A stretch of 50,257 nucleotides of DNA, taken from positions 1 through 50,257 of the forward strand of contig JBEKXL010000017.1 in assembly GCA_049512075.1 (NCBI GenBank). The letters run 5' to 3'. Position 1 is the stretch's first letter; every line of letters begins with the position of its first letter. A program made the position numbers and the translations under genes. This DNA comes from Candidatus Bathyarchaeia archaeon. Lineage in GTDB: Archaea; Thermoproteota; Bathyarchaeia; Bathyarchaeales; Bathycorpusculaceae. Below, piece after piece: positions 1-50,257 of the stretch. Under the pieces are notes generated by a model. The model had not been told where the DNA came from. It made no database searches and saw nothing but the letters and a program-made list of their open reading frames with translations.

Positions 1-63
1 CCCCGGCCTCCATCTCCAAGGTTATCTCCATTTTCGTAACACACGCTCGGTATAAAGGCTTAA

Positions 64-112
64 GTGGGGGAATTCACCGCCCGGGGCAAGCCCCGGGGTT
101 CTCTTCCCCCAC
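64..112. other. GC-rich stem-loop (terminator, structured RNA or mobile-element end)
   Basis: GTGGGGGAA (64-72) pairs with TTCCCCCAC (104-112); inner stem CCCGGGG-caag-CCCCGGG (80-97). Confidence 0.5.
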
Positions 113-629
113 ACCCTTGAAATAGAGTAAAAGCAGCCCGAAGACAATTGCAGGATCCATATTCGTCACGCACTGAAGCGCTCGGTCATTGATGCCAGCG
201 AGGCCCAAGACATATGACTTATGAATTATGAACTTTAATTCGGAGTATGCACATAAATAACGCGTGCTTTCATGGATAACACGTTTGCCTGGCAAGTTTA
301 AGTGATGTTGACGGTTTTCTGGTTCTTCAGGGTCAGCACCTTTCTTTTGGTGACCTGCTGAATTTTCGGGTGTTTTCAGTGTGTATTGGAATAGTGGTTT
401 TTGTTTTGAGGCGCGCGCAGCTTAAGGAAGAGCAAGAAATTTCAGATTCAGGTTCAGACTTTTCCTTATACTACCAATATGTAGTATTGCGTCACGTTTG
501 CTTATTCCGCATACAATTGCTCGTGTACTTCTTTGCCAAATTTTCCGTGGTCTGTCACTTTAAGGATTACAGTCCTTCTGTTTCCTGTAAAATGCAAACA
601 ATGCCAACAAATTGAACATCTGTCCAAAG

Positions 630-983
630 TTACACCACCCATCGATAAACAGTGTTAGTCTGTGTATCTACAACACTGAATTTTGTCTGTGGAAATATCA
701 GCCAAGTATGTGTATTTTGCTGTATTATCTCAAAGTTTGCTTCAGTAGACAACGTAGTACACTTCTCTTCAAAAGCACTCATTCCCAGTGTTACAACGTT
801 ACTGTACGAAACTGAACCCATATGTAACGGATAGTTGTGATCAGCAACGAACTCTTTAAAATCTGAGATTTGTGATTCTCTTGCATTTTCGCTTTCTATA
901 TATGCAACAACCACAATTACAAAGAGAACTATAATTACGATTGCGATTATTAGAAAGATTATTCCGCCGTTCTTTCTTCTCAA
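630..983 (-). CDS. Small single-pass membrane protein, hypothetical
   Basis: Basic N-terminus followed by a long hydrophobic helix; GAGGTG/GAGG Shine-Dalgarno-like sequence upstream; co-oriented with the flotillin gene. Confidence 0.7.
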   Translation of the reverse strand: MRRKNGGIIFLIIAIVIIVLFVIVVVAYIESENARESQISDFKEFVADHNYPLHMGSVSYSNVVTLGMSAFEEKCTTLSTEANFEIIQQNTHTWLIFPQTKFSVVDTQTNTVYRWVV

Positions 984-1027
984 CCTCAGTCACCTCCGCT
1001 GATAATCATAGCGATAAAAATAGGGAT

Positions 1028-1318
1028 TTATGAGCTGCTAGTTAAATCTGCAGGCAACATTTTCATTGGATCTCCACAACGCTCGAACCTTGCAAAGACT
1101 GCTTTTACCTGTTTCATCAAAGCTTGCGCGTCCTGTGGATATATCTTAGGATCGCGTGTCACGTCTATCTGTTTTCTAAGCTCATAGATTCCAAAGAGAG
1201 CTTCTTCCAAAACCTTCTCATTGTTATTAGTTCCAGTTGTCTTGGCGTAGATGCTGAGAAGCGTTTGCGCAAACGGACTGAGCTTCTTTACATCTATTAT
1301 GTCAGGGTTCTCTGTCAT
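1028..1318 (-). CDS. Hypothetical protein
   Basis: 96-aa ORF starting 1 nt after the flotillin stop, an operon-like spacing. Confidence 0.7.
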   Translation of the reverse strand: MTENPDIIDVKKLSPFAQTLLSIYAKTTGTNNNEKVLEEALFGIYELRKQIDVTRDPKIYPQDAQALMKQVKAVFARFERCGDPMKMLPADLTSSS

Positions 1319-1319
1319 C

Positions 1320-2678
1320 TTACTTCGCCTTCTTTGTCTCTTGGTTTGCTTGCTTGACTATATTCTTTGCGAGATTGGCTTTTATTGCTTCTTTAGCTAC
1401 AGAACCTATCGGAAGTGTATCTAGAACTTTAGAAACATCTACTCCTTGTGCTTCAAGCGCCTTTATCATCATACCAATATCTGCACCAACTTCTGCACTC
1501 AGCGGAATACCAAAGATTTGACTTTCTCCACTTTGAACAATGCTAATTTTTGCTACTTTAAGTCCATCGCCAAGAGCCGCCCACTTTGCTATCTGCGATT
1601 GCAACGTTGCATGGATAATTTCTATAGACAAACCTGCATCATTATAGAGTTTCAATGCATTTGCTTGTTTCTCTGTACCAGCAGCTGTCGCAAACAGTTG
1701 TGCTTGATTCACGTCTGCTTGAGCAAAGCCTGTCAGCTTGATTGCTTGAGCGTCACCATCGGCTTTGGTTTTCACTGCATTCGCAGCTCCTTCTGCTGTC
1801 TTGACTACCGCTTGGGCACCTACTTCAGCGGTACCAACATCTAAAGCTCTCCTAGCCTCGACTGACTGTTTATTAGCTTCCATCGTAGCCTTCGAAATAT
1901 CTTGTGCCCTCTCCTGATCTGCGATTCCAATTGCCTTGTCCTTCTCAAGTTGAGCAGTCTTGTAAGCTTGCTCTGCCTTTGCTTTCTCAGTTTCTCTTTC
2001 TTGAAGTGATCTTTGTTCTGATATAGTCGCATCTTTTTCTTGATCTGCTACTTGTTTTCTTGTCTCTGCTTCTATGACCTTTGCTTGTCTTTGCTCTATA
2101 TCTGCTATGACGTGGTATGGATCCAAATCCTTGAAGTGTATAACTTCCAGATCTGCAATTTTGATTCCCCATTCTCCAAGAAGAACTGGCTTGATTTCAT
2201 CTCTAACTGTGGTACTAAATTTGGCTCTGTCTCTCATTATAGATATAACATCCATTTTCATAGACTCGTTTCTAGTAATGGATTCTATGAGATCTTTTAC
2301 GTCTGTAGTCAGAGTTTGAGTGTAATCTCCAGTACCCAATTTTTCTGCGGCTAATTCAGGGTTCTCTATGTTAAGCCATACACGCACGTCACCAAGAAAC
2401 TTTGCCATATCGCTATCCCGTAGAGATATATTTTCTATTTGTAGCTTTACAATTCCCAATGGAAGAATTGTTCTTTTCATCCACAACGGAACATACCAAT
2501 AAGAACTTTTTTCATTTGGTCTGGAAGTGTACAGTTTTCTACCTTTGCCTTGTGTAACAACAACATGCGCTTCCGAGGGTTTTACCACTGTGTATATGAA
2601 GTATACCAATATGACAATGACAGCTATCGCAATGATTACTGTAGGAACTAGTACGAGAAGTATGTCATCTAACAACAT
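1320..2678 (-). CDS. Flotillin-like SPFH/band 7 membrane protein
   Basis: N-terminal TM helix, SPFH domain (VVKPSEAHVVV...WGIKIADLEV), long Ala/Glu-rich coiled coil with AEG/ADG repeats; GGAGG SD upstream. Confidence 0.9.
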   Translation of the reverse strand: MLLDDILLVLVPTVIIAIAVIVILVYFIYTVVKPSEAHVVVTQGKGRKLYTSRPNEKSSYWYVPLWMKRTILPLGIVKLQIENISLRDSDMAKFLGDVRVWLNIENPELAAEKLGTGDYTQTLTTDVKDLIESITRNESMKMDVISIMRDRAKFSTTVRDEIKPVLLGEWGIKIADLEVIHFKDLDPYHVIADIEQRQAKVIEAETRKQVADQEKDATISEQRSLQERETEKAKAEQAYKTAQLEKDKAIGIADQERAQDISKATMEANKQSVEARRALDVGTAEVGAQAVVKTAEGAANAVKTKADGDAQAIKLTGFAQADVNQAQLFATAAGTEKQANALKLYNDAGLSIEIIHATLQSQIAKWAALGDGLKVAKISIVQSGESQIFGIPLSAEVGADIGMMIKALEAQGVDVSKVLDTLPIGSVAKEAIKANLAKNIVKQANQETKKAK

Positions 2679-2788
2679 TGTTTTTCATTCCTCCTTAAAT
2701 TTTGCTAAGAAAGGGTTTAACTATTAGTAAGCTTAAAAATATTTCGTTGCTAGTCAGCTTAAGAAGCCATGGCCGTATAAAAAGATTA

Positions 2789-3764
2789 GCGCGCGCGCTC
2801 AGCGAATGCCGAACAGAAACCACACGCAAAATCTACGCTAACAGCGTCCGAATCTTCACGGCATGGTGGCAAAAACCCCTAGAAACCTTCGCAACCTTGG
2901 AACCCCGAGAAATGAGACATTTGGCACTGACTTTTCAAAACGAGGCTTTACAAGGCTGGTGTCCTGGCTGGCGAAAGGAACCGTTGAAACAAAACACCAT
3001 CATCGCAGTCCTCACGGCACTAGGCAGCTTCGCAAGTTACAACGACCAATACCTACGCCTACGCGGAAAACGAGCTCACAACCCTAATCGACCTTTCAAG
3101 TCACGTTTTTACGAATCGGGATTTAACTCGCATGTTCAGCGTAGCCAACATAGAACAAAAAGCCATACTCGCCACTTTTTGCAGTCTCGGCTGGGAAGTC
3201 CAAGCAATCCTACAACTAAAACGCACGTACATAGAAAACCTCATTTACCGAGCCCGTGAAGAAAGGCAGCAGTACATCTATTTCATTCATCAACGAGGCA
3301 AAACCGGAGCCCTGCGCCTGGGCGTGTTGAACCCGCTTGCGATAGAATGGATAGAAGAATTTCTCAAAGCCAGCCCCAAAACCGACAGCCTATTCACATA
3401 CACGACAAAAGAAGGTGTTAATGGCATGTCGAAACACCTGGCCAGAGATGCCCACGTTACAGTAACCGGAAGAGTTCACACGCACCTGCTAAGAAAATGG
3501 GTTATGAGCGGCCTAAGCCGAGCCGGGTTTAACGAGTTTCAAATCAAATTCGTCGTAGGCAAGGCTATTCCCCCAAGCGACATGACATACTTGCAAACGT
3601 TACAGCAGGAAGTTGAAGCACGCTATCCCAAAGCCTTTGAAGAGTGCTTGGATATTAGCGGCAAAAAAGTGGTCGCGGGCTTGAGTGACGAGGACCGAGA
3701 ACTGCTAAGCCTAATCAAGGATCCTGCCGTTAAGAGAGCTTTGCTGAAACTGGTAAATGAATGA
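2789..3764 (+). pseudogene. Tyrosine recombinase/integrase, frameshifted and probably 5'-truncated
   Basis: N-terminal part in ORF 2702-3259 (TRKIYANSVRIF). Catalytic part in ORF 3132-3764 (RGKT, HLLRKW, terminal DMTY); that frame stays open upstream (TLIDLSSHVFTNRDLTRMF), placing a 1-nt shift near 3075-3085. No convincing start upstream of the GCGCGCGCGC at 2789. Confidence 0.8.
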
Positions 3765-3890
3765 TTACGATACCAGATTGGATAATCAAGCGGTTCGCTC
3801 CATAACCTTGATGCAAGCAAAGACTGGCTCGATTGCAGGTTGGCTGAACAAGTAATTAGTCCTTGTTGCGCCCTCTCCGAAACGTGCGCG

Positions 3891-5693
3891 CTAGCTTGGG
3901 AATCGTAGGAATTCGTTGTTGTTTGCGTTGACTATTATGGTTACTGTGTTGCCTATCTCTAGTTTTTCGATTCTGCTGACTGTTGTGAAGTCCAGGTTCT
4001 GTGTGTACACTGCGTAGTCGGTTTGGTTGATTGTCAGGACGTAGATGGTGTTGCCGTTGTTGACGTAGGAGAACCTGTTGGTCAGTGTTCCGGTTATCGT
4101 CGTCTCGTTCGAGGGTTGGACTGCTCCGGCTTCGAATCTGCGTTTTGCTTCTTGAACAAGGGTTGCGCCTTCGTAGCCTTCGCTGGTCATGACGATTGTG
4201 TAGTGGTCCAGGTTTACGGCGTCGACGATTCCGAGTCCGGCCAGTTTGATGGTTTCTTGTGCCGAGGTGGATTCGCCCTGTGCGGTCCTCCAGTATAGTG
4301 GCACGAACCAGGCGTTCTCACCGTTTATCGGGTAGATTAGGGGCATTTCTGCTTCGTAGGCTCCGGTGGTGGGCATTAGAATGTGGGACTCAACGACGTT
4401 CTGTGCCTGCAGGCCGCTCTTGATGTCCAGACCCGTCGTGTCGTAGTACTCTATTCCCGTGTCGGTCGTTTTGAACATTCCCGCCATAGTTTGTGCTTCG
4501 CCGACGAAGTCAACGGGGACCAGCGCGGTTATCTTGTTTGTGTCGGGGTCGACGATCCATCGGACGTCGTCTGAGATTTCGACTCTGTTGGTGGATGCGG
4601 GTATCCAGGCGAAGCCGCCTGCGAAGATGTCGAAGCCGTTTCCTCTTCTGGTACCTCCCCAGGCGTTGATCATTGTTTTGAGCCAGCCTTCGTCGTAGCG
4701 CTGGGTGACCCAGTCTGGCGTCTGGTTCATGGTGTAAAAGTTTTCGACTTGGCCAGCGTCGTTGTAGACGTATACTCCTTTGGGCTGGGCGATGAAGGAC
4801 CATTGTTGAACTTGGGTTGTGGTTAGCACGTATTTCCAGTTGCCATTGTCATCGACTGTCAGGGTGGCTCTGCCATAGGCGTCTGCGGTCGATTGGCTCC
4901 AATAGGCGTTTCCCTGTATGTTTCCTGTCAAGAACGGTGGAAAGTACAGGAGTCCTTCGGCCACTTTGAAGGGTTTGTCGACGATTGAAACGTTAAGTTC
5001 GGGGTCGTTTGCATCGACGATGACCAGGCCCTTGACGCTATTGTCGCCGTACAGGTTCAGCGGGACCATCGTGACAACCCAGACAAGGCGGCCGTTGTAC
5101 AGGGTTATGTGGGAGGAGCCGACTCTTACGCTTCCAAAGTGCGCGGCGCTCCTCAACGCGATGCTTTCCGCAAGTTCCTGGGTTGTCAGTCTCAGCATGT
5201 TGTCGGGGATTTCATGCTGGAACAACGGCGTTCCCGCAGGTTCGAATGTCAGCATCTGGTTGAAGGCACTCGCGTTGTTGACTCTCGACACAGCTTGGGT
5301 TTGCCACAACATCAAGCTCGAAAACACGATTATCACGACCAGCGCAACGGCGGCCAGCCACTTGTACACCACCCTTCCCCTTACTCCCCCAAGCACTGGC
5401 CTATACGTTATCCTGCCGTACTTGACCCGTTCCTCATAGCCGGAAAACCTATAATCGTTAACGTACGCAAACAGCCACTCCACGACTGTAAGGGACAGTT
5501 TAAAGAATATCAGCCACACAACCATGTACACGTCCAGTGTGGCGACCGCGATGGCGACGAACCCGAACAGCGCACCGAACAAGCCGAAGACTAAGTACCG
5601 CCACTTGTTCATTAACCAGCGATCAGTCGTAGGAACAACGAACACTACTATCCACGTCAACCACCACAATAAGGGAAACATCTCTTTCAACAC
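3891..5693 (-). CDS. Membrane-anchored protein with a large extracytoplasmic beta-rich domain, hypothetical
   Basis: 600-aa ORF with about 4 N-terminal TM segments, then a soluble beta-rich region with a possible OB-fold at the C-terminus; GC-rich codon usage. Confidence 0.85.
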   Translation of the reverse strand: MLKEMFPLLWWLTWIVVFVVPTTDRWLMNKWRYLVFGLFGALFGFVAIAVATLDVYMVVWLIFFKLSLTVVEWLFAYVNDYRFSGYEERVKYGRITYRPVLGGVRGRVVYKWLAAVALVVIIVFSSLMLWQTQAVSRVNNASAFNQMLTFEPAGTPLFQHEIPDNMLRLTTQELAESIALRSAAHFGSVRVGSSHITLYNGRLVWVVTMVPLNLYGDNSVKGLVIVDANDPELNVSIVDKPFKVAEGLLYFPPFLTGNIQGNAYWSQSTADAYGRATLTVDDNGNWKYVLTTTQVQQWSFIAQPKGVYVYNDAGQVENFYTMNQTPDWVTQRYDEGWLKTMINAWGGTRRGNGFDIFAGGFAWIPASTNRVEISDDVRWIVDPDTNKITALVPVDFVGEAQTMAGMFKTTDTGIEYYDTTGLDIKSGLQAQNVVESHILMPTTGAYEAEMPLIYPINGENAWFVPLYWRTAQGESTSAQETIKLAGLGIVDAVNLDHYTIVMTSEGYEGATLVQEAKRRFEAGAVQPSNETTITGTLTNRFSYVNNGNTIYVLTINQTDYAVYTQNLDFTTVSRIEKLEIGNTVTIIVNANNNEFLRFPS

Positions 5694-5832
5694 CTCTTCA
5701 TGTTCTCGTTTCCTCAGTCAAGGGGAGTAAGTCGTTCAATATTAATCTGGCCATCTAATAAATACCATGCGAATAGTGGCATGTATGCCTGTTCACAAAT
5801 GGTTCGAGAAATGCACGCGCGCCAATTTCTGA

Positions 5833-6657
5833 TCAGACCAGTGAGAACTTATATGGGCGATTTGTCTTGTCAATCTTGAGAATACCTTTTTGCGCCATCT
5901 TCTCAGTATATTCTCTTACAAGATAGTCTGGCAGACTTGCAGCTTTTGAGATATTTCTAATCGTCGTGTGACCATTGGCAATTAACTTGATTAGAAGATC
6001 CTCACTTAGTTTTTCTTCCACGATTCTTTGCAGCTCTTTTTCTATTGGCGATCTAACTTGGTACTTTGTTCTGAGGTCGATTAGGTTCTGTACAAGTGCA
6101 CTTTCCCAGAGTCTCCCCGAAGCGAGAGATTGGTTCCTGCACTCCGTTTTTATCACTTGCCAGTCCAGACTGGATTCCGCTAGAAGGCGCATGTCATCAA
6201 GATCAGCTTCACGTTCTGTAATCCCTTTGAAAAGGAATATGTCTTCTTTTGAGGCAAGGCTCAAAATCAATTGCCTTTTTGAATAAAACTCAGTTGCTCT
6301 AGATGCCATATTAACCGAGAAGACGAGTGCATTGCAAATAGATCGATTGAATATGTCCCATCTGAAACCGTCTTCGTTTTCCATGATTCTAGATATTTCC
6401 ATTTTCTTATATTGTCTTGAGATTGAGGAATTCTCTAACAGGTGGTATTCAATATTTGCCAACGACTCAACCAAAGTGCCCATATCTTGGTCACTAAGAA
6501 CTACAACGTCAATGTCCTATGTTGCTTCTTTCAGTCCGTAATTAATCAAAGCTAGGCCGCCTATGATGAAAATTTGAGTGTGAACCGCGATTTTTGAAGA
6601 TAATTTATCTAGCTCGTTGATTATGTATTTTCTATCAAAAGATGGCCTATTTGTCAA
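5833..6657 (-). pseudogene. Nucleotidyltransferase (AbiEii/DUF6036-like) with C-terminal wHTH, interrupted by an in-frame TAG
   Basis: Manual translation from TTG 6657: MTNRPSFDRKYIINEL...IFIIGGLALINYGLKEAT*DIDVVV, continuing in frame into ORF 5833-6483. GG..A and T-x-DID are NTase motifs; the stop is at 6517-6519. Confidence 0.8.
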
Positions 6658-7634
6658 GTCAACGCCTCATCCTCATATTCCCTCATTTTAGCCATTAATT
6701 CATCCCATGTTGGCAATCCTGAACCAGTGCGAGTGCCTCTTGTTCTCAAAAATTCCAACATTGCATTAATCTGTAGACCTAGGTCGTACCATGTGGCTCT
6801 TTTCAGCAGGTAATCCTTGTCGACTTGCCGTAGTTCCTTCTTTAGCAGTATGAGGCTGTAAGTTACGTAACGAACATTTCCCCTTTCAATTAGCAGAGTG
6901 TGAAGTATTATTTCCTCCAGACAAATCCTTGTTTTCCTCTTGGAATAGAAGTACGTCTCAAAATCTGACGTCAGTTGAATACCGAAATCCGGCAAACAAG
7001 AAGTGGCTGTCTTTACAAAATCGCTTCGAGAAATTTCTATGGTCTTTGGCAATCTGATCAGGCACTCAAAATCCTTTTGCCACAACACAATCGCACTCTC
7101 GGAGACTGAACTAACAATTGCTTTAATTATGAAACTCTGATATTCTTCCAAGAAGTTACTCAATAAAGAAAAACGATCGTTGATTAGGAAGTCTTCGCCA
7201 CTGCACGCCACTATCCCGAGGGCCATGAAGTTTCTGGAATATCTCCAAAATGTGATAGGCGAAACGCTTTGATCACTACTGTATGCGCCTGTTAATATTT
7301 GAAAGAGAACCTCGATGCCAAGTCCAGGTAAAACGTCTTCCCATTTGATGTGCGAGTATTTTCCTAAGAGTTCTTTCAGGAGTAGCGCATGTTTTGTATC
7401 CTGGAAAAAGATACTTTTTCTGGAATTCGCAAAATTCATTTCGGAAGAAAAGGCTACTTGTTGTACTCTTATTATGTCTTTTTCTTGAAGTTTCTTTAGG
7501 TAGTGCGAGAGAAGGCTCGGTTTGATTGAGCACCTTTCTCTTATTTGAGATAGAATATGATTGTCATTGGCGATTTCTTTTAGTATTTCTATCTCTTGTT
7601 TGCTGAAAGCATACTTCTCTTTTTTTGTTTTCAC
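6654..7634 (-). CDS. wHTH-domain protein, probable antitoxin/regulator partner of the NTase
   Basis: N-terminal MarR/ArsR-like wHTH (LSQIRERCSIKPSLLSHYLKKLQEKDII) and a second HTH-like segment; its stop overlaps the NTase start. Confidence 0.8.
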   Translation of the reverse strand: MKTKKEKYAFSKQEIEILKEIANDNHILSQIRERCSIKPSLLSHYLKKLQEKDIIRVQQVAFSSEMNFANSRKSIFFQDTKHALLLKELLGKYSHIKWEDVLPGLGIEVLFQILTGAYSSDQSVSPITFWRYSRNFMALGIVACSGEDFLINDRFSLLSNFLEEYQSFIIKAIVSSVSESAIVLWQKDFECLIRLPKTIEISRSDFVKTATSCLPDFGIQLTSDFETYFYSKRKTRICLEEIILHTLLIERGNVRYVTYSLILLKKELRQVDKDYLLKRATWYDLGLQINAMLEFLRTRGTRTGSGLPTWDELMAKMREYEDEALT

Positions 7635-7983
7635 TGTATTTCATATAATTGAAATAGCATATAAGTATTTTAATTTTATGAAATGTTTTCCATACAGCCT
7701 CATAATCTCCCTTGAAGCATACGCTTCTAGATCACGTTCCATTTCTGACACCACCTATTGCAGTAATACATCAATCTTCATTATATTTTTTTCTCATTTC
7801 CTTAGTAGTTATGTTTGGAATCACTAAGGTTTAGAGAAATAAAAATAATGATATCCTGGCCATTCAAAAAGCAGAACGCAACAAAAAAGCCAACCATAGC
7901 GATTTTGTGCTAGAAAGAGCTCAGGCATATGGCGGATGACTATGAAAGCCCAAGCAATCATGTTCCGTTTTGGGGATTTTTTA

Positions 7984-8202
7984 TTAGCATAGCCAAGTTT
8001 TCCCCACTCCTCAGTCACCGAGAATCATGTTGCTGGGGGCGGGTGGTCTGATTTTCGCTGAATTTGCAACGGCCCGAGTGAAATAATTCAGGTGCTCACT
8101 CCTGTCCGCAAAACATTTTGGATCTGAAGGATACTGAGGCGAAAACGGATTGGTTAGGATTTTGTTATTTTTGTTATGATTGTTATTTTCAACCACTATC
8201 AT
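7984..8202 (-). pseudogene. N-terminal remnant of an archaeal AAA/STAND-type ATPase
   Basis: NPF.P...FADR motif, then Walker A ILGD*GVGKT with TGA at 8011-8013 where a residue (probably Trp) is expected; the frame closes shortly after. Confidence 0.7.
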
Positions 8203-8491
8203 TTCCTTCTCCTTGTGGATCCTAGCTTACCGTAGTCTGTACCGTTGAATTTTCGCAATGCCCAACCAACTAATGCGAATCAACCTACCACCGTAATAGA
8301 TTTCAGTATTGGGGTAGACCAGCACGCGCTAGAGGAAGGTTTTATTCTGCGTTGATGCTGGGGACGAAGATCAAATGACAGGTGCACTTCATGTAGGTGC
8401 GCTCGTGCCCGAAAAGTGGAACTCAATACTGCTGAACCGAGTGTTCACGTAACATCTGGAACCCTAAACTCATTCATTCAGTTGGCTAGCG

Positions 8492-9268
8492 CTATGTTGC
8501 TGTGACGTTCATGTAGACATCTGCAAGGAAGAGTGTCGAGGGAGTGGGGCCGAAGCTTCCAGGTATGAATGCTTCTATTAGATATGTGCCTGCTTCGTAC
8601 GTGGCGTTCCATAACCAAGGCTGGGCGGAGTTCGTTTGATTCCACACGTACGTTCTCACTAGAGCTTGGCCAGGTGAAACTGAAAAAGTAGTCTCCTCAA
8701 AAAGATAGGGGTTGGACCACACCTTGCGCCCGCTTAGGTCCACGGGACTTATAGCGTAGACAACGACTACGGGGTCTGACGTCGCTGATGTTATTGAGTG
8801 GGACACGAAGCCATAGTTCTCCAAAGTTACCGTAATCAGAACTTTTTCTCCAAGACTGTAAGAAGACTTGTCTGTGGTTAACACAAAGACCCAATTGGCG
8901 CGCGTGAGAGACAATACGAACAAGGCTGCATAAAACGTCAAAGTTACAATTACTAGCAGAGTCAGACCTAGCAATACTTTACGTGTTCGCACCTTTCCAC
9001 TCGCGAAGCAAGAATAAGCGGCAATCCCAGACAGAATTGCTGCAGCAATAAGAACATAGGAAAGCAGTAACAACGAATAGATTAAGATAGAGACAATAAG
9101 AAAGACAGCTAGAATGCATGTCAATATGAGTAACGCAGCGAAAATCGGCGAACGATAACGGATGCCCTCAACCAATAATCCTTCCCTCCTCCACGTCGAC
9201 CATTTCCCAGACTCCCTATCTAGGGTAGAGGGCGTTCTACCCATAATTGTTTTGCGCCTTCGAGCCAC
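8492..9268 (-). CDS. Membrane protein with C-terminal Ig-like (BsuPI-like) domain; true start probably downstream
   Basis: Three TM helices, then TTDKSSYSLGEKVLITVTLEN...WNQ...GTYLIEA, an Ig-fold pattern. Confidence 0.75.
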   Translation of the reverse strand: MARRRKTIMGRTPSTLDRESGKWSTWRREGLLVEGIRYRSPIFAALLILTCILAVFLIVSILIYSLLLLSYVLIAAAILSGIAAYSCFASGKVRTRKVLLGLTLLVIVTLTFYAALFVLSLTRANWVFVLTTDKSSYSLGEKVLITVTLENYGFVSHSITSATSDPVVVVYAISPVDLSGRKVWSNPYLFEETTFSVSPGQALVRTYVWNQTNSAQPWLWNATYEAGTYLIEAFIPGSFGPTPSTLFLADVYMNVTAT

Positions 9269-9319
9269 AGCGCGAGCTCGCGCGCCATTTGAAAACCCGA
9301 TTCGAGCTTAGTTTGGATT

Positions 9320-9898
9320 CTAGTCCTTTGGCGAGTTGTTGATGGCGCGAACGGCTCTTGCCAGCATCTTTCCCATATACCTCGCAGACTCCACTCCTTC
9401 CCTGTCCTTCATAACCTCGCCCTTCTCTCTCGCGATGGCGAAGGCTCTTCCGCCACCCGGGACAGTCATTCTAACCGCAGTCATGAACGTGAGCATCTGA
9501 TTGCAAGTGCTTGCCACGCCTGAACGCCGAGCGACAGCGATGACTCCGCCGACTTTGTCCGCAAAATCCTTTCTTCCTCGCGCCAAAGCTAGGAACCCTA
9601 TTCTGTCTATGAAGATTTTCATCTGAGCCGTCACTCCTTGAAAATAAGAGGGACTGCCCAGTATGACGCCGTCAGCATTCGCGAGTTCTCGGTAGAGCTT
9701 CTCGCAGTCGTCACCGATGACGCATTTCTTGGTGTTGAAACAGTCTGAACATGCATTGCAAGGCTCCAGTCTGTAATCGCAGATACGAATCAAACCCACT
9801 TCTACACCCTCTTCCTCCGCAGCCATCAAAGCCTCCTTCAATATCGTATCAGTATTTCCCCCAACCCTCGGACTGCCACTTACACCTATGATCCTCAT
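9320..9898 (-). CDS. Iron-sulfur flavoprotein / NADPH-dependent FMN reductase family
   Basis: GSPRxxGNT, CxxCxxCx5C, GSPSYF and KIFIDR motifs. Confidence 0.92.
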   Translation of the reverse strand: MRIIGVSGSPRVGGNTDTILKEALMAAEEEGVEVGLIRICDYRLEPCNACSDCFNTKKCVIGDDCEKLYRELANADGVILGSPSYFQGVTAQMKIFIDRIGFLALARGRKDFADKVGGVIAVARRSGVASTCNQMLTFMTAVRMTVPGGGRAFAIAREKGEVMKDREGVESARYMGKMLARAVRAINNSPKD

Positions 9899-10234
9899 CT
9901 CTTCAACTCCAACAAACTATTGCAGTCCTCATTGACGTTTTCAGGCATATAGCTCTAACCCGCGCGTCATACGTTCATCTTCCTGCCATGCGCAGGAACA
10001 TAAGCTCAGAGTCAAGCAAACCTTAAGCACGACGAAATCCTCCCACAGCGCGCGTTGCCCTGCAACGGCACAAGCGCCTTGGTCACGGGTAGCGCACGCC
10101 AGGATCGCGCGGGTTCGTGAGGCAATGGCTTGACAAACACTTGAGAGGGAGGTCAGTTTGCTCACAGATTTCAAGGCTTGGAATTAGTATCGACACTGCG
10201 CCGTTAACGCGTATAGCGCGCGCTAGGTTTGGGT

Positions 10235-13200
10235 TCAACTAAGCCTGAAGTTTTGTCTTCTGTCTGATTTGGTTTTAGGTATGCTTATGGTGAATTGTGC
10301 TCCTTTGCCTGGCACGCCCGTTTCGTCGATTGCCCAGCCATAAACATCCATCACCCTGCTAACCATGTAAAGTCCGTAGCCTGAGCCTTTGCCAGTGGTG
10401 AAGCCTTCAGTGAAAAGCTTGGATTTTGCGTCTCGAGATATGCCAACGCCATCATCCTCATATATCAGCTTCAGCTTGTCCTCGAATTCCTCATAGCGGA
10501 CTCTGATTTGAGTCAACTTCTCGCCATACTTGAGCGAGTCATCAATCAAATTGTAGAAAAGCTGCCTCAGGAGCGAATCAGCCAACACGGTCAATCCTCC
10601 GCACTCGTTCGCAATTCTGATGCCTTTCAAGTCTGAGAAGAGCGACGCTGCCTCGCCAACAGCCTTACTAACGCTCAAGTAGGCTAGTTGTTCGACGCCC
10701 AGCTTCTCGTATGTTCTTGCAAACTCAAAAATTGTTTCCACGTTTCTGACCGCGTTTTCCATGTCGGCCAACTGCTCCAACGCTTCAGGGTTTCCAGCCA
10801 GCTTCTTCTTCAACAGATAAGCGTTTCCAGTCACCCTGCAAAGCTTGTTTCGCACGTCATGCCTCGTGAGGCTACCGACAACCCGCAGTTTTTCCTCCAG
10901 ATTCTTCCTTTCCATAATGTCGCGGAACACGACGAGATCAGCCGGTTTGCCTTTGTAATCGATTTTCGCCGCGTTTATTTCGTAAATCAGCTTTCCCCCG
11001 TTCTTCTTTAGCAGTTCGACCTCATATGGTTGCACGTTCATTCCCATCATTCTTTCGGCCAGTTTCTTTATCATTACTGCTTTGGTCTTCGCCCCAAACA
11101 TCTTTACTTTCAGCAAGTTCTTTCCAACAAGCTCTTCCTTCTTGAACCCTGTTATTTCTTCAGCTTTTTGCGTGACTTCCAAGATTTTTCCTCTTCCATC
11201 CACTACAGCAACTGGGTCAGCCATAAGGTCAAACAACATTTGGAAATGTTTCCTCGACTCTTCCGATTCTTCCTGCGCCCTTTTCAGCTCAGTGATGTCC
11301 TTGTATATCCCAATATAGCCAAGCAGATTGTTTTCAAAGGTTACTGGAGCAGCAGAAATCGACACTGGCACCAGCGACCCATCCTTTCTCTTTCTAACAG
11401 TGTCATGACTGGCATATCCGTTCTTCGCGTCTCTGTCCAGGCTTTCTGCCTCTTCGCGCATGTCTTCTGGCACTACGACCTTGTTTATTTTTTTGCCCTT
11501 GACTTCCTCTACAGAGTAACCGAACAGCTGGCAGAAACGAGGATTCACGTTCACTACTATGAAGTTCACGTCCAGATAGATGGCTGCTTCAGGATTGTCC
11601 ATGAAAAGCCGTTCAAATTTCTGTTGACTTTCTCGAATTTCTGTTGCATATTTTTCCAAATTCCAGGCATACTCTGAGTTGCTTATCGCGGTGGCGGCGT
11701 GTGACGCTAGGATTTCAAGCAACTCCTGATCTTCTTCGTCAAAAGCGTTCAATCTTTTGTCTTCTACGTTTAGTACTCCAAGGATTTCTTGCCCAGCTTT
11801 GATTGGTACGGCGAGTTCGGAAAGTATGCCAGGGAGTCCTTCCACGAAGTCTGTATTCTTTCTTACATCTTGAACGATTACGGAATTGCCAGTCTTTGCC
11901 ACCTTAATAGTTATGCCCTTCTTGCTGCCATCCAACGGCAACTCAAGTGGAAAAGGTTCTGGATATCCACGTTGATCTACTATGTAAAGCATGTTTTTGT
12001 CAATAATGAAGAAATCTGCATACTCAAATCCCAGAACTTTTTGCATGGCGTCCAAGGTTAGGCGATATATTTCTTCCCTTTTCTCCGCCATGTTTAGGTC
12101 CCGACTGTAGATGTTCAACGCCGAAAGTCTTTCCTCATAACGTTTCCTTTCAGTAATATCCCTATGTATAACCTCTATGCCAATGGCTCTGCCTTTCTTC
12201 TTATACGCGCTAACGCTGAGCTCCATTGGAATAGATTCTCCTCTCTTGTTCACCCCCCTTATTTCGTATATGAGGGGGAGTTCTTCTTCTGAGTATTTTG
12301 TTTGATATTTTTCTAGAACCATGGCGCGATCGTCAGGGTGAACAAAATCCAAGAACACTTTGCCTTTCAGTTCTTCATTGGTGTATCCCGATGATTTCTT
12401 GAACGCTCCGTTGTAGTCTATGAGGCGGCCTTCTCTTCCAACGAAGATGCCCACAGGGTCTTGTATGCTTTCGAACAAGTCCCTAAACCTTTCCTCAGAC
12501 TCCTTCAACGTTTCCTCCGTTTTCTTGCGTTCAGTTATGTCAGTGAATATCGCTTGCACGGCTGGTTGTCCTCCATGTTCTATGCGAGCAGAAGACAGCT
12601 CTAGCCATACCATAGTTCCGTCTTTTCTGATTCCTCGAACATCGTACTGTGGTTGTGCCTGCTTTCCTTCCAATCGGTCTTTGAATCGTTCGAAAAAGAG
12701 CTCTCGGTCGTCTGGGTGCACGAGTCCTGCTGTTTGTTGAGGCGAGAGTAACGTCAATTCTTCAACAGTATAGCCCAGAATCTTTGAAATTGTGGAGTTA
12801 GCGAAGACTATGTGAGGTATTGGTCCTTGTGCGATCATTATTCCCTGCGTTGATTGTTCGACTAATGATCGATATTCTGCTTCCGACTTCTTGAGCGCGG
12901 TCGCAGATCCTCTTAGAGCCTCTTCTGCTTTCTTGCGCTCCGAGACATCTCTTGTTACCACCATTAGGCTAGTAGGCATGCCACAGGCATCTCTGACAAC
13001 GTTTGCATACAATTCTGCTGGAAATTCGCGACCGTCAGCAGTCAAGAGCGAGATTTCAGCTTTCCTGGCAGAGCCTTCTCTTAGCGTGTTTCCAAACAGT
13101 TCCATTGCTCGAGAATGATCTCTGGGAGCTACGTAGTCAAAGCTGCTCTTGCCCAAGATTTCTCCTTTCTCAGAGAAACCGTGCAAAGTCATTGCAGCTT

Positions 13201-13777
13201 CGTTGAGTTCGGCCACGTTTCCATTTAGATCGAAAATTGTAATGGCGTCAGGAGACGAAGCGAATATTGCTTCCAGCTTCTTCTCTCTGTCTAACCGGGC
13301 CGCTTCCGATTCACGCAGCTTTTCTTCAGACCTTCTAATCTGGACCAGTTCCGTTATGCTGTGAGCTAGCTCCGTGTAAACAGTTTCAGTTTCTCCCACC
13401 TTGTTGAGGTACTGGTTGGCTCCCAAGTTAAGGGATTTTATCGCGACCTCTTCTCTTCCTTTTCCAGTGAACATGATGAATGGGATAGTGTTTCCGTTCT
13501 TTCTCAGCATTTCCAGGAATTCTAGCCCGTCTTTGCCCGGCATTTGATAGTCTGAGATGACTGCGTCGTACTCTTTCTCTTTCAGTTTGTTAAAGGCTTC
13601 TTCAACGGAGCCTGCAGTGTCAACTTGAAACGGGCCCTGCAATTCCAGACATTGCTTCGCAATTTTCAGCAAGTCCAGCTCATCGTCAACGTGCAAGACA
13701 CGAATCAGCTTCTTCTCATCGGAACCGACGACTATCTCGGCATGTGACTGAACAGCAGATTCAGCCATGGAAATCAC
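10235..13777 (-). CDS. Hybrid sensor histidine kinase REC-PAS(x3)-GAF-PAS(x2)-HisK-HATPase
   Basis: REC (HVDDE, SDYQMP, FTGKG), repeated PAS/PAC ends (DITERK), GAF (SELAVPI), H-box RHDVRN, DDGVG and GxGYGL boxes. Confidence 0.95.
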   Translation of the reverse strand: MISMAESAVQSHAEIVVGSDEKKLIRVLHVDDELDLLKIAKQCLELQGPFQVDTAGSVEEAFNKLKEKEYDAVISDYQMPGKDGLEFLEMLRKNGNTIPFIMFTGKGREEVAIKSLNLGANQYLNKVGETETVYTELAHSITELVQIRRSEEKLRESEAARLDREKKLEAIFASSPDAITIFDLNGNVAELNEAAMTLHGFSEKGEILGKSSFDYVAPRDHSRAMELFGNTLREGSARKAEISLLTADGREFPAELYANVVRDACGMPTSLMVVTRDVSERKKAEEALRGSATALKKSEAEYRSLVEQSTQGIMIAQGPIPHIVFANSTISKILGYTVEELTLLSPQQTAGLVHPDDRELFFERFKDRLEGKQAQPQYDVRGIRKDGTMVWLELSSARIEHGGQPAVQAIFTDITERKKTEETLKESEERFRDLFESIQDPVGIFVGREGRLIDYNGAFKKSSGYTNEELKGKVFLDFVHPDDRAMVLEKYQTKYSEEELPLIYEIRGVNKRGESIPMELSVSAYKKKGRAIGIEVIHRDITERKRYEERLSALNIYSRDLNMAEKREEIYRLTLDAMQKVLGFEYADFFIIDKNMLYIVDQRGYPEPFPLELPLDGSKKGITIKVAKTGNSVIVQDVRKNTDFVEGLPGILSELAVPIKAGQEILGVLNVEDKRLNAFDEEDQELLEILASHAATAISNSEYAWNLEKYATEIRESQQKFERLFMDNPEAAIYLDVNFIVVNVNPRFCQLFGYSVEEVKGKKINKVVVPEDMREEAESLDRDAKNGYASHDTVRKRKDGSLVPVSISAAPVTFENNLLGYIGIYKDITELKRAQEESEESRKHFQMLFDLMADPVAVVDGRGKILEVTQKAEEITGFKKEELVGKNLLKVKMFGAKTKAVMIKKLAERMMGMNVQPYEVELLKKNGGKLIYEINAAKIDYKGKPADLVVFRDIMERKNLEEKLRVVGSLTRHDVRNKLCRVTGNAYLLKKKLAGNPEALEQLADMENAVRNVETIFEFARTYEKLGVEQLAYLSVSKAVGEAASLFSDLKGIRIANECGGLTVLADSLLRQLFYNLIDDSLKYGEKLTQIRVRYEEFEDKLKLIYEDDGVGISRDAKSKLFTEGFTTGKGSGYGLYMVSRVMDVYGWAIDETGVPGKGAQFTISIPKTKSDRRQNFRLS

Positions 13778-14243
13778 ACTTCATACAGTACACTACACTC
13801 ACGCGTGCATTGGCAACGTTGTCTTGGATGTCTTGCTCCTGATTAAACACTTATGAACACAAAATCAATACACAAAAGCAACCCCTCCAAAACCACACTA
13901 CACCCAAAGTAAAACCAATATTAAACCATAAAAGACAGAAAAAGAGGGTTTCCGCCCAAGAGAGACGGAAAGTCTCAATGAGCGCAACACAGGTTCGTTA
14001 CAGTGAAAAAAAGGAAGTTAGGAACACGCATGCGCGCTAAGAGTACGGTACTTGAGTTAATCTCATGATATTCTTTGTCCCAATTTACAGCAGCAAGAAA
14101 GTCTCAAGAGTTCTTGTCAAATCTCCAATTCTATTAAACCTTTTTTGGTACCAAGTGATAGTATAAATAGGTGTAGCACTGAAAGAAACTATAGGTAACC
14201 TTTGGGAGGCTACTTGTTGTTTGCTCAAAAAAGGGGAACTTTA

Positions 14244-14471
14244 ATGGTAGACAAGAACAAGGAAGAAGAGAACAGCACATGGGTTTGTCCTTCTTGTGGG
14301 CAAAGATATACAGCGCCGCTGACAGCAGGAGTACGCACTAAATGTCAAAACTGTGGGAAAGTGTTTTACACTGAAGGAATTGACGTGGAAAATCTTGAAT
14401 CTCGAAAGCTTCAAGATGAAATGCAAAGACGCAGACGAAGGGAAGTTGAAGCTGACCAAGAACATGAATGA
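14244..14471 (+). CDS. Small zinc-ribbon protein
   Basis: CPSC...CQNC with a charged tail; ATG at 14244 after GGGGA; TATAAATA upstream near 14162. Confidence 0.7.
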   Translation: MVDKNKEEENSTWVCPSCGQRYTAPLTAGVRTKCQNCGKVFYTEGIDVENLESRKLQDEMQRRRRREVEADQEHE

Positions 14472-14620
14472 ACCCTAACGTTCCTAGAGTTCATCACAAA
14501 TAACTTAACATTATCAGAACAAACAGAAAGACAGACATCATAGTCCTTGATGCAAGGACAGTCGAGATGGATGCCCTTACTAGCTTTCGCGCATTTTGAA
14601 GCTTTAAAAAAAGAGGGAGA

Positions 14621-15214
14621 CTAGGCGAAGATCGCCCATATACTCACTGTCCAACTGCCTGTCGACGCTGAGAGCGCCGCGTCATTGAACTGAACTGTTA
14701 CTGCTGAGCTGTCGTAGTAACCAACGGCTGCAGTGAACGCGTCTGAATAGCCAATTAGGCTATTTTCAGTCTCATTGTAGGCAAGGTCAACGGTTTTGCC
14801 GCTGAAAGTCAACGTAACCATGTCTGGAGTCAACTGGTTAAAAGCGCTATAATTGAACTGGGGCACAATAGGCGTAGAAACGGGGGAACCTGAGACAGAC
14901 CCGTTGTTTATTGGCGTTGGTATCTCCGGGTAGACCCACCATTGTTGTGAGACATCAAAAACTATTCTGATCGTATAGGACTCTGACGGGTTCAGGTTCT
15001 CTGTCACAACATGGAATGCGTATGGAACGCCCAAAGAGACTTCGTTAGGTATGTCGCCAACTTTGGTGAGCCTTATTGGAGAAGTCAAGCTGGTGTAACT
15101 GTCCAACTCGTTGCTTGCACGTTGCCCAGAAAGAACGGCAGAAGCGGCGAAGACTGCTCCGATCAACGCCAGTGTCGTCAGTGCAGCTACAATGGCTATC
15201 CTCCTTTTTCTCAT
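14621..15214 (-). CDS. Secreted or membrane-anchored protein, hypothetical
   Basis: MRKRRI plus a hydrophobic signal/anchor, Ser/Thr-rich beta domain; T-tract after the stop on the minus strand. Confidence 0.75.
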   Translation of the reverse strand: MRKRRIAIVAALTTLALIGAVFAASAVLSGQRASNELDSYTSLTSPIRLTKVGDIPNEVSLGVPYAFHVVTENLNPSESYTIRIVFDVSQQWWVYPEIPTPINNGSVSGSPVSTPIVPQFNYSAFNQLTPDMVTLTFSGKTVDLAYNETENSLIGYSDAFTAAVGYYDSSAVTVQFNDAALSASTGSWTVSIWAIFA

Positions 15215-15344
15215 AGAGTCACCAAAGACAAATCGGCCTGCGGACACTTAATACCAAGCATTAGTACATTTAATACCAAGAATTAGTACACGACAACACG
15301 CGCTAGTTCATCATTGCCTAGTTTCACTCTCGATTATGAAGCCA

Positions 15345-15369
15345 GGGTGCGCTGGGATTTGAACCCAGC
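15345..15369 (-). other. tRNA 3' fragment (T-arm plus acceptor 3' strand), att-like scar
   Basis: Minus strand GCTGGG-TTCAAAT-CCCAG-CGCACCC; no D or anticodon arm upstream. Confidence 0.6.
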
Positions 15370-15586
15370 AAACTCATAGAAGAGGATTGAAATGGCCGGG
15401 TTTAAAGATTGGTTGGAGAAAAGGCGAAAGAGAAAGGCGCTTATCGACGCGCTCGCGCCAGAGATTGCTAGACCAAAACCTATAATTGCCATAATCAGTC
15501 CTACCATTCTTATGGCTAGTCATTCTTTACCAACTCAATGCTGTTCTTGGCTGCATGAACGGAACTCTAAGTGGGAAGCGCGCGCG

Positions 15587-15737
15587 AAATAGCAAAAGCA
15601 TCCATAGTCACGACGCAACAATCTACCGAATAATAGAAAACCTCAAAGCAGCCATGCTAATACAAGACAAAGAAAAAGTCTACAGAATGAACGACCCCAT
15701 GCTCCGAACACTCCTACTAACCTCACAAGCAACTTAA
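15587..15737 (+). pseudogene. C-terminal wHTH fragment resembling archaeal ATPase tails
   Basis: HDATIYRIIENLKAAMLIQ...YRMNDPML; begins at the GCGCGCGCG at 15578. Confidence 0.55.
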
Positions 15738-15801
15738 GGGGTGTAAGAACTTACAGGGGTAAGAAACAGACAAGACCTGTTGCCACTTCCCAGCAGGTCT
15801 T

Positions 15802-16090
15802 GCGCGCGCGTCAAGAGCGTCCTGCGAGTTGACAAGAAATTCAGATCCCACGGACCCGAAGACCAGAGAAAGCAGTATCATAAGCGGCCTGCTGTTGAAG
15901 CTGTTTTTAGCTTCCTCAAAACCCAGCACAGCCTAGCCATGAACAAGGTTAGAGGAGTAAGAAACGTCGCCGTCTACGCTCTCTACAGCATATTCAGCCT
16001 AATCCTAACAAGAGAAGTAGCTGAAAACCTCGGAAGACAAGACAAAACAGTCTCACCAACCTACTTCAACACCTAATTCGGGACAAGGCA
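15802..16090 (+). mobile_element. 3' remnant of a DDE insertion sequence (IS5/IS1182-like) with right terminal repeat
   Basis: YHKRPAVEAVFSFLK...KVRG, a Y-x2-R-x3-E-x6-K pattern; TTCGGGACAAGGCA (16077-16090) is the exact reverse complement of 50137-50150. Confidence 0.8.
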
Positions 16091-16182
16091 GCGCGCTAAA
16101 GTAGCTGATAGGTCTATTACCGTCGCGCGCGTAGTGTTGTCCATACGGGCCTTACACTGCGGGCAATACTATCCCGCGCGGA

Positions 16183-19100
16183 TTAAACAATATGATAGTT
16201 TTCTTTTCCATTTTGATTAGTTTTAGGTATAGTTATTGTAAACAGGACTCCTTTGCCAGTTTCACCTGTCTCCTGTATGGTCCAACCGTAAACTTCCATC
16301 ATCTTCTTGATTAAGTACAACCCGTAGCCAGTGCTTCCTCCTGTGCTGTATCCTTCTTTGAAGATGTGCCGCTTGTTGGCAACAGGTATGCCCACGCCGT
16401 CATCCTCGTAGAATACTTCCAGCTTATCTTGTTCTGTTTTCTCATAGCGTACCTTTATCGTAGTAATCTTTTGGCCATACTTTAGCGAGTTGTCGATTAG
16501 GTTGTAGAAGAGCTGTCTTAGCAGTGAATCTGCCAGAACAGTCAGTCCATGGCAATCATTGACTACGTTCAAGTTAATCAAACCTGAAAAGAGCGATACT
16601 GCTTCACCGAACGTTTTTTCCACGTCAATGTAGGTCATATCTTCAACACCCAGCATCTCATAGGTCTTGGCGAAGTCAAAGATCCTCACGATCTCTGTGC
16701 AAGCTTGTTCCATCTCTTTGAGACCATCAACAATGTCCATGTGTTCAGCATACTTCTTCTTGAGCAGGAAAGCATTTCCTGTCACTGTGCCGAGCTTGTT
16801 TCTGACATCATGTCTGGTCAATCCGCCAACGACTTGAAGCTTTTCATTCATTGTTTCAAGTCTCTTCTCAGCATTCTTCATATCTGAAATGTCTTTGTAC
16901 ATCGCAACAAATCCTGTGGGTTTACCTTCAACTACGATTGGAGCTGCAGAAACGGCCACAGGAACTAGTAATCCATCCTTTCTTCGCCTTTCTGTATTGT
17001 GGTAAACATATCCCTCCACTGCTTTCCTATCCAGAGCCTCCGCTTCGCCCATCTTGCTTTTCTGCACTACTACATCGTTGATGTGTTTTCCTCTGATTTC
17101 CTCAAGAGAATATCCAAAGAGTTCTTCAAAGCGGGGGTTTATTTCCAAAACGCGATAGTCTGGCCCGACATACGCGGCGGCTTCAGGATTGCCCATAAAC
17201 AAGCCCCTGAATCTCTGTTGGCTCTCCTTAACCGTCTTTTCAAATTGCTTTCGCTCCTCCAAACCCCTTATAATCACCTGCACTCCCACGACGTTCCCTT
17301 CTCGGGTTAAGACACTGAAGCAATATTCTGCCATAAGAGTTCCATTTGGAGTCTGTATCTCGATTTCATTCTTGGCAGGTTTCCCCTGCGCTGCTTGAGA
17401 AAAGTCCTTCATAAGGACAGGGTGATACTTTCTGGGAACAAGATCAAGGATGCTATTTCCGACGACATCCTCCTTTCTATAACCGTACCGCAGAACAGCA
17501 TTGTTTGCTTCAATCACTCTTCCATTCAGGTCAAGTGCAAGTATGCCATCGTATGCATTCTCAAAGAGCTCCCTGTACTTTCGTTCAGAGTGGTTGAGGG
17601 CTTCTTCTGCTTTTTTGCGTTCAGTTATGTCTCTATATGATCCGCTAATGCCAACAATCTTCTCTCCCTCTCTTATGGGGCTGCTTCTATACTCCAAGAT
17701 TCTCTTCCCTTTCGGAGTGTCTATTTCGATTTCATTTTCAACACATTTTCCTTGGAGAATTTGCTTTACTTCTTCACGTAATCTTGGCCACTGTTCTTCA
17801 GGAACAAACTCCAGCATATTTCTCCCTATATGCTCGGCACGTGCAAAACCATACGCCATGGCGACTTTGTTTACAGCAGTCAGATTCCCCTTCAAGTCAT
17901 ATGCGACCATGAGCTCCTTTGAGTTCTCGAAAAGATCCCTGTACCTTTCTTCTGAACTTCTAAGAGCCTCTTCAGTCTTCTTCCGCCCAGTGATGTCGCT
18001 GATGGCGGTTACTCTGGCCATAATTCCTTTGTAGCGAATGGGTTTGGCCCGTATCTCAACCGGGAAAACAGAACCATCTTTCCTCATTGCCAAGTGCTCG
18101 TACGGGCCTTCGTATCCTGTTCGCATATTTGCCATAACAAAGTCGCGTGATTCGGGAGCCACAAAATCGAACACAGACTTGCCTATCAGTTCGCCCGGTT
18201 CATATCCCAACATTTTCTCCAATTGAGCATTAGCGTCAATGATTTTCGCTTGTTCGCTGATTCCAATTCCCTCAAAGGTCGCAGCAGATATCGTGGAAGA
18301 ACGCTCCTCACTCTCCCTCAGGGCCTCCTCTGCCTTTTTGCGTTCGGTGATGTCTTGGACCATGGATAACACGCCGATTACAGAATTGTCCTCTCGTTTG
18401 AGGGGGGTATTAGTCCATGAGCAGGTTATCGTTCTACCGTCTCTGGTGAAATTATCGTTGACACTGTTGGCGGTCTCATCTCCTTCGAGCAACCGCTGCC
18501 AGATTTTATCTGCGACGGGTTGAGCTTCTTTGGGCACAATAGTGTCGTACGGATGTTTGCCTATGACGTCTTTTGCAGAATATCCGAAAATGGTCTCTGC
18601 AGCAGGATTCCATGAAATAGCCTTGAAGTCTTTATCCCAGACGATACAACCAATAGGCATTCTCTTGATCTGCAGCTCTAACTGATCTTTGGTTTCCTTC
18701 AGCGCAGCTTCAGCCTTCTTGCGCTCGGTGACGTCTCTCACAATGGCCAGAGAGCCTGTTGGCATGTTGTTCTTTCGAATGATTGTGGAGCTTATTTCAA
18801 TGAACTTTTTCTCACCTTTCTCGCTTTCGATTTCAAATTCGAATCTCTCTGTTGGTTTGCCCATCGCTTGCTGTCCAAGTTTCTCAACTAGAACAGGCAC
18901 GTCATTTAAGCTGACTAAGCCCAGGCCAAGAAACGATTTTCCAACAATGTCTTCTTTTCGCTTTTCTGCCATCTCTGCTGCCTTCTGGTTCAAATCCACT
19001 ATTCTTCCGGACAGGTCCACGAAGACGAGTCCGTCATTTGCTTTCTCAAAGAGGTCTCTGAACTTCTCTTCGGATTCACCTTGTTTTTCTTCGGCTTTTC

Positions 19101-19527
19101 TAGCTTTGGCCAATTCTGTGATGCTGTGAGCTAGTTCCACATAGACGGTTTCGGTTTCTCCCAATTTGTTGACGTATTGGTTGGCTCCAAGGTTGAGCGC
19201 CTTTATTGCAACTTCCTCTCTTCCTTTTCCTGTGAACATGATAAAGGGAATCGCATTCCCTTTGCTTCTCAGTGCTTTCAGGAATTCCAGACCGTCTTTT
19301 CCAGGCATCTGGTAGTCGGAAACCACGATGTCATACTTGTCCTTCTCCAGTTTCATCAAAGCTTCTTCAACAGAAAGGGCCGTGTCAACTTGAAGCGGTC
19401 CTTCCATTTCCAAACACTGCTTAGTAATCTTCAGAAGACCAGAGTCATCATCCACATGCAAAACATGTATCTTATCGTTCAAATCTAGCACTATTTTTGC
19501 AGAAGATTCAACCACGTGCTCTTCCAT
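16183..19527 (-). CDS. Hybrid sensor histidine kinase REC-PAS(x6)-HisK-HATPase
   Basis: Same REC and kinase motifs as 10235-13777; N-box NLIDNSLKY intact; likely start ATG 19527 (MEEHVV). Confidence 0.95.
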   Translation of the reverse strand: MEEHVVESSAKIVLDLNDKIHVLHVDDDSGLLKITKQCLEMEGPLQVDTALSVEEALMKLEKDKYDIVVSDYQMPGKDGLEFLKALRSKGNAIPFIMFTGKGREEVAIKALNLGANQYVNKLGETETVYVELAHSITELAKARKAEEKQGESEEKFRDLFEKANDGLVFVDLSGRIVDLNQKAAEMAEKRKEDIVGKSFLGLGLVSLNDVPVLVEKLGQQAMGKPTERFEFEIESEKGEKKFIEISSTIIRKNNMPTGSLAIVRDVTERKKAEAALKETKDQLELQIKRMPIGCIVWDKDFKAISWNPAAETIFGYSAKDVIGKHPYDTIVPKEAQPVADKIWQRLLEGDETANSVNDNFTRDGRTITCSWTNTPLKREDNSVIGVLSMVQDITERKKAEEALRESEERSSTISAATFEGIGISEQAKIIDANAQLEKMLGYEPGELIGKSVFDFVAPESRDFVMANMRTGYEGPYEHLAMRKDGSVFPVEIRAKPIRYKGIMARVTAISDITGRKKTEEALRSSEERYRDLFENSKELMVAYDLKGNLTAVNKVAMAYGFARAEHIGRNMLEFVPEEQWPRLREEVKQILQGKCVENEIEIDTPKGKRILEYRSSPIREGEKIVGISGSYRDITERKKAEEALNHSERKYRELFENAYDGILALDLNGRVIEANNAVLRYGYRKEDVVGNSILDLVPRKYHPVLMKDFSQAAQGKPAKNEIEIQTPNGTLMAEYCFSVLTREGNVVGVQVIIRGLEERKQFEKTVKESQQRFRGLFMGNPEAAAYVGPDYRVLEINPRFEELFGYSLEEIRGKHINDVVVQKSKMGEAEALDRKAVEGYVYHNTERRRKDGLLVPVAVSAAPIVVEGKPTGFVAMYKDISDMKNAEKRLETMNEKLQVVGGLTRHDVRNKLGTVTGNAFLLKKKYAEHMDIVDGLKEMEQACTEIVRIFDFAKTYEMLGVEDMTYIDVEKTFGEAVSLFSGLINLNVVNDCHGLTVLADSLLRQLFYNLIDNSLKYGQKITTIKVRYEKTEQDKLEVFYEDDGVGIPVANKRHIFKEGYSTGGSTGYGLYLIKKMMEVYGWTIQETGETGKGVLFTITIPKTNQNGKENYHIV

Positions 19528-20059
19528 TTGAATACCTTCTGTGCCTACCGCTACTGTGAGACATCGAATAGTTACAACAAACATTACACGCGATAAAGCA
19601 ATTATGAAGCTACAATTAATACTCAGAATCGAACAGGAACACATGATGAGAAATCGTGCGAACGCGCCCGAGATTCTTGTCGCGCGCGCTCTAGAATAAC
19701 CCCAAATTTTCTTCTTCTATTAGTCTCAGCGTCCGTTATGGAAGAATTTTCTATCAGTCTTTATGAACCCGCTTCACCCGTCAATTAGCGCGTGCGTTGG
19801 CAAGACCGACTTGACTGGTCGCATAATCTGTCTTTGTTCAGAAGCGTGCGTTTCAATCGTAATCATTCATTCTAGTCTACGATATTGTTTCATAATGGGA
19901 CTACGCGCGAATATCAGTCTGCCTGACGCTACATAGACATAGCACAGCACTGAACGACAAGTAAATACCATAGATGTCGATTCTTGATCAGTATACCTTA
20001 TTATCAACTGGAACAAACACTTTAAATCTCAGCCGTTTGAAAAAGGAAAGAGGGTCAAC

Positions 20060-20428
20060 ATGGACCAAGAAGGAAAGGAAGAATATACCGAATTCCTCAA
20101 CCTCATAAAGATATTCATTTCCATGCTTAGCGAGAACGGCAAGTTGATTACGAAGATGGGAGAAATAGAGAAGAGATTTCCGAACGAATTCAAGATGATG
20201 AAGGAGTTCTCTCCGGAGAGACTTGATGCTTTTGTGGAAAAAGCACCGCCTGAGATTGCAGGCCTATTCCTGAAAATAATGCTCAGGGCGGCGGCTATAG
20301 GGCCAAAGACTAGTAGAGCCATGGAACTGCCGGCTGAAGAAAAACTCGAACTTGGGAAGCAGATGAACGAGCTCGTCAAAGATCTAGAAATCCTCTTGAA
20401 AAAAGTTGAAGAGGAGAGTCAGAAATGA
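20060..20428 (+). CDS. Hypothetical alpha-helical protein
   Basis: 122 aa with GAGG SD and TTTAAA upstream; ATGA overlap with the next gene. Confidence 0.8.
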   Translation: MDQEGKEEYTEFLNLIKIFISMLSENGKLITKMGEIEKRFPNEFKMMKEFSPERLDAFVEKAPPEIAGLFLKIMLRAAAIGPKTSRAMELPAEEKLELGKQMNELVKDLEILLKKVEEESQK

Positions 20429-20796
20429 GCCTAGAACCACAAAAACTGTTTTCAAGGTTATGGTCATCAATCAGAGAAGGACTAATTTCGACGTTTTTCC
20501 CTTCTGATTTGTTGCACCCAATAGAAAAGGCAGCACAGTACGTTTCCACAAAGTTCGAACAGAATGTTGTTCTGGAAACAGATATGATTCTCAAACAAAC
20601 AACACTGAAAACCATCATAGGACCAGAAGATCATTGTCAGAGACTATACCTAAGATCTCTCACAGGTCTTCCCGCGATTCCTAGGACCATTAACGAAAAC
20701 CCTGGAAGCGTGACAGATCTCAAAGGTTGCTTATCTTGGATCTCAAAAGGAAAGATCGACGTAACAGGACTTATCCGAGAAATCCGGGATAGCTAA
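20425..20796 (+). CDS. Hypothetical protein, possible antitoxin
   Basis: Translationally coupled on both sides; C-terminus DVTGLIREIRD resembles archaeal VapB tails. Confidence 0.65.
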   Translation: MSLEPQKLFSRLWSSIREGLISTFFPSDLLHPIEKAAQYVSTKFEQNVVLETDMILKQTTLKTIIGPEDHCQRLYLRSLTGLPAIPRTINENPGSVTDLKGCLSWISKGKIDVTGLIREIRDS

Positions 20797-21446
20797 TGAC
20801 CGATTCTGCACCAGTGAGAATCTATCCGGACACCAACATTCTCGTCTCGTATTCATTGGGGGATTCAGACGAGAACTTTGAACTTGCCGAAAAACTGTTT
20901 GAAGAAGTCCAGAATAACAAATACAAGATGGTGGTCTCCAATTTCACCCTCATGGAGACTCTGCATGCGCTTCGGACAATAGTCACGAAAATGAAATATC
21001 AAGAACTTGCCAACAGCCCATCGCAAGGCGATTTGATACAAATCGCAAACTCAAAACCTTTCGAAGAAACTGTACACAAAGACAGCATGAAGGCCTTCAG
21101 CACGATCATCGACAAGATAACGAAAGACACACAACACTTCAGTTTCGAACCAGACGGCCTAACATACCCAAACGAAACATTTGCGGCAGGTCTCCCCTTG
21201 CTGTTGGCAACCAAAGGATCTTTTCGCGTATACAGGTTTCGCTGCCACAAATGCAACAGCTATCTGAAATGCTCTTCCTGCAGAGTTGATAGCGAGATTG
21301 TCTATAAGGAAGCAAATGCCCCAGACCTAGTTCACCTATTGATATCAGAACGACTGGGATGCAAACTGTTTTTCACCATGGACAAATATTTCGCAAACAT
21401 ACCCGTCAAAGATGGGCGAGTGAAGATAGAAGTATTAGCAAAGTGA
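20796..21446 (+). CDS. PIN-domain nuclease (VapC-like) with inserted zinc finger
   Basis: IYPDTNILV, ...MET, DLVHL, FFTMD acidic tetrad; insert CHKC-x5-CSSC. Confidence 0.85.
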   Translation: MTDSAPVRIYPDTNILVSYSLGDSDENFELAEKLFEEVQNNKYKMVVSNFTLMETLHALRTIVTKMKYQELANSPSQGDLIQIANSKPFEETVHKDSMKAFSTIIDKITKDTQHFSFEPDGLTYPNETFAAGLPLLLATKGSFRVYRFRCHKCNSYLKCSSCRVDSEIVYKEANAPDLVHLLISERLGCKLFFTMDKYFANIPVKDGRVKIEVLAK

Positions 21447-21576
21447 GCGCACGACAGATGAACCCGTCATGAGGTGGCGCTTTGCCGACAACAAATAGAA
21501 AAAAGAGGATATGCAGGAGACTTCGCCACTTTTCTTGAGTTCAAGTCCTGTCGGCGGCACCACAACACGTGTCTTT

Positions 21577-22140
21577 CTAGTTGTTCAATTCCACGGTGAA
21601 AAGTTCGCCATTGGTGTCGTTACAGACTAAGCTTTTTGGAGTGTAATCCTGGTGTATGATGAAATAAACATAGCCATTTATTGATTGATTCGGTGCGAGG
21701 GAATACAGTTTTTCCGTCGGCGCGATTCCCCAGCCAATGTCGAGGGCGTTGGTTTCTGAATGAACAAGCAGGGTCGTTGTTCCATACCTGGGGCCTCGTA
21801 AACAGCTTCCAAGAACAGGTTCTTGGTCTTGGCTTGTTGAAGCTCTTGGTTGAAACTGTCGTTTGTGCCGAAGCAGATCTCATGGCTCGCTACGTTGCGC
21901 AATGAGACATTTAAGACGATGTATTCTTGGTATTGTGGGTCTGCCTGTGCGATTCCTGTAACGCTTACGGCGAGTGCGGTTGTCCAGTTCCAGACCGCTA
22001 GCGAGGTTTCTTTGACGGGGAAGCCTTTTATTTCATCGCCAAGTCCGATTCTAGGCATCTGGAAAAACAAGAGCAAGCCGAGGATGATGAGTAAAAGAAG
22101 AACCACAACCCCAAACATCCAGTTGTGCAAGGTTGAGAGA
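21577..22140 (-). pseudogene. Frameshifted membrane-anchored Ig-like (DUF4352-like) protein
   Basis: TM helix and YIVLNVSLRN in ORF 21678-22154. After a shift near 21790 another frame reads ...LAPNQSINGYVYFII...TVELNN* (stop 21577-21579). The 5' end is at GCGCACGC 22141. Confidence 0.6.
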
Positions 22141-22459
22141 GCGCACGCTGCCAATCGGCATGCCCAACGAGACGCCAGCTCCTAGACCAAGGAAAAGGCT
22201 TTCAGAAATCGTTTTCAAGGAAAAATGGCAAGCCCCGTGGCCTACAAGTTAGGGGCTCAATTATCAATCCACGCAGGCGTAGTTTTAAGCCATTCTGGTA
22301 TATGTGGGTGCAAGCGCAAGAACAGTGATAATTTGCTTTCGGTCAACTGGTGACACGAGGGGATTCTAGGGTTCATGAGGGTTAAAAGCTTTATAGGGAG
22401 AAGGAGAGGAGCTTCCGATGCCTCAATCATTACCATATGACCCAACCTGGACAAAAACA

Positions 22460-22678
22460 TCACTCTTGCTGCAGTACATTACAGATGACGCCCTGCCCTC
22501 CACCGCCGCTTCCAGGATCATTGGGCACGATTACTGCTCCACTTGCCAAAAAAGTGGAATGTACGCTCAGCCTGGACAACGCTGTCTTCGCAGTATGAAT
22601 CGACTGTTCTAAGGCAAACACCGTGGGCACAAGGAGAAGGGACAACACCAATATCGCAGCAAGGGCTATGGGCTTCAT
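22460..22678 (-). CDS. Small secreted peptide with Gly-rich C-terminal part
   Basis: Signal peptide MKPIALAAILVLSLLLVPTVFA, GGGGGA SD, TTATAT box upstream; tail NDPGSGGGGQG. Confidence 0.65.
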   Translation of the reverse strand: MKPIALAAILVLSLLLVPTVFALEQSIHTAKTALSRLSVHSTFLASGAVIVPNDPGSGGGGQGVICNVLQQE

Positions 22679-22821
22679 TTTCCCCCCATGATACTTCTGC
22701 TAATAAAGCATATAAGTCTTTAGTCAAAGTCGCATTGAAGATACAAAAGGCGGTCTTATTGCGCAATGTTTAAGAATGGTTGCTTGCATAATCTTGACAT
22801 CTCGACTCCCGGTGCGGGTTT

Positions 22822-24006
22822 ATGAGTTATCAACGTTTGATTCCTTCGATAACTGAGTATTCTGAAAAGTTCAAGCGACTCGACTCTCTAGACTTTAAGA
22901 TCATCAGGGCAATACTCTCACCCAGCACGTACAACGTCCGAAGGCTGGCTGAAACCGTTGAAGCGCCAAAGCAGACCGTTAGTTACCGCATCAGAAGGTT
23001 CGACAGGGGAGACATTGTCCGTTTCAGAGCAGTTATTAATGAACCTAAGCTTGGATTAAAGAGCTACTCGGTTTGGGCCTCCACGCAAGTCGGAAAGGAA
23101 GATGATTCTGGCTGCGCCCTCACAAGTTTCCCCCTGTGGAGATACCTTGCTGTTGTGGACGGATGGAAACTCGGTAACTATGTCCGCTACGTTATCCCCC
23201 CAGACAAGGAAGGAGATCTGAAAGCTTTTCTCAACGAACTCTCAAAGAGAGAACTTATCTCTGACTATGAAATGCATGCAACTGCAAGCCCCAAATATCC
23301 ATTGTTGAACATGGATTTCTACGCTGGAAAACATGACGTTCCGATGTTCGACTGGAAGAAATGGGTAGCAGCCTTCGACTCATATATACCAGAAAAAACT
23401 GATGAACACGAGAATTACGAAAGAGCAGAGTTTGATTTGATCGACCTCATCATCCTCAGATGTTTAGAGCTGAATGCGCGGACGACCCAGCGGAGAATTG
23501 TTGCAAAAATAGCGCAAACACTTGGAGAAAAGAATAGCAAAAAATACATTCCGTTGGTTTCTCGCCGAATCAAGAATAACCTCAACCCACAGAGGCTCAT
23601 CAGCGGTTACAGAGTGTACTTGTTTCCCAACCAAGAACAAGCATCGCTACTTTTCTTGTTCCACTTCGACTTCCAGAACACGATAAGCCTTAGGAAATTC
23701 ACGGAGGCATTGAAACATCTTCCGTACAACACGAGTTACGAAAAGATTCTTGACTGGAACTCCCTGTTTCTCCGCCTTGTAGTTCCAGCGTTTGAGTACC
23801 CAGGAATGCGCAAGTCTATCAGAGAATTGGCAGAGAAAGGGCATATCAAGAATGCTAACATGCTCCTAGGAGATCTGGCTCACGGGACATGGGACAACGT
23901 GGAAATATACCAGATGTTCAAAGAGGGAGCATGGAATTTCAGCTACGGGGCAGCTACAGAAATGCTTGACAGGCTTCTGCACAAGCGACAAAAAACGAAG
24001 GCGTAA
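22822..24006 (+). CDS. Transcriptional regulator with two Lrp/AsnC-type HTH modules
   Basis: LDSLDFKII...TVSYRIRRF...INEPKLGL, and a second module DLIDLIILRCLELNART. Confidence 0.85.
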   Translation: MSYQRLIPSITEYSEKFKRLDSLDFKIIRAILSPSTYNVRRLAETVEAPKQTVSYRIRRFDRGDIVRFRAVINEPKLGLKSYSVWASTQVGKEDDSGCALTSFPLWRYLAVVDGWKLGNYVRYVIPPDKEGDLKAFLNELSKRELISDYEMHATASPKYPLLNMDFYAGKHDVPMFDWKKWVAAFDSYIPEKTDEHENYERAEFDLIDLIILRCLELNARTTQRRIVAKIAQTLGEKNSKKYIPLVSRRIKNNLNPQRLISGYRVYLFPNQEQASLLFLFHFDFQNTISLRKFTEALKHLPYNTSYEKILDWNSLFLRLVVPAFEYPGMRKSIRELAEKGHIKNANMLLGDLAHGTWDNVEIYQMFKEGAWNFSYGAATEMLDRLLHKRQKTKA

Positions 24007-24126
24007 ACCCACTTCCTCTATTCAACCTCAACCCAAAGGAATTCCCAAGAGAGCGCGCGGTAAGTTGCGCGGAACTAGGGGCTGTAAAGCCTTAAGTATT
24101 CAACTTTCTATGTTATTATTGATTGT

Positions 24127-24492
24127 ATGGTCAAGTTAAAGGTCTACGTCTGCAGTTTTGAAGTTCCAACAGTTGGATTTGTCGATAAGGAAGGAGCCAT
24201 GCACGCCTGCGCCCAAGCTCAGAAGACTGCTTTTCAGGGACTTGAGCACCATGCTGGCCTATTCGGAAAACGTTACCTACCCGATGAAGATAGGGAGGTT
24301 CTGACGAGAATCGACATTTTCTGTAAGAATAACGCTTTGGAATACGAGGTTGTCGATGTGGGAAGCATGAGTTTCTTGGCAAAGCTCGCATTGAGAAAGA
24401 AAGGCATTAAAACTCCTGCCATCTGCGCAGGAAAAAAAACGCTGTGCGGTATCCCCTCAGATGAAGACATGAAGAAGCTTCTGACCAGTTGA
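24127..24492 (+). CDS. Hypothetical protein, possibly thioredoxin/glutaredoxin-like fold
   Basis: EYEVVDV...GIKTPAI pattern; own CTTAAGTA box upstream; no CxxC. Confidence 0.75.
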   Translation: MVKLKVYVCSFEVPTVGFVDKEGAMHACAQAQKTAFQGLEHHAGLFGKRYLPDEDREVLTRIDIFCKNNALEYEVVDVGSMSFLAKLALRKKGIKTPAICAGKKTLCGIPSDEDMKKLLTS

Positions 24493-24693
24493 AGAAAGGG
24501 GAAACGCGGCTACGGAGACTATCCAGAGTCTTTTCAAGAGCAAGTGACTCCATAGTCTGAAGCCCAGTTTTTCAGACAGTCGCGTGCTGTTCGGAAAAGA
24601 GAGTGGAAAATGTACTAGAAAAAGCACAAAAAACCCGAGTAAAGTGTATATCTTGGGTTCTGCAATTAGGGTGAAAGACCTTTGGAGAGAAGT

Positions 24694-25260
24694 GTGTTGA
24701 AGAAGATCCTTGAGGTAAGGTGGCATGGCAGGGGCGGTCAGGGAGCATGGACCGCGAGCGAGCTTCTTGCAAGAGCCGCCATCGCCGAGGGAAAGTATAT
24801 TCAGTCTTTTCCGGAGTTCGGCCCGGAGAGGATGGGGGCGCCGGTCACAGCGTTCACGAGGATAAGCACTGAGCCGATTAAGATACACTGTGCCGTTTAC
24901 AGTCCTGACGTTGTGGCTGTTCTCGATCCAACGTTGCTGAAGACGGTTAACGTGGCCGAAGGCTTGGACGAGAAGACGGGAAATATCCTGGTTAACACGA
25001 AGGAGAACCCAGCGGAGGTCAGGAAACAGTTGAAATCCAACGCCGGGAAGGTGTGGACCGTGGAGGCTTCTGAGATTTCATTGAAGATATTGGGGATGCC
25101 GATAACGAACACGGCCATGTTGGGCGCTGTGGCACGCGTAACAGGAATAGTAACCTTGGAAACTATTGAAAAGATGATTAACGGACGTTTCAGAGGAGAC
25201 GTGGCTACGAAAAACTTTGCTGTTGTGAAAGAGGCTTATCAGGGAGTGACATCTGAATGA
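24694..25260 (+). CDS. porC: Pyruvate/2-ketoisovalerate:ferredoxin oxidoreductase gamma subunit
   Basis: EVRWHGRGGQG, FPEFGPERMGAPV, NTAMLGA. Confidence 0.95.
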   Translation: MLKKILEVRWHGRGGQGAWTASELLARAAIAEGKYIQSFPEFGPERMGAPVTAFTRISTEPIKIHCAVYSPDVVAVLDPTLLKTVNVAEGLDEKTGNILVNTKENPAEVRKQLKSNAGKVWTVEASEISLKILGMPITNTAMLGAVARVTGIVTLETIEKMINGRFRGDVATKNFAVVKEAYQGVTSE

Positions 25261-25529
25261 GTAAAGAAAAGAGTTGGAAAGAAGCTTCACCCGCGGGCGT
25301 GTGCTGGAAATCCAGCGTCACGTATTTGACGGGCGACTGGAAAACCTTCAGACCCGAGAGGGACGTTACAAAGTGCACGAAGTGTTTGATTTGCACGATT
25401 TTCTGTCCCGACGGCGCGATACACTGGAAATCTGAGAAGGGAGACATCGAATTTGACATGGACTTTTGCAAGGGATGCGGCATATGCGCGAACGAATGCC
25501 CTACAAAAGCGATTGTAATGAAGATGTGA
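25257..25529 (+). CDS. porD: 2-oxoacid:ferredoxin oxidoreductase delta subunit (2x[4Fe-4S])
   Basis: TGDWKTFRP, CTKCLICTIFCP, CKGCGICANECP. Confidence 0.95.
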   Translation: MSKEKSWKEASPAGVCWKSSVTYLTGDWKTFRPERDVTKCTKCLICTIFCPDGAIHWKSEKGDIEFDMDFCKGCGICANECPTKAIVMKM

Positions 25530-25545
25530 GAGGAGGCTACAGAGA

Positions 25546-26778
25546 GTGAAGAGTGTTGTTAAACAAGAAATTCAGGGTTTAAACGGAGACGAAGCAGTGG
25601 CTCTGGCCGCGAAGCAGTGCGACGTCGACGTGGTTGCGGCTTACCCGATAACTCCGCAGACGATAATAGTCGAGAAGCTCAGCGAATACGTGGCCAACGG
25701 CGAAGTTGAAACAGAGTACGTTTGCACAGAATCTGAACACAGTGCCATGGCCGCTTGTCTGGCAGCTTCAGCCACGGGAGCACGAGCTTTCACCGCTTCG
25801 GCCTCTGCGGGTCTAGCCTTGATGCATGAAATGCTGTTCGTCACATCTGGCTGCAGGGCCCCTGTGGTGATGGCTATAGCAAATAGGGCATTGTCAGCAC
25901 CCCTGAACATTCACGGCGACCATTCTGACGCCATGGCTGAAAGAGACAGCGGCTGGATACAGATTTACTGTGAAAACGCTCAGGAAGTCTATGATTCGGT
26001 CATTCAAGCCTTCAGAATTGCCGAGCACTTGGACGTTCAGTTGCCAGTGATGATAGGCTTGGACGGATTCACTCTAAGCCATACACTGGAGAACGTCAAG
26101 ACTCTCTCGGATGATACTGTCAAAGGGTTTGTTGGAACGCGCCAGTTTCCAGTAGTGCTGACGCATGAGGGTAAAACGGTGCCCTACAAGCTTGACCCCG
26201 AGAGTCCGATGACGATGGGACCCATAGCCCTGCAAAATTATTATTTCGAGTTCAAACGACAGCAGGAAGAAGCCATGCGAAACGCCCTTACAGTAATCCC
26301 ACAAGTACACGATGAATATGCTGAAATGAGCGGCAGACGCTACGGAGACGGTCTGTTAGAGCAATACGCATTGGAAGATGCCGAAGTGGCCATCGTGTGT
26401 TTGGGCTCGACTGCTGGAACCGTGAAGACAGTTGTCGACGAGTTGAGGGCAGAAGGCGCAAAGGCTGGACTGCTCAGGATCAGGACTTACAGACCGTTCC
26501 CAGCTGAAGCAATAGTCAAGGCACTCGGCAACGTGAAAGCCCTGGCCGTTATGGAACGAAGCATGAGTTTCGGCGGCATAGGCGGGGCAGTGTTCCATGA
26601 AGTTCGCCACGCGCTCTACGACACGGCAGAACGGCCTTTCATCGTCAACTACATTCACGGCCTGGGCGGAAGAGACACAAACCCGACGCAGATACGCAGA
26701 GTCTATGAAGACTTGCAGAAGATAATTCGGTCCCGCCGGGTCGATGATCTTGTACGATTCATCGGACTAAGGGAGTGA
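25546..26778 (+). CDS. porA: 2-oxoacid:ferredoxin oxidoreductase alpha subunit
   Basis: AYPITPQT, ESEHSAM, NRALSAPLNIHGDHSD, GLGGRD. Confidence 0.96.
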   Translation: MKSVVKQEIQGLNGDEAVALAAKQCDVDVVAAYPITPQTIIVEKLSEYVANGEVETEYVCTESEHSAMAACLAASATGARAFTASASAGLALMHEMLFVTSGCRAPVVMAIANRALSAPLNIHGDHSDAMAERDSGWIQIYCENAQEVYDSVIQAFRIAEHLDVQLPVMIGLDGFTLSHTLENVKTLSDDTVKGFVGTRQFPVVLTHEGKTVPYKLDPESPMTMGPIALQNYYFEFKRQQEEAMRNALTVIPQVHDEYAEMSGRRYGDGLLEQYALEDAEVAIVCLGSTAGTVKTVVDELRAEGAKAGLLRIRTYRPFPAEAIVKALGNVKALAVMERSMSFGGIGGAVFHEVRHALYDTAERPFIVNYIHGLGGRDTNPTQIRRVYEDLQKIIRSRRVDDLVRFIGLRE

Positions 26779-27770
26779 AAAAGATGAGCGAGATTTCGGA
26801 AGGAAAATTCACGGCGAAGGACATAGCTGAGAAACCTGAACTGTTTCTATCCGGCCACAGGGCCTGCGCAGGTTGCGCTCCAGCTACCGTGCTGAGATTG
26901 ATAATGAAGGCCACCAGAGGCCCTACCATAGTCACTGAAGCCACAGGCTGCATGGAAGTAGCCTCAACAATTTATCCTTACACGTCGTGGGCAACGCCAT
27001 GGCTGCACACGGCCTTCGAAACTGCAGGAGCGAACGCGTCCGGAATTGAGGCGGCCTTGAAGATTCTGAAGAAGAAGGGCAGAATAAAGAATGAACAGGT
27101 CGACGTCGTGGCCTTTGCCGGAGACGGCGGCACGTACGATATTGGCATTCAGGCTCTATCCGGCGCGGTTGAGAGAGGGCATGATTTCCTGTTCGTGCTC
27201 TACGATAACGAGGCGTACATGAACACCGGCATCCAGAGGAGCGGCGGCACCCCCTACGGCGCATCAACGACGACTTCGCAGGCTGGCAAGGCTGTTCCAG
27301 GCAAGTTAGAGCAGAAGAAGCCCATCGCTGACATAATGGTGGCTCATGACATGCCCTACGTTGCCACGGCATCGCCGTACTATTGGAAGGATTTGATAAT
27401 GAAGGCTAGGAAGGGCATAGAGGTAAACGGCCCCGCGTTCCTGCACGTGTTCGCTCCTTGCCCCAGAGGCTGGCGAAGCGAACCCAGCAGGTCAATTGAG
27501 CTTTCGCGTCTAGCGGTTGAAACATGCGTTTTTCCGCTGTGGGAGGCTGTAAACGGTGAATACCAGCTTTCGACGCCGAGCAAAGTTATGGCCTTGGCTC
27601 CGCAGAAGAAGAAGCCAGTGCGAGAGTACCTGCAGGTTCAGGGACGGTTCAGACATCTGTTCACGCCCCAAAACGAGAAGATGATTGACGAAATTCAGAG
27701 GCTCACCGACCAGAAGTGGCAGCGACTGCTCAAAAAATGCGGATTAGCGCAACCGAAGCCGGCGGCGTAG
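26775..27770 (+). CDS. porB: 2-oxoacid:ferredoxin oxidoreductase beta subunit (TPP-binding)
   Basis: GHRACAGC, GDGGTYDIG...DNEAYMNTG, QGRFRHL. Confidence 0.96.
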   Translation: MKKMSEISEGKFTAKDIAEKPELFLSGHRACAGCAPATVLRLIMKATRGPTIVTEATGCMEVASTIYPYTSWATPWLHTAFETAGANASGIEAALKILKKKGRIKNEQVDVVAFAGDGGTYDIGIQALSGAVERGHDFLFVLYDNEAYMNTGIQRSGGTPYGASTTTSQAGKAVPGKLEQKKPIADIMVAHDMPYVATASPYYWKDLIMKARKGIEVNGPAFLHVFAPCPRGWRSEPSRSIELSRLAVETCVFPLWEAVNGEYQLSTPSKVMALAPQKKKPVREYLQVQGRFRHLFTPQNEKMIDEIQRLTDQKWQRLLKKCGLAQPKPAA

Positions 27771-28297
27771 CGCGCGCTCTAAGACACAGGTTCAGCAATA
27801 TCTGCCAAACCGCTTTAGATCTTCATCTCTTCAACCTTTAGCTAGCTAGGGGGCAAAACTGGCGGTGATTAAAAAGCCTTCAGAGCTTTCATTTGATTAG
27901 ATAACTTGAGTTTAACACAGTCGGTGCAGACCGTGACAAATATCTTCTCATGAGGAAAACCCACTGCATACGGCACTATTTCTGCTCCACACTTGGGGCA
28001 CTTCACTTGCGACATTCTTCTACCTCAGCTATCCAACGGATCAATCAAATTGAAACGGACACTTAAACGGTATTTCAAGCAGCAGAATATTACCAAAAAA
28101 GCGCACATAGTTGCTCCTGAAATGGCTAAGAAAGGTGCTTATTCTTCTTTTTGGAGTTCGAAGGGCAGTTCAGGCTCCAAACGCGTCGCGTGCGCGAGAG
28201 GACAAGAAGGAAGGATAAAGACTAGCGCGCGCTTTTCCTTTACGCCTATCATTTCGCGCGCGCTGATAGAGAATAGTACTATAAGATTTATTCAGAA

Positions 28298-28648
28298 ATG
28301 TTTAAGAACGCTGGTCATTTCAAAAAACAGGGGAAGAGGACTATCGTGAGCAGTCTCAGAAACATGACGGAGAAGATCAAGACATTAGACGCTGAAAAGA
28401 AGAATCTCCTGCTCGAAATTGAAGAGCTCAAGAAGCTGGCTGAATCCAAGACTAGGGCTCTGGAAAGCGAAGTTGGCATGCTGAGGGAAGAAGTGGAATC
28501 GCTGAGGACACTTCTTGGAGAAGAGGCAACGGATCCCCCGAAAACCGAGCCTGAAAAAACTTCATCCGAAGAACCGCAGTCACCATCCAGTACAGAGAAA
28601 CCAGAACTAGAAAAGTCGAAGATCAACTTTCTCAGGCGGAAAAAATAG
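28298..28648 (+). CDS. Coiled-coil protein, hypothetical
   Basis: Heptad leucine pattern followed by a Pro/Ser/Glu-rich tail; the start may be GTG 28346. Confidence 0.7.
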   Translation: MFKNAGHFKKQGKRTIVSSLRNMTEKIKTLDAEKKNLLLEIEELKKLAESKTRALESEVGMLREEVESLRTLLGEEATDPPKTEPEKTSSEEPQSPSSTEKPELEKSKINFLRRKK

Positions 28649-29042
28649 CAGCGCGCTCAGTATGTAATGTCGAAGACAAATCACAAGTCAAATGTTGCTG
28701 CTCGCGCGCGCAGGTCGCAAGTTTTCAATGCACATGAAATAGCGCGTGCTAACCTTAAGGCAAGCACTAGGGTATTCTCTAAGTGCCGTGATTTGTGCTA
28801 CCCCTTAAGAAGGTTTTGAATACCTGCAGCGGCGCGCGTCGTTAAACAAAAAGTAATGGGGGGGGACAAAACTTCACCCCCAAACCCAAAACTGATTTTT
28901 GTAGTGACGTGACGACGACGAAACGACGACGCGCGCGCTCTTGCTGTGTGGTTACAGTCACATATTTATAAATATGCAAGCGAAGAGTCTAAGAAGGAAT
29001 GAGGAAACTTGAGGTGGAATAACGGAAAAAGCGCAAGATCCT

Positions 29043-29324
29043 TTGAAAGTGGCTAAAAACGTCTATAAGTTCGTAATGGAAAACGACCGTGTGCGTGTAC
29101 TTGAGGTTCTGTTGAGGCCAGGCGAAAAGGCGGTAATGCATTACCATCCAGACCATGTGGTATATGTTCTCAAAGGTGGGAAAGCAAAGATGACATCTTC
29201 GGGAAAAACAGATGTATTAGACCTGAAGACTGGTCAGGCAATCTTCCTTAAAGCCCAATCTCACGAAGCCGAGAACCCAGGGAAAACCGATTTAGACCTC
29301 TTAGTTGTCGAACTTAAAAAATAG
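29043..29324 (+). CDS. Cupin-domain protein
   Basis: ENDRVRV...PGE...MHYHP...H.AEN cupin motifs. Confidence 0.9.
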   Translation: MKVAKNVYKFVMENDRVRVLEVLLRPGEKAVMHYHPDHVVYVLKGGKAKMTSSGKTDVLDLKTGQAIFLKAQSHEAENPGKTDLDLLVVELKK

Positions 29325-29329
29325 TTCCC

Positions 29330-29344
29330 TTTTTTTCTTTTCTT
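29330..29344 (+). terminator. Archaeal T-tract terminator
   Basis: TTTTTTTCTTTTCTT directly after the cupin stop. Confidence 0.55.
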
Positions 29345-29358
29345 AGCGAGCGCTATCG

Positions 29359-29380
29359 TGGTGGGGTCGCTGGGATTTGA
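29359..29380 (-). other. tRNA 3' fragment with CCA (GGGG-start tRNA such as Pro), att-like scar
   Basis: Minus strand TCAAATCCCAG-CGACCCC-A-CCA; similarity stops inside the T-loop. Confidence 0.7.
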
Positions 29381-29452
29381 CCACGGGAAATTTTTGGTTA
29401 TTATTTCTTCAGCCGAGTACTTTGGCAGTTCGCTATTGGTCTTCGGATAAGC

Positions 29453-31324
29453 TTAGGTTTTCAGGTATTTTTCTACTTCATTTTCTGCGTTGTCTGCTTT
29501 TATGAATATTGGGACGTTTTCCATGCCTGTGGCTATGTAGCTTGAGAGGAGCCATTCGCCCGGGGCAAATTCTAAGGTCTTTTCAAGTATGCTTTTGTCT
29601 ACCATGAATGTGTCGCTTACAAGCTGTCTATCGTACGGTCTGGGCAAGGTGCCCACGAAGTATGTGTGAATTTGTTGGAGCGCGTTTGTGTTTAGGTAAG
29701 CGATGCGCTGGGTCGCTATGCACACGCCGAGGCCGTATTTTCTTCCTTGCCTGAGCAGGGTTTCAACGTGAGATGAGCATTTAGCTTCTATGCCTGCGCC
29801 GTTGCTGGGGATGAATTCCTGCGCTTCATCGAAGACTATTAGGATGTAGGGTTTCACCGTGAATCGACGTTTTCGGCGGACGAGCAGGTCCTGCGTTAGG
29901 TTTATGGCGAGTTCCTTTATCGTGTAGGGGTCTGAGATTGAAATGCAGACGAGGTTGGTTTTCTTGTCTTCGAGGGTCTCGCAGATTTTTTCTACGGTTA
30001 GTCCACTTGTGCTTTCCGTTTCTTTTTCACGGCCTTTTTTTATTGTGTCGATTATCGAGTTTCTTGTTGTTGCCCAAGCGTACAGACCGCTCTTGTCATG
30101 TACTTTAAACTGTTCAACCGTTTCGGTTGCGATTTGGTCTATGTGATGGACGAAGTCCTCGGTGACTTGTTGGTTTTCGCTTAACCCGTGCTCTTCGACG
30201 TATTCACGAATGGCATCGTATATTCTGTCCAAGGCGTTGATGTAATGCGGCTTGTCCACTGATCCTCCTCTTTGGCCATCAAGCTCTTCCATGAATTGAC
30301 TGTAGGTTGGAATCTGCTGCCGGGGCTTTGTATAATAAGCCAGTTTTCCTTGGTCAATTATGCGTTGCAGCCCTTTCTTTGTGCGTTCGTCTGTCTCGTA
30401 TTCTCTCGGTTTGACAACGGAGTTGAAGAACTGTTCCAAGGAGTCGATTCTGTGCTCAAGAATTACTCTTGAGTGAATCTTGGGGTCTGCGAGTACGTCG
30501 AGCAGCAGGAACATGTATTCGCAGCTTATGTCAAAAATGACTACCTTCGTGTTGTCGGTGTGAAGAAGAAGCCTCCTGAGGATATTTGACATCAGATTGC
30601 TCTTGCCGCCGCCGGTGAAGGCGAACACGCCGAAGTGGTAGCGAACGAGTTTTTCAAAGTCGACGTATATCGGGATGGCAGTCTTGCTCGTCTCGAACAT
30701 TTTTATTAGGCCAAGTCTCTGGTCGATTCTGGCATCTTCCACGGTTTTGGATGTGTCTATGCCGTACTCTTCAGCAATTTTCTGGTTGTACATGCGGTTT
30801 ATCATTTCACCGTTCAACACATAGCAAGGGCTTCCTGCGACTGGGTAAGAAAAGCCCTTGACGAACTTGAATTCGCAGTTCTTGTTCAGAATCAAGTCGT
30901 AGTTTACTGGAACAGCATCTATTTGAATCATCATAGTGGAGGTGTCATCCGTCTGCCAGTCACTCTCTGACTGCTCTATGATTTCAAACTGCATAGGATA
31001 GTAACCGCGGTCGGACAGGCCGCGCAGACCGAAATGTTCAGGCCAAACGCGACTGACCTCCATCAGCGTGTATCTTTCCGAACCAAGCTCAACTTGCCTG
31101 AAGTTCTTGACGGCCAGCAGCATGCCTTCTTCCAAAAGCCCCATGAGATCCTTTTGGTATTCAATTTTGACGCGGCACTGGTAGCGTGCACTCGTGCCGG
31201 CAACCTTGGTTTCTTCGCCGCCCATGAAGAATCTTGGAATAACGGCAGCGAGTCTCGCGTTGAACTTGCCGTCAAAGTCGGTGAAGCATGAGGTATTAAG
31301 TGTTCTCTCTTCTTGTGGATTCAA
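29453..31324 (-). CDS. herA: HerA-family ATPase/helicase
   Basis: HFGVFAFTGGGKSN (Walker A), VIFD, IVFDEAQ (Walker B), RQGRKYG, ATQR. Confidence 0.9.
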   Translation of the reverse strand: MNPQEERTLNTSCFTDFDGKFNARLAAVIPRFFMGGEETKVAGTSARYQCRVKIEYQKDLMGLLEEGMLLAVKNFRQVELGSERYTLMEVSRVWPEHFGLRGLSDRGYYPMQFEIIEQSESDWQTDDTSTMMIQIDAVPVNYDLILNKNCEFKFVKGFSYPVAGSPCYVLNGEMINRMYNQKIAEEYGIDTSKTVEDARIDQRLGLIKMFETSKTAIPIYVDFEKLVRYHFGVFAFTGGGKSNLMSNILRRLLLHTDNTKVVIFDISCEYMFLLLDVLADPKIHSRVILEHRIDSLEQFFNSVVKPREYETDERTKKGLQRIIDQGKLAYYTKPRQQIPTYSQFMEELDGQRGGSVDKPHYINALDRIYDAIREYVEEHGLSENQQVTEDFVHHIDQIATETVEQFKVHDKSGLYAWATTRNSIIDTIKKGREKETESTSGLTVEKICETLEDKKTNLVCISISDPYTIKELAINLTQDLLVRRKRRFTVKPYILIVFDEAQEFIPSNGAGIEAKCSSHVETLLRQGRKYGLGVCIATQRIAYLNTNALQQIHTYFVGTLPRPYDRQLVSDTFMVDKSILEKTLEFAPGEWLLSSYIATGMENVPIFIKADNAENEVEKYLKT

Positions 31325-33188
31325 TTGAAGCTCTCCTTTCCCTGAAAGTGCTCATATAGAATATGAACTTTCTCAATTTATGGTTGTTGAGCATCCAGTT
31401 TGCCGTCGTGTCCACCATGCATCTGAACTGGTTGTAGTTCCATTTTGCAATCTTGTCTGCAATGAACAGCGGCTTGTTGTGGCCGAAGGCTTCCGGGATG
31501 CTGGATGGAGCCATGGCGACCAGCACGTTCATGACAAGATTCTGAAGCTCGTTAGTCGCATCCTTGTTTTGGAACAGGATTATTTCAACGGGTTCTGTCG
31601 CTCCGCCGAATTCGTTCCGGAGTTTCACAATGTTTTCAGGTCTGCAGTCGTGTTCTGGGTACACTAGACGGTCGATGAGAAGCACATTGCTGCGCAGCAT
31701 CGGATCCGTCCTTGCCTGGCTTAGCTGCACGTACGTTTTGAGGAATGCTTTCTCAAGGGTTATTCTGTTCTTTATGGCGCCTGAAACGTAACCTGGACCT
31801 TTTTGCCGGTCTGGAACCATCGTTCTAACAGCAGAGTCGTATTCGATGAGACTCCAAGGAGGTTTGATATTCTCAGGGTTGAAGATGCTCGCCGATTGGA
31901 GTATCATGCGATCAGTGTTAGGCAGAGCTGCAAAGGTTTCTTGGGTGACTGTGGTCTTCAACAGTCCCTCGTTGTGCAGTATTGGAACCAGTTGGCGCTT
32001 GAAGTCTCTTGCCGCCGTGTCCTTTGTCATGCCTATTAACAGGATGTGCTTCTTCCAGCATTCTTCCATCAGCATGTGCAATGTGAAAAGAGTTAGGAAA
32101 GCAATATCAAGGGTTGTCAGCCAATGTTCTTCATTGGCCTTGACAATTTTCATCGCTTTGTCTGATCCTGAAAAAAAGAACTGATCGCCCAAGGTCGTCA
32201 CAAGCTTGCTAACGCGTTCCCAGGTTGTGTTGTACCTTGCGTTTAGAACAAAAGTCTCGTTTAATTCTTCTTTCAGGATTTCTCTTTTAACCAGACTGTT
32301 CAGATTTCGTCTTGTTCTTTTTGCCCTTTTCTCGTCGTCTATGCCTAATTCACCGAAGATCTGCTTGAGTGTTAATGGTCCCTTTCGTCGGACCAGGCTG
32401 GTTATCGCGTGAAGGAGGTAATCCGCTCTTGCCGGTGGCAAGCCCAGCGCTTGGTTGAACACGTGTTGTCTGGCTAAGGTCAAATCATTCTCGTCGATGG
32501 CCTCTCCGTCGATTTCGTATCCTCTTATGTTGCTTTTGGTCTTCCAGAATTCGTGTTTTGACGTGTCGTAAAGCAGGCTTGCGCGTTCGATTGAAAGACT
32601 TCTGTCTAGGAGGATTATGCGTGTTTTCTTGCTTTCATCTGAGGCGAGTTTGTAGGCGAGGTAGTATTCAGAGAAAGTCATTATCCTGTCTGCAATCGTT
32701 GAATTGTCTATTATCGATTCGTCTGTGAAAGGCTTGTTAGGGTTGACTTCTTCCGAAGGGTGATCGCCGTAGAAAGCCTGGTCCAAGTCAACGACTTCGT
32801 TAATGTAAATTGGTACAACACTGGAGATGCCGGCTCTTTGTTGCATCGTCTTTTCGTCATACTTGACGATTGGCGCACCTTTTTCTCTGAAAGTCACAGT
32901 GCCAGTGGATGCATATGCCCCTCCGAAGAATATCACCATGTCAAACAGTGGCCTAGAATACATCGTGCCGTCGATGCCTGCAAAGCGAACCGTGGAATCA
33001 TTGAAGAATTCTTTTGCGGTCGCGTACGCCTCTTCGTGACCAAACTTCATTCTTATCAGGTTCGAAAGAAGGCCTTCGTAAAGGTTCCCGAGCGACGAAA
33101 ATCGCCGCTCATAGTCTGACACCTGTGAGGATGCCCCAAACTTGAGCACATCGGAAATTCTCTTCGTCTCTTTACTTAAAGAGGACAA
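31296..33188 (-). CDS. nurA: NurA-family nuclease with internal wHTH insertion
   Basis: FAGIDGT, ILLDRSL, IGMTKD, GHNKPLFIADKIAK; overlaps herA. Confidence 0.8.
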   Translation of the reverse strand: MSSLSKETKRISDVLKFGASSQVSDYERRFSSLGNLYEGLLSNLIRMKFGHEEAYATAKEFFNDSTVRFAGIDGTMYSRPLFDMVIFFGGAYASTGTVTFREKGAPIVKYDEKTMQQRAGISSVVPIYINEVVDLDQAFYGDHPSEEVNPNKPFTDESIIDNSTIADRIMTFSEYYLAYKLASDESKKTRIILLDRSLSIERASLLYDTSKHEFWKTKSNIRGYEIDGEAIDENDLTLARQHVFNQALGLPPARADYLLHAITSLVRRKGPLTLKQIFGELGIDDEKRAKRTRRNLNSLVKREILKEELNETFVLNARYNTTWERVSKLVTTLGDQFFFSGSDKAMKIVKANEEHWLTTLDIAFLTLFTLHMLMEECWKKHILLIGMTKDTAARDFKRQLVPILHNEGLLKTTVTQETFAALPNTDRMILQSASIFNPENIKPPWSLIEYDSAVRTMVPDRQKGPGYVSGAIKNRITLEKAFLKTYVQLSQARTDPMLRSNVLLIDRLVYPEHDCRPENIVKLRNEFGGATEPVEIILFQNKDATNELQNLVMNVLVAMAPSSIPEAFGHNKPLFIADKIAKWNYNQFRCMVDTTANWMLNNHKLRKFIFYMSTFRERRASIESTRRENT

Positions 33189-33594
33189 ATTATCTCTTTT
33201 CTCCCTTTTCTCAATAGACTTCTGACAGTAAAAATCTTGTCAATATTGATATGCACGTGAATGACTTTCGTCTTGCTAACTAGAAAGGCGCGCATGGGTG
33301 TTTCTGGATCCGTTGTTTAGGTGTGATAAAGGCTGAGCAGCGTGTCTTGCGTTGTATAGTTTGTGTGTGCGTGCAACATGTCTAGGCGCGCGCATAGCAG
33401 AGGGACGGTGCAACGAATCTGCACGCAGTGTAAATTGTTCCAGTTCACGTCTTCAAACGAGGATTTCGAGGTCAAGCGCAACCCCAGCATGATAGTCTGA
33501 TGATGTGTCGTTTTTGGATATATATCGAGATTCGAAAAAACTGTTTTATTGAGATTCACGATATGAAACTGTAAGGGCGTAGGATGGCATCTGA

Positions 33595-33831
33595 ATGAAG
33601 AAGAGGATAAAGGTTGAATTGCGAGGCGTTAAGGCTGCCGAAAACATGAAGCTTCGCTGGAAAGCTGCCAGGCAAATCCAACAGGAACTTCTGGAAAAGA
33701 AGCTACTGCAATGCTTCCTGAGTCCAGGTGAAGATGAAGCGTGCATCAAACAATATCCTATGGCCATGCAACCCCTGATGAGGGAATTCATCCGAAAAGC
33801 AGAAGAGCAAATGAGGACTTTCAGAATATAG
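33595..33831 (+). CDS. Hypothetical protein
   Basis: 78-aa ORF with AGGA upstream; no motif recognised. Confidence 0.45.
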   Translation: MKKRIKVELRGVKAAENMKLRWKAARQIQQELLEKKLLQCFLSPGEDEACIKQYPMAMQPLMREFIRKAEEQMRTFRI

Positions 33832-34085
33832 CAGGCAATTTGAACATGGGTTGCTCGTGTAGCAGACATGAACAAAACTCTCGAATTGCCTTAAGTAGAT
33901 TATATCGAGTAGAAGATATGAAATAACCTATTCTTTTCAAGCTGTTTTCCTGCGCTACAGTTTCGACACATTTCTCATAAGTTAGCGCGCGCTGTGACTT
34001 CTGTTTGCTGAACGATGTGCGCTCGCTCTTTTTGATGCAGATGGAGAGTTGCTCAGGGTGGTGGAGGAGGCGGAATTGGAGGATA

Positions 34086-34226
34086 GCGCGCGCGCTCAAA
34101 TTCTCAAAAGCCAAAACCAGCAGAATCCTCGGAGACATGGAAAGCAAAGGATTTATCAAAAGACACAAGAGCGGAAGGGACAAAGTGGTGTCTCTCCAGA
34201 AAGAACCTGAAAAAGCAAGAAGCTAG
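34086..34226 (+). pseudogene. C-terminal wHTH fragment (MarR/DUF7343-like tail)
   Basis: ARALKFSKAKTSRILGDMESKGFIKRHKSGRDKVVSL; begins in GCGCGCGCGC 34086-34095. Confidence 0.7.
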
Positions 34227-34596
34227 ACTAGTGGCTTGAAAAATGGGGGAAATTGCTCCCAGATTTCGAAGTTGTTTCAGTTGGTTGTAAGATGGTATCA
34301 GAAAAGCTGCTCCACGATTTCTCATTTTGGAACCTGCTAGATTCGATAACGCATGACACAGCCACAAGCACCACCGTCACAGAGTGCTTGACAGACAAGC
34401 CAGCTCGATATTCTCCCTTTTTTCAGAAGCCTCATGACAGGCTCGATGCCGTCTGTAAAACGCTTTGATTCGTTTTGTCGGTTGAAACTATCTAAGCACG
34501 CACTCCTACGAATGTTGGCACGTCAAAAAGAATATAGGAGTTGATGTTTTAGTACAAAACCGGATAGTTTGTAACTCGAATGGGAAGGCGAACATC

Positions 34597-36273
34597 ATGT
34601 CCAAGGTGATTGATGAAGAAACGAAGGCGCAACTTCAGGAAATCCTGAACAATCTGATCTCCCCTGTAAGACTAGTATTCTTCACCCAAAAAAACGCTTG
34701 TCCTGCGTGTGAGCAACAACTCGAGCTTCTGAAGGATTTGAGTTCCCTCTCAAGCAAGCTTGAACTCACGGTCTATGACTTTGTGCTGCACGGTGACGAA
34801 GCAATGAGCTACAAAATAGACAAGATACCGGCCACGGCTGTCATCGGAAAGAGAGATTATGGAATACGATTCTACGGTCTTACTGCTGGCTATGAATTCT
34901 CTTCGCTAATACAGGCCATCTTGATGGTGTCCACGGGTAGCTCAGGTTTGGACCCACAACTGGAAGAGCTTGTGAAGAGCATAAAAGAACAGGTACACCT
35001 TCAGGTGATGGTGACATTAACCTGTCCCTACTGTCCGAGAATGGTGCATGTTGCGGACCAGTTTGCTCTTGTCAATCAAAACATCCGTGCAGACATGGTA
35101 GAAGCCTCAGAGTTTCCCCAGCTAGCCCAAAGATACAATGTGACCGGCGTTCCCAAAACCATCATCAACGAAGCACACTCTTTTGAAGGCGCGATACCGG
35201 CGGGAACAGTGTACATGGAGATTTTGAAAGCTGTAAGTCCTGAAGAATACAAGCGCCTAGAAGAGGCCATACGCGAAATCCAAGACACACGAAAGACTGG
35301 ATTAGCAGAAGAGAAGCACGAATATGAAGTCATAATTGTGGGGGGCGGGCCGGCTGCCATGTCCGCGGCCATTTATTCCGCTCGCAAGGGACTGGATGTC
35401 GCTCTAATAGCGAAAAAGCTGGGCGGACAAATCGAGTATACCGCCACTGTTGAAAACTATTTGGGTATGCCGAACGTCAGCGGGGCAGACTTGGCGGAAG
35501 CATTCCGCGGCCACCTTGAAGGCTATCCTATCGCGGAGGCACTCGGTTCGGATGTGGTGATGATCAGGAAAACGGACGACAGTTTTGTTGTCTTGACAGA
35601 CGACGATCGACAGTTCAGAGCGCGTTCGGTGATATACTGCGCGGGGAAAGAATACAATCGACTCGGGGTTCCCGGAGAAGAGCAGTTCATCGGAAAAGGC
35701 ATAGGGTTCTGCGCCACCTGCGACGCTCCGCTCTACCGAGACAAACGCGTGGCTGTCGTTGGAGGCGGCAACTCTGCCTTCACCTCTGCGCGTGACTTGC
35801 TCAGCTTCGCCTCTGAGGTTCACCTGATTCATCGAAGGAAAGAATTCAAAGCTGATGCCGCCTTAGTCCAAGAGGTCCTCAAGGTAAAGAACCTCACTGT
35901 TCACACCGACACGGTAGTTCGTTCCTTTCTTGGAAAAGACAAATTGACAGGCGTCAGACTCGAATCAGTCGATGGCAAGGACAGGTTTGACCTCAACGTG
36001 GACGGAGTCTTTCTTGAAATCGGCCTGAACCCGAACACGAGTCCATTAAAAGCCTTGGTTGAATTGAACAAGAGAGGTGAAGTTCCCGTGAGCAAGGATC
36101 AGTCCACGACAATAAAGGGTCTATTTGCGGCAGGAGACGTTACCGACGTTGAAGAAAAACAGATATCTATAGCTGTTGGCCAAGGCGCCCTAGCCGCGCT
36201 CGCAGCGCACAAGTATCTCGTACAAAACCATCTTACCAACAGCAAAATTGGCCCGAAGGAACAATGGGAGTAG
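34597..36273 (+). CDS. trxB: Protein-disulfide oxidoreductase fused to thioredoxin reductase (AhpF-like architecture)
   Basis: Two Trx folds (CPAC, CPYC), then GGGPAA, CATCD, GGGNSA, FAAGDV. Confidence 0.92.
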   Translation: MSKVIDEETKAQLQEILNNLISPVRLVFFTQKNACPACEQQLELLKDLSSLSSKLELTVYDFVLHGDEAMSYKIDKIPATAVIGKRDYGIRFYGLTAGYEFSSLIQAILMVSTGSSGLDPQLEELVKSIKEQVHLQVMVTLTCPYCPRMVHVADQFALVNQNIRADMVEASEFPQLAQRYNVTGVPKTIINEAHSFEGAIPAGTVYMEILKAVSPEEYKRLEEAIREIQDTRKTGLAEEKHEYEVIIVGGGPAAMSAAIYSARKGLDVALIAKKLGGQIEYTATVENYLGMPNVSGADLAEAFRGHLEGYPIAEALGSDVVMIRKTDDSFVVLTDDDRQFRARSVIYCAGKEYNRLGVPGEEQFIGKGIGFCATCDAPLYRDKRVAVVGGGNSAFTSARDLLSFASEVHLIHRRKEFKADAALVQEVLKVKNLTVHTDTVVRSFLGKDKLTGVRLESVDGKDRFDLNVDGVFLEIGLNPNTSPLKALVELNKRGEVPVSKDQSTTIKGLFAAGDVTDVEEKQISIAVGQGALAALAAHKYLVQNHLTNSKIGPKEQWE

Positions 36274-36520
36274 CATGGACAGACAAGAGCAAGCCGCTAC
36301 TACATATCATAAAAAACTTGAATATGATTCACTACCTAGCGAACGAGCGACGTCTCAGATGTGAAAGATTGGGGGAAAATTGCCTTGCAGACTCTCCCAC
36401 TACCACAGGTGATCGCGATTCCGCCTGGAAACCTTTTTCCTTTGCCCTTCTGCAAAAAGGCAACTGTCTTGAATAACTTCAGTTCCGTACGCACTATTCA
36501 TGGTTTTGCCGGCGGTATTC

Positions 36521-36982
36521 TCAGTACTTGAATGTGAGGTACAAGAGAACTGCTAACGCAAGGCAAGTAAACAAGTCTGGCAACACGGCAAACGGGCCGA
36601 GACCAAACTCGTAGAAACCAAACACCCGATGCAATAAAGGAATTGAGACAAAAGCGTGCAAAAGAAGGACCGCTGAGAATATTATTAGCCCTATTGTGAA
36701 CTCAGACTGCGTCTTCCGGTAAATGTTAACGTACATGAGCAACAGAATGATCGAAAGTGTTACATTGACCACGGAAACTACTGTTTCTAGCGTGTAGAAA
36801 AGCTCTATGTCTCCGCGAATGTCCTCCGGGGGAAGCGGTCGGCGCCCAAAGGGAGAAGGCTCAAACTCAATCGTGGAAGTGGCCCAGAGTGCAGTTAGGA
36901 CAGCTATTACCACGACAGCTATCACTATCAGAGTTGCTAGTATTAGGGAAGTTCTCGTTTTCTTTTGCATATAATGGTTCAT
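36521..36982 (-). CDS. Four-TM membrane protein co-transcribed with the wHTH regulator
   Basis: Four hydrophobic helices; starts 17 nt after the regulator stop. Confidence 0.85.
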   Translation of the reverse strand: MNHYMQKKTRTSLILATLIVIAVVVIAVLTALWATSTIEFEPSPFGRRPLPPEDIRGDIELFYTLETVVSVVNVTLSIILLLMYVNIYRKTQSEFTIGLIIFSAVLLLHAFVSIPLLHRVFGFYEFGLGPFAVLPDLFTCLALAVLLYLTFKY

Positions 36983-36999
36983 TGTTTTTCCCCCTTTTT

Positions 37000-37302
37000 C
37001 TACTTTTTCCAGATTTTCTTCAGAATCTCCTCGAATAGGGCGTAGTTCTCCTCCATGGCTGGAGATAAGAAATATGTTTTGCCGTATCCTTCTCCCGCGG
37101 ACGTGGTTATTCTGTTTTTTTCAAGCACTTGAAGATGGTGTCTTATTGTCCTGTAATCCATTCCAAGGAGGTTTGCTAGCTGATTTGCATTCTGCGGAGT
37201 CTCATTCAGGGCCTGAATTATTCTGGCGCGACTCGTTCCGCCTCTTGTGCCTGCAATTAGCCATCCAATTAGATACTTGAACGGACGCGCACTAGCAGCC
37301 AT
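37000..37302 (-). CDS. ArsR-type winged-helix transcription regulator
   Basis: WLIAGTRGG..RARII..L...PQNANQLA..L..DYRTIRHHL.VL. Confidence 0.92.
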   Translation of the reverse strand: MAASARPFKYLIGWLIAGTRGGTSRARIIQALNETPQNANQLANLLGMDYRTIRHHLQVLEKNRITTSAGEGYGKTYFLSPAMEENYALFEEILKKIWKK

Positions 37303-37412
37303 CTTTACCGCTCCGCATGCATCAAGGAGATTTTGTTAAACCTATTTGAACTAGTATAATAAATGTGTGACTCAACATTCCATCGTCACATCTCACATTA
37401 GCCTTGGACTAG

Positions 37413-37456
37413 ATTAGGAATAGAATCTGGCCCAATTCTGAAAAACAGTTTAATAA
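37413..37456 (+). promoter_or_regulatory. Operator-BRE-TATA module, copy 1
   Basis: ATTAGGAATAGAATCTGGCCCAATTCTGAAAAACAGTTTAATAA; near-identical copies at 39087 and 43359. Confidence 0.8.
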
Positions 37457-38084
37457 CGAACGCACCAACTTGGACGATTGGAGGTTGAGAAAAAGTCTAC
37501 AACACCCTATTCTCCAAAAAAGGGACTCGCAAAGGTCCAGAAAAGCTGAAGACTCTCTTTCTGTCTCCCCTCTCCATTTTCCTCCAGCTGTTCTGGACCC
37601 CAACGAGAACCAAAGGGGAATAGACAAGAAACCGTGAAGGAGATGACAAAAATGGACAAGAGCAAAATGCAAAACTCGTTTTCAGGCGCGATAATTAGCA
37701 AAGTCTCAACGTTTCATCTCTGCGTGGTGGAATGGGCAACACGTTCCTTCCAAACGGCCAGTTTGGAAGTCGGCAGAGCCTTCAAAGATGCGGCTCGTAT
37801 GCTCAGAATCATGACTTTTCTGCACTCCGCGAAAGATTTGCAATCCGTCCTTAGGCTCTACGGGATAGAAGATTCCCACGCGTGCCAGAGCTCAAACGAG
37901 ATGTAGCATTTGCGCGATTCGTGTTGCACGTGGTAATGTACGACTGGAAACGCGAACGGAAAAACTTTTAGTCGCAACCTCAATCTTTAGCTATTGCCTA
38001 CGGCCAGCAGGGAATGCTACGGAAGAAGAAAATGCGTCAAAACCCGAAAGGAAACTCGATTATCGCTATTCACGTCTTTTAGGA

Positions 38085-38933
38085 GTGGTTTTTCCCGGTG
38101 TTTACGTAGCGATATTGTGTGTCTTCTGCCTAGTATACAAGATACTTCCGGGGCCTGAGTTCATAGCCCTATGTTTTTTCATATACGCCGCATACAACAA
38201 GACGACTCGCCGTTTCATCGGGGACTGGGGCCCGTTTGTTTTTGTTTTCTTGTCTTTTGAAGCAATGTACGGGATTGTTGGCGGCCTGCCGAAGATTGTG
38301 CACATCGAGGAGCCTATCATGGCGGACTTGCGACTGTTCGGTTCTATCCCAACGCTAGTCCTTCAACAGCTCTTTAGGAGTCCCTTTCTGGACTATCTTG
38401 GAGCCTTCTTCTATTCTCTCCATTTTGTGGCTCCAACGGTTTTTGCCTTCATATTGTGGAAGTACAGTCCCAAAAACTTCCGAAAATACACTCTCGCCCT
38501 TGCAATAGGCACCTACAGCGCCTTGGTAACGTTTCTTGTTTATCCAGTCGCACCCCCATGGTATGGAGTTAATGCAGTGTATGGAGCCAATACTGTTACA
38601 CGAATTCTGTTCCAAGTGGACAGCAACATAGGCATTCCCTTCTTCCGCACCATTTTCGATTACATTTCAGCCGACCCGTTTGCGGCGTTTCCGAGTCTTC
38701 ACGCAATGTTTCCATGGCTGATTTCACTCTTCGCCCTGAAAATCAAGAAAACACGAGCTTTACCCATCCTCGTGTTCCCTGCAGGCGTGTGGTTCAGCGC
38801 CGTCTATCTTGGAGAACATTACGTAGTAGACATAATAGGCGGAATCATCTACGCAACATGCGCCTTCCTTATAGTGGAAAAGCTTGTTCCACACATCACC
38901 AAAAAACTCTCGCAGCAGATCAAAGCTTCATAA
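38085..38933 (+). CDS. PAP2-superfamily (Aur1/Ipt1-like) membrane phosphotransferase
   Basis: YPVAPPW, AAFPSLH, YLGEHYVVD motifs; multiple TM helices. Confidence 0.92.
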   Translation: MVFPGVYVAILCVFCLVYKILPGPEFIALCFFIYAAYNKTTRRFIGDWGPFVFVFLSFEAMYGIVGGLPKIVHIEEPIMADLRLFGSIPTLVLQQLFRSPFLDYLGAFFYSLHFVAPTVFAFILWKYSPKNFRKYTLALAIGTYSALVTFLVYPVAPPWYGVNAVYGANTVTRILFQVDSNIGIPFFRTIFDYISADPFAAFPSLHAMFPWLISLFALKIKKTRALPILVFPAGVWFSAVYLGEHYVVDIIGGIIYATCAFLIVEKLVPHITKKLSQQIKAS

Positions 38934-39086
38934 TGGACTAGGAAAGCCCTAGATGCTTCTGTGATTGGCAGTCGCATACGAATGAGTCTGTGCGTTTCAC
39001 ATCGGCAGGCCAGACTGTGTACATAAGTCTTTTCACGAACAGGACGGCGCGTGTATCCATTCGTCGACGATGAATTAGGACGTTGA

Positions 39087-39130
39087 ATTAGGAAAAGAAT
39101 CTGGTGCAATTCTGAAAAACAGTTTAATAA
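39087..39130 (+). promoter_or_regulatory. Operator-BRE-TATA module, copy 2 (ABC-htrA operon)
   Basis: ATTAGGAAAAGAATCTGGTGCAATTCTGAAAAACAGTTTAATAA. Confidence 0.85.
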
Positions 39131-39286
39131 CACTCTGCTCTTTCAAGCTGAATTGTCAGTAGACATGGAGATGGCAGCAGTGAAAGACGTGAAGAACCTT
39201 GGCCACGGACGACATAACATAATATCCGGGTTCATAATTGCTGCCCCTCCTCGCCTCATTGAATTGAATATGGAACGCTTGGAACG

Positions 39287-40720
39287 GTGAAAAGTTTGGG
39301 TGCCTTTACAAGAGCAATAAGGAACATTTCAAGAAGGAAGATAAGGGCATTGTTAGTAATCGTTGCCTTGAGTTTTTCCTTGGCAATAATGATATCTATT
39401 CCTGCCGGCGTGATTGCAAACCAAGAATCCACGCAGAACTTGACACGGAATTTAAACAGCACCATCATCGAGACGGAACAGCAAATCAACCAGAGTACTA
39501 CGCTGATAGAATGCACAACGTCGACTGGAAGCATGTTTTCCGGTCCGCCCTCAGACATGTCTGGCTTCCCCTCATCAGGCATGAACCGATCCGGCTTCTC
39601 GTTTACACGAGAAGAATTCTACATGAATGAATCCGTTGTTGGCAACATTGGTTCCATTGCTGGTGTCAAAGACGTTGTTCCGTTCCTGGTGAAATCATCC
39701 TCGGAGACCACCCAGGAGACCATAACTACACCGATGGGAGATTTTACCATGTCTAGACCGCTCTACACGATTACGGGTGTCTGTCTGAATTCCTCGTTCA
39801 TCGACGAATACTCTGTACTACCCACAAACATAACAGCAGGGAGAAATCTACGCGAAGGAGACAGTGGCGTTCTTCTCATGAGTCTTAACCTCTCAAAGTA
39901 CTACGGAATTGGAGTGGGCAACGAAGTGGATGTCAATGGCACATCCTTCACGGTGGTAGGAATCTATGACCAGGCGGGTCAAAACTCTATGGAGACGAGG
40001 GGAGTGTACATGAATCTGACTGATGCTCAAACGATTACCAATGAAATAGGAAACGTGAGCAGGCTTGACCTGTATGCAGAGAATGTCTCCGTTGTGGACA
40101 CGATAAACACGCAGATACAGTCAATGTATTCAAATGAGATCAATGCACGTGAGATTTCTGTCAGTACGTACGCGGATCGCTTGGCAAACCTTCAGAGCCA
40201 ACAAACAAGATACACCGAGCTTCTGAACAACGCCGAATCAACCGTGGCCCAGACCCAATCGGTTGCAACCCAAGAGATCATCGTGGCACTCGCTGCAACG
40301 AGCCTCATCGTCCTGTTCGTGATGCTGTACACAGTGCGAGAAAGAACGAAGGAGATAGGAACACTCAAAGCGATAGGATTCAGCAACTGGAGCGTCATGA
40401 GCCAGTTCATGCTAGAAGGAGTAATTTTAAGTCTAGCGGCAGGCGTAGTAGGCATTGGCATAGCAACTGTTGGAGCCCCTATTCTATCAGGAGTTCTACT
40501 CCCAGCTGTAAACCCATTTGGTTCTCGAAGCACGGGCTTTCAAACAGGCGGCTTGGGTACAGTAGCGTCTCTCGGGTCATCAACTGCGTCAGCTGTTGTA
40601 ACCCCAACGATCATGTTACTTGCGCTTGGCGCGGCCGTGCTCCTAGGAGCCGTAGGAAGTCTGTACCCGGCTTGGAGAGCTTCAAGAACAAGACCTGCCG
40701 AGGCGATGAGGTATGAGTGA
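39287..40720 (+). CDS. ABC transporter permease, MacB/FtsX family
   Basis: RNISRRKIR, large extracytoplasmic domain, VRERTKEIGTLKAIG, YPAWRASR..PAEAMRYE. Confidence 0.95.
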   Translation: MKSLGAFTRAIRNISRRKIRALLVIVALSFSLAIMISIPAGVIANQESTQNLTRNLNSTIIETEQQINQSTTLIECTTSTGSMFSGPPSDMSGFPSSGMNRSGFSFTREEFYMNESVVGNIGSIAGVKDVVPFLVKSSSETTQETITTPMGDFTMSRPLYTITGVCLNSSFIDEYSVLPTNITAGRNLREGDSGVLLMSLNLSKYYGIGVGNEVDVNGTSFTVVGIYDQAGQNSMETRGVYMNLTDAQTITNEIGNVSRLDLYAENVSVVDTINTQIQSMYSNEINAREISVSTYADRLANLQSQQTRYTELLNNAESTVAQTQSVATQEIIVALAATSLIVLFVMLYTVRERTKEIGTLKAIGFSNWSVMSQFMLEGVILSLAAGVVGIGIATVGAPILSGVLLPAVNPFGSRSTGFQTGGLGTVASLGSSTASAVVTPTIMLLALGAAVLLGAVGSLYPAWRASRTRPAEAMRYE

Positions 40721-41507
40721 AGCTGTTACTGAAGCTGTTCTGAAAACTGAAAAAGTTACCAAAGTCTACACGATGGGCAAGCGTGAAGTGCGAGCCTTGT
40801 CCGATCTCAATCTTCAGGTGAACAGGGGTGAGTTTGTCGCCATCATGGGCCCCTCTGGTTCAGGCAAGACCACGCTGCTAAACGTTCTGGGCTGCCTTGA
40901 CAAACCGACCGCTGGAAAAGTGGTTCTCGACGGCGTTGACGTCTCAAAACTGCCTGAAGGGGAACTTTACAAAATAAGAAGAAACAAGATTGGCTTCATC
41001 TTTCAGACCTTCAACCTCTTGCCATACCTGAGCGCCTGCGAAAACGTCGAGCTACCGATGGAAAACACAAAAAGACCCAAGAACGAGAGAAGGCAGAGAG
41101 CCCGCGAACTGTTGAAGCTCGTGGGGCTGTCTGGAAGAGAAGATCACAGGCCGCAAAAGCTGAGTGCTGGCGAACAGCAAAGAGTGGCCATCGCACGGGC
41201 CATGGCAAATGACCCGGCGATAATCCTGGCGGACGAACCTACCGGCAACTTGGACACGCAAAACAAGCACGAAGTTGTCAGACTCCTCGCGAACCTAAAC
41301 ATAAATCGAGGAACAACGATCGTGATAGTTTCGCACGACAGCCAGGTAGCTTCCCACACCGAGAGAATGCTCCTTTTGAAAGATGGAAGAATCGCCAAGG
41401 AGAAGCAGGGGCTTCATTTGGTAAAGAAGAAGCTCATGTGTCCCTACTGTGGAAGCAAGATTCAGCCTAACGATGAAAAATGCCCCAGTTGCAAGAAACG
41501 ACTGTAA
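40713..41507 (+). CDS. ABC transporter ATP-binding protein (LolD/MacB-like) with C-terminal zinc ribbon
   Basis: GPSGSGKT, LSAGEQQR, LADEPTGNLD; tail CPYC...CPSC. Confidence 0.95.
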   Translation: MSEAVTEAVLKTEKVTKVYTMGKREVRALSDLNLQVNRGEFVAIMGPSGSGKTTLLNVLGCLDKPTAGKVVLDGVDVSKLPEGELYKIRRNKIGFIFQTFNLLPYLSACENVELPMENTKRPKNERRQRARELLKLVGLSGREDHRPQKLSAGEQQRVAIARAMANDPAIILADEPTGNLDTQNKHEVVRLLANLNINRGTTIVIVSHDSQVASHTERMLLLKDGRIAKEKQGLHLVKKKLMCPYCGSKIQPNDEKCPSCKKRL

Positions 41508-41527
41508 ATGATGAAGGAGAAGTGTAA

Positions 41528-42790
41528 ATGGAATCACCCGCAAAACCAAAAACGCGCAGTTTACTCACGATTTTGATTGGAACAGCCGTCATATGTCTGC
41601 TTATAGGAGGAATACTGGGCTACGCGATAAGCAGTTTTAACACTTCAAGTCTGATCAGTGGTCTCCAAAGCAACGTGTCAACTCTTGAAAAACAGGTTTC
41701 AGATCTCCAGTCAACGAACAATTCAACCTCAGGAAACGTAACCTACGTAAACTCCACCTACGAAAACACCACCTACGTTCTAGGAGATAACGTCTCACTG
41801 CCCCAGTTATACGAACAGGTCAAGAACTCTGTGGTCGTGGTTCAAGGATTAATAGCGGTATATGGCTTTTTCGGGCAACTCGTAGGCTATGCAGAGGTGC
41901 AAGGATCAGGGTTTGTCTCTAACTTAACGGGACAGTTTGTGATCATCACTAACTACCACGTTGTTGACGGCGCAACCAACATCACCGTGACATTCATAGA
42001 CGGAAACACCTATGTAGCAAACGTTACCGGCTCAGATCCCTACGCAGATCTCGCGGTGCTCTCCACAAGCGCGCCACAGGATGCGTACAACCCACTTGCA
42101 ATTACAAGCTCATCGACGTTGCAAGTCGGCGACCCTGTGCTTGCACTTGGTAATCCTTACGGACTAGCCGGATCAGTGACTTCAGGAATTGTCAGCGCTC
42201 TAGGCAGAACGATTACCGAGAGCACGTCAGGCGGATATGACATAGCCGATTGCATACAGACGACGACGCCCATAAACGCCGGTAACTCGGGAGGACCCCT
42301 TCTGAACTACAAGGGCGAAGTCGTCGGGATAACTACCGCCATCGTTAGCAATTCACAGGGGCTGGGCTTCGCAATTCCTTCGAGTTCGATACTGCGAGAA
42401 ATCGAATCTTTGATCACAAACGGGTCATATAGCAACCATCCTTGGTTAGGAGCATCCGGAACGGACATGTCATTGGGTATTGCGCAGGCGATGAACACAA
42501 ACGTGACCTACGGTTGGCTAATCACTCAGATCACGAGTGGAGGACCAGCGGATAAGGCTGGCCTGCGTGCTGGCACGGCCCAAGTTCAAGTCTCTGGAAC
42601 ATCAGTGAGAGTTGGAGGCGATATCATAACGGCCATTAACGGCGCAAGAATCAGGAACACTGATGATCTCTTAGCTTACTTGGAAGAATATACTCTGCCA
42701 GGTCAGACAATCAGTGTGGCAGTGGTAAGAAGCAACGAGACTCTGACATTGTCGCTCGTGTTGGGAGCCCGACCGCTACCATCAGCGTAG
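41528..42790 (+). CDS. htrA: HtrA/DegP-family membrane-anchored serine protease with PDZ domain
   Basis: TNYHVV, DLAVL and GNSGGP catalytic triad; GGPADKAGL...GDII PDZ. Confidence 0.95.
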   Translation: MESPAKPKTRSLLTILIGTAVICLLIGGILGYAISSFNTSSLISGLQSNVSTLEKQVSDLQSTNNSTSGNVTYVNSTYENTTYVLGDNVSLPQLYEQVKNSVVVVQGLIAVYGFFGQLVGYAEVQGSGFVSNLTGQFVIITNYHVVDGATNITVTFIDGNTYVANVTGSDPYADLAVLSTSAPQDAYNPLAITSSSTLQVGDPVLALGNPYGLAGSVTSGIVSALGRTITESTSGGYDIADCIQTTTPINAGNSGGPLLNYKGEVVGITTAIVSNSQGLGFAIPSSSILREIESLITNGSYSNHPWLGASGTDMSLGIAQAMNTNVTYGWLITQITSGGPADKAGLRAGTAQVQVSGTSVRVGGDIITAINGARIRNTDDLLAYLEEYTLPGQTISVAVVRSNETLTLSLVLGARPLPSA

Positions 42791-42807
42791 CACGCTCTGA
42801 GCAGGCG

Positions 42808-42987
42808 ATGACAATGAACAATAGGTATGATAATAGTGCCTATTGTAGTCATTGCCAGCGTTGGATTTCTAAAAAAGCCGTGGTATCCAACAGCTCAGGC
42901 AATCAAATGTGCCCTTACTGTCACAGTCGAGTACGCGTAAAAAGACACCTGCATGACCTCGCTGGAAGGACCACGTCTAACGTTTGA
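42808..42987 (+). CDS. 59-aa zinc-finger microprotein (below the ORF-track cutoff)
   Basis: Manual translation MTMNNRYDNSAYCSHCQRWISKKAVVSNSSGNQMCPYCHSRVRVKRHLHDLAGRTTSNV; CxxC plus CPxC. Confidence 0.6.
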   Translation: MTMNNRYDNSAYCSHCQRWISKKAVVSNSSGNQMCPYCHSRVRVKRHLHDLAGRTTSNV

Positions 42988-43358
42988 GAAAGTGGAGTAT
43001 TCAGAGATTAGCCACATACACAAACGTCATCTAGACCAGTGTACCGATCAGCAAGGAAGCAGGCGTGCACGCTGACTCTTGCCAGATAATCTTCACAAGC
43101 GACAATAAGGGTTTCAACGGTATTGGCCATGAGCGTGCTTTCAAGAAATAAACGAGGGTTTTCAGATCACGAGGCTTTCAATTGAGAGGTTGGAGGTTTA
43201 ACCTGAAAGCAGCTTTTGTTTTAAATCAGTCATTTGCTCAACGAACAGGCAAGAACTGGAATCAGTAGCTTAATGGTCTTTGAACGTGCCTACTTGAATT
43301 TCGACGGTGAAATTGTCTTCAGATTCTCTCTGTCTTGGCAAAGCGCTGGCATGTTTGG

Positions 43359-43402
43359 ATTAGGGATAGAGTTGGGTCTAATTCTGAAAAACGGTTTAAT
43401 AA
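43359..43402 (+). promoter_or_regulatory. Operator-BRE-TATA module, copy 3
   Basis: ATTAGGGATAGAGTTGGGTCTAATTCTGAAAAACGGTTTAATAA, 38 nt before ATG 43441. Confidence 0.8.
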
Positions 43403-43440
43403 GCGCGTGCTTTGCTGTTCGTGTGAGGCGATGTGAAAAA

Positions 43441-44016
43441 ATGAGGAAAACCTTGAAGATAGCTGCTGTAGCTGCGGTTGCGTTCTTAGCATTGGGCGCT
43501 GTAGTCTTCGCGTACGCGTTCTCGCAGAACGGCGCCACGGCCAATGCTAATGAGCAGACGGGCATGCAGAACATGCAGACCTTTTTCGAATCGGATAACG
43601 TTACTTGTCCATACAACGTTACGATGCCATGGGGTCATATGAGTCGCATGCCACAGATGCGGGCGAACGGTCTTCAGTGGATCGAAGGGCTATCGCAGAA
43701 CGCCACGCTTGCGAACGTTTCGGGGACAGTGGTCTCAGAAGTGAAGGGCATGCTAATCTTGGATACTAGCTCAGGCCAGGTCCGGGTTTTGCTCCCTAAA
43801 GACTGGACAATAGGCACTGAAGTCGTGGACAGGAATACCCTTTTCAACGGCACATTCGCGAGTTCAGGCCAGAGCGTGACGATTGAAGTCTTGGAGAGCA
43901 ACTTGTTCAGCAACACGAACTTCAGCATAAACGAAATGCTAGGCTACGAAGCAATCAACGCAACAAACGCGCAAGCATACGCGGTGCTACCCTTCAACAT
44001 ACAACCCAACAGCTAA
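43441..44016 (+). CDS. Secreted protein with possible OB-fold, hypothetical
   Basis: MRKTLK plus signal peptide; Met/Gln-rich linker; VSGTVV...LILDT...VRVLLP. The true start is 43441, not 43234, because the promoter lies between them. Confidence 0.8.
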   Translation: MRKTLKIAAVAAVAFLALGAVVFAYAFSQNGATANANEQTGMQNMQTFFESDNVTCPYNVTMPWGHMSRMPQMRANGLQWIEGLSQNATLANVSGTVVSEVKGMLILDTSSGQVRVLLPKDWTIGTEVVDRNTLFNGTFASSGQSVTIEVLESNLFSNTNFSINEMLGYEAINATNAQAYAVLPFNIQPNS

Positions 44017-44024
44017 ACACTCCC

Positions 44025-44036
44025 TTTCTTTTTTTT
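44025..44036 (+). terminator. T-tract terminator
   Basis: TTTCTTTTTTTT after stop 44016. Confidence 0.6.
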
Positions 44037-44202
44037 GAAACCTTTTCTGCTCGGAGAAAAGTTGCTTAACGAGCGTTTAGTTTCCCGTTTTCCTAGTTCA
44101 GCTTTCTCGAAAGCTTTTTTCAGATGCAGTCAGGCTCATGATATCCAAAGCCGTGATGTCTGAGCGTGTGAGGCTATGCCTCAGAGGAAACTCGTCAGTT
44201 GG

Positions 44203-44395
44203 TCGACCCCCTACTCTTCGTTTGTAAGGTCAGATGTAATCTGTAATTGTAATAAACCATGAAGAAAACAGGCGGGCTATCCTTCAAATCGACTCCCCTA
44301 CTCTTCGTTTGTAAGGTTAGATGTAATGTTGCATTGTAATGTTTTCACGGCCCCCGCCTCTCTTGCGGACATCAGATGTAAAATATGATTGTAAT
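44203..44395. repeat. Degenerate direct repeats: two 51-52 bp copies plus a third 25-bp core
   Basis: 44203-44253 matches 44289-44340; shared core RTYAGATGTAA-N6-ATTGTAAT at 44229, 44316 and 44371. Confidence 0.8.
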
Positions 44396-44604
44396 CAACG
44401 TATTCAGTACCGCGCACTCATTGGTAGCTTGCGAAGGGATGAGTTGAATAGCCTGCTTGTGGATTTGAAGAATTTGGGCAAGGACTTGGTTGAAAATGTA
44501 CAGTTGTATCCTGTTTGTGACACTTGTTTCAAGGGAAGAAGAGAGGTGGGCAAGCCAAAGAGGTACGAGTTGAAAGAAGAGAAGGATAAAGTGGCGTATT
44601 TTTG
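44396..44604 (+). pseudogene. cas2: CRISPR-associated Cas2, 5'-truncated
   Basis: QRIQYRALIGSL...ENVQLYPVCDTCFKGRREVG matches the Cas2 RIQYSxF.G and I.PLC..C pattern; the N-terminal YDI motif is absent. Confidence 0.75.
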
Positions 44605-44666
44605 GCGCGGGTGTATGGCAGAAGGTTTATGTATGCATTCGGCATCATTTGTATACGGTGATTGTG

Positions 44667-44987
44667 TTGACCCTTAAGCCACTGGCTGTTAGGATACCTG
44701 CGGAAGTAGAGAAGGAGTTGCTTGAGATTATTGAGCAGGAGAAGTTGGATAAGGCTACGGTTGTACGGAATTTGCTTGAGATGGGAATTGTGGAGTGGCG
44801 GAAGCAGACAGCTTTGGGTTTTTTGCGGGAGGGTAAGGTGACGTTTGCTAAGGCTGCGGAGATGGCGAAGCTTTCGTTGTGGGAATTTGCTGACTTGGTT
44901 AAGCAGCGAAACGTGGAATGGGTTAGGTTTACGCCTGAAGAACTTGAGAAGGAACTGGAGGAAGCGTCGGCGGCGAGGCATAAGTGA
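44667..44987 (+). CDS. UPF0175-family antitoxin (RHH + HTH)
   Basis: LAVRIP...DKATVVRNLL...GKVTFAKAAEMAKLSLWEF. Confidence 0.9.
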   Translation: MTLKPLAVRIPAEVEKELLEIIEQEKLDKATVVRNLLEMGIVEWRKQTALGFLREGKVTFAKAAEMAKLSLWEFADLVKQRNVEWVRFTPEELEKELEEASAARHK

Positions 44988-45496
44988 AGCCGCTTGTTTT
45001 CAATTCTACACCGCTGATATACTTGACCAAAGTAGGGCTGAGTGGGGTTTTTGAAGGTTTGAAAGCCGAGATGTTGACGCCGGCGAGTGTGAAGAGGGAA
45101 GTTGTGGATGCGGGAAAACGTAAAGGTGTTCCTGATGCGGGCATTTTGGGAAAATTGTTCGAAGATCACGTGTTTGAAGTTGTTGAGCCTAAGGATAAAG
45201 GGGTTTTGTCACGGTTGCTGGACACAAGGGGTCTTCATGTGACAGACGCGGAGGTTCTGACTCTTGCCAGAGAACGCAGAGGTTTGGCCGTGATAGACGA
45301 TGAGGTTGCAAGGAAGACTGCTAAGGTTTATGGGATAGCTTACGTGGGTACTCCGTATGTTTTGGTGAGGGCTGTTTCTGAGAGGCTAATCACGAAAGAA
45401 AGAGCTAAGCAGGCTGTGAACGAGATGATTTCTGCGGGTTGGCGGTGCAGCATTGAGAGTTATGCCAAGATTATGGAGGTTTTGGAGAAGGTTTAG
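44984..45496 (+). CDS. PIN-domain protein, DUF3368 family
   Basis: VFNSTPLIYL, DAEVL, IDDEVARKTA, GTPYVL; GTGA overlap with the antitoxin. Confidence 0.9.
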   Translation: MKPLVFNSTPLIYLTKVGLSGVFEGLKAEMLTPASVKREVVDAGKRKGVPDAGILGKLFEDHVFEVVEPKDKGVLSRLLDTRGLHVTDAEVLTLARERRGLAVIDDEVARKTAKVYGIAYVGTPYVLVRAVSERLITKERAKQAVNEMISAGWRCSIESYAKIMEVLEKV

Positions 45497-45629
45497 ACTT
45501 GAGTAAGCGCGCGCTAACAACCAAATAAGTCAAGTCTATCCTGAACGCAAACACAAATCCTATCTTAATGTTCAAATAGGAAATCTTTATACAGTAGTAC
45601 ATTCGTTTGTTATATGAGAGTGACTCTGG

Positions 45630-45857
45630 GTGCAGAACGTAGTGAAAGTAACCCGAAGAGGTCAAACCACCATTCCCGCAAAAATCAGACAAAAACTGGA
45701 CATAAAAGAAGGTGATGAGCTGCTCGTAGAAGCCACAGATCAAGGAGTATTTTTCAGGCCAATCCCCAGACTTGAAGACATGGCAGGCGTAGACGCAAAA
45801 TATGGAAAAGTAGAAGAAATCAAGAAGCACATAGACAAACTCCGCGAGGAATACTAG
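45630..45857 (+). CDS. AbrB/MazE/SpoVT-family antitoxin
   Basis: VKVTRRGQTTIPAKIRQKLDIKEGD. Confidence 0.92.
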   Translation: MQNVVKVTRRGQTTIPAKIRQKLDIKEGDELLVEATDQGVFFRPIPRLEDMAGVDAKYGKVEEIKKHIDKLREEY

Positions 45858-45858
45858 G

Positions 45859-46263
45859 CTGAAAGAAGTCTTAGACACAAGATTCTTCACTGAACACTTC
45901 TACTCCGATCAGGTACAGACAAAGCAGAAAACAGTAAGAAGACTGAGAGAACTGACAAGCAGAAACGAAGGAATATTGCCCACCATCGTCATCTCTGAAG
46001 TCATCCAAATAACCTGCGAAAAAAGAGGAAAAGAACTAGCAGAGACTCGCTACCATGCGCTCATGGAAAGCGGACTACAAATCCAAAACTTGACCCCAAC
46101 CATCGCCAAACAGGCCGGCCTCATCAAATGCCAACACAAAAACATCCCCATGGGCGACTGCATCATAGCCGCAACAGCCATAACCAGCCAAGCACGCATA
46201 CTCTCTGACGACCCACACTACGACACAATAAAAGAAACCAAATGCACATGGATCCAAACCTGA
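45859..46263 (+). CDS. VapC PIN-domain toxin (apparent CTG start)
   Basis: The frame of ORF 45976-46263 extends to CTG 45859: LKEVLDTRFF...ISEV...MGDCIIAATA...LSDDPHY. Confidence 0.85.
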   Translation: MKEVLDTRFFTEHFYSDQVQTKQKTVRRLRELTSRNEGILPTIVISEVIQITCEKRGKELAETRYHALMESGLQIQNLTPTIAKQAGLIKCQHKNIPMGDCIIAATAITSQARILSDDPHYDTIKETKCTWIQT

Positions 46264-46771
46264 CTCACAGGTTCTCATGAGACTTTTTCAGTTGAACGCC
46301 ATCCTTCTCATATGTAAGTCCCAGAAACTTGCACTCAATTCTGCTTTCATCACGCAGAAAAGACACAGCCTCAGGACCATTCGCTGAATAAATATCATCG
46401 CGCGCGAATGCAAAACTGAACTGTCAAGAGTCCTAAAGAATTAGCCCAATTTCTCAGTAACAGACATTGGAAAAAGAGGAACGAACGAACTCTACAGAAT
46501 CTCACATTTTTCCATTCTGTTCATGGTTCCAGGAGGTGTTCCAGAAAGTTCAAGACTATGCAGAAGAGATTCTGAGATCAGCCTGCCTTTTGATATTTGG
46601 TTTATAGCGAACTAAATCAGGCTGACCTGCCTCAGACGCTGACAGTAGCCAAGCCATCAGGATTTTCAGGAGAGCGAAACCAATATACCACAAAGGAACA
46701 ATATGACAACAAAGGTCTAAAACATCGTTAGCTCTGGAGAGCCCGAAAGAATTGAGTTAGGGGGGATAATT

Positions 46772-46860
46772 GCGGGGTTGCCCTAGCCTGGTAGGGGGCA
46801 GGCCTGCTAAGTCTGTGGTCAGCAATGGCCGCGTGGGTTCAAATCCCACACCCCGCGCCA
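46772..46860 (+). tRNA. tRNA-Ser(GCT)
   Basis: Acceptor GCGGGGT/ACCCCGC, anticodon arm CAGGC-CTGCTAA-GTCTG, long variable arm, T-arm GTGGG-TTCAAAT-CCCAC, discriminator G, encoded CCA. Confidence 0.95.
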
Positions 46861-46911
46861 ACTAAAACTTCAAATCGGGAATGCCCTTCTTCATGTTCTA
46901 AGGAGAGAACT

Positions 46912-48219
46912 TTGGGAATCTACCGCTACGAAAGGCGCCTCTGGCTGGCCATTGAAGGAAAAGAGGGAATCAAGAAATCAAGGCAGATCATTCCAGGGAA
47001 CAAGAGGAAGCTGCTCGATTATGCTGAATATCTCAAGGCCACCGGAAAGAGCCTTCCACGCCAGGACAAGTTGATGAGGACTCTGAAGATCTTCGCAACT
47101 CTGTTAGGGCCCATATCCTTCAAGGAAGCAACGAAAGAGAACATGGTTCAAGTATTGGCGAAGGCTGAAGACCGCTGGAAGTCTGAGCTATCCCAGAAAG
47201 GCAGGCCTGGACCAGCGTCTGACTACACGCGAAGAGATTTCCAGGAAATAATCAAACAATTCTATGCATGGCTCTTCGATGTTGAGGATCCCCGGCACGA
47301 GGGATATCCGAAACCTGTTAGCTGGATCCATTCCAAGGCTCCAAAACAGAAGCTTAAGGCTTCGGATCTCCTCACTCCTGCAGAAGTCAAGAAGCTCATC
47401 AGCGTCACGCCGGACATGCGACTCAAGGCGCTAATAGCCGTGTGCTACGACTGCGGCTTGAGAGTTGGTGAGGCTCTTCAGATGCATATAGGAGACGTGG
47501 ACCTCCAGGAACAGTATGCAACGTTGACCGTGAGCGGAAAAACAGGACCGCGCGTGGCCTATTCGATTGAATCATTGCCATTGTTGATGCAGTGGCTAGA
47601 TCAGCATCCGGACCGTAGCAATTCTGAAGCTTGGCTTTGGACGGATGACACGGAACCCTTGTCCTATGATAGGGCTCGTTTCAAGCTTCTAGAATGTAGG
47701 CGAAAGGCAAAGATACCCAAGAGAGTATTTTTCCATCTTTTCAGACACAGCTCGGCCACTTCTAACGCACAATTAGGCGAGTCCATGCTGCGCAGCATCT
47801 ACGGCTGGAGCAAAAACAGCGATGAACCGAGCACCTACGTCCATCTCTCCGGAGAGACAGTTAAGAAAGCCTTACTTGAGAAAGCCGGCCTGAAGCAGAA
47901 AGTCCAAGAGGAACCGGCAGTCATCATGTGCCCTCGCTGTGGAAACCCTAACCAACCAAATGCGAGTCTATGCGTAAAATGCAAGGGTGTTTTGAAGATC
48001 CAGGATGCTGTTTCGATGAATGGGCTACTGGAACAGATCACGAAATTGAATGAGAAAATTGAGAGAATGACTCCGGAATTCGCTCGACATGAAGAACTCT
48101 TCAAGATCCTCAGGGAAAAAGGTCTCGTCACGGAAATCGAGGACAAACCGACTTTAGGGTCTGGCCAACTCTACACACCTTTTCGAATTCGCAGAGAGAC
48201 TAAAGACGGACAGAAGTAA
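46912..48219 (+). CDS. Tyrosine integrase with C-terminal zinc ribbon
   Basis: GLRVGE, GKTG, HLFRHS, YGW, TYVHL catalytic motifs; CPRC...CVKC; TTG 46912 preceded by AGGAG. The frame is open back into the tRNA (46825). Confidence 0.93.
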   Translation: MGIYRYERRLWLAIEGKEGIKKSRQIIPGNKRKLLDYAEYLKATGKSLPRQDKLMRTLKIFATLLGPISFKEATKENMVQVLAKAEDRWKSELSQKGRPGPASDYTRRDFQEIIKQFYAWLFDVEDPRHEGYPKPVSWIHSKAPKQKLKASDLLTPAEVKKLISVTPDMRLKALIAVCYDCGLRVGEALQMHIGDVDLQEQYATLTVSGKTGPRVAYSIESLPLLMQWLDQHPDRSNSEAWLWTDDTEPLSYDRARFKLLECRRKAKIPKRVFFHLFRHSSATSNAQLGESMLRSIYGWSKNSDEPSTYVHLSGETVKKALLEKAGLKQKVQEEPAVIMCPRCGNPNQPNASLCVKCKGVLKIQDAVSMNGLLEQITKLNEKIERMTPEFARHEELFKILREKGLVTEIEDKPTLGSGQLYTPFRIRRETKDGQK

Positions 48220-48284
48220 GGTTTGTGCTTCAGTCAGGCTAGGCTAAACCCTCAAAAGTTGGCAACTCTCTCCTTGAGGCCTGC

Positions 48285-48434
48285 TCACTGCACCCTTCTT
48301 TTCTCTGGAAACCGTTTGTGGATCCTCTGTTCGGCTACCTTGGCCGCTGCTCTCAGCATTCTTGCAGCTTCTTCATTGATCCTAGGTCTTGACGGATCCC
48401 TTTTTGAACTCATGTTTCTACCTGCAGACACCAT
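48285..48434 (-). CDS. 49-aa basic microprotein convergent with the integrase
   Basis: Manual translation MVSAGRNMSSKRDPSRPRINEEAARMLRAAAKVAEQRIHKRFPEKRRVQ; TTTAT boxes upstream. Confidence 0.4.
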   Translation of the reverse strand: MVSAGRNMSSKRDPSRPRINEEAARMLRAAAKVAEQRIHKRFPEKRRVQ

Positions 48435-48695
48435 CTTTGGATAAATGCACATAAACCTTCCCCCCCCCCGCGAATTGCAAGTAGCCAGTCTCAGCGAGAT
48501 TCCTCGACGCGCGCGCTACACCAGAAGAGAACCCTGAATACGCAAAGGTGGTTCTGTTAACTCTTAGGCGCTTAAAGAAGTCTGTTAACCATCGGCGCTT
48601 CTGGCGTAAACCAATGCTTCAGCAAACTAATTATGGGGAAACTTCATACTAGAAACTACAAATACACTTGAATTGCAATTATGTGAAGGTATTGG

Positions 48696-49754
48696 ATGTC
48701 GAAGACTAACGTTGAGAAAGCCGTTGAATGGTATCGTGAGAAAAGGGGTATTTTTGAAGCCTTGGCAAAGAGGGTAGAATCGATTATTCACGAAGTACTA
48801 GATGAGAGGAAGATCAACTATTACAGCATTAGTAGCAGGGCTAAGTCTATTGAAAGTTGCGAAGCGAAAGCCTCAAAAGAGAAGTACAAGGACCCGCCTT
48901 CCGAGATTCAAGACATGGCAGGAGTTAGAGTCATCACTTATACTGATGTCGATGCAAAGACTATTTCCAAGATAATCCAAGAGTTATTTGAGATTCAACC
49001 AGAAAATGCCGTTGATAAAACTGAAGAATTGGGGACAAATAGAGTAGGTTATCGTTCTATACACTGTGTTGGAACCCTTGGATCTGAACGAGTCAAGCTA
49101 CCTGAAAACAAAGTATTCAAGGATATGTGGTGTGAGATTCAAGTTAGAACCATTCTACAACATGCGTGGGCCGAGTTTGAACATGACAGAAACTACAAGT
49201 TTAGTGGCGTTCTACCAAAGGATATACAAAGAAGACTTTCGATTGTAGCAGGAAACCTAGAACTTATAGACCGAGAGTTTGATAACATATCAAAGGCTAT
49301 CGATAACTACACTTCAGAAATACGAGGAAAGACAGAATCAGGTGACTTGCGCATACCGATAAATTCCACATCTCTGAGAACATATCTGGAAAATAGACTA
49401 AAGGATGTGGTCGTAGCTGGCTTAACACCAAGCTTTAGAGGAGCTGACAAGGAAATCATTGATGAAATGACCGCTATGGGCATCAACACTATCGAGGACC
49501 TAGATGGTATTATTCCAAAAGACTATATTCAGAAAAAAATTAAATACATGCATTTTGAAGAAGAACAGGGATATACTTTTTCGGGATCTGTGAGAGACTT
49601 TCTCATGATTCACGATATTGATGCTTACTTCAAAAAGGCGTGGAAGGAAAAGTGGCACTTTATGTATAGGGAGGATGCCGCTTTCTTGAAAGAATATGGC
49701 ATAGATTTTGAGGAATATGCGCAGATGCATGATTTGAAATTAGAATGGTTGTGA
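48696..49754 (+). CDS. RelA/SpoT synthetase-domain protein (small alarmone synthetase-like)
   Basis: SRAKS, QDMAGVRV, GYRSIH, EIQVRTILQHAWAEFEH; additional C-terminal domain; no HD hydrolase domain. Confidence 0.92.
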   Translation: MSKTNVEKAVEWYREKRGIFEALAKRVESIIHEVLDERKINYYSISSRAKSIESCEAKASKEKYKDPPSEIQDMAGVRVITYTDVDAKTISKIIQELFEIQPENAVDKTEELGTNRVGYRSIHCVGTLGSERVKLPENKVFKDMWCEIQVRTILQHAWAEFEHDRNYKFSGVLPKDIQRRLSIVAGNLELIDREFDNISKAIDNYTSEIRGKTESGDLRIPINSTSLRTYLENRLKDVVVAGLTPSFRGADKEIIDEMTAMGINTIEDLDGIIPKDYIQKKIKYMHFEEEQGYTFSGSVRDFLMIHDIDAYFKKAWKEKWHFMYREDAAFLKEYGIDFEEYAQMHDLKLEWL

Positions 49755-49832
49755 TTGAAGCTTTGATGCGTATTATTCTAGGCCATCACTGTCCAATCTT
49801 TGCTTATGCCTGAACAAGAATGCCGTTACGTC

Positions 49833-50128
49833 TTAAGGATTTGTCTTAATCTTCTGATACTGGGTTGCTTTCTTGATTAACGACATCCATTCTGCCTTCT
49901 CAGTTTCAACATTTGCTTTTTGTGCAGGAGTTTTACCATTCAACGCCATGTGGGGTCTTATGAAGTTGTAGTAGATTCTCAGGCCATCCATCATTGTCTG
50001 TGCTGTTTCAACATCATCGAGCCCTCTCATAACCTTGTTTCTTTGTCTTATTGTTCCATGTAGTCTTTCAACCATGTTGTTGTTTGAACGGTCTCTAATG
50101 TTCGGAATCCTAACGTGCTGAGTTCTCG
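49833..50128 (-). mobile_element. 3' remnant of an IS6-like/rve-type DDE transposase
   Basis: NNNMVERLHGTIRQRNKVMRGL...YYNFIRPHMALNGKTPA; cut at GCGCGCGC 50129-50136. Confidence 0.8.
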
Positions 50129-50136
50129 GCGCGCGC

Positions 50137-50257
50137 TGCCTTGTCCCGAAATTGGTGTAAAATGGTCATAATTCCTGTTTTCGGGTTCAGGGACAGTTTT
50201 GAGGCACATGCGTGTTTTTAGCCCTTCTATGTGCCTTGGCTTTCCAGACGGGCTAAA
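50137..50257 (+). mobile_element. Left end of an IS of the same family as 15802-16090 (runs off the window)
   Basis: TGCCTTGTCCCGAA is the exact reverse complement of 16077-16090. Confidence 0.7.

What the first reader, a model, noticed from the sequence alone, without database searches (positions are those of the whole stretch)
411..50136. Highly iterated intergenic GCGCGC / TAGCGCGCGCTA palindrome bracketing nearly every transcription unit
Seen: exact GCGCGC-containing runs at about 411, 2789, 3886, 5817, 9280, 10048, 10216, 14032, 15578, 15802, 16091, 16124, 19681, 24053, 27770, 28225, 28256, 28651, 28703, 28832, 28931, 33288, 33386, 33985, 34086, 45507, 46399, 48508 and 50129. All lie outside intact genes; I noticed only one inside a CDS (8898). 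One-transition variants that keep R/Y alternation (GCACGC, GCGTGC) fill other boundaries, e.g. 8322, 15297, 19788, 21447, 22141, 24581, 28742, 42790, 43403. The fullest form is the perfect palindrome TAGCGCGCGCTA (10214-10225). Several copies abut stop codons and use the TAG as their flank (3891, 27768, 42788). They flank housekeeping units (por) as well as accessory ones. Inference: a lineage-wide cis element, such as a recombination/insertion hotspot, a chromatin or termination protein site, or a Z-DNA-prone boundary. It is loosely analogous to cyanobacterial HIP1 but excluded from coding DNA. I do not recognise it as a described element.
Basis: partly seen in the sequence, partly recalled or inferred. 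Interest (0 to 1): 0.85.

Follow-up and report, generated by a model that had tools for sequence, protein, structure and literature searches.

The report
GC-palindrome scars of archaeal jumping genes
The repeated GCGCGC palindrome is real and extremely enriched between genes, but it looks like the end-piece and leftover scar of a family of jumping genes that marks where DNA was inserted or lost, not a control signal of the host.

Summary
The window has 31 alternating-GC runs (50 GCGCGC hits vs 9.1±3.3 by chance). Genome-wide (a Bathyarchaeia MAG) the runs are 9.4x denser between genes than within them, capped at 10 nt, consensus tA(GC)3-5Ta.

It is not a conserved host signal:
- It occurs in all spacer types.
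- It turns over faster than random intergenic 8-mers (43% vs 57% kept in a 94%-identical sister genome).
- Its abundance is patchy, even within genera.

GCGCGC is the outermost hexamer at both ends of an IS5/IS1182-like insertion sequence and its MITEs, found in several genera. Free-standing copies sit at rearrangement joints. 168 of 438 homology-block ends between the two sister genomes lie within 5 nt of a run (about 5% expected). In 18 clean indels an 8-13 nt GC filler replaces 89-4000 bp of ordinary DNA; the long form was ancestral in 2 of 2 testable cases.

Best reading (about 0.5): transposon ends plus excision/joining scars.

Unresolved:
- whether the hexamer is the element's tip or a duplicated target;
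- why some scar-rich genomes (G107) show no such element, which leaves room for an unknown GC-filling end-joining process.

The parts
411..418 (.). (GC)4 run, intergenic, near window edge
2789..2798 (.). (GC)5 run, TA on left, in a divergent spacer
3886..3891 (.). (GC)3 run overlapping the stop codon of 3891..5693(-)
5816..5822 (.). 7-nt run, 10 nt past the stop of 5833..6483(-)
8322..8329 (.). GCACGCGC, a one-transition variant; far joint of the 5.7-kb segment 8322-14037
8898..8904 (.). 7-nt run inside ORF 8492..9268(-)
9279..9285 (.). 7-nt run between two minus-strand genes
10048..10054 (.). 7-nt run, intergenic
10216..10223 (.). (GC)4 inside the perfect palindrome TAGCGCGCGCTA, 11 nt past the stop of the histidine-kinase gene
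14007..14037 (-). end of an IS/MITE: hexamer 14032-14037 followed (reading leftwards) by ATGCGTGTTCCTAACTTCC; near joint of the 5.7-kb segment
8322..14037 (.). 5.7-kb segment (two small genes and the PAS histidine kinase) absent from sister genome G002, which has a single GCGCGC at the spot
15578..15586 (.). 9-nt run in a weak small ORF
15666..16090 (+). remnant of the IS transposase gene (53% identical to residues 216-348, 2 stops) and its right inverted repeat ...TTCGGGACAAGGCA
15802..15810 (.). 9-nt run inside the transposase remnant
16091..16096 (.). terminal GCGCGC hexamer of the IS remnant, followed by TA
16124..16131 (.). (CG)4 run, intergenic
19681..19689 (.). 9-nt run 36 nt upstream of the start of 16183..19644(-)
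24053..24059 (.). 7-nt run between a wHTH gene and the por cluster
27770..27777 (.). (GC)4 overlapping the TAG stop of the last por gene; homology with G002, G004 and G001 stops exactly at 27769
27770..29453 (.). variable region with 7 runs; G002 has a 906-bp unrelated stretch with no run here
27793..28104 (.). multi-copy module, found at other loci in G001, G002, G004 and G021; in other contexts it is followed at once by a GC run
28225..28232 (.). (GC)4 run, TA on left
28255..28263 (.). 9-nt run
28651..28656 (.). (GC)3 run 2 nt past the stop of 28298..28648
28703..28711 (.). 9-nt run
28832..28838 (.). 7-nt run; one contig of run X5 has 28 extra letters put in behind 28835
28930..28938 (.). 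9-nt run
33288..33293 (.). (GC)3 run with a weak inverted-repeat-like flank
33386..33393 (.). (GC)4 run; joint of the segment 33387-34095
33387..34095 (.). 707-bp segment bounded by runs on both sides; G002 has 4.6 kb of other DNA between the same flanks
33985..33992 (.). (GC)4 run, TA on left
34086..34095 (.). (GC)5 run; other joint of the segment 33387-34095
42069..42074 (.).
45507..45514 (.). (GC)4 run 10 nt past a stop codon
46399..46406 (.). (CG)4 run, intergenic
48508..48516 (.). 9-nt run, TA on right
50129..50257 (+). left end of a MITE running off the window: GCGCGCGC then TGCCTTGTCCCGAAATTGGTGTAAAATGG...

Best explanation
The motif is a by-product of mobile DNA, not a host signal.

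Shown: GCGCGC is the invariant outermost hexamer at both ends of an IS5/IS1182-like insertion-sequence superfamily (DDE_Tnp_1 plus DUF772 transposase) and of its many MITEs. It is usually preceded by (T)A.

Shown: free-standing copies, A(GC)3-5T, sit at joints where DNA was inserted, lost or replaced.

Inferred mechanism: these copies are scars left when such elements, often together with neighbouring DNA, are cut out and the chromosome is resealed.
- Each broken flank keeps a short self-complementary GC tail. The tail is either the element's tip or a duplicated GCGCGC target.
- Two such tails can pair in register or shifted by 2 or 4 nt.
- After fill-in this gives (GC)3, (GC)4 or (GC)5 and nothing longer.
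- Scars pile up where they do no harm, that is between genes and just after stop codons. They then decay by point mutation.
For: Element ends.
- 111 of 2448 run flanks form one repeat family. Of these, 97 end in exactly GCGCGC, 64 have TA outside it and 88 have A.
- There are 31 inverted pairs under 500 bp.
- The parent elements encode DDE_Tnp_1 plus DUF772 proteins.
- All 7 full copies examined, in 5 genomes of 2 genera, carry a GCGCGC-type hexamer (GCACGC at one end) next to the inverted repeat at every end on the fetched stretch, 13 ends; the second end of the G004 copy was not picked up.
- Relatives with only 30-44% identical transposases do so too.

Joints between sister genomes.
- 168 of 438 homology-block ends between G000 and G002 lie within 5 nt of a run in either genome. 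Only 2.7% of 5000 random intergenic positions do so per genome.
- Of 75 clean indels, 34 have a run at a joint. In 18 of those, only the short allele has it, as an 8-13 nt filler.
- The long allele is ancestral in 2 of 2 informative cases out of 3 tried.
- About 8 pure insertions of 8-13 nt containing the run were seen.
- A MITE's own internal deletion joint carries GCGCGC.

Co-occurrence. All 19 of 151 family genomes that have a transposase at least 70% identical hold 3 or more copies of AGCGCGCGCT (median 40). None of the 85 genomes with 0-2 copies has one.

Length and neutrality.
- Intergenic run lengths 6, 7, 8, 9, 10, 11, 12 nt occur 264, 124, 234, 148, 87, 2, 1 times.
- AGCGCT, which would be (GC)2, is not enriched.
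- Runs are kept less well than control 8-mers.
Against: - Some scar-rich genomes show no such element. G107 has 104 copies but only 3 inverted-repeat ends, 0 of 168 run flanks in any repeat family (200 kb sampled), and no relevant transposase. G096 has 53 copies and 0 ends; G057 has 40 and 0. In all, 12 of 25 genomes with 20 or more copies lack a close transposase. IS are often unassembled in MAGs, but this asymmetry also fits the rival models.
- (GC)4, not the most stable pairing product (GC)3, is the commonest free-standing form: 196 vs 170.
- TA flanks are rarer at free-standing runs (28-33% of sides) than at element ends (52%).
- I saw no target duplication outside the hexamers (by eye).
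- No excision event was seen directly. Contigs of four other runs showed no joint at a run.
- Two-sided filled/empty comparisons were very few.
- Transposases of this kind are not known to me to leave such footprints (recalled).
Confidence: 0.5

Rival explanations
1. Target model. The free-standing GC palindromes arise independently of the insertion sequences. The IS inserts specifically into GCGCGC and duplicates it as a 6-bp target repeat, much as IS5 relatives use short palindromic targets (recalled). The hexamers at element ends are then host DNA.
For: - No other target duplication is visible outside the hexamers.
- Inside the hexamers the element of the window's type begins TG and ends CA.
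- The asymmetry fits: every genome with the IS has runs, while many run-rich genomes lack the IS.
- The outer flank is A in 76% of element ends and in 71-75% of free-standing runs.
- At window 14037 and at three other places the sister copy has a lone run at or near the element's end.
Against: - A clean MITE insertion in G002 (L109:5005-5353) sits where G000 has no GC run, and G003 and G004 have no element.
- In about 10 of about 18 one-sided comparisons the copy without the element has no run at the site (read by eye).
- Element ends are (GC)3 in 99 of 122 cases, whereas free-standing runs are mostly longer.
- The model does not explain how runs appear as fillers at fresh deletion joints.
Confidence: 0.2
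2. An IS-independent joining process. An unknown, patchily inherited enzyme system seals double-strand breaks with a short alternating-GC filler. Every joint it makes (deletions, insertions of foreign DNA, IS copies) carries the mark.
For: - Fillers sit between breakpoints that show no GC microhomology in the ancestral allele.
- Insertions show no target duplication and lose a few target letters.
- Arbitrary gene-bearing segments are bounded by runs.
- G107 is run-rich without any IS or MITE.
- Ku is present in G000, G002 and G004. It is found in 10 of 25 run-rich genomes vs 9 of 85 run-poor ones.
Against: - The hexamer at element ends is uniform and is conserved across IS relatives only 30% identical, which points to the element itself.
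- TA is enriched outside it.
- Ku is neither necessary nor sufficient: G021, G107 and G085 lack it, while 9 run-poor genomes have it.
- No candidate enzyme was identified.
Confidence: 0.2
3. A functional host cis element: a protein-binding, termination, chromatin-boundary or Z-DNA site kept by selection.
For: - Strong exclusion from coding DNA.
- A mild pile-up just after stop codons and a dearth within 30 nt upstream of starts.
- Alternating GC is the classic Z-prone sequence (established knowledge).
Against: - Present in all spacer types.
- Kept less well than control 8-mers: 43% vs 57%.
- 456 of 684 G002 runs lie outside or at the edge of conserved blocks.
- About 30-fold count differences within genera.
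- Transversion variants are also enriched.
Confidence: 0.05
4. HIP1-like origin. A methyltransferase together with biased mismatch repair steadily converts near-matches into the palindrome.
For: - It is a hyper-abundant GC-rich palindrome.
- 126 of 150 unshared runs inside aligned blocks differ by substitutions only.
- The HIP model is in print (PMC4390886; abstract and passages read).
Against: - No C5 cytosine methylase in G000 (99.8% complete) or G021, and no Vsr.
- No enrichment in coding DNA, unlike HIP1.
- Fillers at deletion joints cannot arise by base conversion.
- Other methylase classes were not tested.
Confidence: 0.03

Closest known systems
IS5 / IS1182-type insertion sequences and their MITEs
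   Same: - DDE_Tnp_1 plus DUF772 transposase of about 330-350 aa in an element of about 1.1 kb.
- Terminal inverted repeats.
- Many short non-coding derivatives with the same ends.
   Different: - Scores are far below NCBIfam's family cut-offs: 85.8 vs 270 bits for IS1182, 69 vs 140 for IS5_4.
- Both ends carry an invariant GCGCGC.
- No ordinary target duplication was seen.
- Hundreds of free-standing end-like palindromes accompany the elements.
Transposon excision footprints and imprecise excision (Tc1/mariner, P element; recalled from general knowledge, no paper read)
   Same: - Short palindromic remnants made of both element tips.
- Sometimes a flanking TA is kept.
- Often accompanied by loss of neighbouring DNA.
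   Different: - As far as I recall, footprints are described mainly in eukaryotes, with their end-joining repair.
- Here they would number about 700 in a 2.7-Mb archaeal genome, and excision itself was not observed.
- mPing (PIF/Harbinger, distant IS5 kin) is reported to excise precisely. That rests on my recall; of PMC2836001 only the search listing and the start of the abstract were seen.
HIP1 (GCGATCGC) of cyanobacteria
   Same: A GC-rich palindrome, the most abundant octamer of its genome, restricted to certain lineages.
   Different: - HIP1 is linked to cognate methylases (abstract and passages of PMC4390886), is described as evolutionarily conserved (start of the abstract of PMC13756078), and, by my recall, is abundant inside genes too; of PMC5861425 only the start of the abstract was seen.
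- Here coding DNA is not enriched, no C5 methylase was found, and sites turn over quickly.
REP/BIME-type intergenic palindromes of bacteria (recalled)
   Same: Intergenic, highly iterated, often just after stop codons, and tied to a transposase-like enzyme.
   Different: REPs are 20-40 nt imperfect hairpins mobilised as units. Here the unit is 8-12 nt with no conserved flank.

Membership tests
IS5/IS1182-type insertion sequence | DDE transposase of the DDE_Tnp_1 type | tested here: met
   PF01609 at E 5e-12 to 4e-24 and PF05598 in 3 of 3 copies tested
IS5/IS1182-type insertion sequence | reaches NCBIfam's curated family cut-off | tested here: not met
   Best scores are 85.8-143 bits vs a cut-off of 270 (IS1182) and 50-104 vs 140 (IS5_4). 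It is a distant or undescribed group.
IS5/IS1182-type insertion sequence | terminal inverted repeats | tested here: met
   GCGCGC TGGCTTGTCCCTAAATT ... AAAGGGACAAGGCA GCGCGC at 13 ends of the 7 copies (GCACGC at one; second end of the G004 copy not picked up)
IS5/IS1182-type insertion sequence | short target-site duplication | tested here: inconclusive
   No repeat was seen outside the hexamers. TA lies outside 64 of 111 ends. The hexamer itself could be the duplication.
MITE | short, non-coding, multi-copy, with the ends of a parent IS | tested here: met
   31 inverted pairs of 125-500 bp; 82 matches to the inverted-repeat pattern in G000
Transposon excision footprint | made of the tips of both element ends, in inverted order | tested here: met
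   (GC)3-5 equals 3-5 nt of each GCGCGC tip; lengths are capped at 10 nt
Transposon excision footprint | same site occupied by the element in a relative, or excision seen | tested here: inconclusive
   A few one-sided cases only: G000 C3:150016 vs an IS end in G002, and window 14037 vs a lone run in G002. No excision joint appeared in contigs of 4 runs.
Transposon excision footprint | cleavage that leaves element letters on the flank | not testable with these tools
   needs a biochemical assay
HIP1-type iterated palindrome | hyper-abundant inside genes as well | tested here: not met
   0.168 runs/kb in coding DNA vs 1.58/kb in intergenic DNA
HIP1-type iterated palindrome | cognate DNA methyltransferase present | tested here: inconclusive
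   PF00145 was not found in G000 or G021. N4/N6 methylases were not searched.
HIP1-type iterated palindrome | sites conserved between relatives | tested here: not met
   49 of 114 intergenic runs kept vs 57% of control 8-mers
Terminator or promoter element | fixed position relative to gene ends | tested here: not met
   Found in all three spacer types with a broad distance distribution
Z-DNA boundary with Z-alpha reader | Z-alpha domain protein in the genome | tested here: inconclusive
   No hit in 5 genomes, but the control genomes were silent too

The most novel reading that the evidence does not exclude
These archaea, or an unrecognised mobile agent in them, possess a break-sealing process that stitches DNA ends together with a short alternating-GC palindrome. 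Every insertion, deletion or gene-cassette swap would then carry a readable 'GC stitch'. The insertion sequences would have merely adopted or targeted that stitch. The strongest hint is run-rich genomes such as G107, which have no detectable IS or MITE.
Probability: 0.2. Interest if true: 0.85.

Novelty: new variant of a known kind. Interest (0 to 1): 0.62.

Why it matters
If the reading holds, about 1200 short palindromes in a 2.7-Mb genome are a readable log of past DNA breakage and joining.
- About 38% of the places where two sister species stop being alignable carry the mark.
- That would make genome flux in uncultured Bathyarchaeia directly mappable from sequence.
- It would be an unusually clear case of transposon scars in a prokaryote.
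- It suggests a way for a cut-and-paste element to leave a self-sealing donor site.

It also warns annotators that the most striking intergenic motif of these genomes is probably not regulatory. If the rarer reading is right, it points to an unknown repair or recombination activity.

Tried and rejected
- Searching both flanks of 26-31 MITEs for empty or filled sites in the sister genome found 0 sites, and later 1 uninformative site. MITE neighbourhoods are themselves not conserved.
- Laying contigs of 4 other runs on 14401-34400 gave no joint at a run and no excision product. It only showed that the junctions are reproduced elsewhere and that 27793-28104 and 19844-21563 are multi-copy.
- One of the three outgroup tests was uninformative.
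- Run spacing has no sharp period.
- Closely spaced run pairs show no longer palindromic footprints.
- No sequence is conserved beyond 2 nt either side of free-standing runs, so the run is not part of a larger REP-like unit.
- The z-alpha search had silent controls.
- Ku presence tracks run abundance only weakly.
- Paper searches for GCGCGC with archaea and intergenic, for Bathyarchaeota with IS/MITE, and for excision footprint with archaea found nothing on this motif.
- The scan's earlier notes held nothing.
- I did not scan promoters or terminators, fold any protein, or test N4/N6 methylases.
- Gene coordinates come from my own crude caller, so coding/intergenic counts are approximate.
- The 70% identity threshold for a 'close' transposase was chosen after seeing the table.

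Full report
**Observation.**

The window (contig C17 of genome G000) belongs to a Bathyarchaeia MAG of 2.73 Mb and 47.5% G+C. The lineage is named by the record titles of the closest por loci. GCGCGC occurs 50 times, counting overlapping matches, which merge into 31 runs. Shuffles give 9.1±3.3 and never reach 50.

Genome-wide:
- GCGCGC is the most over-represented hexamer against an order-4 Markov model.
- GCGCGCGC is the commonest intergenic octamer, 1032 vs 7.9 expected.
- With a crude ORF-based gene caller of my own, runs are 9.4 times denser between genes than within them: 860 in 546 kb vs 367 in 2179 kb.
- No other dinucleotide repeat is enriched.

The claim 'nearly every transcription unit' is overstated: 21-31% of spacers hold a run.

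**Anatomy.**

- Intergenic run lengths stop abruptly at 10 nt. Lengths 6, 7, 8, 9, 10, 11, 12 nt occur 264, 124, 234, 148, 87, 2, 1 times. This is not microsatellite slippage.
- The base before a (GC)4-5 run is A in 69-71% of cases and the base after is T in 70-78%, with a weaker T/A one step further out.
- Nothing beyond that is conserved.
- The consensus is tA(GC)3-5Ta.

**Not a conserved host signal.**

- Runs occur in divergent, tandem and convergent spacers (1.33, 1.68, 1.97 per kb). There is only a mild excess just after stops and a dearth within about 30 nt upstream of starts.
- In blocks aligned with G002, a sister genome 94% identical, 49 of 114 intergenic runs are kept exactly (43%), against 57% of control 8-mers. 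In coding DNA the figures are 64% vs 68%.
- Among 151 genomes of the same family, counts of AGCGCGCGCT range from 0 to 115. They differ up to about 30-fold within genera: one genus has 10, 104, 3 and 21; another has 9, 7, 92 and 74.
- One-letter variants of either kind are enriched: transitions 10.4x, transversions 5.8x. This looks like decay, not a kept purine/pyrimidine alternation.
- No C5 methylase and no Vsr were found. The z-alpha search was uninformative.

**Link to mobile elements.**

- Clustering of the 70-nt flanks of all runs gave one large family: 111 of 2448 flanks, with 203 flanks in any family.
- The family members are the ends of an insertion sequence of about 1.1 kb and its MITEs. 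There are 31 inverted pairs of 125-500 bp.
- The run at these ends is exactly GCGCGC in 97 of 111 cases, followed by (A)TGCnTGTyCCtAAAtT. It is preceded by TA in 64 cases and by A in 88.
- The elements encode DDE_Tnp_1 plus DUF772 transposases. These score far below NCBIfam's IS5 and IS1182 cut-offs.
- Seven full copies in five genomes of two genera all carry a GCGCGC-type hexamer (GCACGC at one end) at every end on the fetched stretch, 13 ends; the second end of the G004 copy was not picked up. I saw no further direct repeat.
- Relatives with 30-44% identical transposases (G002:C7, G021:C8, G044) have GCGCGC followed by a related inverted repeat.
- In the window, 15666-16096 is a broken copy, 14007-14037 is an element end, and 50129 onwards is a MITE end.

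**Runs mark rearrangement joints.**

I fetched 1.485 Mb of G002.
- Of 438 ends of homology blocks, 168 lie within 5 nt of a run in one or both genomes (93 in G002, 97 in G000, 22 in both). Of 5000 random intergenic positions, 2.7% do so.
- 456 of 684 G002 runs lie outside or at the edge of the blocks, which cover 64% of the DNA.
- Among 163 collinear indel events, 75 are clean (one allele at most 15 nt, the other at least 30 nt). Of these, 41 have no run near a joint, 18 have a run only in the short allele, 7 only in the long allele, and 9 in both.

The 18 short-allele cases are striking. Between 89 and about 4000 bp of ordinary, often coding, DNA in one genome is replaced in the other by an 8-13 nt filler. 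The filler is 0-3 letters, then a GC run, then 0-3 letters, often with TA on one side.

For two such cases the outgroup shows that the long allele is ancestral. In one, G004 holds the whole 1381-nt region colinearly. In the other, G004 and G021 span the left joint. A third test was uninformative.

About 8 pure insertions of 8-13 nt holding the run were also seen. One case is an exact split of GCGC|GCGC by 575 bp.

In the window:
- Homology with G002, G004 and G001 ends exactly at 27769, where the run overlapping the por stop begins.
- 33387-34095 is bounded by runs and is replaced by 4.6 kb in G002.
- The 5.7-kb stretch 8322-14037, which includes a histidine-kinase gene, is an indel bounded by GCACGCGC and GCGCGC. 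G002 has a single GCGCGC at the spot.

**Co-occurrence.**

- Nineteen of the 151 genomes have a hit at least 70% identical to the transposase. This threshold was chosen after seeing the data. All 19 hold 3 or more copies of AGCGCGCGCT, with a median of 40.
- None of the 85 genomes with 0-2 copies has such a hit (Fisher 3e-8; relatives are not independent).
- The reverse does not hold. 12 of 25 genomes with 20 or more copies lack it.
- G107 (104 copies), G096 (53) and G057 (40) have 3, 0 and 0 matches to the inverted-repeat pattern.
- In a 200-kb sample of G107, the 84 runs have the usual length spectrum and A flank, but 0 of 168 flanks belong to any repeat family.
- G107's only DDE_Tnp_1 hit lies on an AT-rich contig without runs.

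**Explanation.**

What is shown:
- The hexamer belongs to the ends of this IS/MITE superfamily.
- Free-standing runs are fast-turning marks of insertion, deletion and replacement joints.

What I infer is that the free-standing runs are excision or joining scars of these elements.
- Two flanks, each keeping a GCGCGC tail, can pair in register or shifted by 2 or 4 nt.
- This gives (GC)3, (GC)4 or (GC)5 and nothing longer.
- That matches the hard cap at 10 nt and the lack of enrichment of AGCGCT.
- Loss of neighbouring DNA would correspond to imprecise excision.

Against this reading:
- (GC)4 rather than (GC)3 is the commonest free-standing form.
- TA is rarer beside free-standing runs than beside element ends.
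- No excision was observed directly.
- Run-rich genomes without the element exist.

**Rivals.**

Two rivals remain live.
- The IS may target pre-existing GCGCGC and duplicate it. This is favoured by the missing target repeat and by the asymmetry of co-occurrence. It is opposed by a clean MITE insertion at a site with no run in G000, G003 or G004, by about 10 of about 18 one-sided comparisons, and by the fillers at fresh deletions.
- An IS-independent joining activity may add GC fillers. This is favoured by G107 and by joints without microhomology. Ku is present in this genus but tracks abundance only weakly: 10 of 25 run-rich vs 9 of 85 run-poor genomes.

A regulatory, chromatin or Z-DNA role and a HIP1-like methylation origin are poorly supported. 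An assembly artefact is excluded by independent assemblies from four other studies.

**Comparison and novelty.**

IS, MITEs and excision footprints are known kinds. A prokaryotic genome whose dominant intergenic word is a transposon-end palindrome, marking more than a third of the synteny breaks with its sister species, is something I could not find described. Searches found nothing on it. In PMC13343696 only term passages were read, and none mention Bathyarchaeia or footprints. In PMC4390886 the abstract and passages were read. Supplements were not consulted.

I rate it a new variant of a known kind. It is of real interest for archaeal genome dynamics, with an open mechanistic question.

Noticed in passing
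window 46772-48219: A tRNA-Ser(GCT) gene (46772-46860) is followed directly by a tyrosine-integrase ORF (46825..48219, Phage_integrase E 2e-18). This is the usual signature of the edge of an integrated element.
   Followed up: no
window 19844-21563: A stretch with small genes, including a PIN-domain gene (20796..21446), has contig depth up to 1400 in run X7 where its flanks have 1-4. It differs there by many letters, so it is a mobile or multi-organism module with sharp edges at 19844 and 21563.
   Followed up: partly
window 10235-13777 and 16183-19644: Two very large hybrid sensor kinases (1180 and 1153 aa), each with a receiver domain, 5-6 PAS domains and an HATPase domain. One of them lies inside the 5.7-kb indel segment.
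   Followed up: no
window 29453-33188: A HerA/DUF87 plus Zot-like ATPase (623 aa) overlaps a 630-aa protein with no Pfam match. The pair is conserved next to por in G002, G004, G001 and G021.
   Followed up: no
G000:C16:6054-6590: A Ku gene, uncommon in archaea as far as I recall, is present here and in 26 of 151 genomes of the family.
   Followed up: partly
window 28835: One contig of run X5 carries 28 extra letters directly behind a GC run. They look like a tandem copy of the following sequence.
   Followed up: no
window 48696-49754: An archaeal protein with a RelA/SpoT nucleotidyltransferase domain (E 2e-20).
   Followed up: no
L200 (G107:C100:342-3055): This contig is very AT-rich in a 51% G+C genome and carries the genome's only DDE_Tnp_1 hit. 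It may be a foreign or mis-binned contig.
   Followed up: no
L109:5005-5353 and L001:1538-1654: MITEs formed by internal deletion of the IS carry GCGCGC exactly at the internal deletion joint.
   Followed up: partly
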